The notes under the pieces: model-generated | The model's input: only the letters and a program-made list of their open reading frames with translations | Databases searched by the model: none | Told to the model about the DNA's origin: nothing | Assembly (NCBI RefSeq): GCF_032444005.1 | Contig: NC_091291.1 | Coordinates: 18,476,001-18,540,000, forward strand | DNA: 64,000 nucleotides | Origin: Ranitomeya imitator | Taxonomy: Eukaryota | Direction: 5' to 3' | Part shown: positions 1 through 64,000 of the stretch, piece by piece | Layout: each line of letters starts with the position of its first letter | How positions within the stretch are numbered: position 1 is the stretch's first letter | Position numbers and translations under genes: made by a program

Positions 1-998
1 ATCAAAAGAACGGTGAGCAAAAATCCCAGAACCATGCGGGGGGACCTAGTGAATGAACTGCAGAGAGCTGGGACCAATGTAACAAGGCCTACCATAAGTA
101 ACACACTACGCCACCATGGACTCAGATCCTGCAGTGCCAGACGTGTCCCACTGCTTAAGCCAGTACATGTCCGGGCCCGTCTGAAGTTTGCTAGAGAGCA
201 TTTGGATGATCCAGAGGAGTTTTGGGAGAATGTCCTATGGTCTGATGAAACCAAACTGGAACTGTTTGGTAGAAACTCAACTTGTCGTGTTTGGAGGAAA
301 AAGAATACTGAGTTGCATCCATCAAACACCATACCTACTGTAAAGCATGGTGGTGGAAACATCATGCTTTGGGGCTGTTTCTCTGCAAAGGGGCCAGGAC
401 GACTGATCCGGGTACATGAAAGAATGAATGGGGCCATGTATCGTGAGATTTTGAGTGCAAACCTCCTTCCATCAGCAAGGGCATTGAAGATGAAACGTGG
501 CTGGGTCTTTCAACATGACAATGATCCAAAGCACACCGCCAGGGCAACAAAGGAGTGGCTTCGTAAGAAGCATTTCAAGGTCCTGGAGTGGCCTAGCCAG
601 TCTCCAGATCTCAACCCTATAGAAAACCTTTGGAGGGAGTTGAAAGTCCGTGTTGCCAAAACATCACTGGTCTAGAGGAGACCTGCATGGAGGAATGGGC
701 CAACATACCAACAACAGTGTGTGGCAACCTTGTGAAGACTTACAGAAAACATTTGACCTCTGTCATTGCCAACAAAAGATATATTACAAAGTATTGAGAT
801 GAAATTTTGTTTCTGACCAAATACTTATTTTCCACCATAATATGCAAATAAAATGTTAAAAAAACAGACAATGTGATTTTCTGGATTTTTTTTTCTCAGT
901 TTGTCTCCCATAGTTGAGGTCTACCTATGATGTAAATTACAGACGCCTCTCATCTTTTTAAGTGGTGGAACTTGCACTATTGCTGACTGACTAAATAC
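1..998 (+). mobile_element. Tc1-family DNA transposon, 3' part (continues past the window start; 3' TIR cut by gap)
   Basis: ORF 13-675 has Tc1 motifs [29 protein letters not shown] and [11 protein letters not shown], with DD34E spacing. The C-terminus is frameshifted after RVAK (EEWANIP continues in another frame). TIR-type sequence runs from about 860 to 998. Confidence 0.93.
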
Positions 999-1567
999 NN
1001 NNNNNNNNNNNNNNNNNNNNNNNNNNNNNNNNNNNNNNNNNNNNNNNNNNNNNNNNNNNNNNNNNNNNNNNNNNNNNNNNNNNNNNNNNNNNNNNNNNNN
1101 NNNNNNNNNNNNNNNNNNNNNNNNNNNNNNNNNNNNNNNNNNNNNNNNNNNNNNNNNNNNNNNNNNNNNNNNNNNNNNNNNNNNNNNNNNNNNNNNNNNN
1201 NNNNNNNNNNNNNNNNNNNNNNNNNNNNNNNNNNNNNNNNNNNNNNNNNNNNNNNNNNNNNNNNNNNNNNNNNNNNNNNNNNNNNNNNNNNNNNNNNNNN
1301 NNNNNNNNNNNNNNNNNNNNNNNNNNNNNNNNNNNNNNNNNNNNNNNNNNNNNNNNNNNNNNNNNNNNNNNNNNNNNNNNNNNNNNNNNNNNNNNNNNNN
1401 NNNNNNNNNNNNNNNNNNNNNNNNNNNNNNNNNNNNNNNNNNNNNNNNNNNNNNNNNNNNNNNNNNNNNNNNNNNNNNNNNNNNNNNNNNNNNNNNNNNN
1501 NNNNNNNNNNNNNNNNNNNNNNNNNNNNNNNNNNNNNNNNNNNNNNNNNNNNNNNNNNNNNNNNNNN
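999..1567. other. Assembly gap (569 N)
   Basis: Run of N. Confidence 1.
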
Positions 1568-2472
1568 ACCCCTTTACCGAAGATTGGCATCTAAATTGTG
1601 CTGTTAAAGTAAAGCGCTCACCTGAGGAGACAAAGGCGGCCAGAAACAAGACGATGGCGACTGTTGATCCCATACCGAGGGTCGGCGTTCAGCTCCGGAG
1701 CCCCAATGTTCTGCGGTCGGCAGCGATATCCGTGCACTATAGATGACACCCCAGGGCGAGCGCTGATTACGGGAGCGGTTACTTTGGAGTGAGGTAAATG
1801 TGGGGAGAGCAGGTTTTTTTAAGGTGTGTATCCGCCAGGTATCTCTCCGTGTGTCACATTCCGCAGTCCTGGCCGTCACAGGATGATTAACCCTGTCACT
1901 GCCGACTTTCCCAAACCTACTTGTTTGCATTGTAAAAACTCTCTTTTATCAGCCTTAAACATAGACAATCGACTCAAAGCAGCTTACTGTTGAATGACAC
2001 CGGTCATTTTACCACGTAGTGAACTGGAAAACGGGAAAAAAAATCCAAATGTGAAAAAAAACTTAATTCTGACATTGATTTTAGGGGGAATTGATTACAC
2101 AGTGTATGTTTTGTGGCAATATGAATCTGCTCATCAGTACGATTACGGCGATACCAAACATGTTCAGTTTTTTCATTATTTTAGTGTTGAAAAAAATCAG
2201 ACATTTGCAAAAAAAAGACCCTCTGCCCCACCGAGGGACCCACCGAGAATCGTCGAAAACTTAATGGGTACATGAAATGATGTGCTGAATGCGGCCGGGG
2301 GAGTCATAGTTTGACAGTGGCATTTAAAAAGTTAACAGAGCTCTGCGCCACCTGTCGAGTGTTAGAGGCTGTAACAAACAGCTATCACCTGTCGAGTGTG
2401 GGGTGCGCCAACTCCATACACCAGCTTCCGACTTGCGCCTTAGATGTACGGCACATGTCAGGAAAGGGTTAA
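1568..2472. mobile_element. Non-autonomous TTAA-type (piggyBac-like) element
   Basis: Starts ACCCCTTTACC at the gap edge and ends AAAGGG-TTAA (2463-2472). No transposase ORF. Confidence 0.5.
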
Positions 2473-3649
2473 AATAATGTTTTCCCACCTAAAAATCTAT
2501 AGGGATCTAATACTTTTCACCGGTGAGAGTTTTTTTTTTTAGTTGTGTCCAGTCTTGACAGTCCCCGGTATGTGGTTATCAGAGAGCTCCAATCCGCACC
2601 GGGCAGTTTACCTCTTTTTAATCTGTACATGATGGATTTCCTTGAGAAATATATGGCGGTACATCCCAGCTTATCTGCGGGATGGCTATCTTTAAAGTTG
2701 GTGTTCCAACACCTTTAAAAAAGACATCTTTTTTTGGGTGGAGCATCCCTTTAAGATTCCTTTCTCCAGGCTGGGTCAAAGACACTAGAAGAATGCAGTG
2801 ATTAGTAAGAGACTGCGCCCGAGGGTGGTTCTCACACGTCGTCGTTCTCGGTATGACCTCAGCACCTACACGCAGGGATTATCTATATCTATTCTTCCGT
2901 AATACCCTCCATGGCCGCATCTGCAGAACTACTGTACATTGCTCGGAAAAATGTACAGGGCTCTAGAAAAACTGTGGACATACGTCATATTGCTGGTAAC
3001 CCAGCAACGGACAGTTTCTTTTGGAAAAGTTGACAGCTGACATATGGACATTCGGGGGTCCTTCTTTAAGATTTTCTCATTCATTCTCCAGACTTAAGAA
3101 TAATCTTCTGCAGAAGCTTCTCCCCAGAGTTACTGAGACACCGGAACTGACCTATCACTTCCATCATCCGTACTCCAAATAAGTGTGTTCCGATATCAAT
3201 GCAGCTGAAGGCAAATAGACTTGGAGAAAGAAGGGGGTTGGAAACCAATTTGACCACCTTCAGCTACATTGATGTCAGAGCATACTCATTTGGAGTACAG
3301 GCACTAACCCATCACTGCCATCATCTGTACTCCAAATGAGTATGTTCTGCTGAAGGCAGGGAAATAGACTGGGGAAAAGCAGGGGGTTTGGAAGCCAATT
3401 ACGGTATATGCAATTTCATTTTTTAAAGGAATGAAGATAAATTTCTTAATAAAGTGATTTACAAAGTTTCATAACTTTCCATTCTGAAAAAAATACTTAA
3501 AAAATATTGTACAAATTGAAAGTTTAGTAAATGATAAGAAAAGTAATGCAATGTGTGAAAATTAGGATTTATCTTCACTGTCCTCTTTCTCCGATTAGAC
3601 AGGACTCATTTGATCTTATTCACACATTCTTTTAGGTATAGTTCCAAAA

Positions 3650-4050
3650 CAGATGTCCATGCGCAGAATCGTCCTGGCCCTGGAGGTCCTGCCCCCTAAA
3701 TAGGTGTTCATTTGCAGAGTCATCCTGGTCCTGCAGGTCCCACCCCCTAAACAGGTGTCCATGTGCACAGTGGTATTGGTCCTGGAGGTCCCACTCCTAA
3801 ACAGGTATCCATGAGCAGAGTTGTCCTGGTCCTGGAGGTCCCACCCCTAAACAGATGTCCATGCGCAGAGTCGTCCTGGCCCTGGAGGTCCTGCCCCCCT
3901 AAATAGGTGTTCATTTGCAGAGTCATCCTGGTCCTGCAGGTCCCACCCCCTAAACCAGTGTCTGTGACCAGAGTTATCCTGGTCCTGGAGGTCCCACCCA
4001 CTAAACAGGAGTCCATTAGTAGAGTCGTCCTGGTCCGGAAGGTCTTGACC
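3650..4050. repeat. Minisatellite, about 51-bp unit, about 8 copies
   Basis: GAGTC[A/G]TCCTGG[T/C]CCTGGAGGTCCCACCCCTAAACAG-like unit recurs at about 3666, 3717, 3817, 3868, 3920, 3971 and 4022. Confidence 0.85.
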
Positions 4051-4665
4051 ACTAAATTGCAAATGGTGGTGGTAAGCAGATGTGCCGAGGACCGCATGGA
4101 GGAGACCAGATTCTGAAGGTGAGTATTATTATTAGAAATTCACTCAAACTCTTGTCCGTATAATATAACCAAAAGGAAATAATAAACAGCTACCAAACAT
4201 AAAATATTCTTATATTAGCTGCTTTTTTAGCACTTTTATCATGGGCTCATACTGGGACTAGAACTCAACTCTAAATAGGGATTATCTGCAGTACCGGACA
4301 CAACCTATAGATAAGGGTGGCGCTAACACTGGGGAAAAAAATAAAAACACGCATACGCAGTAATCCTCAGCTATATTTTTTTAATATTTGCACATCATTT
4401 GTGATATTGAATTTTACATTCCTAGAAATTCTCATTTTTATGCATTTTATGTCCATTGTATAAAATGAATTTTGGATAATTGGTCAACAGATATTTACTA
4501 TAGAAAACAAGCGATCAGGTAGGTGTCTCGTTATACATAAATGATATACTAATGAGACATTTTCTATCATTTCCTGCTTTAAATATTTGTTCTGCTCACC
4601 GATAAATATATATTAGTTTGTCCTTTTCCTACATTTTATGTTACGTATAAAAGTTTACAAATTCC

Positions 4666-4980
4666 TCAGATGAGTATACAGAAAAAAAGTCCAAACAGAA
4701 AAAAGAGACCCTTGAAATATAAGGCAGCGTCAGTCCTACTGGATGGAGTAAACGGCCAACTACTGAGACCCCCAGAAGACGCTGCCATAGTAGTAGTAGT
4801 AGTAGTTGTTGTTGTTGTTGTTGTGGTTGTTGTTGTTGTCGTCGTAGTTGGGGATGCTGCTTTCCTACACGTTATCGTTCCCGAAATTGAGTATGTGGAA
4901 CAGAAATTGTCAGAAGCGCAGCCAAGTACAGACTCACCTATAAAATAAAGGGGATTAGAATAGTTTGTTAAGTTATGACA

Positions 4981-5025
<45 letters not shown>

Positions 5026-7997
5026 CATCAAACAACATTTTGGAGAGGATTGTAGAGTGTATAAATGTTGAACGGTGATCCGATAGAGGCTACTTCTCAG
5101 ATACCGCCGGTGCCATTTTGCTAGAGGAAAAAAAAATTGTCCTGACCATGATGGTGCCAACGGCGCATGCGCAGTAGCATCTATTGGATGCATCTATCGG
5201 ATCGCACAGCCGGGTGCGCCATTTTGAGAAAGATTTTTTTTTCCAGAATAAATGCACATCCCTAAATAAAATAATTTAATGCATATTATAGATACGATCC
5301 TGACCCCGCCACCTGCCTTGTGAATGTGATTTTTTTGTTCAATACATACTATATTCAGCATGTAAAATAGGGGGCAGGCCAGTGAGGGATCAGTGACCTG
5401 TCATAAGCCATCAGTATGAATGCATAAGCAGAGCATCACATAGAGACTCCGCCTACAGCCCTGCCCACAAACCGCCTACAGCTCCGCCCACAGACCACCA
5501 CAAACATCTCATTAACTGAAAAAAACAGATTAAACAAGAACCACAAGACAGATTTCAACACCAGGTATTATTGTAATCAGTATAACGGCTCCGACCTGAC
5601 GCTGTCTGTAGGTTACTGTCCACAATCCTGCGGACAGGATCCCTTTAAGACACTTCCAAGCAATTGCTAATATTATAATGATTAAGTTTCATCTACCAGA
5701 TAGTGGACATTCCCGTGAGAACTTGAGCCTCCAAATATGACCCCGATAGCATAGACGACTTTTCGATTTCATCGACTTCCAGAACTCTTGTAATTACCTG
5801 AGTTTTCGGTTACATTGAAGCAATTGTTCTGATTTCCTAGACATTGCAGAACTTGCGACGTTTTATTTACTGCAGAATCCAATGAAGGACACTGGAATCC
5901 ATTTGGGGTGACTGCAAAAAGACAAATAAAAATAATAGGTTAAGGGGAATAAACAAGAATTGCAACTTAGTTCCTATAATTACTCCTTCTATGGATTTCT
6001 ATTGAGCTGCGGGTGATTAGCCTAATAAGCAACACCATACGCTCAGATTTAGTTTTTTGTTTTTCTATACATGGTCCCTTTAAAAAAATAACAGACCACA
6101 CTTTGTCCCACAGTTGTCTCCCTACTGATCAGCCATAACCTGTGGTTCTACAAGTGTGACATTTTCCTGCAGCGCCACCACAGGTGAAATGATGCATTAC
6201 GTGTTGGCCACAAAAATCAACACGGAGCAGAGGTAATATCGAAATTTTTTGTTTGCGCGTCCAAACTTTTGACTAGTACTGTACATGCAAAGGAAAACAA
6301 AAATTTTAGGTTCTCATACCAGTTAACCATTAAAAATAGACAAAATGATGACAGCCAAGTGCTTTTCTATTTTTTTCATGAACCCATTTGAAATCGAGTT
6401 TTTACTGCCGAAATCGGCTCAATAACGGACATCGGACTTGTCTCTCCTTTTATTTTTACAGACAATTAAATAACAAAAATTATAGAAATTAATTTAAAAA
6501 AAAACATTCCATGACTATAAGGATAAGTTCATGAAGATTAATTAGCAATGGGATAATAGAAGCGCAAAAGTTACGTAAATAATTTAAATAAAATTCAGAT
6601 TACTTCTATTCTCCCTCCCTTTTTGATCTTTAGGATTATATTCAGTGGCATCTACTTGATGTTAATGTTTGTAATGTTGCCTTGTGTTCTGCTCTATAGC
6701 TATAAAGACGAGTTCCTTAGATGAATAATTTTTGCATTTTTGCACCAATTAGGTAATTTAGGTTACTTGTATTTTTTATAGCAATTTTTATTGTTTGGCT
6801 TTTACATGCATTTTTATTGTGTTCTTTTTGGTATGTGTTGTTTTATATTAAACCGCTTGTTTTGGAGATTTTCTATTTGTTCAGTTATCTTGTTTTATGT
6901 GTTTTACTCGTGGAAAATAGATGAACTGGACATAAGACTAGGGTCACATCCGAAAAAATCGGACTGATTTTAACAATCAATTTCGACTCTGATCATAGCA
7001 TGATCCGATTTTATTGAATGAGGAGAAAAATAAAATTTCTCAACATTCTCCATTCGGTCTGTCCATGAAAGTCAGACCACACTATGATTTTTTTTCCACG
7101 GATCCATAGTCATGGATGATCGATGATTGGACGCAACTCATGAATGCTGCGATTCTTACCTTGGACCGATTTAGTGGGAGGAAAAGATTGGACATGCACA
7201 AGGCCCAATAGACTAACATTGGTCCAGATGTTTGGTCGGAATGCAATCGGACCGAAACTACGGTTGTCTGCCAAATTCTAAGGGTGACACCACTTGTTGA
7301 TGACCACATGAGGCCAAAGGTTTGTCCACCGTGATGGCCATTTAATCATCAACTGTGGCACACCCTATTAGCATAGTGTAAAAGACTGATTGACTTGAAG
7401 GCTAAGGATGAGGGAACCTCTCAAGTCCCCCATTTGTCATCTTCCTAACTTCAGTACTAACGGTATCGAAACGTTAGGGCACAGAAACAAATAAACCTTG
7501 GAGACGTCTGAATGTATATAAAAAATAAAACCAGTATACTTACAGGTAGAGTCTGGTACGATGCAATTGGCATCACTGCAGCAGGAATTCAATATGTCTA
7601 TTTTATCAAATCCAGTCCAAAAGGAGTAGAAGTAGTTACAGTACTGGGGGTTTGCGCACCCTCTGACAATGCTGGCGGAACTTGTACCTAAAAAAGAAAA
7701 ATCACAACTAAACTGGTAATAGTGATAGAATAAATAAAATAAAAGTACCAAAGTAAAACGACTGTCACACTGAAGGCATCAAAACTATGAATTAACACAT
7801 GTGGAATTATATACTTAACAAAAAAGTGTGAAACAACTGAAATTATTTCTTATGTTCTAGGTTCTTCAAAGTAGCCACCTTTTGCTTTGATGTGATAATT
7901 CATAGTTTTGATGCCTTCAGTGTGAATGAACAATTTTCATAGTCCTGAAAATACAGAAAAATCTTTCAATGAGAAGGTGTGTCCAAACTTTTGATCT

Positions 7998-8074
<77 letters not shown>

Positions 8075-11000
8075 GAGCTTCTCACAAGATTAGAGCATCA
8101 TCAAAAAGTTAATTTATTTCAGTTCTTCAATACAAAAAGTGAAACTCATTTAGTATTCATTAGCTGTAAACCATAATCATCAACATTAACAAGTTATTTA
8201 TAGGTTTATTTCAATATTTGGGGACTCCGATAAATATTGTTTTGATTAATTTTGTGTGGGTCTTTTGGTCCATTTTGGTTATGACGTAGTATTAGATTAG
8301 TTTCTCATTTCTCTCAATTAACCTACCAGAATCCCTAGTAATTGACGCATAGCACAATTCTTCGCTTTCACAGGTTGTTTCAGGTCCGGTACATGTAAGG
8401 CTTGTTGCATTAATGCAAGTGGTGCAAACGAGACAATGACCTGCAGGAGGCAGAAAATTAATTATTTTAGTATAAAAGTAATCAAAATGAATGTAATCAC
8501 AGAGAATGGACCGTGCGTGCAAGATAATGCTGTGTTCCGAACAGCTCACAATACCTTTTAGGCCTAAGATCACAGAATGATAATCATATGAGAAGAAAAG
8601 CACAGCTAGGAACCAAAGTACTAAAAATTTAAAAAACTTTATTGAGAAAACAATGAAATCATATAAGAAGGATAACAAAGAAATGACAATGGTAAGCCAA
8701 AGTCATAGGACCACGGTTGGAAACAGGCAAAAAAGAAAGTACAGGCAAGGTAAACATTAATAAACATATTAGTCAGCTCAAAAAGTGCAAGTGCAATGTA
8801 CCACAAAGTGTGCCAATATAAGTAATAGAGATAACCGTATATCCAAGAGTGTGGGCATACTAGCAGTATAAGAGAAATCCCTAGAGGCTAACTGCCACAA
8901 TAGAAGAAAGAGCCCGAGCAATGACCATAGAACTAAAGTACATAAGTGTGCGGCAAATTACCTGAGAGACCATGGTGCCACCCACCCCAACGTGCGTTTC
9001 TGCGTAGTGCCTTCTTGTACCCCACAAGATCTGCTGTATTCTGGCAACACCCCACAAGACCTGCCGTATACATGAAACACTCCACAAGACCTGCCGTATA
9101 CTGGGAACACCCCATAAGACCTATTGTATATCAAGAACACCCCAAAAGACCTGCCGTATACTGGGAACACCCCACAAGACCTGCTGTTTACTGGGAACAC
9201 CCCACAAGACCTGCTGTATACAGGGAACACCCCACAAGACCTGCCGTAAACTGGGAACACCCCACAAAACCTGCCGTATACTGGGAACACCCCACAAGAC
9301 CTGCTGTATACTGGGAATACCCACAAGACCTGCCATATACCGGGAACACCCCACAAGACCTATGGTATACTGGGGACACCCCACAAGGCCTAATGTATAC
9401 AGGGAACACCCCACAAGACCTATGGTATACTGGGAACACCCCACAAGACCCGCTGTATACTGGGAACACCTCCCAAGACCTGCTGTATACAGGGAACACC
9501 CCACAAGACCTGCCGTATACTGGAAACATCCCACAAGACCTGCCGTATACTGGGAACACTCCACAAGACCTGCTGTATACTAGGAACATCGCACAAGACC
9601 TGCCATATACCGGGAACATCCCACAAGACCTGCCGTATACTGGGAACACCCCACAAGACCTGCTGTATACTGGAAACACCCCACAAGACCTGCCGTATAC
9701 TGGGAACACCCCACAAGACCTGCCGTATACTGGGAACACCCCACAAGACCTGCCGTATACTGGGAACACCCCACAAAACCTGCCGTATACTGGGAACACC
9801 CCTCAAGACCTGCTGTATACTGGGAACACCCAACAAGGCCTGCTGTATACAGTGAACACCCCACAAGACCTATGGTATACTGGGAACACCCCACAAGACC
9901 CGCTGTATACTGGGAACACCTCCCAAGACCTGCTGTATATAGGGAACACCCCACAAGACCTGCCGTATACTGGGAACACCCCTCAAGACCTGCTGTATAC
10001 TGGGAATACCTACAAGACCTGCCATATACAGGGAACACCCCACAAGACCTGTGGTATACTGGGAGCACCCCACAAGGCCTGCTGTATACAGTGAACACCC
10101 CACAAGACCTATGGTATACTGGGAACACCCCACAAGACCCGCTGTATACTGGGAACACCTCCCAAGATCTGCTGTATATAGGGAACACCCCACAAGACCT
10201 GCCGTATACTGGGAACACCCCACAAGACCTGCCGTATACTGGGAACACCCCACAAGACCTGCCGTATACTGGGAACACCCCACAAAACCTGCCGTATACT
10301 GGGAACACCCCTCAAGACCTGCTGTATACTGGGAACACCCAACAAGGCCTGCTGTATACAGTGAACACCCCACAAGACCTATGGTATACTGGGAACACCC
10401 CACAAGACCCGCTGTATACTGGGAACACCTCCCAAGACCTGCTGTATATAGGGAACACCCCACAAGACCTGCCGTAAACTGGGAACACCCCTCAAGACCT
10501 GCTGTATACTGGGAATACCTACAAGACCTGCCATATACAGGGAACACCCCACAAGACCTGTGGTATACTGGGAACACCCCACAAGGCCTGCTGTATACAG
10601 TGAACACCCCACAAGACCTATGGTATACTGGGAACACCCCACAAGACCCGCTGTATACTGGGAACACCTCCCAAGACCTGCTGTATATAGGGAACACCCC
10701 ACAAGACCTGCCGTATACTGGGAATACCCCTCAAGACCTGCTGTATACTGGGAATACTTACAAGACCTGCCATATACAGGGAACACCCCACAAGACCTGT
10801 GGTATACTGGGAACACCCCACAAGGCCTGCTGTATACAGTGAACACCCCACAAGACCTATGGTATACTGGGAACACCCCACAAGACCCGCTGTATACTGG
10901 GAACACCTCCCAAGATCTGCTGTATATAGGGAACACCCCACAAGACCTGCCGTATACTGGGAACATCCCACAAGACCTATGGTATACTGGGAACACCCCA

Positions 11001-12123
11001 CAAGACCTGCTGTATACTGGGAATACCCACAAGACCTGCCATATACCGGGAACACCCCACAAGACCTATGGTATACTGGGAACATCCCACAAGGCCTGCT
11101 GTATACAGGGAACACCCCACAAGACCTATGGTATACTTGTAACACGCCACAAGACGTGCTGTATACTGGGAACACCTCCCAAGACCTGCTGTATACAGGG
11201 AACACCCCACAAGACCTATGGTATACTGGGAACACGCCACAAGACCCGCTGTATACTGGGAACACCTCCCAAGACCTGCGGTATACAGGGAAAACCTCAC
11301 AAGACCTGCTATATACTAGGAACATCACACAAGACCTGTCGTATACCGGGAACACCCCACAAAACCTATGGTATACTGGGAACACCCCACAAGGCCTGCT
11401 GTATATAGGGAACACCCCACAAGACCTATGGTATACTGGGAACACCCCACAAGACCCGCTGTATACTGGGAACACCTCCCAAGACCTGCGGTATACAGGG
11501 AACACCCCACAAGACCTGCCGTATACTGGGAACACTCCACAAGACCTGCTGTATACTAGGAACATCACACAAGACCTGTCATATACTGGGAACATCCCAC
11601 AAGACCTGCCGTATACTGGGAACACCCCACAAAACCTGCTGTATACTAGGAACATCACACAAGACCTGCCGTATACCGGGAACACCCCACAAAACCTGCC
11701 ATATATCGGGAACGCTCCACAAGACCTGCCATATACCGGAACACCCCACAAGACCTGCTGTATACTGGAAACACCCCACAAGACCTGCCGTATACAGGGA
11801 ACACCCCACAAGACCTGCCGTATACTGGAAACACCCCACAAGACCTGTCGTATACAGGGAACACTCCACAAGACCTGCCGCATACTGGGAACATTCCAAA
11901 AGACCTGCAGTATACTGGGAACACCCCACAAGACCTGCTGTATACCGGGAACACCCCACAAGACCTGCCGTATATTGGAAACACCCCACAAGAGCTGTTG
12001 TATACAGGGAATATCACACAAGACCTATGTTTTTTCAGAAACAGTTCTGCTTAAATTTGCCTAAAACTTACCACGATGAATTAGGGCCAATACTAGACAG
12101 GAAAATAAAGTAAGGTTGTTCAT
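4666..12123 (-). CDS. Gene A: two-domain Ly6/uPAR (three-finger) protein, PLA2-inhibitor-gamma/PINLYP-like, with poly-Thr stalk and GPI-type C-terminus (231 aa)
   Basis: complement(join(12072-12123, 8327-8440, 7544-7687, 5798-5911, 4666-4937)). All introns are GT-AG phase 1, and 696 nt are in frame. Protein: MNNLTLFSCLVLALIHRG-HCLVCTTC...ELCY...RGCANPQYC...SCCSDANC...NGFQCP...[10 protein letters not shown]...LGCASDNFC...ITC...SP(T)20...[13 protein letters not shown]. Confidence 0.9.
7800..8180. repeat. (TA)n microsatellite (8002-8071) flanked by Tc1-TIR-like remnants, in gene A intron 2
   Basis: About 35 TA units. Flanks GTGTCCAAACTTTTGATCTGTAC and TACAGGAGCTTCTCACAAGATTAG resemble Tc1 terminal sequences. 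Confidence 0.65.
9020..12027. repeat. 30-bp minisatellite, about 100 copies, in gene A intron 1
   Basis: Unit CCCACAAGACCTGCCGTATACTGGGAACAC with variants and occasional 29-bp units. It explains all the overlapping ORFs at 8.9-12.1 kb. Confidence 0.97.
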
Positions 12124-12182
12124 CTTAGCAGCTCACACAGCGCAGTGTTGTGTCCTTCTGCTGTTAGCAAGTCTGGTATGTC

Positions 12183-12189
12183 TTTTATA
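12183..12189 (-). promoter_or_regulatory. TATA box of gene A
   Basis: TATAAAA on the minus strand, about 60 nt upstream of the ATG at 12123. The same motif sits at the same distance in gene B. Confidence 0.75.
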
Positions 12190-13551
12190 CTGTAGACTGA
12201 ATGCAACTGGTTATTTTATTGTGTAGTTTGTATATTATAGACGTATATTTGTAATTACATTATTCAGCACTTAATTGTCAGATAGACCTTAAGACTAATT
12301 CCATTTTTATGATTGAAGACATTGAAATTTAGTTGTTAAATTCCAAAAGTTGAAAAGCTGGTTTAACCCATGAGGTCAAGTACGGATGTCAGATAAATAT
12401 ATATCATTGATACTTTTTAGGAATTTATTACACTTATTGTAGCATGTTTTTCTTTTCAATGCACTTCTTCCCCTTCTTTCCATGATTTCACCCCATTACA
12501 AAACACCACCAATATTCTGTCCCCTTCTAACGTCATGTCTTCTCTTTTGCTCAAATTAAGTCTTTTAAAAACCAAACATCTTATGTTGCCCATTCTCTAC
12601 AAATTATAATATATTGTATACATGGTATTTAAATTTTGATGAAATATGGACATTTAGCTGTTTATTGTTTCCATTGTTTTATTGATGTTGCAGTGTACCG
12701 ACTAATGGATATATTAATTAATTGCCCCCTCTTCCTTTTTCCATCTTCCTTTTGAGTTTATGTTCTGCTATCATGTTCTATGATTTTAAAAAATGATCAA
12801 TAAATATTAAAATGTTATTTGTATTCATGTTTCATATCTATAGGTTATATACTCGTACCGTGAGTGAACTTGATGTTTCCAATTCAGTGGCAGTACCGCA
12901 ACTCTAGAAGAGCACGCACTTCAGCTTGTGGTTAGGTTTGACCAAGTTCTTTCCTTCTCTACCTATATTCAGATACTTGCACGTTGTCACCTGTACCTTA
13001 AAAATAAATCAGAATTTGCCCTTCCTTCACTAAGAAAAAAAGGAAAACCCTTGCACTAATTATTTTTGATTCTATCTTACCTCACTAAAAGACTGCTCAA
13101 AAATCCCCCTTCCAAATCTATCTTGAATGCAGCAGTCAGTCTCATCTCTTTGTCCAGCCACTACACCGACGACTCACTTTGTGTCAGCCACTGCACTGGT
13201 TACCCTTCCAGTATACAATATAATTTAAAGGACATCACTCTGAGCCACAAAGATTTCTGACTACCATCCTACTTGTGCTGCACCACCCTACTACTATTAA
13301 TTTTTGCTTACTACCTTACCAGTGGTCATCATAGTGCTTCACTGCTCTACATTTCTTTCCTATGTCCAAAGGCTGCTTTTTATAGAAGCCTCATCATGAC
13401 AATGACAACGGTCTTCAGCAGACCCCCAGCTGTCATGGTGTAAGAGTATGGCCGGGACTGTCATGTGCTTCTCTCTCAATAAGAAAACAGTCATATTTAT
13501 TGTATAGGAAAATACATTTTATTATGCATAGAACCTTATAGGCACCAAGGT

Positions 13552-13654
13552 GAGTACTCCTGGGGACCCACCACACCCGACGCACGTTTCACACTGAAAT
13601 GCTTCGTCCAAGTGCGAAACGCGCGTCGGGTGTGGTGGGTCCCCAGGAATACTC
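13552..13654. repeat. Near-perfect inverted repeat (39-bp arms), Penelope-like terminal sequence
   Basis: Arms 13552-13590 and 13616-13654 match at 37/39 with a 25-nt spacer. Each arm carries GAAACG[C/T]GCGTCGG. Confidence 0.7.
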
Positions 13655-14099
13655 CATTGGTAACTATACCCATGCTCATTATGTTATAACTTGTGCAATT
13701 TTTCATTGTTAGTTGTGCCTTCGTTTACATGGTCACACAAACACTATTGTATGTACATTTATTGAGAGCTGTAACCTATTGTTTATATGGTACTACTTGT
13801 TTGGAGGTATAACCTGGGCTACCCACCTGTTTTTTTGCCAGTACTTGTGGCAAGGTACCTAGCCTTTTATAGCTTTTATGGTGTTTAATAAAGTTTATGT
13901 ATATTTTACTGGCTCAGTATGAAGGTGTTTTTTTCGGTTTGTGTAGGTATAGGGCATAGAAAAAGGGTTTAGCTTTAGATATATATAAGATAGGACTGAG
14001 AACAGTGCAGTGGTCGGCACAATAGATTCAGGATGCAGATAGGAATAGTATAGGAAAGGTTAAAGTGTTCTCCACCAGCCCCAATATGGAAGGGGCAGT

Positions 14100-15504
14100 G
14101 GTACTTAAAAGGGGAACACTTCCTGCTTTAGATGAGCTGAGGAGATTAAATAAAAGTGTAGAGATCAGAAGTTGAAGGCCAGAAGGCTAGCGAGAACAAA
14201 AGATTATGGACAGTGTGGGCAGCATGAGAACGGCCGCGGCAAACTTCTGTGGACCTTCTGGGGATGCCTGGGACCTACAGCCTGAATTAGGCATGGAAGA
14301 GCCTGCCTTATTCTCTTCCCTCAAGGGGAAGCTGGATGGGAAACTACTTGAATGAATGTTGGGATGGGTTTCATGAGTGCTGGAGAGCCCGGTGGATTAT
14401 CCCAAGGGCCAGAGATGCCAGCCAGGATAGGAAAAGCTCAGGCTGAAATTATCGTAGCCACGTCTACATATTGTGCTATAATAACAATTCAACTTGGACT
14501 GCTCAGTAAAGTTAAACTGTTTGAAAATGACAAAGTGTCTTCTGTTGACTGTGCGGCTGTTCCTGGATCCGGGATCGTGGAGACAGCAGAGACCTCTGGC
14601 CAAAATGTGAGTGTTGTAGAATTCACACTAGGTTCAAGGAAAACAAGACACTATTTACTTGTGGGGTGCCAGGGTGTGGGAACAAAGCAGTTCCTTGCCC
14701 ATGACTACCGCCCTGTGCACCTTACAACGGCAATCAATTGGTGTCCAGTGATCGCATTGTAGGGAATCAGATGGGCATTTGGAATGGTGTTCCCCGAGGT
14801 CTGTGCTCTTTATATGCCATTGTCAGAGATTGACAGCAGCATTTAAGAGGTAAGCAGTGGGCAAAGCTCAGTTCTACCTGCTGCTGTTACAGGCAAATCT
14901 GGACTTATCTAATTCTCTGGTCCAAACTTCATTATCCAGATGAATTTGGGATATTATCACTGACCGCTATGTTCTTGATAGTTTAGATCCATCTTTGCCT
15001 GTTTGGCCTTATTCCACCAGATCAACTTCAGCCTAACAACTTGCATGGACAAATCTATGGAGCTGCATTGTGGTCCTCCAGTTCTTAGTCTTTTAAACTT
15101 CTCAGTGCAGACATCCTCTCTGCCGAGAGGTCGCCCTACGGCACAAACAGTGACTTCCTAGGTTTATACGCCTGTATGTTGTTGCTTTTACATCCCATAA
15201 TGTGCTTCTACTGTAGGACATCTAGGAAAGAATAAAATTTACTTACATGAAATTTTCATTTCCTTGAGGCCGTAGGCAGCAGTGGTTTCCTACCCATAAT
15301 TAATTCTTATTGCTGCATATTACACATGTTCTCTTTCTTGCTCAACTTTTTTGCAGTCATGCTTATTAACCTAATCGGCATGTTAAATATGTGTTTTATC
15401 ACTGCTTATTAACGTGTCTTACATCCAGAGCAGGTGTCCAGCGTTAACCCATTATGTGCTGCCCGCGGACTACAGGAAATAAATATTTCAGGAAAGTAAA
15501 TTTT
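14100..15504 (+). mobile_element. Degenerate DIRS-like (tyrosine recombinase) retrotransposon 3' relic
   Basis: Broken YR-like motifs YSTRSTSA* (15010-15036; cf. HSTRS) and QIYGAALWSS (cf. QIC.AATWSS). Imperfect 48-bp inverted repeats at 15234-15281 and 15457-15504 (AAAATTTACTTAC...). Confidence 0.6.
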
Positions 15505-17085
15505 ATGTTTTTTTTTAATGAAGGCGATTTTCCCATCCATAAAAGTGGAAGTCAGATATGCAGTACTGCAGATCCTCCTCGATTATTCTTAGCAAGGAAA
15601 AACAATGAATACCCTTTCGGGGGGCCATAAAAGTTGTTAATAAAATCTCAAACAAAAGGATTATATTTATTTTTATTTGAAATTGAAATTCAGTTGCAGT
15701 ATTGTAACAATATTGTTACACTCACATTGCTTCTATCGCCGCTCCCTAATGATGTCTCATTTCAGTGAGTAAGGTGGCGGAGATTAGATCAATGAAGTCT
15801 GAAGAAGTGGGATGTTGTAAGAGAAGCTGTCTTAATTCTGTATCGATGCTAGTGAAATCAATAAACATAATAATTTTACTCCAATAAAAAGACCTAAAGA
15901 TATTTTATTATTTAGACCCACCATCTCCCTTAGCATAAAAGGGGTACAGCAAGCACAAATATTACTTTGGAAACTATATGCAAGCCATAAATAGTGAGCG
16001 CTTACATATCCTAGTCACTATACAGTAATAGATCAGTTAGTTCCACACTTATTGGATGTCTTCTTTGCATACGCGCACAATGTTCACACGTATGGGCCCC
16101 ATTAGTATTGACAGTGCACTTCTAGAATCAAGAGTGGAGTGAGGATAAGCTCCATATACCCACTGAGTGAGATTAAAGAAGCACTTCTTCTTCCATCAAA
16201 GATTTAAGCTCTTAATATTTTGCAATCATCATATTATATAGCACTGTGTTCTTACAATTGCTCATTTTACTTTTTCACCCAGTTAATTCTTCTCTTTTCC
16301 ATTAGTTTTATGACATCACGTGATTAAAAATTTTCTAGCTGAATCCTACTAAGCTCTATATAGAAACAGGAAGTCAATTTCCCCTGTATGAGTCACAAGA
16401 CACGGCAAAAATCCACGTCAGAAGGGAGGGGAGGGCAGCTGGGTCAGGAGGTGAAGAGCTGTGTACCAACACTGCCTCTGACAAACACTCCTGATGTTCA
16501 CAAATAATTTATGAAGGCCAATAATTAAAATAAACTAACTCTTGACCCGTTAATTTTAGCCACTCCAGATAACGACCTGATGAAGCTGCTTCAGAGAATG
16601 TCAATAGGGTCCAAATCTGTCATTATAGTAAAAGGGGGGTACTTTTAGAAAACATAGATTTAAGACATATTTTAGTTTAAAGTAAAAAAAAAAGAGTTGG
16701 TGAGCACAGCAAAAGCATAAAGAATTGGGATGCTACTATTCCATACAAAAAAAGAACAGGGAAAGAAGGAGAGCTACATAAAAAATATAATGAACCCCAT
16801 CCCTATGATTATATTCAGTGGTATACAATTAATGTAAACGTTTCTAATATTGCCTATAGTTATAGACAATGATTATTTGATGCGTTTTTGTACCATTTGT
16901 GCACCAACAACCTATTTTAGGCTAGAGGTATTTTTTATAACAACAATAAAGCCTATTCATGTTTCGCACGGCTTCTTCTGCGTGTTTTGACTCCAGAAGA
17001 AGCTGGTTGAAACTCTCATCGAGGTGGAGGGACAAAGAGCAAGATCCTCTGCATATAGGGAGCTTCCACTTTATTTTAAGGTATA

Positions 17086-18718
17086 CAGTTAGGTCCATAT
17101 ATATTTGGACAGAGACAGCATTTTTCTAATTTTGGTTATAGACATTACCACAATGAATTTTAAACAAAACAATTCAGATGCAGTTGAAGTTCAGACTTTC
17201 AGCTTTCATTTGAGGGTATCCACATTAAAATTGGATGAAGGGTTTAGGATTTTCAGCTCCCTAACATGTGCCACCCTGTTTTTAAAAGGACCAAAAGTAA
17301 TTGGACAGATTCAATAATTTTTAAATAAAATGTTCATTTTTAGTAGTTGGTTGAAAACTCTTTGTTGGTAATGACTGCCTGAAGTCTTGAACTCATGGAC
17401 ATCACCAGACGCTGTGTTTCCTCCTTTTTGATGCTCGGCCAGGCCTTCACTGCGGTGGTTTTCAGTTGCTGTTTGTTTCTGGGCCTTTCTGTCTGAAGTT
17501 TAGTCTTTAACAAGTGAAATGCTGCTCAATTGGGTTGAGATCAGGTGACTGACTTGGCCATTCAAAAATATTCCACTTCTTTGCTTTAATAAACTCCTGG
17601 GTTTCTTTGGCTTTATGTTTTGGATCATTGTCCATCTGTAGTATGAAACGACGACCAATCAGTTTTGCTGCATTTGGCTGGATCTGAGCACACAGTATGG
17701 CGGCTCTGAAGACCTCAGAATTCATTCGACTGCTCCTGTCCTGTGTCACATCATCAATAAACACTAGTGACCCAGTGCCACTGGCAGCCATGCATGCCCG
17801 CGCCATCACACTGCCTCCGCCATGTTTTACAGATGATGTGGTATGCGTTGGACCATGAGCTGGACCGCGCCTTCACCATACCTTTCTCTCTCCATCATTC
17901 TGGTAGAGGTTGATCTTGGTTCCATCTGTCCATAGAATGTTCTTCCAGAACTGTGCGGCTTTTTTAGATGTTGTTTAGCCTTTTTGTTCTTGATGCTTAT
18001 GAGTGGCTGCACCATGCAGTGAACCCTCTGTAGTTACTTTCATGCAGTCTTCTCTTTATGGTAGATTTGGATATTGATCCGCCGACCTCCTGGAGAGTGT
18101 TGGTCACTTGGTCGGCTGTTGTGAAGGGGTTTCTCTTCACCATGGAGATTATTCTGCGATCATCCACCACTGTTGTCTTCCGTGGGCGCCCAGGTCTTTT
18201 TGCATTGATGAGTTCACCAGTGCTTTCTTTCTTTTTCAGGATGTACCAAACTGTAGATTTTGCCACTCCTAATATTGTAGCAATTTCTCGGAAGGGTTTT
18301 TTCTGTTTTTGCAGCTTAAGGATGGCTTGTTTCACCTGCATGGAGAGCTCCTTTACCGCATGTTTACTTCACAGCAAAACCTTCCAAATGCAAGCACCAC
18401 ACCTCAAATCAACTCCAGGCCTTTTATCTGCTTAATTGAGAATGACATAATGAAGAGATTGCCCACACCTGTCCATGAAATAGCCTTGGAGTCAATTGTC
18501 CAATTACTTTTGGTCCCTTTAAAAACAGGGTGGCACATGTTAAGGAGCTGAAACTCCTAAACCCTTCATCCAATTTTAATGTGGATACCCTCAAATGAAA
18601 GCTGAAAGTCTGAACTTCAACTGCATCTGAATTGTTTTGCTTAAAATTCATTGTGGTAATGACTATAACCAAAATTAGAAAAATGTTGTCTCTGCCCAAA
18701 TATATATGGACCTAACTG
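17086..18718 (-). mobile_element. Full-length Tc1 transposon with long TIRs and a frameshifted transposase
   Basis: TA-CAGTTAGGTCCATATATATTTGG...CCAAATATATATGGACCTAACTG-TA, with TIRs of about 220 bp. The transposase is split over ORFs 17997-18341, 17827-18015 and 17507-17809 ([26 protein letters not shown]). Confidence 0.95.
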
Positions 18719-18924
18719 TATATTCCTCACAAGTATATGTATAATTATCCTGCATGCAAGCACTTTTTAATGTCACAGAGTGATTTATACTTTTCCCTAG
18801 TGAGATACATGTACAATTTATCCAATTTGAACACGTTTGGTTTCACCTGTGTGAATTATGAGTATTTATATTTGTTTACATACCTCTGTTCCATTGTTCT
18901 GGCTATATCTATGTCCCTTATAAG

Positions 18925-19742
18925 TAGTAACATAGTAACATAGTAACATAGTAACATAGTTAGTAAGGCCGAAAAAAGACATTTGTCCATCCAGTTCAGC
19001 CTATATTCCATCATAATAAATACCCAGATCTACGTCCTTCTACAGAACCTAATAATTGTATGATACAATATTGTTCTGCTCCAGGAAGACATCCAGGCCT
19101 CTCTTGAACCCCTCGACTGAGTTCGCCATCACCACCTCCTCAGGCAAGCAATTCCAGATTCTCACTGCCCTAACAGTAAAGAATCCTCTTCTATGTTGGT
19201 GGAAAAACCTTCTCTCCTCCAGACGCAAAGAATGCCCCCTTGTGCCCGTCACCTTCCTTGGTATAAACAGATCCTCAGCGAGATATTTGTATTGTCCCCT
19301 TATATACTTATACATGGTTATTAGATCGCCCCTCAGTCGTCTTTTTTCTAGACTAAATAATCCTAATTTCGCTAATCTATCTGGGTATTGTAGTTCTCCC
19401 ATCCCCTTTATTAATTTTGTTGCCCTCCTTTGTACTCTCTCTAGTTCCATTATATCCTTCCTGAGCACCGGTGCCCAAAACTGGACACAGTACTCCATGT
19501 GCGGTCTAACTAGGGATTTGTACAGAGGCAGTATAATGCTCTCATCATGTGTATCCAGACCTCTTTTAATGCACCCCATGATCCTGTTTGCCTTGGCAGC
19601 TGCTGCCTGGCACTGGCTGCTCCAGGTAAGTTTATCATTAACTAGGATCCCCAAGTCCTTCTCCCTGTCAGATTTACCCAGTGGTTTCCCGTTCAGTGTC
19701 TAATGGTGATATTGATTCCCTCTTCCCATGTGTATAACCTTA
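18925..19742 (-). mobile_element. 5'-truncated CR1 LINE (RT C-terminus plus 3' tail)
   Basis: ORF 19049-19654 has CR1 ORF2 motifs (LYKSLVRPHMEYCVQFWAP, LEKRRLRGDLITMYKY, FFTVRAVRIWNCLP). The 3' end is four copies of an 8-bp tail repeat (TAGTAACA on +). Confidence 0.93.
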
Positions 19743-22700
19743 CAAGATTTACTAGTAAATCTTTGCTTTATATCAATTTAACCAAAATATACTGGCCTAA
19801 TAAAGGCACTTCCACTTCCAACAAACCCAGGGTTCCTCGGGTTCTGAGCCACATACCCAGGTTATGTATTGCCTCTATTTCTAATCTCTCCATTGTAGTC
19901 AGCACGTTGCACCTATGCACTAACCATTCAGCTGCTTGTTTGGGCTCATATTTAAGTGAATCCCTTTTATATATGGAAACTCCTTTTCCTTGTTATCTGG
20001 CACCTTATTGATTGCTTTTCTTCACAGTTCTAGTTTTTTCCATTCAGGATTAATCAAGTGGCTACACAATGTAGTGTCTATTAAGATTCCTTGTACAGTA
20101 ATAGAGTCCTATTGTTTGTCAGCACGTTGCACTTATGCATTAACTATTTAGCTGCTTGCATATGGCACTTTTTGATTACCATTACGATATCATGGGCATA
20201 CATTTGAATTGAATTCCTCTTATATATGGAAACTTTTTTCCTTTGTCACTTGGCACTTTATTGTTAGCTTTTTTGCACAGTATTTTTTACCTTTTGTCTA
20301 TTAAGGACTAATTAAGTGAACATACATTTTGTGTCTATTAAGATTTTTTGTGCAGTAACTGGGTCATACTGAAGTGCAGCTTTATATTCTGTTTTTCGGT
20401 TTGGGTGCATATTATGCATTACTTATTTATATTTATTAATTAATCTTATCATCCAATAAAATGTATTATTTTTTGTATCCCTTACCTTGGAACAGAATAC
20501 TGTGATTGTTGGAGTGGATTAAGCAAGCATTTTTTACAATTTATGTACTTCAAACACTTTGAGTGCAATACTCTGTGGTTTTTGTGGCTTTCTTTGTGTT
20601 GTTCCCCTTATTTTTATCTATGTATTGTACGTATATATGTAATAAACTGACGTTTTAATTTTCTACTTTGGCATTACTTCCGTTTTGTTTGTAGGTTTTC
20701 TTTGCTTTATATCATTTGTCACATTTCATAAAGATTTATTGACTTTATTTATTGGGTGGTTCACTTCTTGTTGTCCTCCTGGGGTTCATTTACTCCTGGG
20801 TTTTGTTGTTGTCTTACATTCTCAAGTTCTATTTTGTAATTATTTCTTATTGTTGTCTAATTTTTTTTATAGCATGATTTATTGAGCTTTTATACATTTT
20901 TTTATTTTTTTTGCCGTTTTGGCTTACAATGTTTTACATAAAATCACTTTGGTGTGGAGATCTCTTGTTTTTTTCCATTTACCTTGTTTTGATTGAAAAA
21001 GTCACATGTTGGTTACATTCCACGGAAACGCACAAAAACTCACGCAGTTTTTGACTTTTATTGGTATAGGATGTTTTACATCAAACTACTTTGATTTTGA
21101 GACTCCCAATTTGTTCATTTATTCAGTTTTGATAAAACGTTAGTGTAAAAGTCACGTTTGGATTACATGTATTTTTTACTGAGTTTCCGCAGCGGGAACG
21201 CACAAAAAAATATGTTTGGCTTTTCAAAATCTTATTCAAGTCTTTGGGGAAAATCCATGATCAATAGTATAAAAATTGAAAAACTGACATGGGTCAATGG
21301 GTATGTGTTGTATTCATGAAAAGCAGATGATTAACCAAAAATCACCAAAAATGATTCCTGCCTTCTTTTATTATAATATAATAAACTAAATTCTAAATAG
21401 AAATGATTAAAAAATCAGTTAGGAAAAAGCATATTAATGTGTGAAAAAATATGCAAATATTATGCTAATATGACTATCAATTAAAAATTACCATTTTGTG
21501 ATGATATGTTCTACGGAGTCTTCTGATAAAGTAGCAGTGTGTCCCCGGAGCTGCGTTCTTCTCGTTTCTCCGCCTGTGCATTAGAAGCATGCATAGTGCG
21601 AAGATCTCAGAGAGAAGCCGTGCCACCCACAAGATGGCAGTGTGCTTCCCTTGAAAGATAGTTACAAAAACAAAGGTTTGTAGATAGAGACTGTCCTTCA
21701 ATGTAGTCGGAAAATATCCAAAATAAGTATACAAATACATAAAATCATAGTTTTCATTTTTTAATATAGATCTTTGGAGAGGGGTACTCTTTAAGAGTGA
21801 GACCACATGCAGCAGATGGCCACATGCAACCAAATCTCTACTCACCATGATGCACGTTAGTCGCGTGACTCCTTTGCAAAGGATGGTATAATACAGATGG
21901 TTCAGCATCGGTTTCGGTCAGTTAAGCACGTGGGATTTCAGCTTCAAATCAAAAGGCTAATTGGCGATGTAGTTGAGGTAGAAGAGGTAGTGAATTGATA
22001 GGATGATGGGATTGATGACAACAGCTAGTCAACACTTGAGGATGCGGATTGGCCATTAGAAAGATATTAAGAAGGAGAAGGAGGACCTGTTGAGTCTTGT
22101 TTATGTTATTGGTCAATTTGCTTGCTCTACATGAGCAGGTGATGCCGTTTCATGGGCTGACTGAGATACAAAGATCCTCAACAGATCCTGCATACTAAAA
22201 TAGATTGGACCTTTACCAACATGGAAAAGAATTTCCATACTTATGATGCCTGCATGTTGGACTAAACATGAACAACTGAAAAAAGCTTTCTGGCACCGTT
22301 GAGCCTCCTACCATAACATCAGTCACTACATCACCTTCTCCGAGGTTGATCCTAGAAGATCTGTTGGCCGAGCATCAGCTCTGCTTTTTAATACCGACTC
22401 CACCACCATCCCCCTCTGATGAAATAAACTTATTGGCAAAACAACGTGGTTCCTAATTATCCACAGCATTATCTATAACTTACTTCACAGTAGTCTCATT
22501 ATAACAAATGCCTTAATGTGCCTGTCCCCACACCTCATTTCCACCTCTAGATTTGCCCTGATTCCAAGTGCACCTGCTACCACCATGGCATCATGTCCTC
22601 GACCTCCTCCTGCTTCTTGTCATCTGAGTACAAATGTTGAGTGTCTATCTCATCCAATACATCAAAATGTTAAGATTTTTTTTTAAATATCTTCTTTTAT

Positions 22701-23566
22701 CCCACAGGGTTCTGTGGGATATGAGACTAATGGCCTGAATGTATAAAGGTGTCATTGATACAATCAAAAGTCCACCATGAAAAATATTTGGTGTTTTGGC
22801 AGCAGATAAAGTGGATGGAGCAAAGCAGAACACATTACAAAAAACTGATTATGTCACTGCCAGAGGTAACATCCTCTTCCTGTGATTGAAATGAGCGATG
22901 CTCCATATACTCCACTTTGCTTTCTCCCCTACTACACTTTCCAAAGGCAAATGAGGGCAATTATAAACCTACGTTTGGTTCTACCACTGTTGGGACAGCT
23001 GGAGGTGTTGCTGCTGCTGGTTGTTCCTATGGTACTATCATGTCCAGTGCAACTTTCTAATAATCATACATTTTGGTCAAAATATTATTTACATTTCTGA
23101 AATGTTGAGATTTTACTCTTATTCTTGTCTTAAAAGTAAAAAAAAAATACAAAAGAAATGCAAAAATATATATTGCTTATGGCTTCTATGTTTGCAAAGC
23201 AGGAAGCACACTTTCTTAGACATAAAGGCCTTGGTTGCAGCATTTTTCTTTGGTAGGAAAATTATGTCTGGACATAAGCTGCCCTCCTTGTTTTGTAGTG
23301 CATAAAGAATGAAAACAAAATGGTATTATTAAGGTGCTGTACTGAAATATATCACAGATCAGTTACACAGACTCTGCAGCTCCTACAACTCCCTACCACT
23401 TGAATCTATGTATTACTATTATTAATAGACTTAGACATTTTCTATTTTCTTCAGCGTGCAGTAGTACACCAGTATCACATGCAGACCATTCGTTCCCTAT
23501 CTGTAATGCTGAGCTGTGCACTGACCTCCTATTCTTAGACTTTAAAACATTAAAATGGCCACTGCC

Positions 23567-24511
23567 TGTTAGGTGTCGAGTTCCCGCCTCTGCACAGGGG
23601 GAACCTCAAACCATCTCCGCTGTGGTCTCCCATTCTTCTCCAGCCACAGTGGAGACGTCGGTCCCAGCGTCTGGCTCAGCCTGATACTGGACGACTGGTT
23701 ACTACTGCCCTTCCAGGCTCTGCCTTTGTAGCCAGCACTGATCAGCAGCGAGCAGGTCTTTCTGGGACTGAGTCCTGCTTTTCCCATACTGAGCATGCCC
23801 ACGGGACGACCTCCCATTGGAGGTTGGGGATCACATGCTCAGGTCCTGTTGCGGCTCCTATTGGACCATCTGGAAGGTCTTGTAGCACTGCCGCTATAAA
23901 AGGTTTGCATGGCCCCTCGGCCATGCGCTAGTGTATACTTGAAAACGTGTGTGTGTTGATGTGTGAAAGTCGCTCATTAATTATCCCCTCCCTTGTGTAT
24001 GACTGCTCGCGTAAGGAGGATGATTGCTATCTAGCGCCCGACAGAGCCATCAGTACTTAACACACGATACAGCGTCTTATGGCAGTGACTGCCAGTGCTG
24101 CGCCGTGCGCTATTAGAGCGCTTTCCTGGCCCAAGTCTGGGTGGTTAGTGGCGTCCGCCAGAGCGGCACCGCACGCACTCTTGTGCATAAAAATTATTAT
24201 TTAAGTTATACTCTGACACCCACTAGCGATGTCGAGCGCAAGTGGTCTAGACGAACTCTAATCCTGAGTCTAGGGGTAGAGTTCTGTGACTCCATGCTTG
24301 CGCTCTTTGTGCGGTACCGCGACCCTGTGACGCAACAGGGTTCGCTTCCTTCACACAGGGTGAAGCTAACCCGTGTGTGTATCCACATTGTACCGCCATA
24401 TAGTCCATCATTACTCAGCAGCAGGTTCCATCTCTGCATGGTGGACCCCGGGCTGCGAACGCACCTTATACCATCTCTCTAATTATTTGGTGCGTTCCGC
24501 AAGCCCTAACA
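23567..24511. mobile_element. Solo LTR (945 bp)
   Basis: TGTTAG...CTAACA termini, with a 5-bp TSD CTGCC at 23562-23566 and 24512-24516. Confidence 0.85.
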
Positions 24512-24875
24512 CTGCCTTCAATGTCATCATCTTTTATAGCGCCTGTGATAGTCACTTGTAATTGGCTGAAGAAGACCATGTGATGTGATAGCTGCAAGGC
24601 ATTATGGGGAAACTTCCAGTTGCCCCTGATCTCATGTTCGAATTAGCTGGTAAGGAAAGATAGGAACGCAGGCCTAATATTGTGGGTGCAATACTTCCTC
24701 AAGCAACCCGCCAAAAAGCCTCCAAGTATAAAAAATACAGTGAAAGCAGCACTCCGATAGAAATAAGTGAAAAATTGGACTTTATTCACACAGATATCTT
24801 TTTCGATTTGAGTACTACTTCCACTAGTATCTCCCTCTCTCTCCATTTCTCTTTCTTTCTCTCTCTGTATATTTA

Positions 24876-25620
24876 CAGTATCTTGAATAACTATTGATAC
24901 CCCATGAATTTTTCCACATTTTTTCATATTACACCCACAAACTTAAATGTATTTTATTGGAATTTTATGTTACATACCAACAAAAAGCAGCAAGTATTTG
25001 TGAAGTGTAAAAGAAATGATATAGGGTTTTCAAAATACTTTGAAAATATATATTTAAAAATTGTGAGGTGCATTTGTATTCAGCCCCCTTGAGTCAATAC
25101 TTTGTAGGACCACCTTACACTACAAATACTGCCGCAGTGTTTTGTCTCTATTAATTTTGAAAATCTGGAGGTGACATTTTTGCACATTTGCTCTAGGTCA
25201 ATGAGATTGAGTGGAGACATCTGTGAATGGCAAGTTTCTAATCTTGCCATAGATTCTCAATGGGATTTAGGTCAGGACTGTGACTGAGCCATTCACATAC
25301 ATGAGTACGCTTTGATCTAAACCATTCATTGTAGCTCTGTCACAATGTTTAGGGTCATTGTTCTGCTCCAGTCTCAAGGCTTTTGCAGCCTCTCACAGAT
25401 ATTCCTCCATGATTGACCTGTATTTAACTCCATCTATCTTCCCATAAACTGTGACCAGCTTCCCTGCCCCTGCTGAAGACAAGCTTCCGCACAGCATGAT
25501 TCTGCCACCACCATGTGTGATGGTGTGGATGGTGTTTTCAGGGTGATGTGCAGTGTTAGTTTTCAGCCACACATAGCATTTTGCATTAAGCCCAAAAAGT
25601 TCTATTTTTGTCAAATAAAA
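24876..25620 (-). mobile_element. Truncated Tc1 element
   Basis: TA-CAGTATCTTGAATAACTATTGATACCCC TIR, and transposase fragment 25393-25614 (KIELFG...[10 protein letters not shown]). Confidence 0.8.
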
Positions 25621-25949
25621 CCAAAGAAGAATATTTTGGGCTAAATGAAAAACGCTATGTGGTGTTGCATATGTTGATTGTAAACGGAAGCTAAACTCAG
25701 AAAGGGGATGAGCTGCAGTACTAGATGTGGACTATCGACAAGGGCGAGGCTGTATCTGGAAAAAAAAAACATGCTCAGTAATCCTTAGCAATACTTTTCT
25801 TTTAATATCTGTACATTATTTGTTACAATATATTTTAAATTTCATGATATAATTTTTTAATAATAATGACCATCTTATAATACAATAATAGTTATTAGAT
25901 TGTTCTTTTTTTTTTCATTTTATGTTATATATACAAGTGTACAATTATT

Positions 25950-26238
25950 TCAGATGCATATACATAAAAAAAGTCCAAACAGAAAAAAGAGACCCTTAAA
26001 ATATATGGCAGCGTCAGTTCTACTGGATGGAGGAAACGGCCAATTTCTCAGCCCCTTAGAAGAGACTGCCGTAGAAATATCAGTAGTAGTAGTTGTTGTA
26101 GGAGATGATGTTGCATTCACACAGCTTATCACTTCTATATCTGATTTGTTCATGGAACAGACATAGTCGTTTGCACAACCAAGCACAAACTTAAAATCTC
26201 CTGGGGAAAAAAAATTAAAAAATAAAATATATTGCTAT

Positions 26239-26276
<38 letters not shown>

Positions 26277-29200
26277 GGTACATACTGTAATTATAGAGAT
26301 TATTATTAATTTTAATAAAGGAAAATGACAGAGAGGATTGTAAAGGGTATAAATGTTGCAGTCTCCCCTTCAGGTAAAGGAACTGTAGAGATGGTGACGC
26401 AGAAAATGCAGACATATATATATATATTGATAATGAGTAAATTTGCCGAAACTCGAATTTAGCAAATCACTCGAATCAGGTCAAGATCATGTAAAAAAAT
26501 AATGCTATTAACCAGAAGATATGCCGTTAATCTGCAGGTTAATAGTGATCTTTAGCTACCCGGTGTATGCCCTGAGTGCCCCGCTGCCGGTAGGAAATAA
26601 CCTTTATTCTTTCCGGCAGCCTTGGGCTTTCAGTCATAGGGGAGGGCCAGTGTGGCTTCAGTCACTGCTCAGTGGATAGTGAGCAGCGGCTGTAACTGCA
26701 TCCTGGCATTTACTGATATCCGGCTCAGCATTAGAGATGGCTGTCAGTCAGTGCTGGGAGTGCAGTTACAGCCGCAACTCACTATGTACTGAGCAGTGAA
26801 TGAAGTCATGCTGATCTTCCATATGACTGAAAGCTAGAGGCCGCCAGGAGGAATAATGTTTATTTCCTCCTGGCAGTGGGGCTCTCAGTGCAGGTGCCAG
26901 ATAGCTTTAGAACACTATTAACCTCCAGATTAACGCCATATCTGCAGGTTAATAGCGTGTTTTTTACATGACAAGTTCCCTGAGTAAGTCTCTGAGGTCA
27001 TGACACATCATGACATGCAATAATTTAGGCCCTGACTAGTCCTCAGTCAATGCATTTCAAGTAATTGTGAAGTTAGAGGCCAACTCAGCGCAGAGTTAAA
27101 ATGCTGGAATAACTGAAGAGTCAGGAGGAACCGGTGTGGAGGAACAGACGTCGGCTACCGCAGTGGGACAGGGTAATGGTGAGGGTTTTTTTCTTCATTC
27201 ATTTCTTATGAAATCACAAAATTATTCAGCTCCAGGGTAATCTGAATACATTTATAAACTTCCAGGTAAATTCAATTTGCTAATTAAAATGAAATAACCA
27301 AACATTCACAACCTAATAAAATAACTTCAGGAGGTGTAACCAAGCTGCAGGTTAACACTCACAAGACACGTCCTAGATGAAGTCAAGTAGGCGAAACTTG
27401 AGTTGTGCAATCTTATAAATCTGAGTATTGAACACTTTTTTTAACTGCATTTGTTCATTGGAATCTTGTGAGTACAATATTTGTTTTGGGGCGCTATGTC
27501 TTATTATTAGCAGTGTTTCACTATTGAAGTCTAGTTTGGTTTTCCTTATACTACTAGACCAGTGGGAAGTGAGATCCAGCTTCCGCTGAAGGTCAGATAT
27601 GTGTGTGCACTATTCAGAGCGTTATTGTGGGAAACCACAGACATCATTATCACCGTACAAGCTCCTGATGCCTCTGGCTACATTAATTTAATCTGCGCGG
27701 TGTACACGCATGGCATGTTTTCAAAAATACTCAGCATCAAAAATTCACCAAAAACTTATTGTGGGAACGCAGGATAATTTGCAAATATTGCTCAAACTTG
27801 TGGTCCGCTTTAAATTAGTTTCAAACAATCTATTAACATAACATTTTTTCTTCTTCAACTGGTAATTGAACATTCACGTGAGAACCTGAGAATCCAAGCA
27901 TTTAACAGATATCATACACAACTTTTCTATTTCATCGACTTCCAGAACTCTGGTAATTACCTCTGATTTGTGTTACATTGAAGCATTTATTCTGATTTCC
28001 CAGACATTGCAGAACTTGTGGTGTATTGTCTATTCCAGAAACTAATGAAGGACACTGGAATCCATTTCTGGTGACTGCAAACAGACGGATACGCATAATT
28101 AAGTTACGGGAAATAAGCAAGAAATGAGCCCTAGTCACTATAATTACCACTCCATTGGCTTTCTATTGAACTCCTGTTGGTGAGAACTTAGAATAATAAA
28201 CAGCAGCCTTTGTTCTGGCTACAGCAGAACAAAGTGAAGGTTCTGGAGTGGCCATCTCAGTCTCCTGACCACAATATCATTGAGCCACTCTGGGGAGATC
28301 TCAAGCGCGCAGTTCATGCTAGACAGCCCAGGAATTTACAGGAACTGGAGGCTATTTGCAAAGAAGAGTGGGCAGCTTTAGCATCTGAGAAAATAAAGAA
28401 CCTCATCCACAACTACCACAAAAGACTTCAATCTGTCATTGATGTTAGACGGGGCAATACACGGGATTAAAAAATGGGGTATGTGAACTTTTGATCAGGG
28501 TGATTTGGATATTTTGAGTTGTCATTATGATTTAAAAAGAGAAAACAGTAGTTTGACAATAAATGGCTTCACCCAACCACTAACCATGAGTGGAGAAAAA
28601 GTTTTGGTGTTATCATTAATATTCTCTGAAAAAAGGTCAAGAAAGCAAAAATTCTGGTGGGGTATGTAAACATTTGAGCACAACTATAAACAAATGAATG
28701 CTTGGGTGCCTGGTCAACAACTGCCGACTTGCTCGGATTGTTACCAGTGCTGATTACTGGGTGGGCAGTAACAACACAAAAACAGAGTTGGCTACCTCCT
28801 CCTCCTCCACCTTTTCCATTTACAACGCCACGTCCACCTCAACTTGGACCTCCAGTTCCTGGTTCAAGATGATCCTTCCTTTTGCAGCCCCCTAACCCTT
28901 ACTATGATCATTTTATAACCATCTTACAGCACCAAAGTTTGGGTTCCCATTGACTTTTATGAGGTTCCGGTTCAGGTACCGATAGAGTTCTGGTACCCGA
29001 ACCAAACTTTGAACTATAGTTTGGTGGAACCCGATGAACTGAACCATCCATGGGTCTGCTCATCCATAGTGTGAATTATATGAGTATGGCTACATTCCCA
29101 CGATGAGCTGCGTGTTTTTGGCAGGTCGAAAAACGCATTGTTTTACAGCTTCAGCAAAGTGGATGGGATTTACAGAAATCTCATGCCCACTGTGCTTCTT

Positions 29201-32200
29201 TTTTTACTGAGTGTTAACTGACCAATCCTCAACATGCCAATTTCTCTTTTTTGTGAGAATATTCTCCATAGACTCGCATTAGATGCAGAAAAATCGCAAA
29301 TAAAAAAATGCACATGGTGGAAATGCAACAAAATCACATGCAATCCGCACCTCAGTATATCAATAAAGTTTTGTCACAGCCAAATACCGGGAAGTATCAA
29401 AAACAACCTAAAACAAAGCAGCTTTATTTAAAGCATGACACACCAAAAATAGTCAAAAAAGTCATAAAAACACATGTAAAAAACACACGCACAAAAACGC
29501 AATGAAAAAACACAATTAACCAAATTTACATAATAGGTGCAAAAATTCTACAGTGGCAATAGTCTATGTGCACAGAAGTTCTTATTGAGCTTCCGCGGTG
29601 TTAAAACATATAAAAAAATGTATATGTGGTTTTTATCAGTGGATTTTTTCAAATCTCATTCAAGTCTAAAAAAGAAAGTCCAGAAATAAAATGCATATTT
29701 ACAGCAAAAAAACAAAAAACATCCCAGGAACCTAGATGAGAACCGGACTCACGACCCCCATTTGTCATCTTCTTAACTACTACTGTACTAATGTTATTGG
29801 AGGCTGTAGGACACAGAAACCGACCATTCTAGGAGATGTGACTATAAATAAAAAATAAAATCAATATACTTACAGGCAGAATCTGGTACGATACAATCAC
29901 CGTCACTGCAGCAGGTAGACGATAAATCGAATTCATCAGATCCGTTCAAATAAGAGTAGGAGGTGTTACAAAACTGGAGGCTTTGACACCCTCTTTCAAT
30001 GCTGGCGGTATTGCTGCCTAAAAATAAAAAAAACAAGTCAAAACTAAATTGATAGTGATAATACAATAAAAAATAATAATAATAATAAAAAAATGTCAAA
30101 TAGTCAACAACCGTCGAGGCAGTGAGGATTTACCAATTTTTAAATTAGTTAACAATTCAATGCAAAGTATAAAAAAATGAAACTTGACCTCATGGGCATT
30201 AGGAAGCTCAAGTGCAGAGCCATAGAGCTACCTTTACCATAAATATTCTTTTCTTTAATTTTATTTTTCAGTTCCCAGAGAACTCCTTTAATCAGCTTTA
30301 AGAAATATATTAATTACTTGGTGGTATTATTGCTATATCTGCAGGAAGAAGAAAAGTCCGAGGTTCTCTTGGAATTTTTTTTAGATGCGTTAGATTGTGA
30401 TTTTTTTTCCGAAAGTCCAGAGTTTACTGTTAAGGACGTAAGTCTAGAAAAAAGACTGTTTTTGCATAAGAGACAAAATTAGATAATGTAAGCGTTGCTC
30501 CTCTCTGCCCTGCTCCACTGCAGCATACTGCAGCTCTTGGATTTTCTGTTCTTGCTAACGCTCATCCAGGCTTTTTGGCTTCCTCATCCAGTCAATGTCA
30601 AAGAAACGCTCTGACGAAGGTCCGGTGTGGACCGAAAACGTTTAGCACTTTTGTTTGTCTGGATGCATCAATAAACTAAGAAGCTTTTCTTCTCAAATTG
30701 AGTGCCAAGTTTTATTCATCTGTAGATAATGTAAGTGTCATGATCCAGTTCTAAAGTTGTGTTCAGCTGTCTTATCTCTGGACTGGTCATGTGGGAGTTA
30801 ATCCCCTCTGCCTCACTTTGAAGCTGGCTGAGCTATTTAAGTCCTCTGCAGCCTGTGGGCCAGTGTCAGCTATAGTTCATGCTGCACGGTTTGAACACCT
30901 GACCTGGATACTTGTACTAGTGTTCCTTTTGCCTCTGACTGCCTGCACCCGTTTATGACTTGTTCTGACCTCTGGCTTGTAACCTGATTCCGTCTTACGT
31001 CTCTCGTTTTGGTTACCACGTTCCTGGTAGGCTCTGACTTCTTGCTTGTCCCCGACTATTCTTCTGACTCCCCCTGTGTACTGCGCTGATCTCTCTGTGT
31101 ATGACCTTGGCTTGTCTGACTTCTCTTTCATTACCTGTGACACCTGTGTTGTTGTTCAGTGTTGCTGCGCTGTGTGTACAACCTCTTTTCCTTAACCAGC
31201 GCCCCCTGGTGGAGGTTGCTCTATACTGCACTGCAGCAGCACATTACAGTAAGGCTTTAGGATTCAACAGTATCAGATACAAGAAGAGATTCAACAAAAG
31301 AAAACAAAGCTAAACCACCTGTACGTCTCTTACACAAAACAAGCCCAGCCCCCGAACATAATAAATGTATAATAAAAAAAAATAATAATAATACTCACCT
31401 CACCGTTGACCTCACATGGCAACACCAGAACTGGAAGTCTTTTTTAAAATTATTTTTATACAATCACATTCACAGAACATTAACTTTGCTGAAATAACAC
31501 GAGACAAAGTAGAAGGCAAAATCATATAATATTGCGTTAGTAGCTAATTTTTTCCAATTAACCTACCAGAAGTCTTAACAATTATCAGGTAGCACAATTC
31601 ATCGTTTGCACAAGTAACTTGTGAACCGGTACAAGTAAGACTAGTTGTATTAAAACAGCTGGTGCAATTGAGACAATGACCTGTGGGAGGCAGAAAATTA
31701 TTTATTATATTATAAAATAATAAAATCAAATCAATTAAAATGATTGCAATCATAAAGAGCGGACAGTGTGTGCGACATAATGCTGTGGTTACAATCCTTT
31801 TAGGCAAAAAATTGCAGAATGTAGAATACACAGTACTTACATTTATTAAACCAATAAAATCAGTAGTAAACTGGTGCACCAAACAATGCAATACATAGGC
31901 AAAAGTAAGAAATAACTCACCAGGGTCTTGCTTCAATGCCATACGCTAAGTAATAACTGTATAGACTTTGACACAGGGCTTCAGGGGTTTTCATAGGGTG
32001 AGTTTATAAACATCCTTTTTAGAGATCTGATCCTAACCATCACTTTTGCGACACCTCGCCTAATCATCATTTTTAGGACATTTGACAATGACTGAACGTC
32101 CTTCTGTGGGCGCCATCTCCAACCATCCTTATTAGGATGCAACTTTATAACTCCCACCGATTGGGGAGGAATTCAGTTGACCTATGATTCTACCTGTGAC

Positions 32201-33217
32201 ATAAGGTTAATATATTCAATTTGGTAGAGTACGAGAAAGTGTGCAGAGGCGCGGGAGTGTGATGAGGGGCTACAGTATAGAGACTGAGAAGTATAAGGGG
32301 GACACAGTGTGAAGGGGCCAAGTACAGAAAGGAGGAAGCATGACAGGGATACCTAAGATAGAGATAGTTTTGTTGTTATAGCTAATAAGGGCAGATAGTG
32401 ACGATTATAAACCATAAGGCGATAAGTTAGCATCTGTACGGTTGCTTTTCTAGTGATGTATTTCTGAATTGATGGTTGTTCTGGTGATGTATTCATGTAC
32501 TGATGATGGTTCTGGTGATGTATTTATGTACTGTTATTGGCTCTGTTCCTGTACACATGTATCAATTAATAACTCATCAGAAAACATGATATATGGCTAT
32601 GTATGGATAGATGGCATCTGTACGGTTGCTTTTCTAGTGATGTATTTCTGAATTGATGGTTGTTCTGGTGATGTGTTCATGTTCTGATGGTAGTTCTGGT
32701 GATACATTTATGTACTGTTGGTGGTTCTGGTCCTGTATTTATGTACTGTTATTGGCTCTGTTCCTGTACATATTTATCAATTAATAACTCATCAGATAAC
32801 ATGATATATGGCTATGCTATTAAAGTATTTTGCCATCTGATAAGTTAAAGATTGTTACATCTGCATTTATGTTGGGAGCAATAATTCTAAAATTCCACCG
32901 CCATGAAAGAGTAAAATGATGAATTAATTATATCTGCAGTGCTCTGCATTACCTGACACCTTTCTATCATAGCCAGCAGTCGCTTTCCTATAATTTGTGC
33001 TACAGTCACTCTTCTGTGGGATCAGGTGAGATAGACTAATTTTTCACTGCTCATTCACTGGTGTGACCCAATTGACTAGATCTTTTTATAATGTATAGTA
33101 GTCATTTAAAATATTTATGACTGATATAATAAATAAATAAGTGACTAAATAAGCCTAAAACTTACCATAGTGAATCAGGGCCAATAATAGACAGCAAAGT
33201 AAAGGAAGATTCTTCAT
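25950..33217 (-). CDS. Gene B: paralog of gene A, two-domain Ly6/uPAR protein with short Thr stalk and GPI-type tail (224 aa)
   Basis: complement(join(33166-33217, 31567-31680, 29874-30017, 27961-28074, 25950-26200)). Exon sizes 52/114/144/114 match gene A, all introns are GT-AG phase 1, and 675 nt are in frame. Protein: [26 protein letters not shown]...RGCQSLQFC...TCCSDGDC...NGFQCP...LGCANDYVC...ISC...[13 protein letters not shown]. Confidence 0.9.
28205..28686 (+). mobile_element. Tc1 3' fragment inserted in gene B intron 3
   Basis: [25 protein letters not shown]...EEW (ORF 28210-28470), then a TIR ending ...TTTGAGCACAACTA-TA. Confidence 0.85.
30601..30680 (+). other. Penelope-like 3' end with a degenerate hammerhead-ribozyme-like core
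   Basis: GCT-CTGACGA-A-GGTCC(GGTGT)GGACC-GAAA-ACGTTT-AGC followed by AATAAA at 30670-30675. Confidence 0.5.
30736..31248. mobile_element. Solo LTR-like element (513 bp) in gene B intron 2
   Basis: TGTCATGA...ATTACA termini, with a 5-bp TSD GTAAG at 30731-30735 and 31249-31253. Confidence 0.8.
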
Positions 33218-33277
33218 CTTTGCAGCTAAAACAGCACAGTGCTGGGTCCTTCTTGCTGATGGGAAACCTGGCATGTC

Positions 33278-33284
33278 TTTTATA
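33278..33284 (-). promoter_or_regulatory. TATA box of gene B
   Basis: TATAAAA on the minus strand, 60 nt upstream of the ATG at 33217, in a context conserved with gene A (GCATGTCTTTTATACTGTAGACT on +). Confidence 0.75.
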
Positions 33285-33512
33285 CTGTAGACTAGATATT
33301 AATGGTGACTTTATTAGATAGTGTTCATAATATAAAATTACATTTGTAATTACATTATGCAAGAGTTCATTGTCAGATAGACCTTAAGGGTAATTCCATT
33401 TTCATGATTGCAATCATAAATTCCAAAAGTGGAAAGGCTGGTTGCACCCATGAGGTCAAATATAGAGGTGAGATATATAAATATATATATATAAATTCCT
33501 AGAAGTTATCAA

Positions 33513-33557
<45 letters not shown>

Positions 33558-33851
33558 TTGATAACTTCTAGGAATTTTTCATACTTAGTGTTACATGTTT
33601 TCTTTTCAATCCAGTATTTCCCATAAGATCATTTCATACATGACTCTTTTTAACATCATGTTTTCTTTCTTGCTGAAGCTGAATATTTTAAAAACAAAAT
33701 TTCTTGTAACGCCACCGTCTATTAATCTACATCTACAGGAAACATGATATTTTTAATTCAGCAGCAGTACCATAAGAAGAAAAATGAAGTGCCTCACATG
33801 TTACTTGAAACAAGGATCACCAAGTTACAACTTGCCTTTTTTTGACTCTAC

Positions 33852-34067
33852 AGACGAAGAGCGCAATCACTCGAGAAGGACATCATGGTCGGAAGAATAG
33901 AAGGAACAAGGCGAAGAGGAAGACCACTAACCCGATGGCTTGATGCTATCAAGATAACAGCAGAGAAGACCCTGGTGGACCTATCTTGGCTTGCTCAAGA
34001 TCGTTCTTCCTAAAGAGCATTCATCTATCAAGTCGCCATGGCTCGAGATCAAGCCAAAGGAAGCTAA
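33852..34067 (+). mobile_element. RTE-clade (BovB-like) LINE 3' fragment
   Basis: Translates RRRAQSLEKDIMVGRIEGTRRRGRPLTRWLDAIK...QDRSS*RAFIYQVAMARDQ, matching the RTE/BovB ORF C-terminal pattern LEK..M.G.IEG.RRRGR...RWLD. Confidence 0.75.
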
Positions 34068-35245
34068 CATAGAAAAACATGGTGAAATACCTTGCACTGC
34101 CTTGGTTGCATTATGCCACACAATCTTATGTCTCATCCGTCATCTTTGTCTACCGTCCTATCCTTGGCCTTCACAGTACTGCACTGCTCTATCTCTTTTC
34201 CATTATCTCTATCTCCCACCATACCAGTCTCCTCCAAAGCTGCACCACCCTAAATGACCACATCATCTATTTCCACCACGGAATTAATCTTTTCCACAGT
34301 GCTACACTGCCATACATCTCCTCTCTCATCTCTGCCTACCACCATACAAGTCCTCTCCACAGTGCTGTATTGCCCTACATGTCATTCTAAGTAGAGATGG
34401 CCAAACTTGAACTGTAAAGTTCGGCGTCCGTGCCAAACACCTGTCAAGCATGGACATCGAACACGTACTTCACCAGGAAGTCCGTGTTACTATTCGAGTT
34501 CAGCCCCCCGAACACCAAGTGTTTGTCGTGATGTCAGGTGCATGACAGCGCTACAAACACTGCTTCTAATCAACAGTAAAATCATTACCACCGGTCAGAC
34601 AGCTGTGGTTCCCATGCTGTCAAATGACAGCATGAGCTGTGATCGGAGTTAAAAAGTTCACCTCCAGTCACTAGCGTTGGCTGATGGGACTACTGCTCCC
34701 ATTAGTCTACACCTGCTACCGCTAATAACAGCAAGAGAAGGAACGGCTGATGGGAGTATTCATCAGCTGGCACCTGTGCTCTAAATAAATAATTTTAAAA
34801 AACTACATGGGTTTCCCTGTATTTTTGACAATCAGCCAGCAAAACAACCATATCCCTCACCTGTCCGCCATTTTGTCCCATACCATTATCCATGTCTGGA
34901 GATAAACAGTTTGGGGACCCCTCTTTTCTTGATAACCAGCCTTGCTGAAGCTGACAGCTGAGCATTGCAGCCACCAGCTGTCAATTTTGCTGGCTAGTTA
35001 CCAAAAATATAGGGGAACCCACACCGTTTTTAAAGAAAAATATTTATTTATAGCGTTGGAGCCGGCTGATGAATACTCCCATCAGCTGCTCCTGCTCTCA
35101 CTCTTATTAGCGGCAGCAGGCATAGGCTGATGGGAGGAGTATGGGAGGATGGGAGAAGTCACCATTTGAATTTTTTTCTATTGAGTTTTTTTATTCTGTT
35201 CAATTTACATATGTCATAATTGAAATGGTTACTGATCATTACATA

Positions 35246-36938
35246 CAACCCCTAGCAAAAATTATGGAATCACCGTCCTTGGAGGATGTTCATTCAGTTG
35301 TTTAATTTTGTAGAAAAAAAGGAGATCATAGACATGGCACAAAACTAAAGTCATTTCAAATGGCAACTTTCTGGCTTTAAGAAACACTAAAAGAAATCAA
35401 GAACAAAAAATGTGGTAGTCAGTATTGGTTACTTTTTTAATTAAGCATAAGGGAAAAATTATGGAATCACTCAATTATGAGGAAAGAATTATGGAATCAT
35501 GAAAAACAAACAAAGAAAAAACACTCCAACACATCACTATTCACTAGTATTTTGTTGCACCACCTCTGGCTTTTATAACAGCTTGCAGTATCTGGGGCAT
35601 GGACTTAATGAGGGTCACACAGGACTCTTCATCAATCTGGCTCAAACTTTCTCTGATTGCTGTTGCCAGATCAGCTTTGCAGGTTGGATTCTTGTCATGG
35701 ACCATTTTCTTCAACTTCCATCAAAGGTTTTCAATTGGATTGAGATCCGGACTATTTGCAGCCATGACATTGACCTTATGTGTCTTTTTTCAAGGAATGT
35801 TTTCACAATTTCTGCTCTATGGCAGGATGCATTATCATCTTGAAAAAATGATTTCATCATCCCCAAACATCCTTTCAATTGATCGGATAAGAAAAGTGTC
35901 CAAAATATCAACATAAACTTGTGCATTTATTGAAGATGTAATGACAGCCATCTCCCCAGCGCCTTTACCTGACATGCAGCCCCATGTCATCAATGACTGT
36001 GGAAATCTGCATGTTCTCTTCAGGCAGTCATCTTTATAAATTTCATTGGAAGGTATCAAACAAAAGTTCCAGCATCATCACCTTGTCCAATGCAGATTCG
36101 CGATCCATCACTGAATATGACTTTCATCCAGTCATCCACAGTCCATGATTGCTTTTCCTTAACCCATTGTAACCTTGTTTTTTCCTGTTTAGGTGTTAAT
36201 GATGGCTTTCATTTAGCTTTTCTAAATGTAAATCCCATTTCCTTTAGGCGGTTTCTTACAGTTCGGTCACAGACGTTGACTCGAGTTTCCTCCCATTTGT
36301 TCCTCATTTGTTTTGTTGTACATTTCAGGTTTTGGAGACATATTGCTTTAAGATTCTGGCCTTGACGCTTTCATGTCTTCCTTGGTCTACCAGTATGTTT
36401 GCCTTTAACAACCTTCCCATGTTGTTTGTATTTGGTCTAGATTTTAGACACCGCTGACTGTGAACAACCAACATCTTTTGCAACATTGCGCGATGATTTA
36501 CCCTCTTTTAAGAGTTTGATAATCCTCTTTGTTTCAATTGACATCTCTCGTGTTGGAGCCATGATTCATGGCAGTCTACTTGGTGTAACAGCTCTCCAAG
36601 GTGTGATCACTTCTTTTAGATGCAGACTAACGAGCAGATCTAATTTGATGCAGGTGTTAGTTTTGGGTATGAAAATTTACAGGGTGATTCCATAATTTGT
36701 TCCTTAAAATTGAGTGATTCCATATTTTTTTCCTATGCTTGGTTAAAAAAGTAACCATTACTGACTACTGCATTTTTTGTTCTTGATTTCTTTTAGTGTT
36801 TCTTAAAGCCAGAAAGTTGTCATTTGAAATTACTTTAGTTTTGTGCCATGTCTGTGATCTGCTTTTTTTTCTACAAAATTAAACAACTGAATGAACATCC
36901 TCCAAGGCTGGTGATGCCATAATTTTTGCCAGGGGTTG
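35246..36938 (-). mobile_element. Full-length Tc1 transposon with a disrupted transposase
   Basis: TA-CAACCCCTAGCAAAAATTATGG...CCATAATTTTTGCCAGGGGTTG-TA. Fragments include SLMTWGCMSGKGAG and FFQDDNASCHRA, with frameshifts. Confidence 0.92.
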
Positions 36939-39900
36939 TATTTAGGGCTAGGATATATTTTTGAATTTTCCTTCCAGTATTTTTTTTTCATATGGTTCCA
37001 CTGTTTGGCTATCCTTTGTGTGTGTCCTGATTGGAATACAATATTTGTGGTATAGTGCACAATGATTGAATATAAATAATTGTCACTACATGTGGATTCA
37101 CGTTAAATTTGCATGGTTGGAATCATCATCTACTGTATGGTTCTGACCTTGCTTGTCATTATTTTATTATTTTTGGTTTCTCAGGAGCCAACTACATTCC
37201 ATTTCAGTTTTTTTATTGAGTTTTTCTATTTAGTTATTTTTTGGATATTTCACAGCCTCAGCAGATATTGGTCATCACACATCTAGTGTTTTCTTGAAGT
37301 AGGGCATGTTTCACTATTTATTGCATGTGAATTATTCATCTGCCATATATTTACCAGCATCGCATATTTCAAGCATTTATTGTTCATGGTTTGGGAACTA
37401 GGAGCTATGAAGTAAATCTCTTTATTTATTAGGAGTTCAGAATCAGGGGTCCCCATTTGCATTTTTCATCAAAAGTATTTCTCATTAATTATTAGCCAGC
37501 GCATTGGAGGAGGTTATCTTGGTCCTCACATGGACCTCCAGTGGGTTTTCCATTGCCTAACTTTGGCCTTTTTCAAGTGTTTTTAATTGACGTTGTCTTT
37601 GTCTGGTGTTGTTTTTGGTACATAATAAAACTGATATTTTTGTATTATGAGACCTTGAGCGACTTATTTTTGCTGACCTAGTGGTTGATCGCGACTGTTA
37701 TACACACTGTATCTCTTTTAGTCTCATAACTGATGGGAAGAGTAGTCCCATCAACCGATGCCAGTGACCGGAGGTAAGCTTTATACTTCCGATCACAGCT
37801 ACGAGCTCATGCTGTCATTTGACAGCGTAGGAACTGCAGCTATCTGACCGGCAGTAATGATTTTAACGCTGATCAAAAGCAGTGTTTACTGCGCTGCTAT
37901 GCACATGACAGCATGGAAAACACTGGATTTTCGAACCCACCATTCAAGTGCATTGGGTCCGGGTCGAGTACTGTCCCAATGCCCGAACCCAAACTTTTTT
38001 TACTGTTTGGCTGAACCTGCCGGACCCAAACATCCAGGGGTGCACCCATCTCTAATTCTAATCTCTACAACTGTACTTTTGCCTTCTCCAGTGCCGCACT
38101 ATCCTACATATCCTCCCTCACCTCTATTCCAAGCATACCCATTCCTTCCATTGTCCTACATATCTTCCTTATCTCTGTCTACCACCCAACCTATCTTCTC
38201 CACAGTGCTGCACAGCCCTACATCTCCCTCATCTCTGTCTCAGATCTTACTCATCCTTTCTACTACCCTACATCTGCGTCTTATCTCTGTCTACCACCCT
38301 ACCTATCCTCTCCACAGTACTGTACCACCCTCCATCTCTTCATTCATCTCTGCCTCTATCAGATTACTCAATCTTTCCGCAGTGATGCACTTCCCTACAT
38401 CTCCACTTTTCTCTCTAGAACCCTTCTGAAACTTTTCATGGTTTTACTCAACCTTAAATCTTGTAGGCATCATTGTATTAGAAAGATGAGTTCTCTGCTC
38501 AATGATATCTGCGCATGCACCACCTATGGCGAAGACAATGACATTTTATATGCTGACCAACTGGGAATTCAATCTGTGCTCCCGCCACCCATGGCATTAA
38601 AGACGCTGGAGCAAGATTTGAATCAGAAGAGGCAGGGCAATGAAGAAGCAGTCACCTGCCATTCAAGGACGGAGTTAGGTGGAGGGTAGGGGAATCACAG
38701 ACACTGAGGAGAAGATCCAGCGCACTGTCCAGCCCCTGTGCACCAAAGTCCAATTAGCAGAAATCTTCAAATTATGAAAAAAAAGAATAACAAAGTGGAT
38801 TTCTTCCCCAAACATACCAATTTAATGAGTATTACAGCGCCATTACTGCCATATCATTATTATACACTATAAAATTGTGCTGACATGATCTCTTAAAGTT
38901 AATTAGCATCAATTAACACAGCAAAACAGGGCTGAGCAAGAAAGAGACCATGCATTTATTTTCTTCTACGTGATAGGAGACATGCATGCATTTTACCACT
39001 ACAATTATGGATCGTTTATACACAAGCTTCTTGTGTCCCTCACTTCCGTGTAGCCTTGTTATTGCATGGCTTCTTTAGTGTGTAGCATCTTTCCACTATC
39101 TTAGGCACTAGAGTTGAGCTAATATGTTTCGACACAATCGCCAAATCCAAATTTGCCATATTCGTGCCATTTTTGTACCCTATTTAAGCCGAATTTATGC
39201 TTGACGATTGGTTCCGAACAACTCGCTCAACTCCAGTCCCAATGACTCTATTGACGGTCGACTGTCATTGAAAATACAACATTCTCCATCGATCGTAATC
39301 CGAACCAAATTTTACAAAATTCACTCAACTTTACTAGGCACACACCAGTTTTGTTCTTCTAAATTAACTTCATTCACTAGTGCCTGTTAGGCTGTCATCT
39401 CGGAAATTTCGCTAACGTTGCGTGGTCTCATGAGTTTTTGGCCTTGCTTAGTGAACGTTTTCTCCTCTATCCAGTGCTTACTTGCCGGGCAGAAGATTCT
39501 TCAGATCTTTGAGTTAGTCTTCTTTAGACGTAGGGTGTTTCTTCTTCAGACTGGCTACAGTTTATGCATCTTTACTTAAAGAGGTTGTCCACTACTTTAG
39601 CATTGATGACCTATCCTTGGGATTTCTAGCTCCCAAAAACTCAAGAAGTCCAGGCACAAGATTTTTGATACCTTTCAGAAACTCACAGTCTATGGGTTTC
39701 TGAGAAAACTGAACAGCGCTTGGATGCCATCTGTAAACAGTATGTTTACCATGGACTATTTAATGGGGGAAGCACCATCAGTTTTTTTTTTAAATCTGAG
39801 AAAATTTGATGAAAGTCTGACCAAACTCCAAAGGTAAAAACTGACCAAGAGAAAAAAAAAAGAGACAAAAATCATCACTTCACCAAAATGCTGCAAAGGA

Positions 39901-41083
39901 CGTATAAATTCTGAGATGATCGATGCTCGGTTCCTCAGGGGCAGTATCCACGAATAAGTGATGTCCTTTCTCACCTCACTGTCCTGTAGTTTTTCATTTT
40001 ATTCCATGTAATGAATAAAAGTTAGCACTTTTAATATTTTTCGGGGCCGGATTACAAACTTCTCACTTCACTTTGGTAAAAACTGACGCTAACTGAACTC
40101 TGATGACATCGATCGAAAACCCTGATGAAACCTGAACCGGTTTTTGCCTTCTTATAAAATTTCTGAATGAACCCTTAATAAATTCCTATTGCTGCCCTTT
40201 TATGCCGTGTTAATTGGTGCTGATTAACTTAATTGGCATGTAAAGTATGTGTTTTATGACTTCTTAATAATATTTCTTTTATCAAAAGTATTTGTCTACT
40301 GTCAACCCATTATGTGCTGCCCGCAGACTCCAGGAAATAAAAATATCAGGTAAGTAAATTGTATTATTTCAGTGGAGACGATTCTCCTAAATGTAAAACT
40401 GAGAGCCAGATCACCTCCATGGACCATCCATAGTGAGAAAGAATAATTAATGCCATTATGGCAGGACATATAATTAGTAGTGATGAGCGAGTATACTCGT
40501 TGCTTGGGTTTTCCCGAGCACGCTCGGGTGACCTCCGAGTATTTATGATTGCTCGGAGATTAAGTTTTCATCCCCTCAGTTGAATTTACAGCTACTAGCC
40601 TGCTTGATTACATGTGGGGATTCCCTAGCAACCAGGCAAACCCCACATGTACTCGGCCTGGCTAGTAGCCATAAATCATTCAGCTGCCATGATGAAAACT
40701 AAATCTCCGAGCAGTCATAAATACTCGGAGGTCATCCAAGCGTGCTCGGGAAAAAAAAGTCTCTTATGGTCCGGTGCATCTTATAGTCTGCAAAATATGG
40801 TAAATCAGTTTTTGTCTTTGAGTGATCTAAGTGGTCTAACCAGACGACCAAGAACCAAGGTTTCTACACTTTCTAGGTCATTCTAGTAGGCAAATTGTCA
40901 ATATCGACTCTTTAACGAGCCTTGTCATATGACTTAGGATAAAATCCACATCAGAATCTTAATTTGCAGACATGGTGTTTTTAGGATCGCTGCTTTCAAT
41001 AGGTGGCTCTAGAGTTCTACTCCTCTTCCTCTGTGAAGAGACAATTTCTATATTTATTTTCCCAGAGGAGCATACATGGCTTA

Positions 41084-41570
41084 GGCCTCTTTCACACTTC
41101 CGCCTTTTCAGATCGTCACAATCCGTTGATTTTTTTTTTAGCGATGGATTGTGACGGATGGCCATCCGTTTCATCCGTCGTAAAATAGCGTTCATTGTGA
41201 CGTTGTTTGCGCACGTCAGAAAATCGGTCAGCGACACATCCTGCGCTGCCCGTCGTCGGCTACAATGGAAGCCTATGGACGCAGGATCCCTCGCTGACCG
41301 TCAATCACAGGAATCCAGTGACGGATCCAGTTTTTTCCATCTGAGCATGCCCGGAAGGATTTTCAAGTCCGGGAAAAATCTCTCTTTCTCTCTCTCTCTC
41401 GTCCCCGAACATTTGATTTCCAGAAATTTGACAATTGACAAATCCGAACGATGCATCCGTCATTTCACAGGATCCATCGCACACGTTTTTCACTATTTTC
41501 ATGACGTCCGTCGATACGTCATTTCACTGCACGTCGATGGAAAAACAAAAACGGAAGTGTGAAAGTGGCC
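41084..41570. mobile_element. PIF/Harbinger-like MITE
   Basis: TIR GGCCTCTTTCACACTTCCG / CGGAAGTGTGAAAGTGGCC, flanked by TTA on both sides. Confidence 0.8.
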
Positions 41571-43464
41571 TTATAAGTCTCCTCACTCTGACATGCCAGG
41601 CTTGGCTTGTCACTCTCCACAAGGAGAAAGGTCACCCCTTATACCCTAGGTCAGTGCAACAAAGACATCTTTTTTATAAGACACAAAAATGAAGACATGT
41701 AAATTAACGTATATACTATTAAGAATATAATATAGTAATTCATCAATTGGATAAAATATTATGATAAGCTGGGGGACCCTTTAAAAACGTTTTCTTAAAC
41801 ATGACCTGTATGACAGGACAACATTGCCATGGGAAACATAAAAGGAATTAAAAAAAATATTTTCATGATGTATTTGAAGGAGGGTTCAACGTTTTGTACC
41901 CTGACTACTTGGTTGAACATAATGATGGGGGTGTCCACCCAGTACAGGGGGAAAGCTATCAAATTCTGCAAAAATCCCTCAATTTTTAAACTTTAACCCC
42001 TCTGTGACCTTAGACGTACTATCCCGTCGAGGTGCCCTGGGCTTATCTGACCCTGGACGGGATAGTACGTCATAGCCGATCGGCCGCGCTCACGGGGGGA
42101 GCGCGGCCGATCGCGGCCGGGTGTCAGCTGCTTATCGCAGCTGACATCCGGCACTATGTGCCAGGAGCGGTCACGGACCGCCCCCGGCACATTAACCCCT
42201 GGCACACTGCGATCAAAGATGATCGCGATGTGCCGGCGGTGCAGGGAAGCACCGCGCAGGGAGGGGGCTCCCTGCGGGCTTCCCTGAGCCCCCCGCAGCA
42301 ACGCGATGTGATCGCGTTGCTGCGAGGGTCTCCTCACCTCCCTCCCTGCTCGAGCCCCGGATCCAAGATGGCCGCGGATCCGGGTCCTGCAGGGAGGGAG
42401 GTGGCTTCACAGAGCCTGCTTAGAGCAGGCACTGTGAAGGCTGCAGCGCTGCATGTCAGATCAGTGATCTGACAGAGTGCTGTGCAAACTGTCAGATCAC
42501 TGATCTGTGATGTCCCCCCCTGGGACAAAGTAAAAAAGTAAAAAAAAATTTTTCCAAATGTGTAAAAAAAATAAAAAAAAATATTCCAAAATAATGAAAA
42601 AAAAAAAAAAATATTATTCCCATAAATACATTTCTTCATCTAAATAAAAAAAAAAAACCAATAAAAGTACACATATTTAGTATCGCCGCGTCCGTAACGA
42701 CCCGACCTATAAAACTGTCCCACTAGTTAACCCCTTCAGTAAACACCGTAAGAAAAAAAAAAAAAAAACGAGGCAAAAAACAACGCTTTATTATCATACC
42801 GCCGAACAAAAAGTGGAATAACACGCGATCAAAAGGACAGATATAAATAACCATGGTACCGCTGAAAGCGTCATATTGTCCCGCAAAAAAAGAGCCACCA
42901 TACAGCATCATCAGCAAAAAAATAAAAAAGTTATAGTCCTGAGAATAAAGCGATGCAAAAATAATTATTTTTTCTGTAAAATAGTTTTTATCGTATAAAA
43001 GCACCAAACCATAAAAAAATGATATAAATGAGGTATCGCTGTAATCGTACTGACCCGAAGAATAAAACTGATTTATCAATTTTACCAAACGCGGAACGGT
43101 ATAAACGCCTCCCCCAATAGAAATTCATGAATAGCTGGCTTTTGGTCATTCTTCCTCACAAAAATCGGAATAAAAAGCGATAAAAAAATGTCACGTGCCC
43201 AAAAATGTTTTCAATAAAAACGTCAACTCGTCCCGCAAAAAACAAGACCTCACATGACTCTGTGGACCAAAATATGGAAAAATTATAGCTCTCAAAATGT
43301 GGTATTGCAAAAAATATTTTTTGCAATAAAAAGGGTCTTTCAGTGTGTGACGGCTGCCAATCATAAAAATCCGCTAAAAAACTCGCTATAAAAGTAAATC
43401 AAACCCCCCTTCATCACCCCCTTAGTTAGGGAAAAATAAAAAAAAATGTATTTATTTCCATTTT

Positions 43465-43688
43465 NNNNNNNNNNNNNNNNNNNNNNNNNNNNNNNNNNNN
43501 NNNNNNNNNNNNNNNNNNNNNNNNNNNNNNNNNNNNNNNNNNNNNNNNNNNNNNNNNNNNNNNNNNNNNNNNNNNNNNNNNNNNNNNNNNNNNNNNNNNN
43601 NNNNNNNNNNNNNNNNNNNNNNNNNNNNNNNNNNNNNNNNNNNNNNNNNNNNNNNNNNNNNNNNNNNNNNNNNNNNNNNNNNNNNNNN
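43465..43688. other. Assembly gap (224 N)
   Basis: Run of N. Confidence 1.
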
Positions 43689-43840
43689 AGTTAGGGTTGG
43701 GGCTAAAGTTAGGGTTAGGGTTTAGATTACATTTACAGTTGGGAATAGGGTTGGGATTAGGGTTAGGGGTGTGTCAGGGTTAGAGGTGTGGTTAGGGTTA
43801 CCGTTGGAATTAGGGTTAGGGGAGTGTTTGGATTAGGGTT
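43689..43840 (+). repeat. Degenerate TTAGGG-rich tract
   Basis: Several GTTAGGGTT/ATTAGGGTT motifs immediately after the gap. Confidence 0.7.
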
Positions 43841-44993
43841 TCAGTTAGAATTGGGGGTTTCCACTGTTTCGGCACATCAGGGGCTCTCCAAACACGACAT
43901 GGCGTCCGATCTCAATTCCAGCCAATTCTGCGTTGAAAAAGTAAAACAGTGCTCCTTCCCTTCCGAGCTCTCCTGTGTGCCCAAACAGGGGTTTACCCCA
44001 ACATATGGGGTATCAGCGTACTCAGGACAAATTGGACAACAACTTTTGTGGACCAAAATCTCCTGTTACCCTTGGGAAAATACAAAACTGGGGGCTAAAA
44101 AATAATTTTTGTGGGAAAACAAAAGGATTTTTTATTTTCACGGCTCTGCGTTATAAACTGTAGTGAAACACTTGGGGGTTCAAAGTTCTCACAACACATC
44201 TAGATAAGTTCATTGAGGGGTCTAGTTTCCAATATGGGGTCACTTGTGGGGGGTTTCTACTGTTTAGGTACATTAGGGGCTCTGCAAACGCAATGTGACG
44301 CCTGCAGACCAATCCATCTAAGTCTGCATTCCAAATGATGCTCCTTCCCTTCCGAGCCCTCCCATGCGCCCAAACGGTGGTTCCCGCCCACATATCGGGT
44401 ATCAGCGTACTCAGGACAAATTGGACAACAACATTTAGGGTCCAATTTCTCCTGCTAACCTTGGAAAAATACAAAACTGGGGGCTAAAATATAATTTTTG
44501 TGGAAAAAAAAATATTTTTTATTTGCATGGCTCTGCGTTATAAACTGTAGTGAAATACTTGGGGGTTCAAAGCTCTCACAACACATCAAGATGAGTTCCT
44601 TAGGGGGTCTACTTTCCAAAATGGTGTCACTTGTGGGGGGTTTCTACTGTTTAGGTACATTAGGGGCTCTGCAAACGCAATGTGACGCCTGCAGACCATT
44701 CCATCTAAGTCTGCATTCCAAATGGCGCTCCTTCCCTTCCGAACCCTCCCATGCGCCCAAACGGTGGTTCCCCCCCACATATGGGGTATCAGCGTACTCA
44801 GGACAAATTGGACAACAACTTTTGGGGTCCAATTTCTCCTGTTACCCTAGGGAAAATACAAAACTGGGGGCTAAAAAATAATTTTTGTGGGAAAAAAATT
44901 TTGTTTTATTTTTATGGCTCTGCATTATAAACTTCTGTGAAGCCCTTGGTGGGTCAAAGTGCTCACCACACATCCAGATAAGTTCCTTAGGGG

Positions 44994-46657
44994 CAGGGCC
45001 GGCTCCAGGTTTTTGAGGGCCCCGGGCGAACGAGTCTCAGTGGGCCCCCCAACCCCCCCTTTAACACATTTATACCACGATTCATGATGCACAGATAAGA
45101 TATAACGCACAGCCGGTGAGTCTGTGACGCAGTATATAACACACAGCCGCGAGCCCACACAGTATATAACACACAGCCCACTAGTATATATATGTGCACA
45201 GATGTGACTTTCAGTTCACGATTTAAATCTGTTACAAAAAAAAACAAAAAATGAAAGCTGCAGACTGTACGAGTATCACAGGTGGCTGAATACATTAGAT
45301 TCACATTTACTTAGTCATAATAGGTCAAATCAGGCTGACCATGTAATATGTATGGATGCCTTTCCATTTGCTCCCAACTTATGATGTTGGGGAAGAGAAG
45401 AATCGGACATGTTGAATTTTAATGTGTGATCCTTTTGTTCTCCTAGAAGATACACATTTGGCAGAAGTGTCTAGCAGCAGGAGCATACTCCTTTATCCTG
45501 AGTGTGCATGTGTATGCAGTGGTTGGGAGAGCTGGAGCAGATATGCATAGTCTTCAAGTTCCCCCACAGTTATTCATTACTACAGCCCCTGCCTGTACTT
45601 AGTTACATGGTCAATACTGAACTGCCTGAGGAGCTTTTCCGTCTCACACATTTGGGTGGCCAGTGACTTCTGCTCATCTATATCGCAATTCCTTATTTTT
45701 CCTCATCTTTTAACCTCACCGAAGACGATTCACTGACAGTCACGACGACACACTCATAATCAGTGCAGGGTAATAATCAGTGCAGGGTAACAATCAGTGC
45801 AGGGTAATAATTAGTGCCATGTCTTATGTCTAGTAACAATCAGTGCAGGGTAACAATCAGTGCAGGGTAACAATCAGTGCAGGGTAATAATCAGTGCAGG
45901 GTAATAATCAGTGCAGGGTAATAATCAGTGCAGGGTAATAATCAGTGCAGGGTAATAATCAGTGCAGGGTAATAATCAGTGCAGGGTAATAATCAGTGCA
46001 GGGTAATAATTAGTGCCATGTCTTATGTCTAGTAACAATCAGTGCAGGGTAACAATCAGTGCAGGGTAATAATCAGTGCTATAGTAGTCATCAGTGCTGA
46101 CTCACTGCTTCGCCGGCCCCCTCGTTGTGGACACAGCAGGAGAGGAGAGGGTGCACTGTCCTCACCTCACTGCAGGCTGCAGCTGCTGCTCCTGAGTCCT
46201 GCCGGTCCGGATCTGTCCTCTCCTGTGCTGGCCTGGATTATCTGGATGGTGGACGCATAGATTCTGACTGCCTGGAATGGGAAGAGGGAAGGCTTCAGCG
46301 GCGCGGTCCAACTCCGAACGGCTCTCTCTGTCTCTGTCCTCTCCTTGCCCGCCGACCGGATGTACTGACAGGAGAAGAGATGACCCAGCATCGCGACCCG
46401 GAAGTGTCTTCTGTATCCATGGTGACGGCCGGCAGAGGTGAGTATTGCTGCTATTGCAGCTGCGCAGCGCCAGGCGCCAGCGAAATGGCCTCAGACACAG
46501 CTGACTGTGCCCCCTGCAGCCAAGGCGCCGCCAGGCGACGTGTGGACAGTGGATGGATGTAGCGAGTGACGCGCGCTGGCGGCTGACGTGTGGGCCCCCC
46601 CGTCTTGCCAGGGCCCCGGCATTTGCCCGGGTGCGCCGGGTGCTGACGCCGGCCCTG
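44994..46657. mobile_element. Non-autonomous hAT-like element nested in the tandem array
   Basis: TIR CAGGGCCGGC/GCCGGCCCTG, 8-bp TSD CTTAGGGG (44986-44993 and 46658-46665), and an internal 17-bp tandem repeat AATCAGTGCAGGGTAAT (about 45765-46080). Confidence 0.88.
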
Positions 46658-48510
46658 CTTAGGGGGTCTACTTTCCAAAATGGTGTCACTTGTGGGGGGT
46701 TTCAATGTTTAGGCACATCAGTGGCTCTCCAAACGCAACATGGCGTCCCATCTCAATTCCTGTCAATTTTGCATTGAAAAGTCAAACGGCGCTCCTTCCC
46801 TTCCGAGCTCTCCCATGAGCCCAAACAGTGGTTTACTGCCACATATGGGGTATCAGCGCACTCGGGACAAATTGGACAACAACTTTTGAGGTCCAATTTC
46901 TTCTCTTACCCTTGGAAAAATAAAAAATTGGGGGCAAAAATATAATTTTTGTGAAAAAATATGATTTTTTATTTTTACGGTTCTGCATTATAAACTTCTG
47001 TGAAGCACTTGGTGGGTCAAAGTGCTCACCACACCTCTAGATAAGTTCCTTAGGGGGTCTACTTTCCAAAATGGTGTCACTTGTGGGGGGTTTCAATGTT
47101 TAGGCACATCAGTGGCTCTCCAAACGCAACATGGCGTCCCATCTCAATTTCTGTCAATTTTGCATTGAAAAGTCAAACTGCGCTCCTTCCCTTCCCAGCT
47201 CTCCCATGCGCCCAAACAGTGGTTTACTGCCACATATGGGGTATCAGCGTACTCAGGACAAATTGGACAACAACTTTTGAGGTCCAATTTCTTCTCTTAC
47301 CCTTGGAAAAATAAAAAATTGGGGGCAAAAATATAATTTTTGTGAAAAAATATGATTTTTTATTTTTACGGTTCTGCATTATAAACTTCTGTGAAGCACT
47401 TGGTGGGTCAAAGTGCTCACCACACATCCAGATAAGTTCCTTAGGGGGTCTACTTTCCAAAATGGTGTCACTTGTGGGGGGTTTCAATGTTTAGGCACAT
47501 CAGTGGCTCTCCAAACGCAACATGGCGTCCCATCTCAATTCCTGTCAATTTTGCATTGAAAAGTCAAATAGCGCTCCTTCCCTTCCGAGCTCTCCCATGC
47601 GCCCAAACAGTGGTTTACTGCCACATATGGGGTATCAGCGTACTCAGGACAAATTGGACAACAACTTTTTGGGTCCAATTTCTCCTGTTACCCTTGGTAA
47701 AATAAAACAAATTGGAGCTGAAGTAAATTTTTTGTGGAAAAAAGTTAAATGTTCATTTTTATTTAAACATTCCAAAAATTCCTATTAAACACCTGAAGGG
47801 TTAATAAACTTCTTGAATGTGGTTTTGAGCACCTTGAGGGGTGCAGTTTTTAGAATGGTGTCACACTTGGGCATTTTCTATCATATAGACCCCTCAAAAT
47901 GACTTCAAATGAGACGTGGTCCCTAAAAAAAAATGGTGTTGTAAAAATGAGAAATTGCTGGTCAACTTTTAACCCTTATAACTCCCTAACAAAAAAAAAA
48001 ATTGGTTCCAAAATTATGCTGATGTAAAGGAGACATGTGGGAAATGTTACTTATTAAGTATTTTGTGTGACATATCTCTGTGATTTAATTGCATAAAAAT
48101 TCAAAGTTTGAAAATTGCGAAATTTTCAAAATTTTCGCCAAATTTCCGTTTTTTTCACAAATAAACGCAGGTACTATCAAAGAAATTTTACCACTATCAT
48201 GAAGTACAATATGTCACGAGAAAACAATGTCAGAATCACCAGGATCCGTTGAAGCGTTTCGGAGTTATAACCTCATAAAGGGACAGTGGTCAGAATTGTA
48301 AAAATTGGCCTGGTCATTAACGTGCAAACCACCCTTGGGGGTAAAGGGGTTAATATGTAAATTTAAAAATTAATAATTTGCTTTATATTTCATTGCAATA
48401 TTAAATGAATGGAAGATTTACAAATAATAAATCAGGAAAAGTAAAAAAATAAATCTAACAGTCTCAAATAAAAAAAAAAAATCAAAATTATTTTTTTCTC
48501 CAAAAACTAA

Positions 48511-48516
48511 TTTATT
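48511..48516 (-). promoter_or_regulatory. Candidate polyadenylation signal of gene C
   Basis: AATAAA on the minus strand, about 52 nt after the tentative stop at 48569. Confidence 0.4.
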
Positions 48517-48568
48517 TTTCACACTGGAACATATCTGTGAAGATCTTCATTATCTCCCCTTCAGGTCT

Positions 48569-48740
48569 TCAATTTTTGCCCTCGTTGTTCTGTAAAAAAA
48601 GACAAAAATAATAAAATATAGTAATGTCCAAAAAGTAACGTAAGATCATGAACTAATTGGAAACGGAAAAAAAAGTGGCTGTAGCAGAGCTATTTTATAA
48701 GTATTTAATTGCCATCCATATAACATATTTATAAGTATGT

Positions 48741-48784
<44 letters not shown>

Positions 48785-49053
48785 AATATCTGCATGATAG
48801 CAGTACTAATAATAGTTTGATCATACATTTATTTTTAACTATTATTTATATTATAATAATTTTATATAATACTTCAACTAACAATAATAATACGTATTAT
48901 TATTATTAAATTTAGTTTACTATTATTATTATTATTATCTATATAATAATAGTTCAAGCATACATTTATTTTACATTTTTATTTAATATATTAATAAGTA
49001 TGACATTTTATAAGTATTTAATTGCCATCCATATAACATATTTATAAGTATGT

Positions 49054-49096
<43 letters not shown>

Positions 49097-49555
49097 CTGC
49101 ATAATAGCAGTACTAATAATAGTTTGATCATACATTTATTTTTAACTATTATTTATGTTATAATAATTTTATATAATACTACTTCTACTACTAACAACAA
49201 CGATAATAATAATTATTATTACATTTAATTTATTATTATTATCATCTATATAATAATAGTTCAATCATACATTTATTTTACATTTTTATTTAATATATTA
49301 AGAAATATGTTATTTTATAAGTATTTAATTAGCACCCATATAACATATTTATAAGTGTATTTTTATTATTATTGCTATTATTATTATTATTATTTTATAT
49401 TACTCTGTACATCATATTAGTTCTGGTTTTCAACCCTCCCCCACCCTTCAGATTTGATTGTGCAGCATTGATTTTTTTTTTTCATGTGTTGGAATATTAA
49501 ACCTTAACTGAAGGTATCAAAACCTATAAAAGTAACAGGTTTATGCCCAAATTTA

Positions 49556-49592
<37 letters not shown>

Positions 49593-52500
49593 CTTCATAA
49601 TAATAGTTTGATCATTCATTTATTTTAATTTGTAAATAAATATTCAATTTTTTACTATTTTTCTTACTGCATATGATACAAATTAATGCCAAATTTGCCA
49701 CCACTAAATCCCTATCATTAAAAGTTGTGAAATTTCTATGAAAAGTTACGTCTCGATATAGAGATTTACTTACAATTTATCTTAGTCAATTATATTAGTG
49801 CTCGTTAGAAATTGTTAGATGACAAACAGAACTTTTCCACATTTATTTGTTCTTAGAGCTCTTGAAAAACCTGTTGGGTCACTGCTCGGAGTTCATCATT
49901 TTTTGGGAGGACACATTTGTAATTCCAGAAGGAATCGATGTTTCCTTAGGCATGAAGAATCACAATGAGTCTAATGTACGTGATATAGGTGGTTTTGTGC
50001 CACTGCCTCCAGTAATAAAAAAATAAGGAAATTATAGGGACGAAAACCTTTCTGACATTGGATAAAAAGATTCCTTCAAGATGAAAAATAGCAAAAACAT
50101 CTAAATTATTTCAATTATTTATATTTGAAATGGCAACTTTAATATATGGAAGCATAAAACTGCCTTGTAAATTTTTTATCTCATCGTTTATTAGTTATAT
50201 AAACATATCCTAAGTAAGTCCAACTGAGAAATTGGGAGAGGTTAAAGAGAATGTACAACCGTAATGCATGAACTAATCTGCCCTCTTGATTCTAAGTGTT
50301 GATAAACAGGATCTACATCCAGAATAAAAACACTTCGTACATGTCTAGCATTTAGCGTTGCCCAATTTTTTTTTTTTTTAGTTGCAGTACCATATCTGAC
50401 CACAGGGTGTACCATAACTTAGCAAGCGCTACAGCACACCCTGTGGTCGCGATTAGTATTGCAATCATAAAAATTTGTTGGAGTGAGAAATAATTTAACT
50501 GAAGGACTAAAATAAATTGTGTTCAGAGACAAATAGTGATAGAGCAGAATGGAATTTACAGAATAAAGGAGGATCTGTTATAATGAATAATAACTATAGA
50601 ATGGCCAATTACAAAAAATCCACCCAAAACTAGTGGGATTATATTTAAAAATAAAAAAAGGAACACAAAAAGCGGAGAATCATAGAATCATAGAAGGTTA
50701 GAGTTGGAAGGGACCCCAAGGGTCATCGTGTTCATTCCCCTGCTCAATGCAGGATTCACTAAACCATCCCAGACAGATGTCTGTCCAACCTCTGCTTGAA
50801 GACTTCCATTGAAGGAGGAGTCACCACCTCCTGTGGCCTGTTCCAAACGCTGTATACTTGAATAAATGAATTACCGTATATACTTGAGTACAAGACAAGT
50901 TTTTCAGCACTTTTTTGTGTGCTGAGAACGCTCCTCTCTGCTTATAATCAGGTAAGGGTCTCAGAAGATGGAGGGGAAGCGGCAGCGGCAGAGCAGTGGG
51001 TCACCGGAGGCAGGAGCCGGCTGCTGTGCTGGCAGTGAGTATTCATTTCAGTAGTCGCAGCTGCTGGCTTCCTACAGCGGCCTGGCAATCACGTGTGCCT
51101 GCTACTTAAGAGAAATTAATATTAATTTCTCTGCACTCATGTGATCGCCAGGCAGCTGCAGGAAGTTGGCGGCTGCGGCTGACACTGTGCACGCTACAAA
51201 ATAACAATGAATACTTACTGCTCTCCACGCACATAGTCCTGGTATAGCGAGCAGTATGTGTTCTGTTAGCTGAGCTCTGCTTGTAAGCAGTGCATGACGT
51301 CATTGTCACGCGCTGCTTACAAGCATAAATCCGCTGCTTGCACCGGAACAAGATGCTGCGAGGGAACGTAGAGACGGTAAGTAGGAAGGTTAATTTTTTT
51401 AAATGTTTTTTGATGGGGGCCATGCATACTTAAGACTCACCAAGGCATTACTGCATTCAATGCTTATCTTCATTTTCTCAGTGGTGCTTGTTGTGGCATG
51501 GCCATCGTAGTTTGAGCACATGTTTTCGGTGGCACATCCTGCCATGGCCAAGATTGGTTCTGAAGGGTCTAAAAAGAAAGCACAAAGAAATTTAATATTT
51601 ACATTTCATGCGTATAAATTTCTGTAAGGAGAACCTGTCAGCAGGATTTTACTACATAAGGTACAAACATGGTCATATTGGATGCGAGTAAGCATGAGCC
51701 AACCGCAGTACTCTTTTATTGGAGACCTAATGCAAATTGTTATATTATTTGAGAAAAACTCAGTTCCACTCAAATACAGTGATGAGCAAAAAGATAACAG
51801 GTAGCAATATTTTGATCTTCTGACTTTCAGGCTCCATATCTCACCATCCACTTCTTCTTTGATCGTGAGACCACCATTATTTTATAAACAATCATCTTGG
51901 ATATCTCATACATAAATTTGACTTGCCCCTATTTACCATATGATTAGTTATGCATATTATTGTCATGTCACTGCATTGTTACTGTTTTGTTCCTTAAGAT
52001 CTAAATTTTAATTTTTATTATTTTGTTAGTATTTTGGAAGTCCACCTTTGGCTTTCACCACTGCCTGAATCCTTCTGGGCAGCTTTCAATCAGATTCAAT
52101 CATTTCTCGACTGAAATCTGATCCCAGATCTTCTACACGTTCCTAAAGTTGGTGCACACTGGTCGCCTCACTTGGGTCTGTGTACGGCTCTTTCTTCAAC
52201 TCTACCTACAAGTGTTGGATTGGGTTTAGGTCTGGGGACTGCAAGGACAATCCAGAACCTTTACTTCATTGTCATGGAACCGTTTCATCGCCAATGTCAA
52301 CATATTCTTTGGGTCATTGTCCTGCTGGAACACAATATAGTCCTTTTCATACCCATAGTACTTGAGTGTGCAAAGTAACTCATCGGATACTCACATATAG
52401 AACAGCATTGAGACCATCATCTACCCTGGTCAGGAATCCAACGCCTTTAGCTGTGAAACAACCCCATATCATCAGGCTTTCTAAACCTAACTTGACAGGT

Positions 52501-55500
52501 CCTTCAATTTCTCGATCCATTAGACCCTTTTTCCCTTGTTTCTTCCAGACCCATTTGCACCCATCAGAGCCTAGTCTATTGACTTTCATCTCATTGCTCG
52601 AAATCACCAGTTTCCGATCTTCTACGGCAGGGGTCCCCAACTCCAGTCCTCAAGGCCCACCAACAGGTCATGTTTTCAGGATTTCCTTTGCATTGCACAG
52701 GTGATGCAATTATTACCTGGGCAAGACTAAGGAAATCCTGAAAACATGACATGTTGGTGGGCCTTGAGGACTGGAGTTGAGGACCCCTGTTCTACGGTAC
52801 ACTTTTTGCACTTTTTTGCAAACTCAAGCTTAAATTTAAATTTTCTTATGCCGATATTGAAGTTGAGACTTCTTCACCTTTTTTCAGGCCACCATTCCAG
52901 ACTTGTGTAGCGTGCGTCACATGATGCTTGTAAGGACATTTGTGATCTCACTATTATGAAGCATACGAGTCACCTCCGCTGCCGTGTTTGTCACTGCAGA
53001 ACTGATAGACCTTACAATGAGCCAACTTGTTGCCTTCGATATTTTGCCTGGACTTCCACCTCTTGGCTTTTGAATGGACGGACTTCATTTCGTATCCTTC
53101 CAGCTGTGATGGCGCTCACATGATGCAGCTTGGCAATTTTCTTGGCCGATAGACCGCTATCGATGAGCTGGATAGTGTGTTTCTCTTCTCTTGGGAAATC
53201 TTTTTCATGGCTGCTCCTCGATGTAATACCACATATGACCACTGGATTTGCTGTTTTTAGAAAGTGTTCGTATCACTTTTGTTAGTACTTACCAGTGGCA
53301 GTGCTGATTGAGTATGAAGTGCACCGGTTTTCCGTTCCAGTGCACTGAATTTGGTTATCTGGTTTACATGTTGAAGATGTTATCGTAAAACAAGAAGGGC
53401 AAGCCAGACCATTTGAATCCTTTTTTTCAGATAATACTAAAATGAGAGTGAAAATATAGAGATGAATCAATTTTGTTATTTAAATATTAACTATAAAATT
53501 ACAAAGATATTAAATTGTATCGTATAAAATTAATACAAGTACTGGATTAATAATTTTGAAAAAAATGTGAAATACCTATTGGTGCAGTCGGGGTACATTC
53601 ATCAGTTTGGCAGCAGAGAGTATTTAGATCTATGGAAATAAACTGATTACTCAGACTCTTCGGATTATTGCAGTCGGGCGACTGTCCACATCCTCGCACA
53701 TGGGAGTAAGTTGATAGTCCCAACATGGTCACTAAAGAAAATAAAAGTTTTCTTATACATTAATACAAAAATGTCTCAATTTTCTAATTATAACTTCCAA
53801 CTTTCTGTAAGAAGTTCAATAAATAAAATAAAAATAAAAAGAAAGAGTGATAGAAGAGAGTGAGAGAAGAAGGAAAAAAGAGTAAAAGAAGGGAAACTAA
53901 AAAGAAAAGGGAAGGAAAGGAAAGGAAAGGAAAGGGGAGGGAATGGGTAGGAAGAAAATGATAGGGAAGTAATGGAAGGGAAAATAAAGGGAAAAGAAGG
54001 GAATGAAAAAGAAATATGGAATGAAAAGAATTGAAGAAAATTAAATTAAAAGGAAAGGACATGTAAGAAAATGGTAGGATACAAATGAAAAATAGAGGAA
54101 AGGAAATAATAGACAAGAAGGAAAGTCAAAGGGAAGACACTGATAATGATGGAATTCAAAGTTAGGAAAGGGAAGTAAAGGAAATGAATGAAGGAAAGGA
54201 TAGGAAAGAAAAGGAAAGGAAAGGAGAGGAAAGGAAAGGGAGAATGCTAGGAAGATAATAGGGAAGGGATGGAAAGGAAATAAGGGAATTAAATGGGGAA
54301 GAAGGGAAGGAAAATAATTAATTAAAGTTAGGAGAAAAGGAAAGGATAGCAAAGAAAATGAAAGGAAAGGATAGGAAAGGANNNNNNNNNNNNNNNNNNN
54401 NNNNNNNNNNNNNNNNNNNNNNNNNNNNNNNNNNNNNNNNNNNNNNNNNNNNNNNNNNNNNNNNNNNNNNNNNNNNNNNNNNNNNNNNNNNNNNNNNNNN
54501 NNNNNNNNNNNNNNNNNNNNNNNNNNNNNNNNNNNNNNNAAAGGATAGGACAGAAAAGGAAAAGAAAGGAAAGATAAGGAAGGGAAATGAAAAGAAAGGA
54601 AAGCAAAGGAAAGGGAGAAGGCTAGGAAGATAATAGGGAAGGGATAGAAAGGAAATAAGGAAACTAAATGGGGAAGAAGGGAAGGAAATTATTAATAAAA
54701 GTTAGGAGAAAAGGAAAGGAAGCCTAATGGGTATTACAAAAGGAATTGAAAAGGAAGAATTGATAATATAAAGATAGCAGAAAAAGAAAGAAAAGAAATG
54801 GCAAAAAAGTAGAAATAGACAAGGGATGGAAAGAGATACATTTAAAAAAAGGAGAAGGGGATTAGCAAGAAAAAGATTTACATTAAATTGAGTGGAATAC
54901 AAAAAGATGGATTAGAGAGAACATAGAGCAAACAGATAGGAAAGAGAAGGGGAAGCAGAAAGATCAATAACATGGGAGAGGATAAGAAGAAGGGGGAAAT
55001 CAAAAGAGAGGAGAAGGGAAGTAAGGAGACAGAGGAGGATTGAAAGGAAACATAAAGAGATTCCAAGGAGTGCAGGAGCAAAAAATGACAGAGCAAGAAG
55101 AGGAGGAGAAAGTAAAATGTGTGCATAAGAGAAGAGAACAGAGTTAAATGTGCGAGGGATAACAAAAAGAAGAGGAAAAGTTAAAAGAAGGCAATTGGGG
55201 GAGAAGGGAAGAAGAAAGGGAAATGAGATGACAAGGAAGAAAAAGAGAAAGGGGAAAAAGATAGAAAGAGAGAAGAATAGAGAGAGAAAGAAAGAAAATG
55301 TGAGAACAATGAGGAGAATAAAATAATATCACATGGAATTCAGAGAGATAAATACGGAACAAAATCAGGAAGTATCTCATGTACATTCCCAGTAGGAGTA
55401 GTGGTCCTGTGTGACCAATCACGTAGGAGTTGAATACAAGATGCATGACTCGCACTTTTGGTTTCGGTGTAGACGGAGGTGCAGGCGTCTTCGTTGGCCG

Positions 55501-55572
55501 CACATGTGACTGCAGTCCCAGTGCATGGAGCCTGATCTGCGCCGGTACAACTTATACACGAGAGAGAATAGC
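48569..55572 (-). CDS. Gene C (5'-partial): two-domain Ly6/uPAR protein, 10+8 Cys, PINLYP/PLI-gamma/SPF-like, probably secreted
   Basis: complement(join(55456-55572, 53576-53731, 53293-53436, 51441-51568, tentative 48569-48589)). Protein: GYSLSCISC...DAC...RGCGQSPDC...LCCQTDECTPTAP...NGLACPSC...STC...IQCTGTENRC...AGCATENMC...IECSNAL(NNEGKN*). The signal exon was not found, and the last exon and the exon-2 donor are less certain. Confidence 0.82.
48693..49640. repeat. AT-rich ~310-bp triplication containing (ATT)n runs
   Basis: TTTTATAAGTATTTAATT...CATATAACATATTTATAAGT recurs at about 48693, 49006 and 49313. Confidence 0.75.
50676..50845 (-). mobile_element. CR1 LINE 3'-end remnant
   Basis: AGAATCATAGAATCATAGAA tail plus GGAAGGGACC...GGTCATC and ACTCACCACCTCC-like CR1 3' motifs. 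Confidence 0.7.
52040..53250 (-). mobile_element. Degenerate Tc1-like transposon in gene C intron 4
   Basis: Fragments IQLIDSGLSAKKIAKLHHVS (HTH-like) and KVNRLGSDGCKWVWKK...SLMIWGCFTAKGVG. Boundaries are approximate. Confidence 0.7.
52628..52789. mobile_element. hAT MITE (162 bp) nested in the Tc1 relic
   Basis: Long TIR CAGGGGTCCCCAACTCCAGTCCTCAAGG..., and 8-bp TSD TTCTACGG (52620-52627 and 52790-52797). Confidence 0.92.
53820..55330 (+). repeat. Purine-rich (GA/GGAAA) low-complexity tract in gene C intron 2; contains a 158-N gap at 54382-54539
   Basis: The + strand is almost entirely A/G, with AAAGG repeats. Confidence 0.9.
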
Positions 55573-57331
55573 CTGAAAAACATTCAGAACAGTAACAAGA
55601 CATCACTTGGCTACTCGAAAAATTAATCTAGAAGGCAAAAATCTCCAACTCTCAATCTTCAGAAGCTGATAACATTGAGCTTATGATGCACTGCTCACAC
55701 ATCCAGTGTCGGACTGGGTTTGCCTAGGGCCCACCAGTAACCAACTCCAGGGTCCCACTTTTCAGCTACATGTAAATGTGACATTATCACAATCACAAAT
55801 GTATATGACAATGGACGGGGTAGATCATTAAATGAACCTTTGTGTATAGTGATTCAAGTTTATTGTGCCAAGTACTGCTCATATAAGAATGTGGTGGCCC
55901 TCCGGAGGTTTCTCCTGTTCTCTGGTGGGCCAGTCCAAGCCTGTACAAAGCTCACCAGAAATCGCTCCTGTGTAGCAGTAATTCAATGAGCCAGGGCTGA
56001 CAAATATTGCTTTAAAACGAGACACAAATAAGCCTGGATGGTCATTGGGGGGGTGTCGATCCACTATCCATAAACTCTTATTAAAGCTGCATGATGGATA
56101 TTCATGGGATGTTCTGACAATACGGGAGCTGGATGAAAATTGTTTGCTAAGGATATATTTTTGATATTTTTGCCCGTTTCATTGTCACACTGTATTCTAC
56201 GTTGGTGATCTGATATTGCTTAGGTTACCACAATGGTCATACTATGCAGTACTCTAAGTGCTGCCAGCGTATATATATGAATTTATATATATATTTTTTG
56301 TTTTATATGCCTATATTTATTTAAATACAAGGATTAATAAAATTAGATCTCAGGTTATAGCAGCGCTCAATTTGTTCCACACACAAGGGTTGGCTATGGC
56401 TGACAATCCTTATAATTAGTCGCCAAGCTCCCTTATCTCATACTGTATGGTCCTTTGTACAACTTTATAAAAATTCGATAGGTGAAGCCCCCATGTGTCC
56501 TGCCTCCATGTATTAAAGCACTATGGAGCTATTCTTCCATAGAAGGCCGAGGAATTGTGATGTCCGGTATGACCCATAAATGTTTATGGCTGTTGGAAGG
56601 TTGGACAGTTGGAAGGTCTATGCTGTGTAATTATTGGCATGCCAAGCCCATTCTTTTCTGAGTATTAAGCACATAGCCATCTTTTCTAGAAATGTAGAAG
56701 AGTCGCTCACTATGGTTAGAAAAATGATTACTGCCTTTGCTTATTAGATACATGGCAAGATTCCCTAGATCTTCTAGGGTGATGAAAACCCTTTGGTTCC
56801 ACCATGAGTGGGGCTTATAAAGTGACATATGACCACGTCACCTTTATTTCGAGATGTTATGTTTGCTTAGTTAATAATATTGCAATGTTTGCCCATTATA
56901 ACGAAGGCGTTATACTTCGAGTGATATTCGCGAAGGTGCAAGGTGCGAAGGTGCAACATCTGGAGGTCTTTTCAGTAGATTATTAACTCATGTTCCCATG
57001 TCGGATGAAAATCTACTTGCGTATTGATGTTGACATGTTCTTGATGTGCCACCAAAGAAAGGAAATTTTACAAAGTCCTGGATCCTGGTTGGTGATGATG
57101 ATGATACTCTACGATGGTGATAAGCTACGAGACGATCCTGGTGGTAAGGCAAGACTCAGATGGCTGTATATCTTGGATGAGGATCGCAACACAAGGCTCG
57201 GACTGACCGTTGGCTTTCCCGACCAAAGCACGATAGCTCAATGGAAATATATGTCATGCTGTCACGCTCGGGTCAGGAGAGCCAACGACAACTCTGAGCA
57301 TTGCGCTACAATCCTCTTCCAAGTTATACGG

Positions 57332-57733
57332 TGTAGGGATTTCACTCACTCAGCTGCGACGGCTGACACTCAGGAGACGTGTTCCTTTAAAGTTCACTGG
57401 GTTTATTGCTTCATAAACCATGTGGCAAACAACAGAAAACAAATAGCCTTTGGTTCAGGTAAAGAAAAACAAGTGTCCAGTTCATCCGGCTCAGTCCTGA
57501 AGCCGTAACACACTCAGGAGGGTTTCACCTCCACACATACCTACCTGTGTTAAGCATTAGGCTTTCTTTTATATGTCTAACCACACCCAGAACCCATCAC
57601 ATGACCAGACATGTGGTTGTGACATCACCACAGGTCCTGAAACACATATAGGTAGCCATGGTTACATCACAGCAACAAGCCATCTATAAGACACATATCT
57701 CCCATCGATTAGACATCCTTTAGCCACGCTACA
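57332..57733 (-). repeat. 3' LTR
   Basis: Direct repeat of 61984-62385. Minus-strand TATAAAA at 57567-57573 and AATAAA at 57402-57407. Confidence 0.97.
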
Positions 57734-60700
57734 TACCTCCCCCCTCTGCCTAAAGCCGTGGGGCTTGGCACTTTCTCCCACTAGACAAGGGATTCTTGAC
57801 AGGGCATCAGCATTACCGTGCAGCTTTCCGGCCCTATGTTCCACATGGAAACAGAAGTCCTGCAGGGCTAAGAACCAACGGGTGACCCTAGCATTTCTAC
57901 CCTTCGTTTCCCTCATCCACCTAAGTGGGGCATGGTCAGATATCAGTCTAAATTTACGTCCCAGCAAATAGTACTGTAATGTGTCGACTGCCCATTTTAT
58001 GGCCAAGCACTCCTTTTCAACGACTGAGTAGTTCTTTTCAGACGAGGACAGCTTCCTACTCAGATAGAGAACAGGATGCTCCTCTCCATGTAGTTCTTGG
58101 GAAAGGACTGCTCCCACCCCAACATCTGAGGCATCTGTCTGAAGAATAAACTCTTTCTTGAAGTTTGGGGCCATCAGAACGGGTTGCTTACATAAAGCCT
58201 CTTTCATTTCTTGGAAGGCTGAATCTGTTTCTTCGGACCACTTAACCATTACTGATTTTGTCCCTTTTAGCAGGTCAGTCAGAGGCGCCGCCATTGTGGC
58301 GAAGTTTGGGATGAACCTCCTGTAATATCCCACGATTCCCAGGAAGGCTTTAACTTGCTTCTTGGAAACTGGTTTTGGCCATGTTTGAATTGCCTCCACT
58401 TTACTGATTTGGGGTTTTATTTCTCCATGACCCACTATGTATCCAAGGTACTTAGCTTCTTCTTTACCCAATGCACACTTCTTCGGGTTTATTGTAAATC
58501 CGGCCTCTCTTATAGCATCAAACACCGCTTGGACTTTCTCCAGATGACTCTCCCAGTCCGGGCTAAAGATGACGATATCATCTAGGTACGCAGCAGCGTA
58601 TGCCTTGTGGGGTGCAAGGACTCTATCCATAGCCCTTTGGAAGGTGGCCGGAGCTCCCTGTAGGCCAAATGGCATCCGGACATACTGGAAGCACCCATCT
58701 GGTGTAGAAAACGCCGTCTTCTCCTTGGCTTCCTGTGCCATGGGGATCTGCCAATACCCCTTCGTCAAATCCAAGGTGGTTATGTACCTGGCGGGCCCAA
58801 GCCTTTCGATGAGCTCATCAACTCGGGGCATGGGATATGCGTCGAACTTGGAGACCTCATTCAACTTCCTATAGTCGTTGCAAAATCTCCACTCCCCATC
58901 AGGTTTTGGGACCAGGACAATTGGGCTCGACCAACCGCTCTTGGATTCCTCAATGACTCCAAGCTTCAACATACGCTCCACTTCCTTGGAGACTATTTCT
59001 CGACGGGCCTCAGGAATTCTATAGGGCTTCACGTTCACGCGCACATGGGGCTCTGTCAGGACCTCATGCTCTATGACCTTCGTGTACCCAGGCAACTCGG
59101 AAAACAGGTCCCTGTTTTTCTGGAGTAACTCCCGGCATTGCTGTTTCTGAGACTCCGATAGCGTCTCCGCTATAGTAACCGCTCCAACCTCATCTTCTGG
59201 GTTGCTTAACAACGATGGAGTTACTGTCGGCTCTCTATCTTGCCACGGCTTGATAAGGTTGACATGGTATACTTGGAATGGTTTCCGTCTTCCTGGTTGG
59301 TGAATTTTATAGTTTACTTCACCAAGTTTCTCGACAACCTCATATGGCCCTTGCCATTTGGCCAAGAACTTGCTTTCCACTGTCGGAACTAACACAAGAA
59401 CTCGGTCTCCCGGATTGAATTGCCTCACTCTTGCAGACCGGTTGTAGACCCTGGCCTGAGCTTCTTGTGCTTGGAGAAGGTGTTCTTTCACGATAGGCAT
59501 CACCTTTGCAATCCTCTGCTGCATCAGGGCCACATGCTCAATGACGCTTCTGTGGGGCGTGACTTCGGCTTCCCAGGTTTCCTTGGCTATATCCAGGAGT
59601 CCTCGTGGATGTCGGCCATACAGAAGCTCAAACGGTGAGAAACCTGTGGAGGCCTGTGGAACTTCACGAATGGAAAACATCAAATAGGGTAAGAGACAAT
59701 CCCAGTCTCTACCGTCTTTCTCTATAGCTTTTCTCAGCATGCTCTTCAGTGTCTTGTTAAATCTCTCAACAAGGCCATCTGACTGGGGATGGTACACCGA
59801 GGTCCTCAACTGGGAGATTTTCAGGGCTTTGCATAGTTCCCTCATCACCTTGCTCATGAAAGGTGTCCCCTGGTCAGTCAGGATCTCCTTCGGCAGACCT
59901 GTCCGGGAAAAGACATGGACCAACTCGCGAGCTATACTCTTTGAAGAAGAATTTCTCAAGGGAATTGCCTCAGGATAGCGTGTGGCGTAGTCCAGGATGA
60001 CTAATATATACTGATGGCCCCGGGCTGATTTAACTAAGGGACCGACCAAGTCCATGGCAATTCTCTCGAATGGCACCTCAATAATGGGCAGTGGCACAAG
60101 GGGGTTCCGGAAATGAGGAGTGGGAGCAGTTAGCTGACATGTAGGGCAGGACCTGCAATAGTTCACTATTTCCCGGTGGCACCCAGGCCAATAGAACCTC
60201 TGCACAACCCGTTCCTGCGTTTTTTCCACCCCTAGGTGTCCACCCAAGATGTGTGAATGGGCCATGTCCAACACCTTCCGTCTATATGGACCCGGCACTA
60301 CCAACTGCTCTACCAACTCCTCCCTTATTTTCGTGACCCGGTACAACAACTCCCTGCTCATTAGAAAATGGGGAAATCTTGTGTCTGCCCCCGGCTCCTG
60401 TACCACCCCGTCAATAACTGTGACATTATTAAAGGCTTCCCTCAGAGTGGGGTCCCTATGTTGGGCAGTCCCAAAATTTTCACCGGATACCTCTAACTCC
60501 AGAATGTCAGATGCAGGGGACACTTCCTCTTCATCTCCAGCCAGGACACAAAAAGGAAATCTGTCTGACTCTGGGTGTGGCACCACCCTTCCCGGGTTCA
60601 CTGGTTCCCTACTCTTGCTAGGGAGCTCAGAACCTTTCCCCCACAAATCCCAAAACAAACAGAAATCCCGGCCAATAATTATAGGGTGCAACAAGTCCTG

Positions 60701-61972
60701 AACGACGCCGACTATGTGGGACTCCGTGCCACATGTCGTTTCAATGTTCACACTGGCCACAGGGTAGTCCTTTGCATCACCATGTATGCACCGCACTCCG
60801 ACCTTCTTTCCCGGGAGCAGGTGGAGAGGAAAAGTGGCCCTCACCAGGGTCACTAGGCTCCCCGAGTCTAACAGTGCCGTTACTGCTTGACCGTTCACCT
60901 TCACGGGACATGCTTGAGGTCCCTCGTTGGGCGGAGAGTTCACACTGCAAGCTGGATACGCATAGTATGAACAACGGCGTCCCATGCTGCAGTCCATCTG
61001 CTCAGTGGTTTGGGAACAACGGGCAGCTATATGTCCTGGCTTGTGGCACCTCCAACAAATAATATCACCCGTGGGGACCTTGGGCACCACCTCCCCCGCC
61101 CTTTGTGACCTTGGACGCACCACCCCTTTTTGGGATTCAGCTGCCTTCTGGGATCCCCAGTACGGCATGGGCTGCCTCCCGAAGGAGCCTTCCAACCCTT
61201 GGTACCTCTCAACCAGTCCGATCAGCTCGTCGGCATTCTGGGGATCACCCTGGGCAACCCAAGACTGTATAGGCCTCGGGAGGGAATGGACAAACCGATC
61301 CATCATCACCCGTTCTACCATCTGTGCAGGCGCAGAGGACTCTGGCTGCAACCATTTCTGGACCAGGTGCAACAGATCAAACATTTGGGAACGAGGTGGT
61401 TTGTCCCGGTGATAGCCCCAGGAGTGAACTCGCTGTGCCCTGACAGTCAGTGTCACCCCCAAACGTGCGAGAATCTCGGCTTTCAATTTGTGATACTCTT
61501 TGGCATCCTGCAAGGTCAAATCATAGTACGCCTTCTGGGGTTCTCCCGTCAGGTATGGCGCAAGTACCTCTGCCCACTGCTCTGGCGGAAGTTTTTCCCT
61601 CTCAGCGACCCTCTCAAACACCGTCAGGAAGGCCTCAACATCATCCCCGGGAGTCATTTTCTGCAATGCGCGTCTTACTGTTTTCCGGACGTGGGTGTCA
61701 TCAGCCAAACCTGGGGTTGGGGCGCTCGCCTTGCCCTGGATGGCGGTTGCCAGAAGCTGCATCTGCTGCTGATGCTCCTGCTGGCTCTGCTGCATCTGCT
61801 GCCGTTGCTCCTGCTGGCTCTGCTGCATCTGCTGCTGGCTCTGTTGTAACTGCTGCCGTTGCTCCTGCTGGCTTTGTTGCATCTGCTGCCGTTGCTCCTG
61901 CTGGCTCTGTTGTATCTGCTGCATCAACAGCCTGTTGGTCTCTTGCTGCCTTTTCTCCTGCTGTGCCCGCAT
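57662..61972 (-). CDS. Gag-Pol polyprotein (1436 aa): Q-rich N-terminus, capsid/SCAN-like region, CCHC knuckle, protease, integrase, RT, RNase H
   Basis: CWRCHKPGHIAARC; ALLDSGS; integrase HHCC (AHSHILGGHLG...CRSCPTC), MDLVGP, TDQG, HPQSDGLVERFN and GPY; RT FCNDYRKLN, MPFGL and YLDD; RNase H TDAS, EKECLAI and NADALSR. Confidence 0.97.
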   Translation of the reverse strand: MRAQQEKRQQETNRLLMQQIQQSQQEQRQQMQQSQQEQRQQLQQSQQQMQQSQQEQRQQMQQSQQEHQQQMQLLATAIQGKASAPTPGLADDTHVRKTVRRALQKMTPGDDVEAFLTVFERVAEREKLPPEQWAEVLAPYLTGEPQKAYYDLTLQDAKEYHKLKAEILARLGVTLTVRAQRVHSWGYHRDKPPRSQMFDLLHLVQKWLQPESSAPAQMVERVMMDRFVHSLPRPIQSWVAQGDPQNADELIGLVERYQGLEGSFGRQPMPYWGSQKAAESQKGVVRPRSQRAGEVVPKVPTGDIICWRCHKPGHIAARCSQTTEQMDCSMGRRCSYYAYPACSVNSPPNEGPQACPVKVNGQAVTALLDSGSLVTLVRATFPLHLLPGKKVGVRCIHGDAKDYPVASVNIETTCGTESHIVGVVQDLLHPIIIGRDFCLFWDLWGKGSELPSKSREPVNPGRVVPHPESDRFPFCVLAGDEEEVSPASDILELEVSGENFGTAQHRDPTLREAFNNVTVIDGVVQEPGADTRFPHFLMSRELLYRVTKIREELVEQLVVPGPYRRKVLDMAHSHILGGHLGVEKTQERVVQRFYWPGCHREIVNYCRSCPTCQLTAPTPHFRNPLVPLPIIEVPFERIAMDLVGPLVKSARGHQYILVILDYATRYPEAIPLRNSSSKSIARELVHVFSRTGLPKEILTDQGTPFMSKVMRELCKALKISQLRTSVYHPQSDGLVERFNKTLKSMLRKAIEKDGRDWDCLLPYLMFSIREVPQASTGFSPFELLYGRHPRGLLDIAKETWEAEVTPHRSVIEHVALMQQRIAKVMPIVKEHLLQAQEAQARVYNRSARVRQFNPGDRVLVLVPTVESKFLAKWQGPYEVVEKLGEVNYKIHQPGRRKPFQVYHVNLIKPWQDREPTVTPSLLSNPEDEVGAVTIAETLSESQKQQCRELLQKNRDLFSELPGYTKVIEHEVLTEPHVRVNVKPYRIPEARREIVSKEVERMLKLGVIEESKSGWSSPIVLVPKPDGEWRFCNDYRKLNEVSKFDAYPMPRVDELIERLGPARYITTLDLTKGYWQIPMAQEAKEKTAFSTPDGCFQYVRMPFGLQGAPATFQRAMDRVLAPHKAYAAAYLDDIVIFSPDWESHLEKVQAVFDAIREAGFTINPKKCALGKEEAKYLGYIVGHGEIKPQISKVEAIQTWPKPVSKKQVKAFLGIVGYYRRFIPNFATMAAPLTDLLKGTKSVMVKWSEETDSAFQEMKEALCKQPVLMAPNFKKEFILQTDASDVGVGAVLSQELHGEEHPVLYLSRKLSSSEKNYSVVEKECLAIKWAVDTLQYYLLGRKFRLISDHAPLRWMRETKGRNARVTRWFLALQDFCFHVEHRAGKLHGNADALSRIPCLVGESAKPHGFRQRGEVCSVAKGCLIDGRYVSYRWLVAVM

Positions 61973-61981
61973 TCTCCACCA
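61964..61981 (-). other. Primer-binding site, tRNA-Ala-like
   Basis: TGGTGGAGAATGCGGGCA, 2 nt from the 5' LTR, is complementary to the 3' end of vertebrate tRNA-Ala (...TGCCCGCATTCTCCACCA; recalled sequence). Confidence 0.8.
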
Positions 61982-61983
61982 AT

Positions 61984-62385
61984 TGTAGGGATTTCACTCA
62001 CTCAGCTGCGACGGCTGACACTCAGGAGACGTGTTCCTTTAAAGTTCACTGGGTTTATTGCTTCATAAACCATGTGGCAAACAACAGAAAACAAATAGCC
62101 TTTGTTTCAGGTAAAGAAAAACAAGTGTCCAGTTCATCCGGCTCAGTCCTGAAGCCGTAACACACTCAGGAGGGTTTCACCTCCACACATACCTACCTGT
62201 GTTAAGCATTAGGCTTTCTTTTATATGTCTAACCACACCCAGAACCCATCACATGACCAGACATGTGGTTGTGACATCACCACAGGTCCTGAAACACATA
62301 TAGGTAGCCATGGTTACATCACAGCAACAAGCCATCTATAAGACACATATCTCCCATCGATTAGACATCCTTTAGCCACGCTACA
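61984..62385 (-). repeat. 5' LTR
   Basis: Direct repeat of 57332-57733. Confidence 0.97.
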
Positions 62386-62469
62386 ACGGCCATTTGACTA
62401 TTCCCTAAGGGAGATTTACTGCTGAGGCTTGCAAATAGTTAGGTTTCGAGTCCTCCAGAGGTAATACCT

Positions 62470-62582
62470 CTCTATTTTTTTGCCTTCCTCTGGATCAACA
62501 TGTTAGGGCATGTTAGGTTAGGCTTTGGGTTGAACTAGAAGGACTTAAAGTCTTCCTTCAACCTTAATAACTATGTAACTAT
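62470..62582 (+). mobile_element. CR1-type 3' UTR/tail remnant
   Basis: TTGCCTTCCTCTGGATCAAC...GGTTGAACTAGAAGGAC...AACTATGTAACTAT resembles the reverse complement of the CR1 tail at 18925-19010. Confidence 0.6.
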
Positions 62583-64000
62583 TAAGCTTTTATATACTAA
62601 TTATGATAATAAAAATAATATTGATGTTTGTATTTTAAAGAGAATCTTTCACCAGGTTTTTGCTACCTATTCTGAGAGCAGTATGATGTAGAGACAAAGA
62701 TCTTCATTCCTGCGATGTTTCACCTACTGGACTGCTTGATTCAGTTTTGATAAAATCCCTGTTTTCTCTGCTATAGATGTAGGAGTGATCTGACTGCTGA
62801 GCTCTGTATAACCCCACCCACACTAGTGATTGGCAGCTTTCTGTGTACAGTGTTAGTCAGCTGCCAATCAGTGGTGAGGGGTGGAGTTATACAGTTCAGC
62901 TTGACTGGCCTGCACATGACACTTAGTCCTGCAGTGATAATCTCCTGGTTATAAAGCACTAATTGCATTAAAATTACAGCAAGTTGCATATATATGGAAT
63001 CAGGATCTCCATATGGGTGACATGTAATGCTACATTTGTCCTGTAGTCGTCAATGCAGGGAAACCGTGTCGCTGCCTGTAACTTTCTTAGTGATAAGAGA
63101 AGATCATGAGAATTTCAGGGTTTGCTTCTTTTCTACCTACACCATGTGAATGTATTGGCCAAGGGTAAGTAAAAACACAATTACAAGTGTTTTTAGCTTA
63201 ACATTTTCGTGAATTACACAATAGTAGCAAAACTGCAATATGTTAATTAAATTAAAATTCGACTCATTTATGAAAATGTCTACATAAGGCATTTTAATAT
63301 GATCTAAATTAGAGTTGAGTGAATCTCTTGAATTTTGATTCAGGCAGATTGGGTCAATTTGTGTTGGGAGATTAAGGTTGCAATGAATAAACTTGGAGTA
63401 AATTAAATCTGATAAGAAGGGGTTAAAGAATTTTTGTTATGTAATCCGAGAGCATAATGATATAGGGACTGAGACTTTTGACTCCAGTGGCTGATCTTTA
63501 CTAGGTTGTGTGTTGCCGTTTCACTAAAATAAGTGTCTTATCAGCAGGAGATTATCCCTACAGGACAAGGTCTCTGGTGCCTCCTAGTCTTCCTGTTTTG
63601 TGTAACTCCACCCCCAACACTGATTGGCAGTTTTCTGTCAATGAACACAGAAAGCTGCCAATCAGTGATGGGGGCGGGGTTATACAGGGCTCAGCATTCT
63701 GAGCTCTGCTAGTTCTGCAGCAGAGAAAACATGGATTGTATAAAAATTACAGCATGCAGACCAGCAAGTGATATATTACTGGAATCGGAGTCTCAGTCCC
63801 TACATCATGCTGCTTTCAGATTAAAATCTAAGCCTCTCCAGTTGTTGAAAGCAGTAGTCAGGGCATGCTGGGATATGTAGTCTTAAAACAGCTGGAACAC
63901 CACCGGTTGCACACTGTTGCTATAATTCAGCCTTGTACAGTTGCTCTCGATTTTCTTCTGTTATAGAGTTTCTTATTGTCACACATTTATTTTATTTTTT

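Follow-up and report, generated by a model that had tools for sequence, protein, structure and literature searches.

Organization of the Locus

The window, that is, the whole stretch of 64,000 nucleotides that was analyzed, covers one section of a Ly6/uPAR (LU) gene cluster that extends beyond it on chromosome 10 of Ranitomeya imitator. Three genes, referred to here as A, B, and C, lie in it in tandem on the minus strand, and each of them encodes two LU (three-finger) domains. A sequence-only reading of this DNA had proposed three co-oriented minus-strand LU genes with GT-AG introns and phase-1 exons, and this proposal was confirmed. All the exons claimed for A, B, and C are present on the minus strand where they had been placed, with canonical AG/GT borders; the spliced models of B and C are identical to RefSeq proteins, and a tblastn search of the window with the family returned exactly the 14 exon intervals claimed and no others. 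In A and B the internal exons measure 114, 144, and 114 nt, and in C 117, 156, and 144 nt; each length is divisible by 3, and each exon starts in phase 1.

The same reading spoke of a cluster of three genes. This count is correct for the window, but the array continues past it on both sides, as a fourth co-oriented two-domain LU gene lies 3–8 kb below the first base of the window and further LU exons occur on either side. Moreover, a genome search revealed many secreted two-domain genes at 24–25 Mb of the same chromosome. The window also contains two assembly gaps (here and below, positions are counted from the first base of the window):

43465..43688, no strand: gap in the spacer, rich in repeats, that separates genes B and C; in no cluster gene
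54382..54539, no strand: gap in intron 2 of gene C, in CT-rich low-complexity sequence, with no coding residues missing across it

Neither gap overlaps the coding sequence of A, B, or C. The first is located between the promoter of B and the 3′ end of C and is thus intergenic. As for the second, the junction of exons 2 and 3 of C reads ...TETK followed directly by MTMLG..., matching the orthologues from four other species with no residue missing, which indicates that no coding exon is hidden in this gap.

Gene C Is a Conserved Anuran Gene

Gene C consists of the following elements:

55456..55572, minus strand: exon 2, first half of LU domain 1, 5 Cys
53576..53731, minus strand: exon 3, second half of LU domain 1, 5 Cys
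53293..53436, minus strand: exon 4, first half of LU domain 2, 5 Cys
51441..51568, minus strand: exon 5, second half of LU domain 2, 3 Cys, ending at an internal phase-0 GTGAGT donor (at 51440)
48569..48589, minus strand: exon 6, a mini-exon encoding NNEGKN and a stop (6 codons plus stop), missed in the first reading

An AATAAA motif is found ~53 nt downstream of the mini-exon. The spliced model is RefSeq XP_069597500.1, named “phospholipase A2 inhibitor NAI-like”. This RefSeq model lacks a signal peptide because its ATG lies within the intron before exon 2. A signal exon was sought by scans for an ATG followed by a hydrophobic stretch and a phase-1 donor, and by tblastn with the signal peptides of R. 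variabilis and P. terribilis; none was found in the window or within 60 kb past its high-coordinate end, on the upstream side of C. One candidate, at C10:18592779, is more likely part of another minus-strand LU gene. With no signal exon found in R. imitator, C is taken to be secreted on the strength of its orthologues in R. variabilis and P. terribilis.

C occurs in a single copy in the R. imitator genome. It is 94.1% identical to its own R. variabilis orthologue, and its identity to other orthologues amounts to 88% in Dendrobates, 86% in Phyllobates, 79% in Anomaloglossus, 67% in Hyla and Dendropsophus, 61% in Bufo, and 50% in Spea. Judged by sequence comparison, C represents, as the only orthologue in R. 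imitator, a two-domain LU gene that is conserved among anurans. Signs of expression were sought in Logan assemblies, which are contig sets from public sequencing runs. In 14 small assemblies from 4 studies, 0.56–0.65 of the words of a stretch of C (~59% exon by word count) were present, and this share is compatible with spliced RNA.

The lineage-specific expansion that had been suggested for the locus therefore has to be divided: it holds for A and B only, and not for C, which is single-copy and has orthologues across Anura (50–88% identity).

Gene B and Its Annotation

Gene B comprises the following elements:

33277..33284, minus strand: TATA box
33166..33217, minus strand: coding part of exon 1, signal peptide
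31921..31942, minus strand: alternative first exon of RefSeq isoform X2, encoding MALKQDPG, with donor GTGAGT and without a signal peptide
31567..31680, minus strand: exon 2, first half of LU domain 1
29874..30017, minus strand: exon 3, second half of LU domain 1
27961..28074, minus strand: exon 4, first half of LU domain 2
25950..26200, minus strand: exon 5, which completes LU domain 2 and adds a short Thr stalk and a hydrophobic tail before the stop (25950-25952)

A poly(A) signal follows at ~25861. The spliced model equals RefSeq XP_069597550.1 (“uncharacterized protein”) residue for residue. This is one of two RefSeq transcript models of the gene (proteins XP_069597550.1 and XP_069597551.1), and the X1 model begins at an in-frame ATG 19 codons upstream of the signal peptide. 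The orthologue of B in R. variabilis (LOC143768664 / XP_077113422.1) is 94.9% identical, and its accession number immediately precedes that of the R. variabilis orthologue of C (XP_077113423.1).

In a phmmer search with its last exon against 1.84 billion representative proteins, the R. variabilis orthologue was the only relative found. A 986-aa tandem-repeat protein that also matched was treated as spurious, since 14 weak repeats add up to its score. Searches by shared words, run with B and with the family profile, returned no further A/B-like protein. Alignment of single exons to a full-length protein by MAFFT misplaced the exons, and it was used only to recruit candidates by shared words.

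Gene A and Its Status

Gene A, the unannotated member of the group, is composed of the following elements:

12182..12189, minus strand: TATA box TATAAAAG, ~60 nt upstream of the ATG
12072..12123, minus strand: coding part of exon 1 (ATG at 12123), 17 codons of signal peptide and one further base (phase 1), donor GTAAGT
9019..12026, no strand: 30-bp minisatellite of ~100 copies, noncoding, making up most of intron 1
8327..8440, minus strand: exon 2, first half of LU domain 1, 6 Cys including an extra Cys at mature residue 2
7544..7687, minus strand: exon 3, second half of LU domain 1, 5 Cys, with the motif CCSDANC
5798..5911, minus strand: exon 4, first half of LU domain 2, 3 Cys, loop-1 disulfide pair lost
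4666..4937, minus strand: exon 5, the remainder of LU domain 2 with 3 Cys, then a 20-Thr stalk and a hydrophobic C-terminal tail, up to the stop (4666-4668)

The gene is intact and 57% identical to B. No annotated protein corresponds to it, and none resembling A was found in a collection of 5.8 billion protein clusters, in which B and its R. variabilis orthologue are present. In four runs, presumed to be RNA, contigs covered only its intronic repeats, with no contig on its exons and no splice joint, although contigs of this kind cannot show absence.

These results raise the question of whether only B and C are working genes, with A being a silent or decaying duplicate, i.e., a young pseudogene whose frame is still open. 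The 20-Thr microsatellite expansion and the 3-kb minisatellite in intron 1 are in line with decay, as are the empty protein and contig searches. The gene itself argues otherwise. Its frame is open across 231 codons, every splice site is canonical, and its TATA box sits in a block of ~420 nt that is conserved with B, being 78–79% identical to the region upstream of that gene. All cysteines are conserved between A and B (17/17 extracellular ones), and dN/dS between the two genes is 0.57 (at a dS of 0.47) rather than ~1. Tissue-restricted genes are, furthermore, often missed by annotation. On balance, a silent or decaying A is somewhat unlikely.

One Splice Choice, Two Products

In other frogs, the gene orthologous to C yields a long isoform in which the two LU domains are followed by a Ser/Thr/Pro stalk and a hydrophobic tail resembling a GPI signal. 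This form arises by read-through of a GTGAGT, which encodes Val-Ser, just past the last cysteine. Splicing at the same GTGAGT to a mini-exon of few codons gives a short secreted isoform instead. For instance, one gene of Dendropsophus ebraccatus produces isoforms of 297 aa (X1) and 208 aa (X2), and one gene of Pyxicephalus adspersus produces isoforms of 331 aa (X1) and 204 aa (X2). In these two frogs, the isoforms part exactly after ...NAT and ...KAT, respectively, and the long forms continue with VSP. Long forms with stalk and hydrophobic tail also occur in Hyla, Bufo, Leptodactylus, and Spea.

The three genes in the window have different shares of this system. Read-through past the GTGAGT in exon 5 of C meets a stop after 14 codons, and Ranitomeya C can, for this reason, encode the short product only. 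A and B have no GT at the position homologous to the internal donor of C, and they encode the stalk-and-tail form only. The ancestral stalk and tail were searched for in the R. imitator genome, where no resembling locus was found (best E 1.76). A stretch in intron 5 of C (50422-50577) was considered as a relic of this stalk, but the similarity was too weak (E 0.18–1.3).

Relation of A and B to the C Group

At the sequence level, A and B are homologous to the C group. In BLASTP, B is 34% identical to the C-like protein of Spea over 231 aa (E 5e-20) and ~30% identical to all C-like proteins; the cysteine skeleton of A and B aligns with theirs. In the tree, C falls in the dendrobatoid subclade, and A and B are placed within the C-like group against an outgroup formed by the neighboring gene Z and the PINLYP-like protein of Bufo (100/100, with and without Spea). 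The A/B branch is 2.0–2.3 changes per site long. A and B attract the other long branch, Spea, and the tree tool warns of long branches meeting. An origin of A and B within dendrobatoids only is neither supported nor rejected (AU p 0.099).

Such a long branch could mean that A and B are an old, separate lineage of two-domain LU genes standing beside C and that their placement is an artefact of branch length; the idea that isoforms were divided between duplicates would then be wrong. C-like proteins are at least 50% identical among themselves while A and B reach only ~30% with every one of them, the cysteine counts differ (11+6 in A and B, 10+8 in C), and dS between A and B is already 0.47, all of which, like the warning about Spea, suits a separate lineage. 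Several features connect the genes more closely, however. Apart from the full support for grouping A and B with the C-like proteins, which persists when Spea is removed, exon sizes and phases are common to both groups. The ...C-x-N-A-T site leads straight into a Ser/Thr stalk encoded by the same exon, and ahead of the hydrophobic tail comes an aromatic-Phe-Lys motif, which reads YFK in A and B and has similar counterparts (HFK, RF) in the long isoforms of Hyla and Bufo. Finally, A and B adjoin C in tandem. A separate old lineage is thus rather unlikely, and derivation of A and B from the C group is preferred. One observation remains awkward for an old duplication (dS 0.47): annotated relatives of A and B occur in Ranitomeya only, and the lack of annotated A/B-like proteins in Dendrobates, Phyllobates, and Anomaloglossus fits it poorly, unless the annotation of those frogs has missed such genes, as it has missed A in R. 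imitator.

Domain Matches and Structure

C matches the Pfam family UPAR_LY6 (PF00021) with 47.8 bits over two stretches, above the gathering threshold of 24.8, and its single half-domain exons each match with 18.5–20.9 bits. B has no UPAR_LY6 match at E<=1 and reaches no Pfam threshold; its R. variabilis orthologue scores 19.4 bits. LU1 has the full cysteine skeleton (8–10 Cys, with a CC-x4-C end) in all three genes, ending in CCSDANC in A, CCSDGDC in B, and CCQTDEC in C. In LU2, the terminal CC...C is absent from all three, and A and B also lack the loop-1 pair. The cysteines of the two domains number 11+6 in A and B and 10+8 in C.

AlphaFold2 models of B reached a mean pLDDT of 33.9 with a 2-row alignment and 36.1 with 13 rows, values (34–36) too low for a fold search. 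The B sequence had no relative among solved structures. A C-like profile, searched against the same structures, found only uPAR and CD59, and its best match was to uPAR domains 2-3 (E 3.8e-9, residues 90-264).

The earlier assignment of the genes to a PLI-gamma/PINLYP/SPF-like kind agrees with the RefSeq naming of C and its orthologues and with the score of C above the UPAR_LY6 threshold. A step further would be to assume that the products of A, B, and C neutralize PLA2 or other toxins, as snake-serum PLI-gamma does. Besides the PLA2-inhibitor names, this reading can draw on a weak match of C to Pfam PLA2_inh (PF02988; 19.4 bits, 17.9 for exon 2 alone, and 18.9 for the R. variabilis orthologue). 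The score of C is below the gathering threshold of 22, whereas that for UPAR_LY6 is far higher, and no PLA2_inh match was obtained for B or for the Hyla, Bufo, and Spea relatives of C. Furthermore, the best solved relative of the C-like profile is uPAR, and the RefSeq names are given by best similarity only; transcripts of SPF pheromones receive the same PLA2-inhibitor label (PMC4757389). Toxin neutralization is, therefore, highly improbable.

Proposed Explanation and Its Meaning

The preferred explanation, to which we give a probability of about 0.6 as a whole, is that C is a conserved LU gene, that A and B are its tail-only paralogues, and that anchored A/B proteins and a soluble C protein act as binding proteins. 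Its structural and identity part is near certain, and its functional part has about even odds.

According to this explanation, A and B would be tandem paralogues that arose from the C orthogroup after a burst of sequence change. Having lost the internal donor, they would keep only the anchored architecture, with a signal peptide, an LU1 of 11 Cys, a reduced LU2 of 6 Cys, and then a Thr-rich stalk and a hydrophobic C-terminus, and C would make only the short secreted product in Ranitomeya. Most likely, A and B are heavily glycosylated, GPI-anchored binding proteins of the cell surface. C, which belongs to the same lineage, is most likely a soluble binding protein. While the gene structures, the identities, the orthology of C, the isoform pairs of other species, and the homology of A and B to the C group are shown by the data, we infer the GPI anchoring, the glycosylation, the partition of isoforms between the duplicates, and any binding function; for the anchor, the basis is a C-terminal hydrophobic stretch without a cytoplasmic tail, preceded by a short spacer.

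The historical part of this scheme is more tentative and somewhat below even odds. It states that an ancestral frog gene used alternative 3′ splicing to make a GPI-anchored as well as a secreted two-domain LU protein, and that tandem duplication split these isoforms between the copies, with C remaining secreted after loss of the stalk and tail, and A/B remaining anchored after loss of the donor, followed in A/B by fast divergence (a new free Cys, one lost disulfide, and a shortened finger). If this is true, the locus would offer a clean vertebrate example of splice isoforms divided between duplicates, after which a cell-surface binding protein of poison frogs changed in a burst. In other words, it would be a compact natural experiment in which an anchored/secreted splice pair became separate genes, with the anchored copy evolving quickly.

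With respect to annotation, one unannotated gene (A) is added and two RefSeq models are corrected, namely that of C, which lacks the signal exon, and X1 of B, whose start lies too far upstream. The “PLA2 inhibitor” label of the frog gene rests on similarity alone. The locus had been regarded as hidden and as a candidate for an undescribed system. B and C are, however, already RefSeq proteins, and C is single-copy with clear anuran orthologues, which, by the criterion set in the first reading, lowers its novelty even if the gene is conserved rather than well characterized. The fast-evolved, membrane-tailed pair A/B is the only part that is mildly new. The locus gives no sign of a new kind of system, nor of a link with toxin handling in poison frogs.

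Comparison with Known Systems

The closest known system is the anuran orthogroup annotated as [quoted passage not shown], with examples in R. variabilis (XP_077113423.1), D. tinctorius (XP_073425965.1), Hyla sarda (XP_056399898.1), and Dendropsophus ebraccatus (XP_069803821.1 and XP_069803822.1). C is its R. imitator member (XP_069597500.1), sharing the 10+8 Cys skeleton as well as the internal donor and mini-exon of the short isoform, which is the only form encoded by Ranitomeya and other dendrobatoids. A and B have the architecture of the long isoform, but with ~30% identity, an extra N-terminal Cys, no loop-1 disulfide in LU2, and a 9-residue deletion in finger 3 of LU2.

In LYPD3 / C4.4A, two LU domains are combined with a Ser/Thr/Pro-rich region and a GPI anchor. 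This is the domain architecture of A/B, where the GPI signal is a predicted one, and of the anuran long isoform. The likeness is architectural only, and A and B are much shorter (224–231 aa). Domains 2-3 of uPAR (PLAUR; PDB 3laq, 2i9b) are likewise tandem LU domains of a GPI-anchored protein with the exon logic of the same superfamily. Yet uPAR has a third LU domain and lacks a Ser/Thr stalk, and the likeness, which is one of sequence, holds for the C-like profile and not for B. Snake-serum gamma-type PLA2 inhibitors (PF02988), the source of the RefSeq names, are secreted proteins of two tandem three-finger units. They differ in that C stays under the Pfam PLA2_inh threshold and A and B have no match.

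The last system to be compared is that of the sodefrin precursor-like factors (SPF), two-domain three-finger pheromones of amphibians, whose classes are defined by cysteines per domain: alpha 8+6, beta 10+8, gamma 10-12+8, and sigma 11+9 (PMC11659521). C shares with them two LU domains, a cysteine count of the beta/gamma type, and a secreted form of ~20 kDa, and SPFs of the beta clade are expressed in male finger glands of dendrobatids (PMC12617036). C could, on these grounds, be taken for a courtship pheromone of the beta class. SPFs, however, are multi-copy and fast-evolving under positive selection (PMC11659521), and they are purely secreted, whereas C is single-copy and conserved across Anura, and its orthologues also make a membrane-tailed isoform. 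The 11+6 cysteines of A and B match no SPF class, and these two proteins carry a hydrophobic membrane tail. A pheromone role of C is thus very doubtful, and better SPF candidates are the secreted two-domain genes at 24–25 Mb of the same chromosome.

Gene structures and annotation status

On the minus strand of the window, short open segments rich in cysteine and bordered by AG and GT fall into three groups, which form the tandem genes A, B and C. The lengths of the internal coding exons are 114, 144 and 114 nt in A and B, and 117, 156 and 144 nt in C; as all of them are in phase 1 at both ends, splicing leaves the frame continuous. Every gene codes for two Ly6/uPAR (LU, three-finger) units, of two exons each. 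When proteins of the family were used as tblastn queries, the 14 exon intervals of the three genes were the sole matches in the window. The three exon chains proposed in the sequence-only reading, coordinates included, are thus correct. Moreover, A and B share an upstream block (78-79% identity over ~420 nt) with a TATA box inside it, and ~60 nt downstream of this box lies a signal-peptide exon of 17 codons with a phase-1 GTAAGT donor.

B and C are already annotated genes, while A is unannotated. Among 1.84 billion representative proteins, phmmer found one real match to the last B exon, a 233-aa protein of Ranitomeya variabilis, whose 90% cluster also contains two R. imitator RefSeq proteins. 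The spliced B model is identical to XP_069597550.1 (“uncharacterized protein isoform X1”), a label due to B staying below every Pfam threshold. Relatives of C were recruited by a profile seeded with the C exons, and the cluster of the best match contains R. imitator XP_069597500.1, “phospholipase A2 inhibitor NAI-like”, which equals the spliced C model plus six residues from a mini-exon. It is these two correspondences that identify B and C as annotated genes. No annotated A protein was found in protein searches able to recruit a 57%-identical sequence. In the same search, a 986-aa protein of 14 tandem 70-residue repeats (P0002) reached an E value of 2e-13 against the B stalk and tail by adding up weak matches; it is probably a translated satellite, not a relative.

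The RefSeq start codons of B isoform X1 and C look misplaced. The former precedes the signal peptide by 19 codons (window 33218-33274), and the latter is an intronic ATG within the polypyrimidine tract ahead of exon 2 (MSCYCSECFSG; window 55573-55603), giving a model without a signal peptide. The Dendrobates and Anomaloglossus C models likewise start at such an intronic ATG.

Gene C and its orthologues

Gene C, with 10 + 8 cysteines, scores 47.8 bits against Pfam UPAR_LY6, above threshold, and 19.4 bits against PLA2_inh, below the 22-bit threshold. It is single-copy in the 5.96-Gb R. imitator assembly and has orthologues in other anurans.

Table. Orthologues of gene C, with amino acid identity
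Dendrobates: 88%
Phyllobates: 86%
Anomaloglossus: 79%
Hyla, Dendropsophus: 67%
Bufo: 61%
Mixophyes: 56%
Pyxicephalus: 54%
Spea: 50%

Exon 5 of C terminates at a phase-0 GTGAGT donor, and its frame is continued in the mini-exon, which has an AATAAA 53 nt downstream:

48569-48589, minus strand: C mini-exon of 21 nt, encoding NNEGKN and a stop

A normal signal exon is present in the C orthologues of R. variabilis, where the gene spans 48 kb, and P. terribilis; in R. imitator none was found within the window or 60 kb beyond. The expected intron 1, upstream of C exon 2, contains a retrotransposon. An assembly gap (54382-54539) falls within intron 2, where the residues at the exon 2/3 junction are the same as in four other species, and therefore no coding exon is hidden in it. 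Intron 2 around the gap (53784-55500) is CT-rich, of low complexity and strongly strand-skewed (GC skew 0.45), with long Phe/Leu/Ser/Pro open reading frames.

Indirect evidence of transcription comes from 14 small Logan assemblies belonging to four studies. For a 439-nt stretch of C with ~59% exonic 31-mers, these assemblies contain 0.56-0.65 of the words, as expected of spliced RNA.

Products and divergence of genes A and B

The products of A and B are arranged as a signal peptide, LU1, LU2, a threonine run, a conserved stretch and a hydrophobic end. LU1 has 11 cysteines; the additional one is mature residue 2, a serine in proteins of the anuran orthogroup of C (C-like). LU2 has six cysteines, having lost the loop-1 pair, and its finger 3 is shorter by 9 residues. 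In B, an N-A-T site is directly followed by the threonine run, which comprises 6 residues in B and 20 in A. The C-terminus consists of a conserved stretch up to YFK, 14 hydrophobic residues and a stop, and neither gene has a GT at the position matching the internal donor of C. A and B are interpreted as glycosylated surface binding proteins, probably with a GPI anchor, and C may be read as their soluble relative.

A and B are the only two copies in the R. imitator genome and share 57% identity, with dN 0.26, dS 0.47, dN/dS 0.57 and all cysteines kept. Over most of the B sequence, identity to every C-like protein is ~30%, and the Spea protein matches best (34% over 231 aa; E 5e-20, from a small database). 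Phylogenetic analysis joins A/B to the C-like proteins as a group, with 100/100 support, when gene Z, a neighbour of the cluster, and its Bufo “PINLYP-like” orthologue serve as outgroup; a dendrobatoid-only origin of A/B is neither rejected nor favoured (AU p 0.099). The A/B branch measures 2.0-2.3 changes per site, and other branches at most 0.6. The tree also dates the A-B separation before the R. imitator/R. variabilis split. Identity between the R. imitator and R. variabilis orthologues is 94.9% for B and 94.1% for C, which indicates that the acceleration is historical and that B is now under ordinary constraint. A frameshift in a T run makes the last few residues of the B tail differ between the two species, a change that would be tolerable if the tail is a cleaved GPI signal.

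Gene A has retained an intact frame, promoter and splice sites. Contigs of four runs, guessed to be RNA, cover A only over repeats of introns 2 and 4 (7696-8311, 5078-5693), with no contig on any A exon and no splice joint seen. This result is compatible with an expressed or a silent gene.

Two-isoform ancestry of the C orthogroup

RefSeq lists two isoforms of the C-orthologous gene in Dendropsophus ebraccatus and in Pyxicephalus adspersus, identical up to ...NAT / ...KAT, just past the last cysteine. The short isoform then has a few basic residues and a stop, whereas the long one proceeds with VSP..., ~90-130 Ser/Thr/Pro-rich residues and a terminal hydrophobic stretch. Long forms also occur in Hyla sarda, Bufo gargarizans, Leptodactylus fuscus and Spea bombifrons. 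The Val-Ser of the long form matches the GTGAGT used in R. imitator as short-form donor. If this donor is read through, the frame ends at a stop 14 codons later in R. imitator and four codons later in Anomaloglossus, and no locus resembling the ancestral stalk and tail was found in the R. imitator genome. The ancestral pair of anchored and secreted isoforms was likely partitioned between tandem duplicates.

Additionally, intron 5 of C has an open stretch (50422-50577, minus strand) that bears a weak likeness to the distal stalk of the Hyla and Leptodactylus long isoforms (...TPT.F...C.C, E 0.18-1.3), with a stop where the hydrophobic tail is expected. This stretch might be what is left of the lost anchored isoform.

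Genomic surroundings

LU exons are scattered over C10 (chromosome 10):18.09-18.70 Mb and are denser over 24.0-25.1 Mb. A fourth co-oriented two-domain LU gene, gene Z, borders the low-coordinate end of the window:

C10:18467700-18472812, minus strand: gene Z, 3-8 kb below the first base of the window

It consists of four phase-1 exons (117, 150 and 144 nt and a last exon) for a protein with two LU domains and a short tail of GPI type, and is the orthologue of the Bufo bufo “PINLYP-like” protein (P0023). More plus-strand LU exons lie at C10:18457437-18461036. Past the high-coordinate end, upstream of C, there are a plus-strand LU gene (18549727-18552129; signal + LU1a exon, LU2a exon) and a minus-strand LU exon (18584496-18592779) with a candidate signal exon at 18592779 (MKTYLTLFFIALIGA, phase-1 GTGAGT).

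A 30-bp minisatellite (9019-12026; ~100 copies, 84% matches) occupies most of A intron 1 and yields long spurious reading frames on both strands, with PTRPAVYWEH-type repeats. The satellite-rich B-C spacer contains a gap (43465-43688), beside which stand two 387-391-bp arrays (43950-44993 and 46658-47707; 2.7 copies each, 89-97% matches). A 17-bp array is located at 45756-46079 and a 307-bp AT-rich one at 48692-49407. Transposon remains between and beside the genes (17507-18341, 28210-28470, 35544-36562, 19049-19654, 57332-62385) comprise Tc1/mariner-like transposase fragments, a non-LTR reverse-transcriptase fragment and the retrotransposon upstream of C exon 2.

Comparison with known systems

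Three features are modestly new: A as an unannotated intact paralogue; A/B as a fast-evolved, membrane-tailed subfamily, limited to Ranitomeya so far as annotated proteins show; and the likely division of the ancestral anchored and secreted isoforms among tandem duplicates. The three-gene cluster is real, and it is of an ordinary kind, being part of a multigene family already known, with two-thirds of the segment annotated. Frogs, dendrobatids among them, have many well-described two-domain three-finger proteins under the names SPF or PLA2-inhibitor-like (PMC11659521, PMC12617036).

Follow-up and report, generated by a model that had tools for sequence, protein, structure and literature searches.

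The genome of Ranitomeya imitator carries genes A and B as tandem paralogues, and we favour, with moderate confidence, the interpretation that they encode fast-evolving two-LU glycoproteins of hyloid frogs, GPI-anchored on the cell surface via a Ser/Thr linker. Each gene encodes a signal peptide, a 10-Cys LU domain 1 and then a 6-Cys LU domain 2 beginning NGFQCPSL. Their positions in the 64,000 nt stretch of DNA that was analysed (the window) are listed in Table 1. Both consist of a signal exon followed by two exons for each LU domain, separated by phase 1 introns. LU genes in general share this exon and phase-1 layout, their last exon carrying the GPI signal (PMC6600238).

Table 1. Genes A and B, their exons and the parts of their last exons, numbered from the first nucleotide of the window
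Feature	Position	Strand	Description
Gene A	12123-4666	minus	five exons, 231 codons; GT-AG sites, introns all phase 1, ORF intact
A exon 1	12123-12072	minus	ATG and signal peptide h-region, MNNLTLFSCLVLALIHR + 1 base
A exon 2	8440-8327	minus	signal end (GHC) and first half of LU domain 1, LU Cys1-5
A exon 3	7687-7544	minus	second half of LU domain 1, Cys6-10, CCSDANC
A exon 4	5911-5798	minus	first half of LU domain 2: NGFQCPSL, Cys1, 4, 5; Cys2 and Cys3 lost
A exon 5	4937-4666	minus	second half of domain 2 (3 Cys), Thr/Ser linker, hydrophobic tail, stop
A Thr run	4848-4789	minus	20 Thr codons, ACN microsatellite
A candidate omega Asp and 20-residue propeptide	4731-4669 (Asp 4731-4729)	minus	rule-based: AALYFK + 14 uncharged hydrophobic residues
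Gene B	33217-25950	minus	five exons, 224 codons from ATG at 33217; GT-AG, phase-1 introns
B exon 1	33217-33166	minus	signal peptide
B exon 2	31680-31567	minus	GHC and first half of LU domain 1; RNA contig piece 31566-31681
B exon 3	30017-29874	minus	second half of LU domain 1; RNA contig piece 29874-30016
B exon 4	28074-27961	minus	first half of LU domain 2 (NGFQCPSL); RNA contig piece 27960-28074
B exon 5	26200-25950	minus	second half of domain 2, linker, tail, stop; RNA contig piece 25906-26199, 0 differences
B linker Thr run (T6)	26099-26082	minus	part of exon 5
B candidate omega Asp	26015-26013	minus	part of exon 5
B propeptide	26012-25953	minus	part of exon 5; then stop

Gene A has no protein annotation and its protein is absent from the protein collection searched. 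Its exon 1 was located by scanning for an ATG followed by a hydrophobic stretch and a phase-1 GT donor, and is 85 % identical at the nucleotide level to exon 1 of B. Searches with gene A were performed exon by exon, and the spliced model was joined only for counts, alignment, the dN/dS calculation and tree building. Residues 20-243 of P0003, a RefSeq 'uncharacterized protein' from R. imitator, are identical to model B (RefSeq isoform X1 of B starts at 33274), and this public protein was used in all whole-protein analyses of B. Over their full length the A and B proteins share 59 % amino acid identity, with a dN/dS of 0.57. Gene B is transcribed and spliced with its tail included, as exons 5-4-3-2 are joined in an 881-nt RNA contig (run X1) whose junctions fall where the model places them, with 0-2 differences per exon. 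Skipping of exon 5, raised in an earlier reading of the sequence alone (the sequence-only reading), does not occur in this contig. The linker, the tail and the second half of domain 2 all lie within one obligatory last exon, and because that exon also holds half of domain 2, skipping it would give no tidy secreted form.

The LU consensus includes 10 Cys bonded 1-5, 2-3, 4-6, 7-8 and 9-10 (PMC6600238). Domain 1 of A and B fills all ten of these columns and domain 2 retains Cys 1, 4, 5, 6, 7 and 8 only, the six-Cys NGFQCPSL form of domain 2 being present in the intact exon models of both genes. When 17 proteins were aligned, the Cys2 and Cys3 columns of domain 2 were occupied by Cys in all 12 of the gene-C type (described below) and by L/S or a gap in all five of the A/B type, which shows that the Cys2-Cys3 disulfide was lost as a pair, as had been proposed from the DNA. 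The CCxxxxC end is also missing from domain 2 of A and B, as it is in their relatives. The residue following Cys10 of domain 1 is not Asn (CCSDANC-I in A, CCSDGDC-I in B and Thr/Ser in the gene-C type), and the whole frog family departs from the LU rule that Asn directly follows Cys10. An extra Cys is found at residue 20 (GHC), just before domain 1, in both proteins. The candidate signal peptide has its hydrophobic core at residues 4-15, cleavage at G-H-C|L would fit the (-3,-1) rule, and residue -1 is Ser, Ala or Cys throughout the family. Hence, A and B would have 10+6 Cys (16) only if the signal is cleaved after Cys20, and otherwise 11+6 (17).

The nearest relatives of A and B are frog proteins that carry the NCBI names 'PLA2 inhibitor gamma subunit B-like' or 'PINLYP-like', and the identities are 27-34 %. 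A tree built from frog 'PLI-like' proteins only placed A, B and proteins from Dendropsophus and Leptodactylus in one long-branched clade with support of 99/100. This clade appears to be a distinct, fast-evolving group of two-domain Ly6/uPAR glycoproteins of hyloid frogs and, judging from the aligned proteins, is defined by the paired loss of Cys2 and Cys3 in domain 2. Gene C belongs to the same cluster, 18 kb from B, and relatives of its type were recovered by profile search with E values of 1e-26 to 1e-15. The gene-C type (10+8 Cys, SPF-like) shares with A and B the five-exon phase-1 layout, a domain 1 of 10 Cys in which Cys10 is not followed by Asn, and a domain 2 that lacks the CCxxxxCN end. 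It differs in its 8-Cys domain 2, from which Cys2 and Cys3 have not been lost, in having Ser or Ala at the position of the extra Cys of A and B, in its much shorter branches, and in a chain that ends a few hydrophilic residues past the last Cys, for which reason these proteins are secreted. A word search of the protein collection with P0003, whole and by region, returned only its own cluster, and a search of representatives with the last exon of B found one true cluster, P0001. P0002 was rejected as a relative, as it is a 14-fold repeat ORF in which a single unit scored only 23.5 bits, a chance match.

Domain 1 of B (as P0003) matches the Pfam family UPAR_LY6 with 23.3 bits (E 9.3e-5), just below the cut-off of 24.8 bits, and the Dendropsophus orthologue, P0009, scores above it (29.6 bits). 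Domain 2 was undetected by this profile in the A/B-type proteins. Scans with single exons gave weak scores only (UPAR_LY6, E 0.057) because each LU domain spans two exons. A phmmer search of the PDB with the whole of P0003 gave a single chance match, to a Trp-repressor-like protein (E 0.92), and the best PDB sequence match of A exon 3 was the corresponding segment of domain 3 of uPAR (E 0.7). An AlphaFold prediction for B from its single sequence had a pLDDT of 32, and an AlphaFold2 model was built with a 16-sequence alignment. Alignments of exon fragments misplaced pieces of domain 2 onto domain 1, and one of them (A2) was kept out of folding and supplied words for the last search alone. The pLDDT of the AlphaFold2 model is 69 overall, 80-87 in domain 1, 60-82 in domain 2 and <50 in the linker, which is disordered, and the C-terminal stretch is helical. 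Foldseek found the best matches of this model to be uPAR (E 9e-6), followed by C4.4A/LYPD3, CD177 and TEX101. VIA-align superimposed it on domains 2-3 of human uPAR (residues 92-270) with a Z of 12.2 and an rmsd of 3.4 A over 145 residues with 24 % identity, and domain 2 alone matched a three-finger toxin with a Z of 5.9. The model thus shows a predicted LU three-finger fold for both domains, and the solved structures that it matches best are those of GPI-anchored multi-LU proteins.

In A and B, the last Cys lies 56-66 residues from the C-terminus, and this stretch ends in hydrophobic residues. The linker that follows the last Cys of domain 2 is 46 residues long in A (63 % Ser+Thr, T20) and 36 residues long in B (44 % Ser+Thr, longest run T6). 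The Thr/Ser stalk of the sequence-only reading is therefore present in both genes, though the word 'mucin' is generous for B. That reading had also noted a hydrophobic end lacking cytoplasmic residues, and both proteins indeed finish in an uncharged hydrophobic run of 14 residues (GLFFLFGLF..; mean hydropathy 2.8) with the stop codon directly after it. A rule-based GPI check of A and B gave an omega site of D-A-A, a 4-residue spacer and 14 hydrophobic residues, and GPI anchoring at a predicted Asp-Ala-Ala with a 20-residue propeptide fits such simple rules. The tail core, Y-x-K/Q-G-L-hydrophobic5-G-L-F, is kept in two Dendropsophus genes, namely that for P0009 and its upstream tandem neighbour, where the stalk is approximately 35 residues. 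As these two have the same linker-plus-tail exon, the tail is conserved, and the last-exon layout extends to a hylid frog. A stalk and hydrophobic end are also found in two other frog relatives, from Spea (P0014) and Engystomops (P0018). A tail remnant was sought downstream of gene C with nothing alignable found, and there are no additional copies of the tail exon within the window.

Under the favoured GPI-anchored reading, the precursor would enter the ER and its signal would be cleaved after G-H-C to leave the canonical L-x-C-x-x-C start and 10+6 Cys. The Ser/Thr linker would be O-glycosylated, and a GPI anchor would replace the last 20 residues at the Asp of T-D-A-A. Anchor and linker together would hold the two LU domains outside the cell, at the plasma membrane and on a short stalk, where they may act as a binding module like those of uPAR, C4.4A and TEX101, with PLA2 only one possible ligand. 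The description of these proteins as 'sheddable' is speculation. Several observations run against the GPI reading. Both the hydrophobic run and the 4-residue spacer are short. At the position of D-A-A the R. variabilis orthologue reads D-S-D, its end is frame-shifted and contains Glu, and no omega site in it passes the same rule. RNA contig X3 has one extra base within a T6 run of the tail. A hydrophobic end is missing from the Leptodactylus protein, whose gene model extends over 103 kb and could be faulty. The Cys at residue 20 is conserved and may persist in the mature protein, leaving an odd 17 Cys.

The proteins could instead be real two-LU glycoproteins in which the tail is no GPI signal: it could stay uncleaved as a short membrane anchor, be a propeptide that is removed ahead of secretion, or bind lipid or a partner as the end of a secreted protein. 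This is unlikely, though it would accommodate the Lys found just ahead of a run of only 14 residues, the lack of conservation of the omega-site residues in R. variabilis and Dendropsophus, and the fact that close relatives (gene-C type and SPF) are secreted and water-soluble. However, to span the bilayer stably would take more than 14 uncharged residues that lack a cytoplasmic stop-transfer residue, GPI anchoring is classic for the LU family, where the GPI signal likewise lies in the last exon (PMC6600238), and the best structural relatives of A and B are GPI-anchored.

The sequence-only reading gave the crotaline gamma inhibitor a 10+6 Cys split and an NG..CP pattern, and on this likeness described A and B as PLI-gamma-like. 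The total of 16 Cys on which the comparison was based is correct, as Crotalus neutralizing factor (CNF) consists of two three-finger units with 16 Cys in an N-glycosylated mature chain of approximately 181 residues (PMC5175389). However, the Pfam family PLA2_inh (PF02988) had no match in P0001, P0009 or P0010 at E up to 1 or in parts of P0003 at E up to 10, and only four gene-C-type relatives matched it, all under the cut-off. Hence, 'PLI-gamma-like' holds for A and B only at the superfamily level, as two-domain three-finger proteins. It is improbable that, as true orthologues of the gamma-type PLIs, they function at the membrane as inhibitors that shield cell surfaces from secreted PLA2. The count of 16 Cys, as in CNF, is reached if cleavage occurs after GHC, and both the frog relatives and the nearest ESM-Atlas clusters, the latter a lead only, bear the names PINLYP-like or PLI gamma subunit B-like. 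Against this, those names are automatic, the named frog proteins are only distantly identical, as given above, the tree is without a snake sequence, and the fast evolution of the clade fits ligands that change better than an enzyme target that is conserved.

The DNA encoding the tail is T-rich and gives a hydrophobic end followed by a stop in all three frames, so that hydrophobicity alone is weak evidence of selection. That the tail is a by-product of a frame that enters a T-rich 3' region and flips by homopolymer slippage, in genes of which at least A is drifting toward loss of function, would suit this property, the reading frames of the tail, in which R. imitator differs from R. variabilis and the two Dendropsophus paralogues from each other, a dN/dS between A and B of ~1 in the linker and tail, and the lack of a protein annotation for A, but is very improbable in view of the intact ORFs and splice sites of both genes, a dN/dS of 0.32-0.52 across the LU domains, the retention of all structural Cys, a tail core conserved between dendrobatid and hylid beyond the overall identity of 40 %, and the inclusion of the tail in the B transcript.

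A broader proposal, which we put forward tentatively and would not call likely, is that the A/B clade is the membrane-anchored arm of an amphibian SPF/PLI-gamma-like radiation. This arm would be a set of GPI-anchored proteins, conserved and tandemly amplified in hyloid frogs, with its C-terminal signal retuned by homopolymer frame switching. It would represent either the ancestral anchored state, as in the teleost two-LU proteins, or, at the cell surface, partners of the neighbouring secreted, pheromone-like paralogues or precursors from which these can be released. [quoted passage not shown] With a conserved frog clade in which this ectodomain is joined to a linker and a GPI-type signal, a cell-surface branch would be added to this family, there would be a handle on the origin of secreted pheromone-like proteins from anchored LU proteins, and RefSeq 'uncharacterized proteins' would become named candidates for simple cell-biological tests. 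A and B are not a new kind of protein, GPI anchoring of multi-LU proteins being familiar from mammals and fish.

Among known systems, uPAR (PLAUR) is the best solved match over both domains, is GPI-anchored and has two exons per LU domain, but it has three LU domains, a domain 1 without the 7-8 disulfide, and no Ser/Thr linker. C4.4A/LYPD3 has a Ser/Thr/Pro-rich region between its LU domains and its anchor. It resembles A and B in its order of two LU domains, Ser/Thr-rich region and GPI anchor (structure matches 6iom and 6ion), but the match is weaker (Z 6.9, domain 1 only) and the linker is much longer in C4.4A. The likeness to LYPD3 that had been proposed from the sequence thus extends to architecture and not to orthology, since mammalian multi-LU proteins lack the 7-8 disulfide in domain 1 (PMC6600238) and A and B keep it. 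Snake gamma-type PLIs also have two three-finger units and 16 Cys, a number that A and B match only if cleaved after Cys20, but they are secreted plasma oligomers with neither a Ser/Thr linker nor a hydrophobic end, and the A/B type does not match their family, PLA2_inh. Amphibian SPFs belong to the same two-domain three-finger superfamily and share tandem arrays, fast evolution and a 'partial' domain 2 (PMC4757389, PMC11659521, PMC8904931). However, the 10(+1)+6 Cys of A and B match none of the published SPF classes, which are alpha 8+6, beta 10+8, gamma 10-12+8 and sigma 11+9 (PMC4757389, PMC11659521), and SPFs are described as secreted, water-soluble pheromones whereas A and B end in a hydrophobic run. 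No connection between SPF and a GPI anchor was found in the literature searched. Teleost two-domain proteins form the outgroup in SPF trees (PMC8904931), and GPI-anchored two-LU proteins exist in both zebrafish and mammals (PMC6600238). The tandem cluster on zebrafish chromosome 21, compared by description only, differs from A and B in that both fish domains retain all 10 Cys, but it too consists of tandem genes for GPI-anchored proteins with two consecutive LU domains (PMC6600238).

In a six-frame reading of the minus strand, Cys-rich segments resembling exons fell into two sets of four; at base level their acceptors and donors are canonical, all in phase 1. A signal exon in front of each set came from a scan for an ATG, a hydrophobic stretch and a phase-1 donor, one at 12123 (gene A) and one at 33217 (gene B). 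The layout (a signal exon and two exons per LU domain, separated by phase-1 introns, with the final exon also carrying the C-terminal signal) is generic for LU-domain genes (PMC6600238). Intron 1 of A is mostly filled by a 30-bp minisatellite (9019–12026, about 100 copies, 84 % matches) that produces long spurious ORFs on both strands, and remnants of Tc1/mariner-type transposases and a fragment of reverse transcriptase are located at 17507–18341, 19049–19654 and 28210–28470, in the stretch that separates A from B and within intron 3 of B.

Genes for two-LU-domain proteins in the window
Feature	Positions	Strand	Basis
Gene A, 231 aa	12123–12072, 8440–8327, 7687–7544, 5911–5798, 4937–4666	minus	closed exon model
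Gene B, 224 aa	33217–33166, 31680–31567, 30017–29874, 28074–27961, 26200–25950	minus	closed exon model
Gene C, two-LU gene, 10+8 Cys	51450–55567	minus	partial public protein P0008

A representative search with the last exon of B led to P0001, an 'uncharacterized protein' of R. variabilis whose 90 % cluster contains two R. imitator isoforms. Model B is identical to residues 20–243 of the RefSeq R. imitator protein P0003, and gene B is already in RefSeq, unnamed. RefSeq isoform X1 begins at an upstream ATG (33274, in the interval 33274–33285), 10 nt after a TATAAAAG, the conserved start being 33217, and isoform X2 uses an alternative first exon within intron 1 (31885–31942, ATG 31942) and lacks a signal peptide.

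When Logan contigs from four runs were aligned to 25900–31750 (gene B exons 2–5), an 881-nt RNA contig from run X1 matched exons 5, 4, 3 and 2 (25906–26199, 27960–28074, 29874–30016 and 31566–31681), spliced at the predicted sites with 0–2 differences per exon, and parts of this splice form were also backed by contigs in runs X2 and X3. The sequence-only reading, that A and B encode sheddable PLI-gamma-like (PLI, PLA2 inhibitor) 10+6 Cys proteins with a mucin stalk and a GPI-type tail and an architecture like that of LYPD3/LYPD8, would be contradicted by transcripts skipping exon 5. None was present among the Logan contigs of the four runs over this interval, and because exon 5 also codes for half of domain 2, skipping it could not yield a tidy secreted isoform. 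At 28032–28033 in exon 4 of B, the run X1 contig differs from the window by two bases; this nonsynonymous polymorphism, in a protein that evolves fast, replaces Ile with Ala in loop 1 of domain 2. The element copy in intron 3 of B accounts for the very high depth of RNA contigs at 28056–28839.

The product of gene A was not found in the protein collection, and this gene was read from DNA alone: database searches were made exon by exon, the exons were joined only in local scripts, and whole-protein steps were performed on public proteins. Gene A has an intact ORF and intact splice sites and keeps every structural Cys; compared with B, its dN/dS is 0.52 for domain 1 and 0.32 for domain 2.

Fifteen frog proteins were found with a profile into which words from genes A and C had also been entered. 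In the tree, one clade (support 99/100) unites A, B, P0001, Dendropsophus P0009 and Leptodactylus P0010; its stem is long (1.38), as are its terminal branches, and within it the split between A and B falls inside the dendrobatid lineage (80/89). The remaining type, that of gene C and its product P0008, has 10+8 Cys, ends a few hydrophilic residues past the last Cys, and carries NCBI names such as 'PLA2 inhibitor gamma subunit B-like', 'PINLYP-like' and 'NAI-like'. Spea P0014 and Engystomops P0018 have a domain 2 of the gene-C type, yet possess a stalk and a hydrophobic end. The Pfam family PLA2_inh matched only four gene-C-type proteins, all under the cut-off, and no A/B-type protein, so that 'PLI-gamma-like' is acceptable as a superfamily label for A and B, though not as a statement of family membership. 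Shedding of A and B, like any binding of PLA2 by them, is hypothetical. In P0008, gene C continues past ..SNAL into an additional spliced exon, and its product has no terminal hydrophobic run; downstream of gene C, a search for traces of an A/B-type tail found none.

The Dendropsophus ebraccatus locus (L001) has the same five-exon layout, its last exon comprising half of domain 2, a Ser/Thr/Pro linker and the tail ..LYSKGLLLLLGLF.., and at least three A/B-type genes are in tandem there. In the upstream neighbour, the last exon (4346–4807) combines the same tail core with a longer Ser/Thr stalk (about 35 residues), and a downstream neighbour is represented by its first exon (26795–26893). Tandem neighbours with tails in Dendropsophus mean that arrays of tailed genes are common to hylids and dendrobatids. 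One further candidate, P0002, is a 986-aa ORF in which 70-residue units are repeated 14 times in tandem; it was rejected as a relative of the tail, because its match to the B tail (E 1.9e-13) is due only to the repeats, a single unit giving 23.5 bits. Look-alikes in ESM-Atlas, from PINLYP-like, PLI-gamma-B-like and uPAR-like clusters, serve as leads only.

The Pfam model UPAR_LY6 matched domain 1 of B with E 9.3e-5 (23.3 bits against a cut-off of 24.8) and the Dendropsophus orthologue with 29.6 bits, above the cut-off. An AlphaFold2 model built with a 16-sequence alignment gave pLDDT values of 80–87 for domain 1 and 60–82 for domain 2, with a disordered linker (176–212) and a helical signal and tail. 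Foldseek ranked uPAR first (E 9e-6), followed by C4.4A, CD177, TEX101 and GPIHBP1, and VIA-align superposed 145 residues on human uPAR 92–270 (uPAR domains 2–3) with Z 12.2 and rmsd 3.4 Å.

The Cys columns were compared across 17 family members, 12 of gene-C type and five of A/B type. Domain 1 of A and B has Cys in ten columns, and domain 2 only in columns 1, 4, 5, 6, 7 and 8. The Cys2 and Cys3 columns of domain 2 hold Cys in all 12 gene-C-type proteins and Leu/Ser or a gap in all five of A/B type, and, since the LU consensus pairs Cys 2 with 3 (PMC6600238), the proposed paired loss is upheld. The Leptodactylus protein shows a second paired loss, its domain 1 also being without Cys2 and Cys3. 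Absence of the 9–10 pair (CCxxxxCN) is common to tetrapod two-domain proteins generally (PMC8904931).

The 10+6 count holds for the domains themselves, but it overlooked an extra Cys (G-H-C) at residue 20, kept in all five A/B-type proteins; elsewhere in the family this column holds Ser or Ala, with Gly two residues upstream. G-H-C would fit positions -1/-3 of a signal-peptidase site, cleavage at which would leave the canonical L-x-C-x-x-C start, and Cys20 is probably removed together with the signal peptide. Were it retained, there would be 17 Cys in the mature chain, and dimers linked by a disulfide could form.

The linker, measured between the final Cys of domain 2 and the T-D-A-A motif, is 46 residues long in A (63 % Ser+Thr, with 20 consecutive Thr from an ACN microsatellite) and 36 in B (44 %, six Thr), and the longest Thr run in R. 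variabilis is three. Hence, 'mucin stalk' is a fair description for A and a generous one for B. Both proteins then end with A-A-(L/I)-Y-F-K and a run of 14 strongly hydrophobic residues that bears no charge and is too short to span a membrane stably. By simple rules for GPI signals (small omega and omega+2 residues, then a short spacer, then a hydrophobic stretch that runs to the C-terminus), the only candidate omega sites are Asp211 in A and Asp204 in B, with a 20-residue propeptide, and GPI anchoring of A and B is putative on this rule-based reading.

Between A and B, identity is 86 % over the last 150 nt of exon 5, compared to 73 % over the domain-1 exons, and dS is 0.08 in the tail versus about 0.5 elsewhere, which suggests gene conversion or nucleotide-level constraint. 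In the T-rich tail DNA, each of the three frames encodes a hydrophobic end and then a stop; therefore, tail hydrophobicity is robust to slippage and is weaker as evidence of selection. Conservation of the tail core Y-x-K/Q-G-L-x5-G-L-F across frog families, as read from the sequences, argues for a function. A short frame is found in R. imitator A and B and in Dendropsophus P0009, and a longer one (..VY.S..IVN.Y.) with an acidic residue in R. variabilis P0001 and the Dendropsophus neighbour, the frame varying by gene and species and switching at T-runs. A contig from run X3 (depth 7.5) has an extra plus-strand A at 25982 (T6 to T7 on the coding strand) that would put the B tail in the third frame and could be allelic or a product of misassembly. 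Ranitomeya (25950–26020 and 4666–4736) and Dendropsophus (L001 4690–4810 and 19115–19250) share conserved tail DNA together with a short 3'UTR that reaches an ATAAA-like signal.

Taken from their predicted sequences, A and B have an SPF/PLI-like 10+6 ectodomain, a short stalk and a putative GPI-type end, a combination that is conserved among hyloid frogs and has to date been annotated as nothing more than 'uncharacterized'. The published classes of sodefrin precursor-like factor (SPF) have 8+6, 10+8, 10-12+8 or 11+9 Cys and are described as secreted (PMC4757389, PMC11659521), in contrast to the 10+6 Cys and GPI-type end of A and B. The crotaline gamma inhibitor CNF, a chain of 181 residues that is secreted, contains 16 Cys (PMC5175389); A and B add the stalk and end. 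No link between a GPI anchor and amphibian two-domain three-finger proteins was found in the literature searched. Two-LU proteins with a GPI anchor occur in zebrafish, and mammals have them with other Cys patterns (PMC6600238), and thus A and B appear to vary a known kind of protein.
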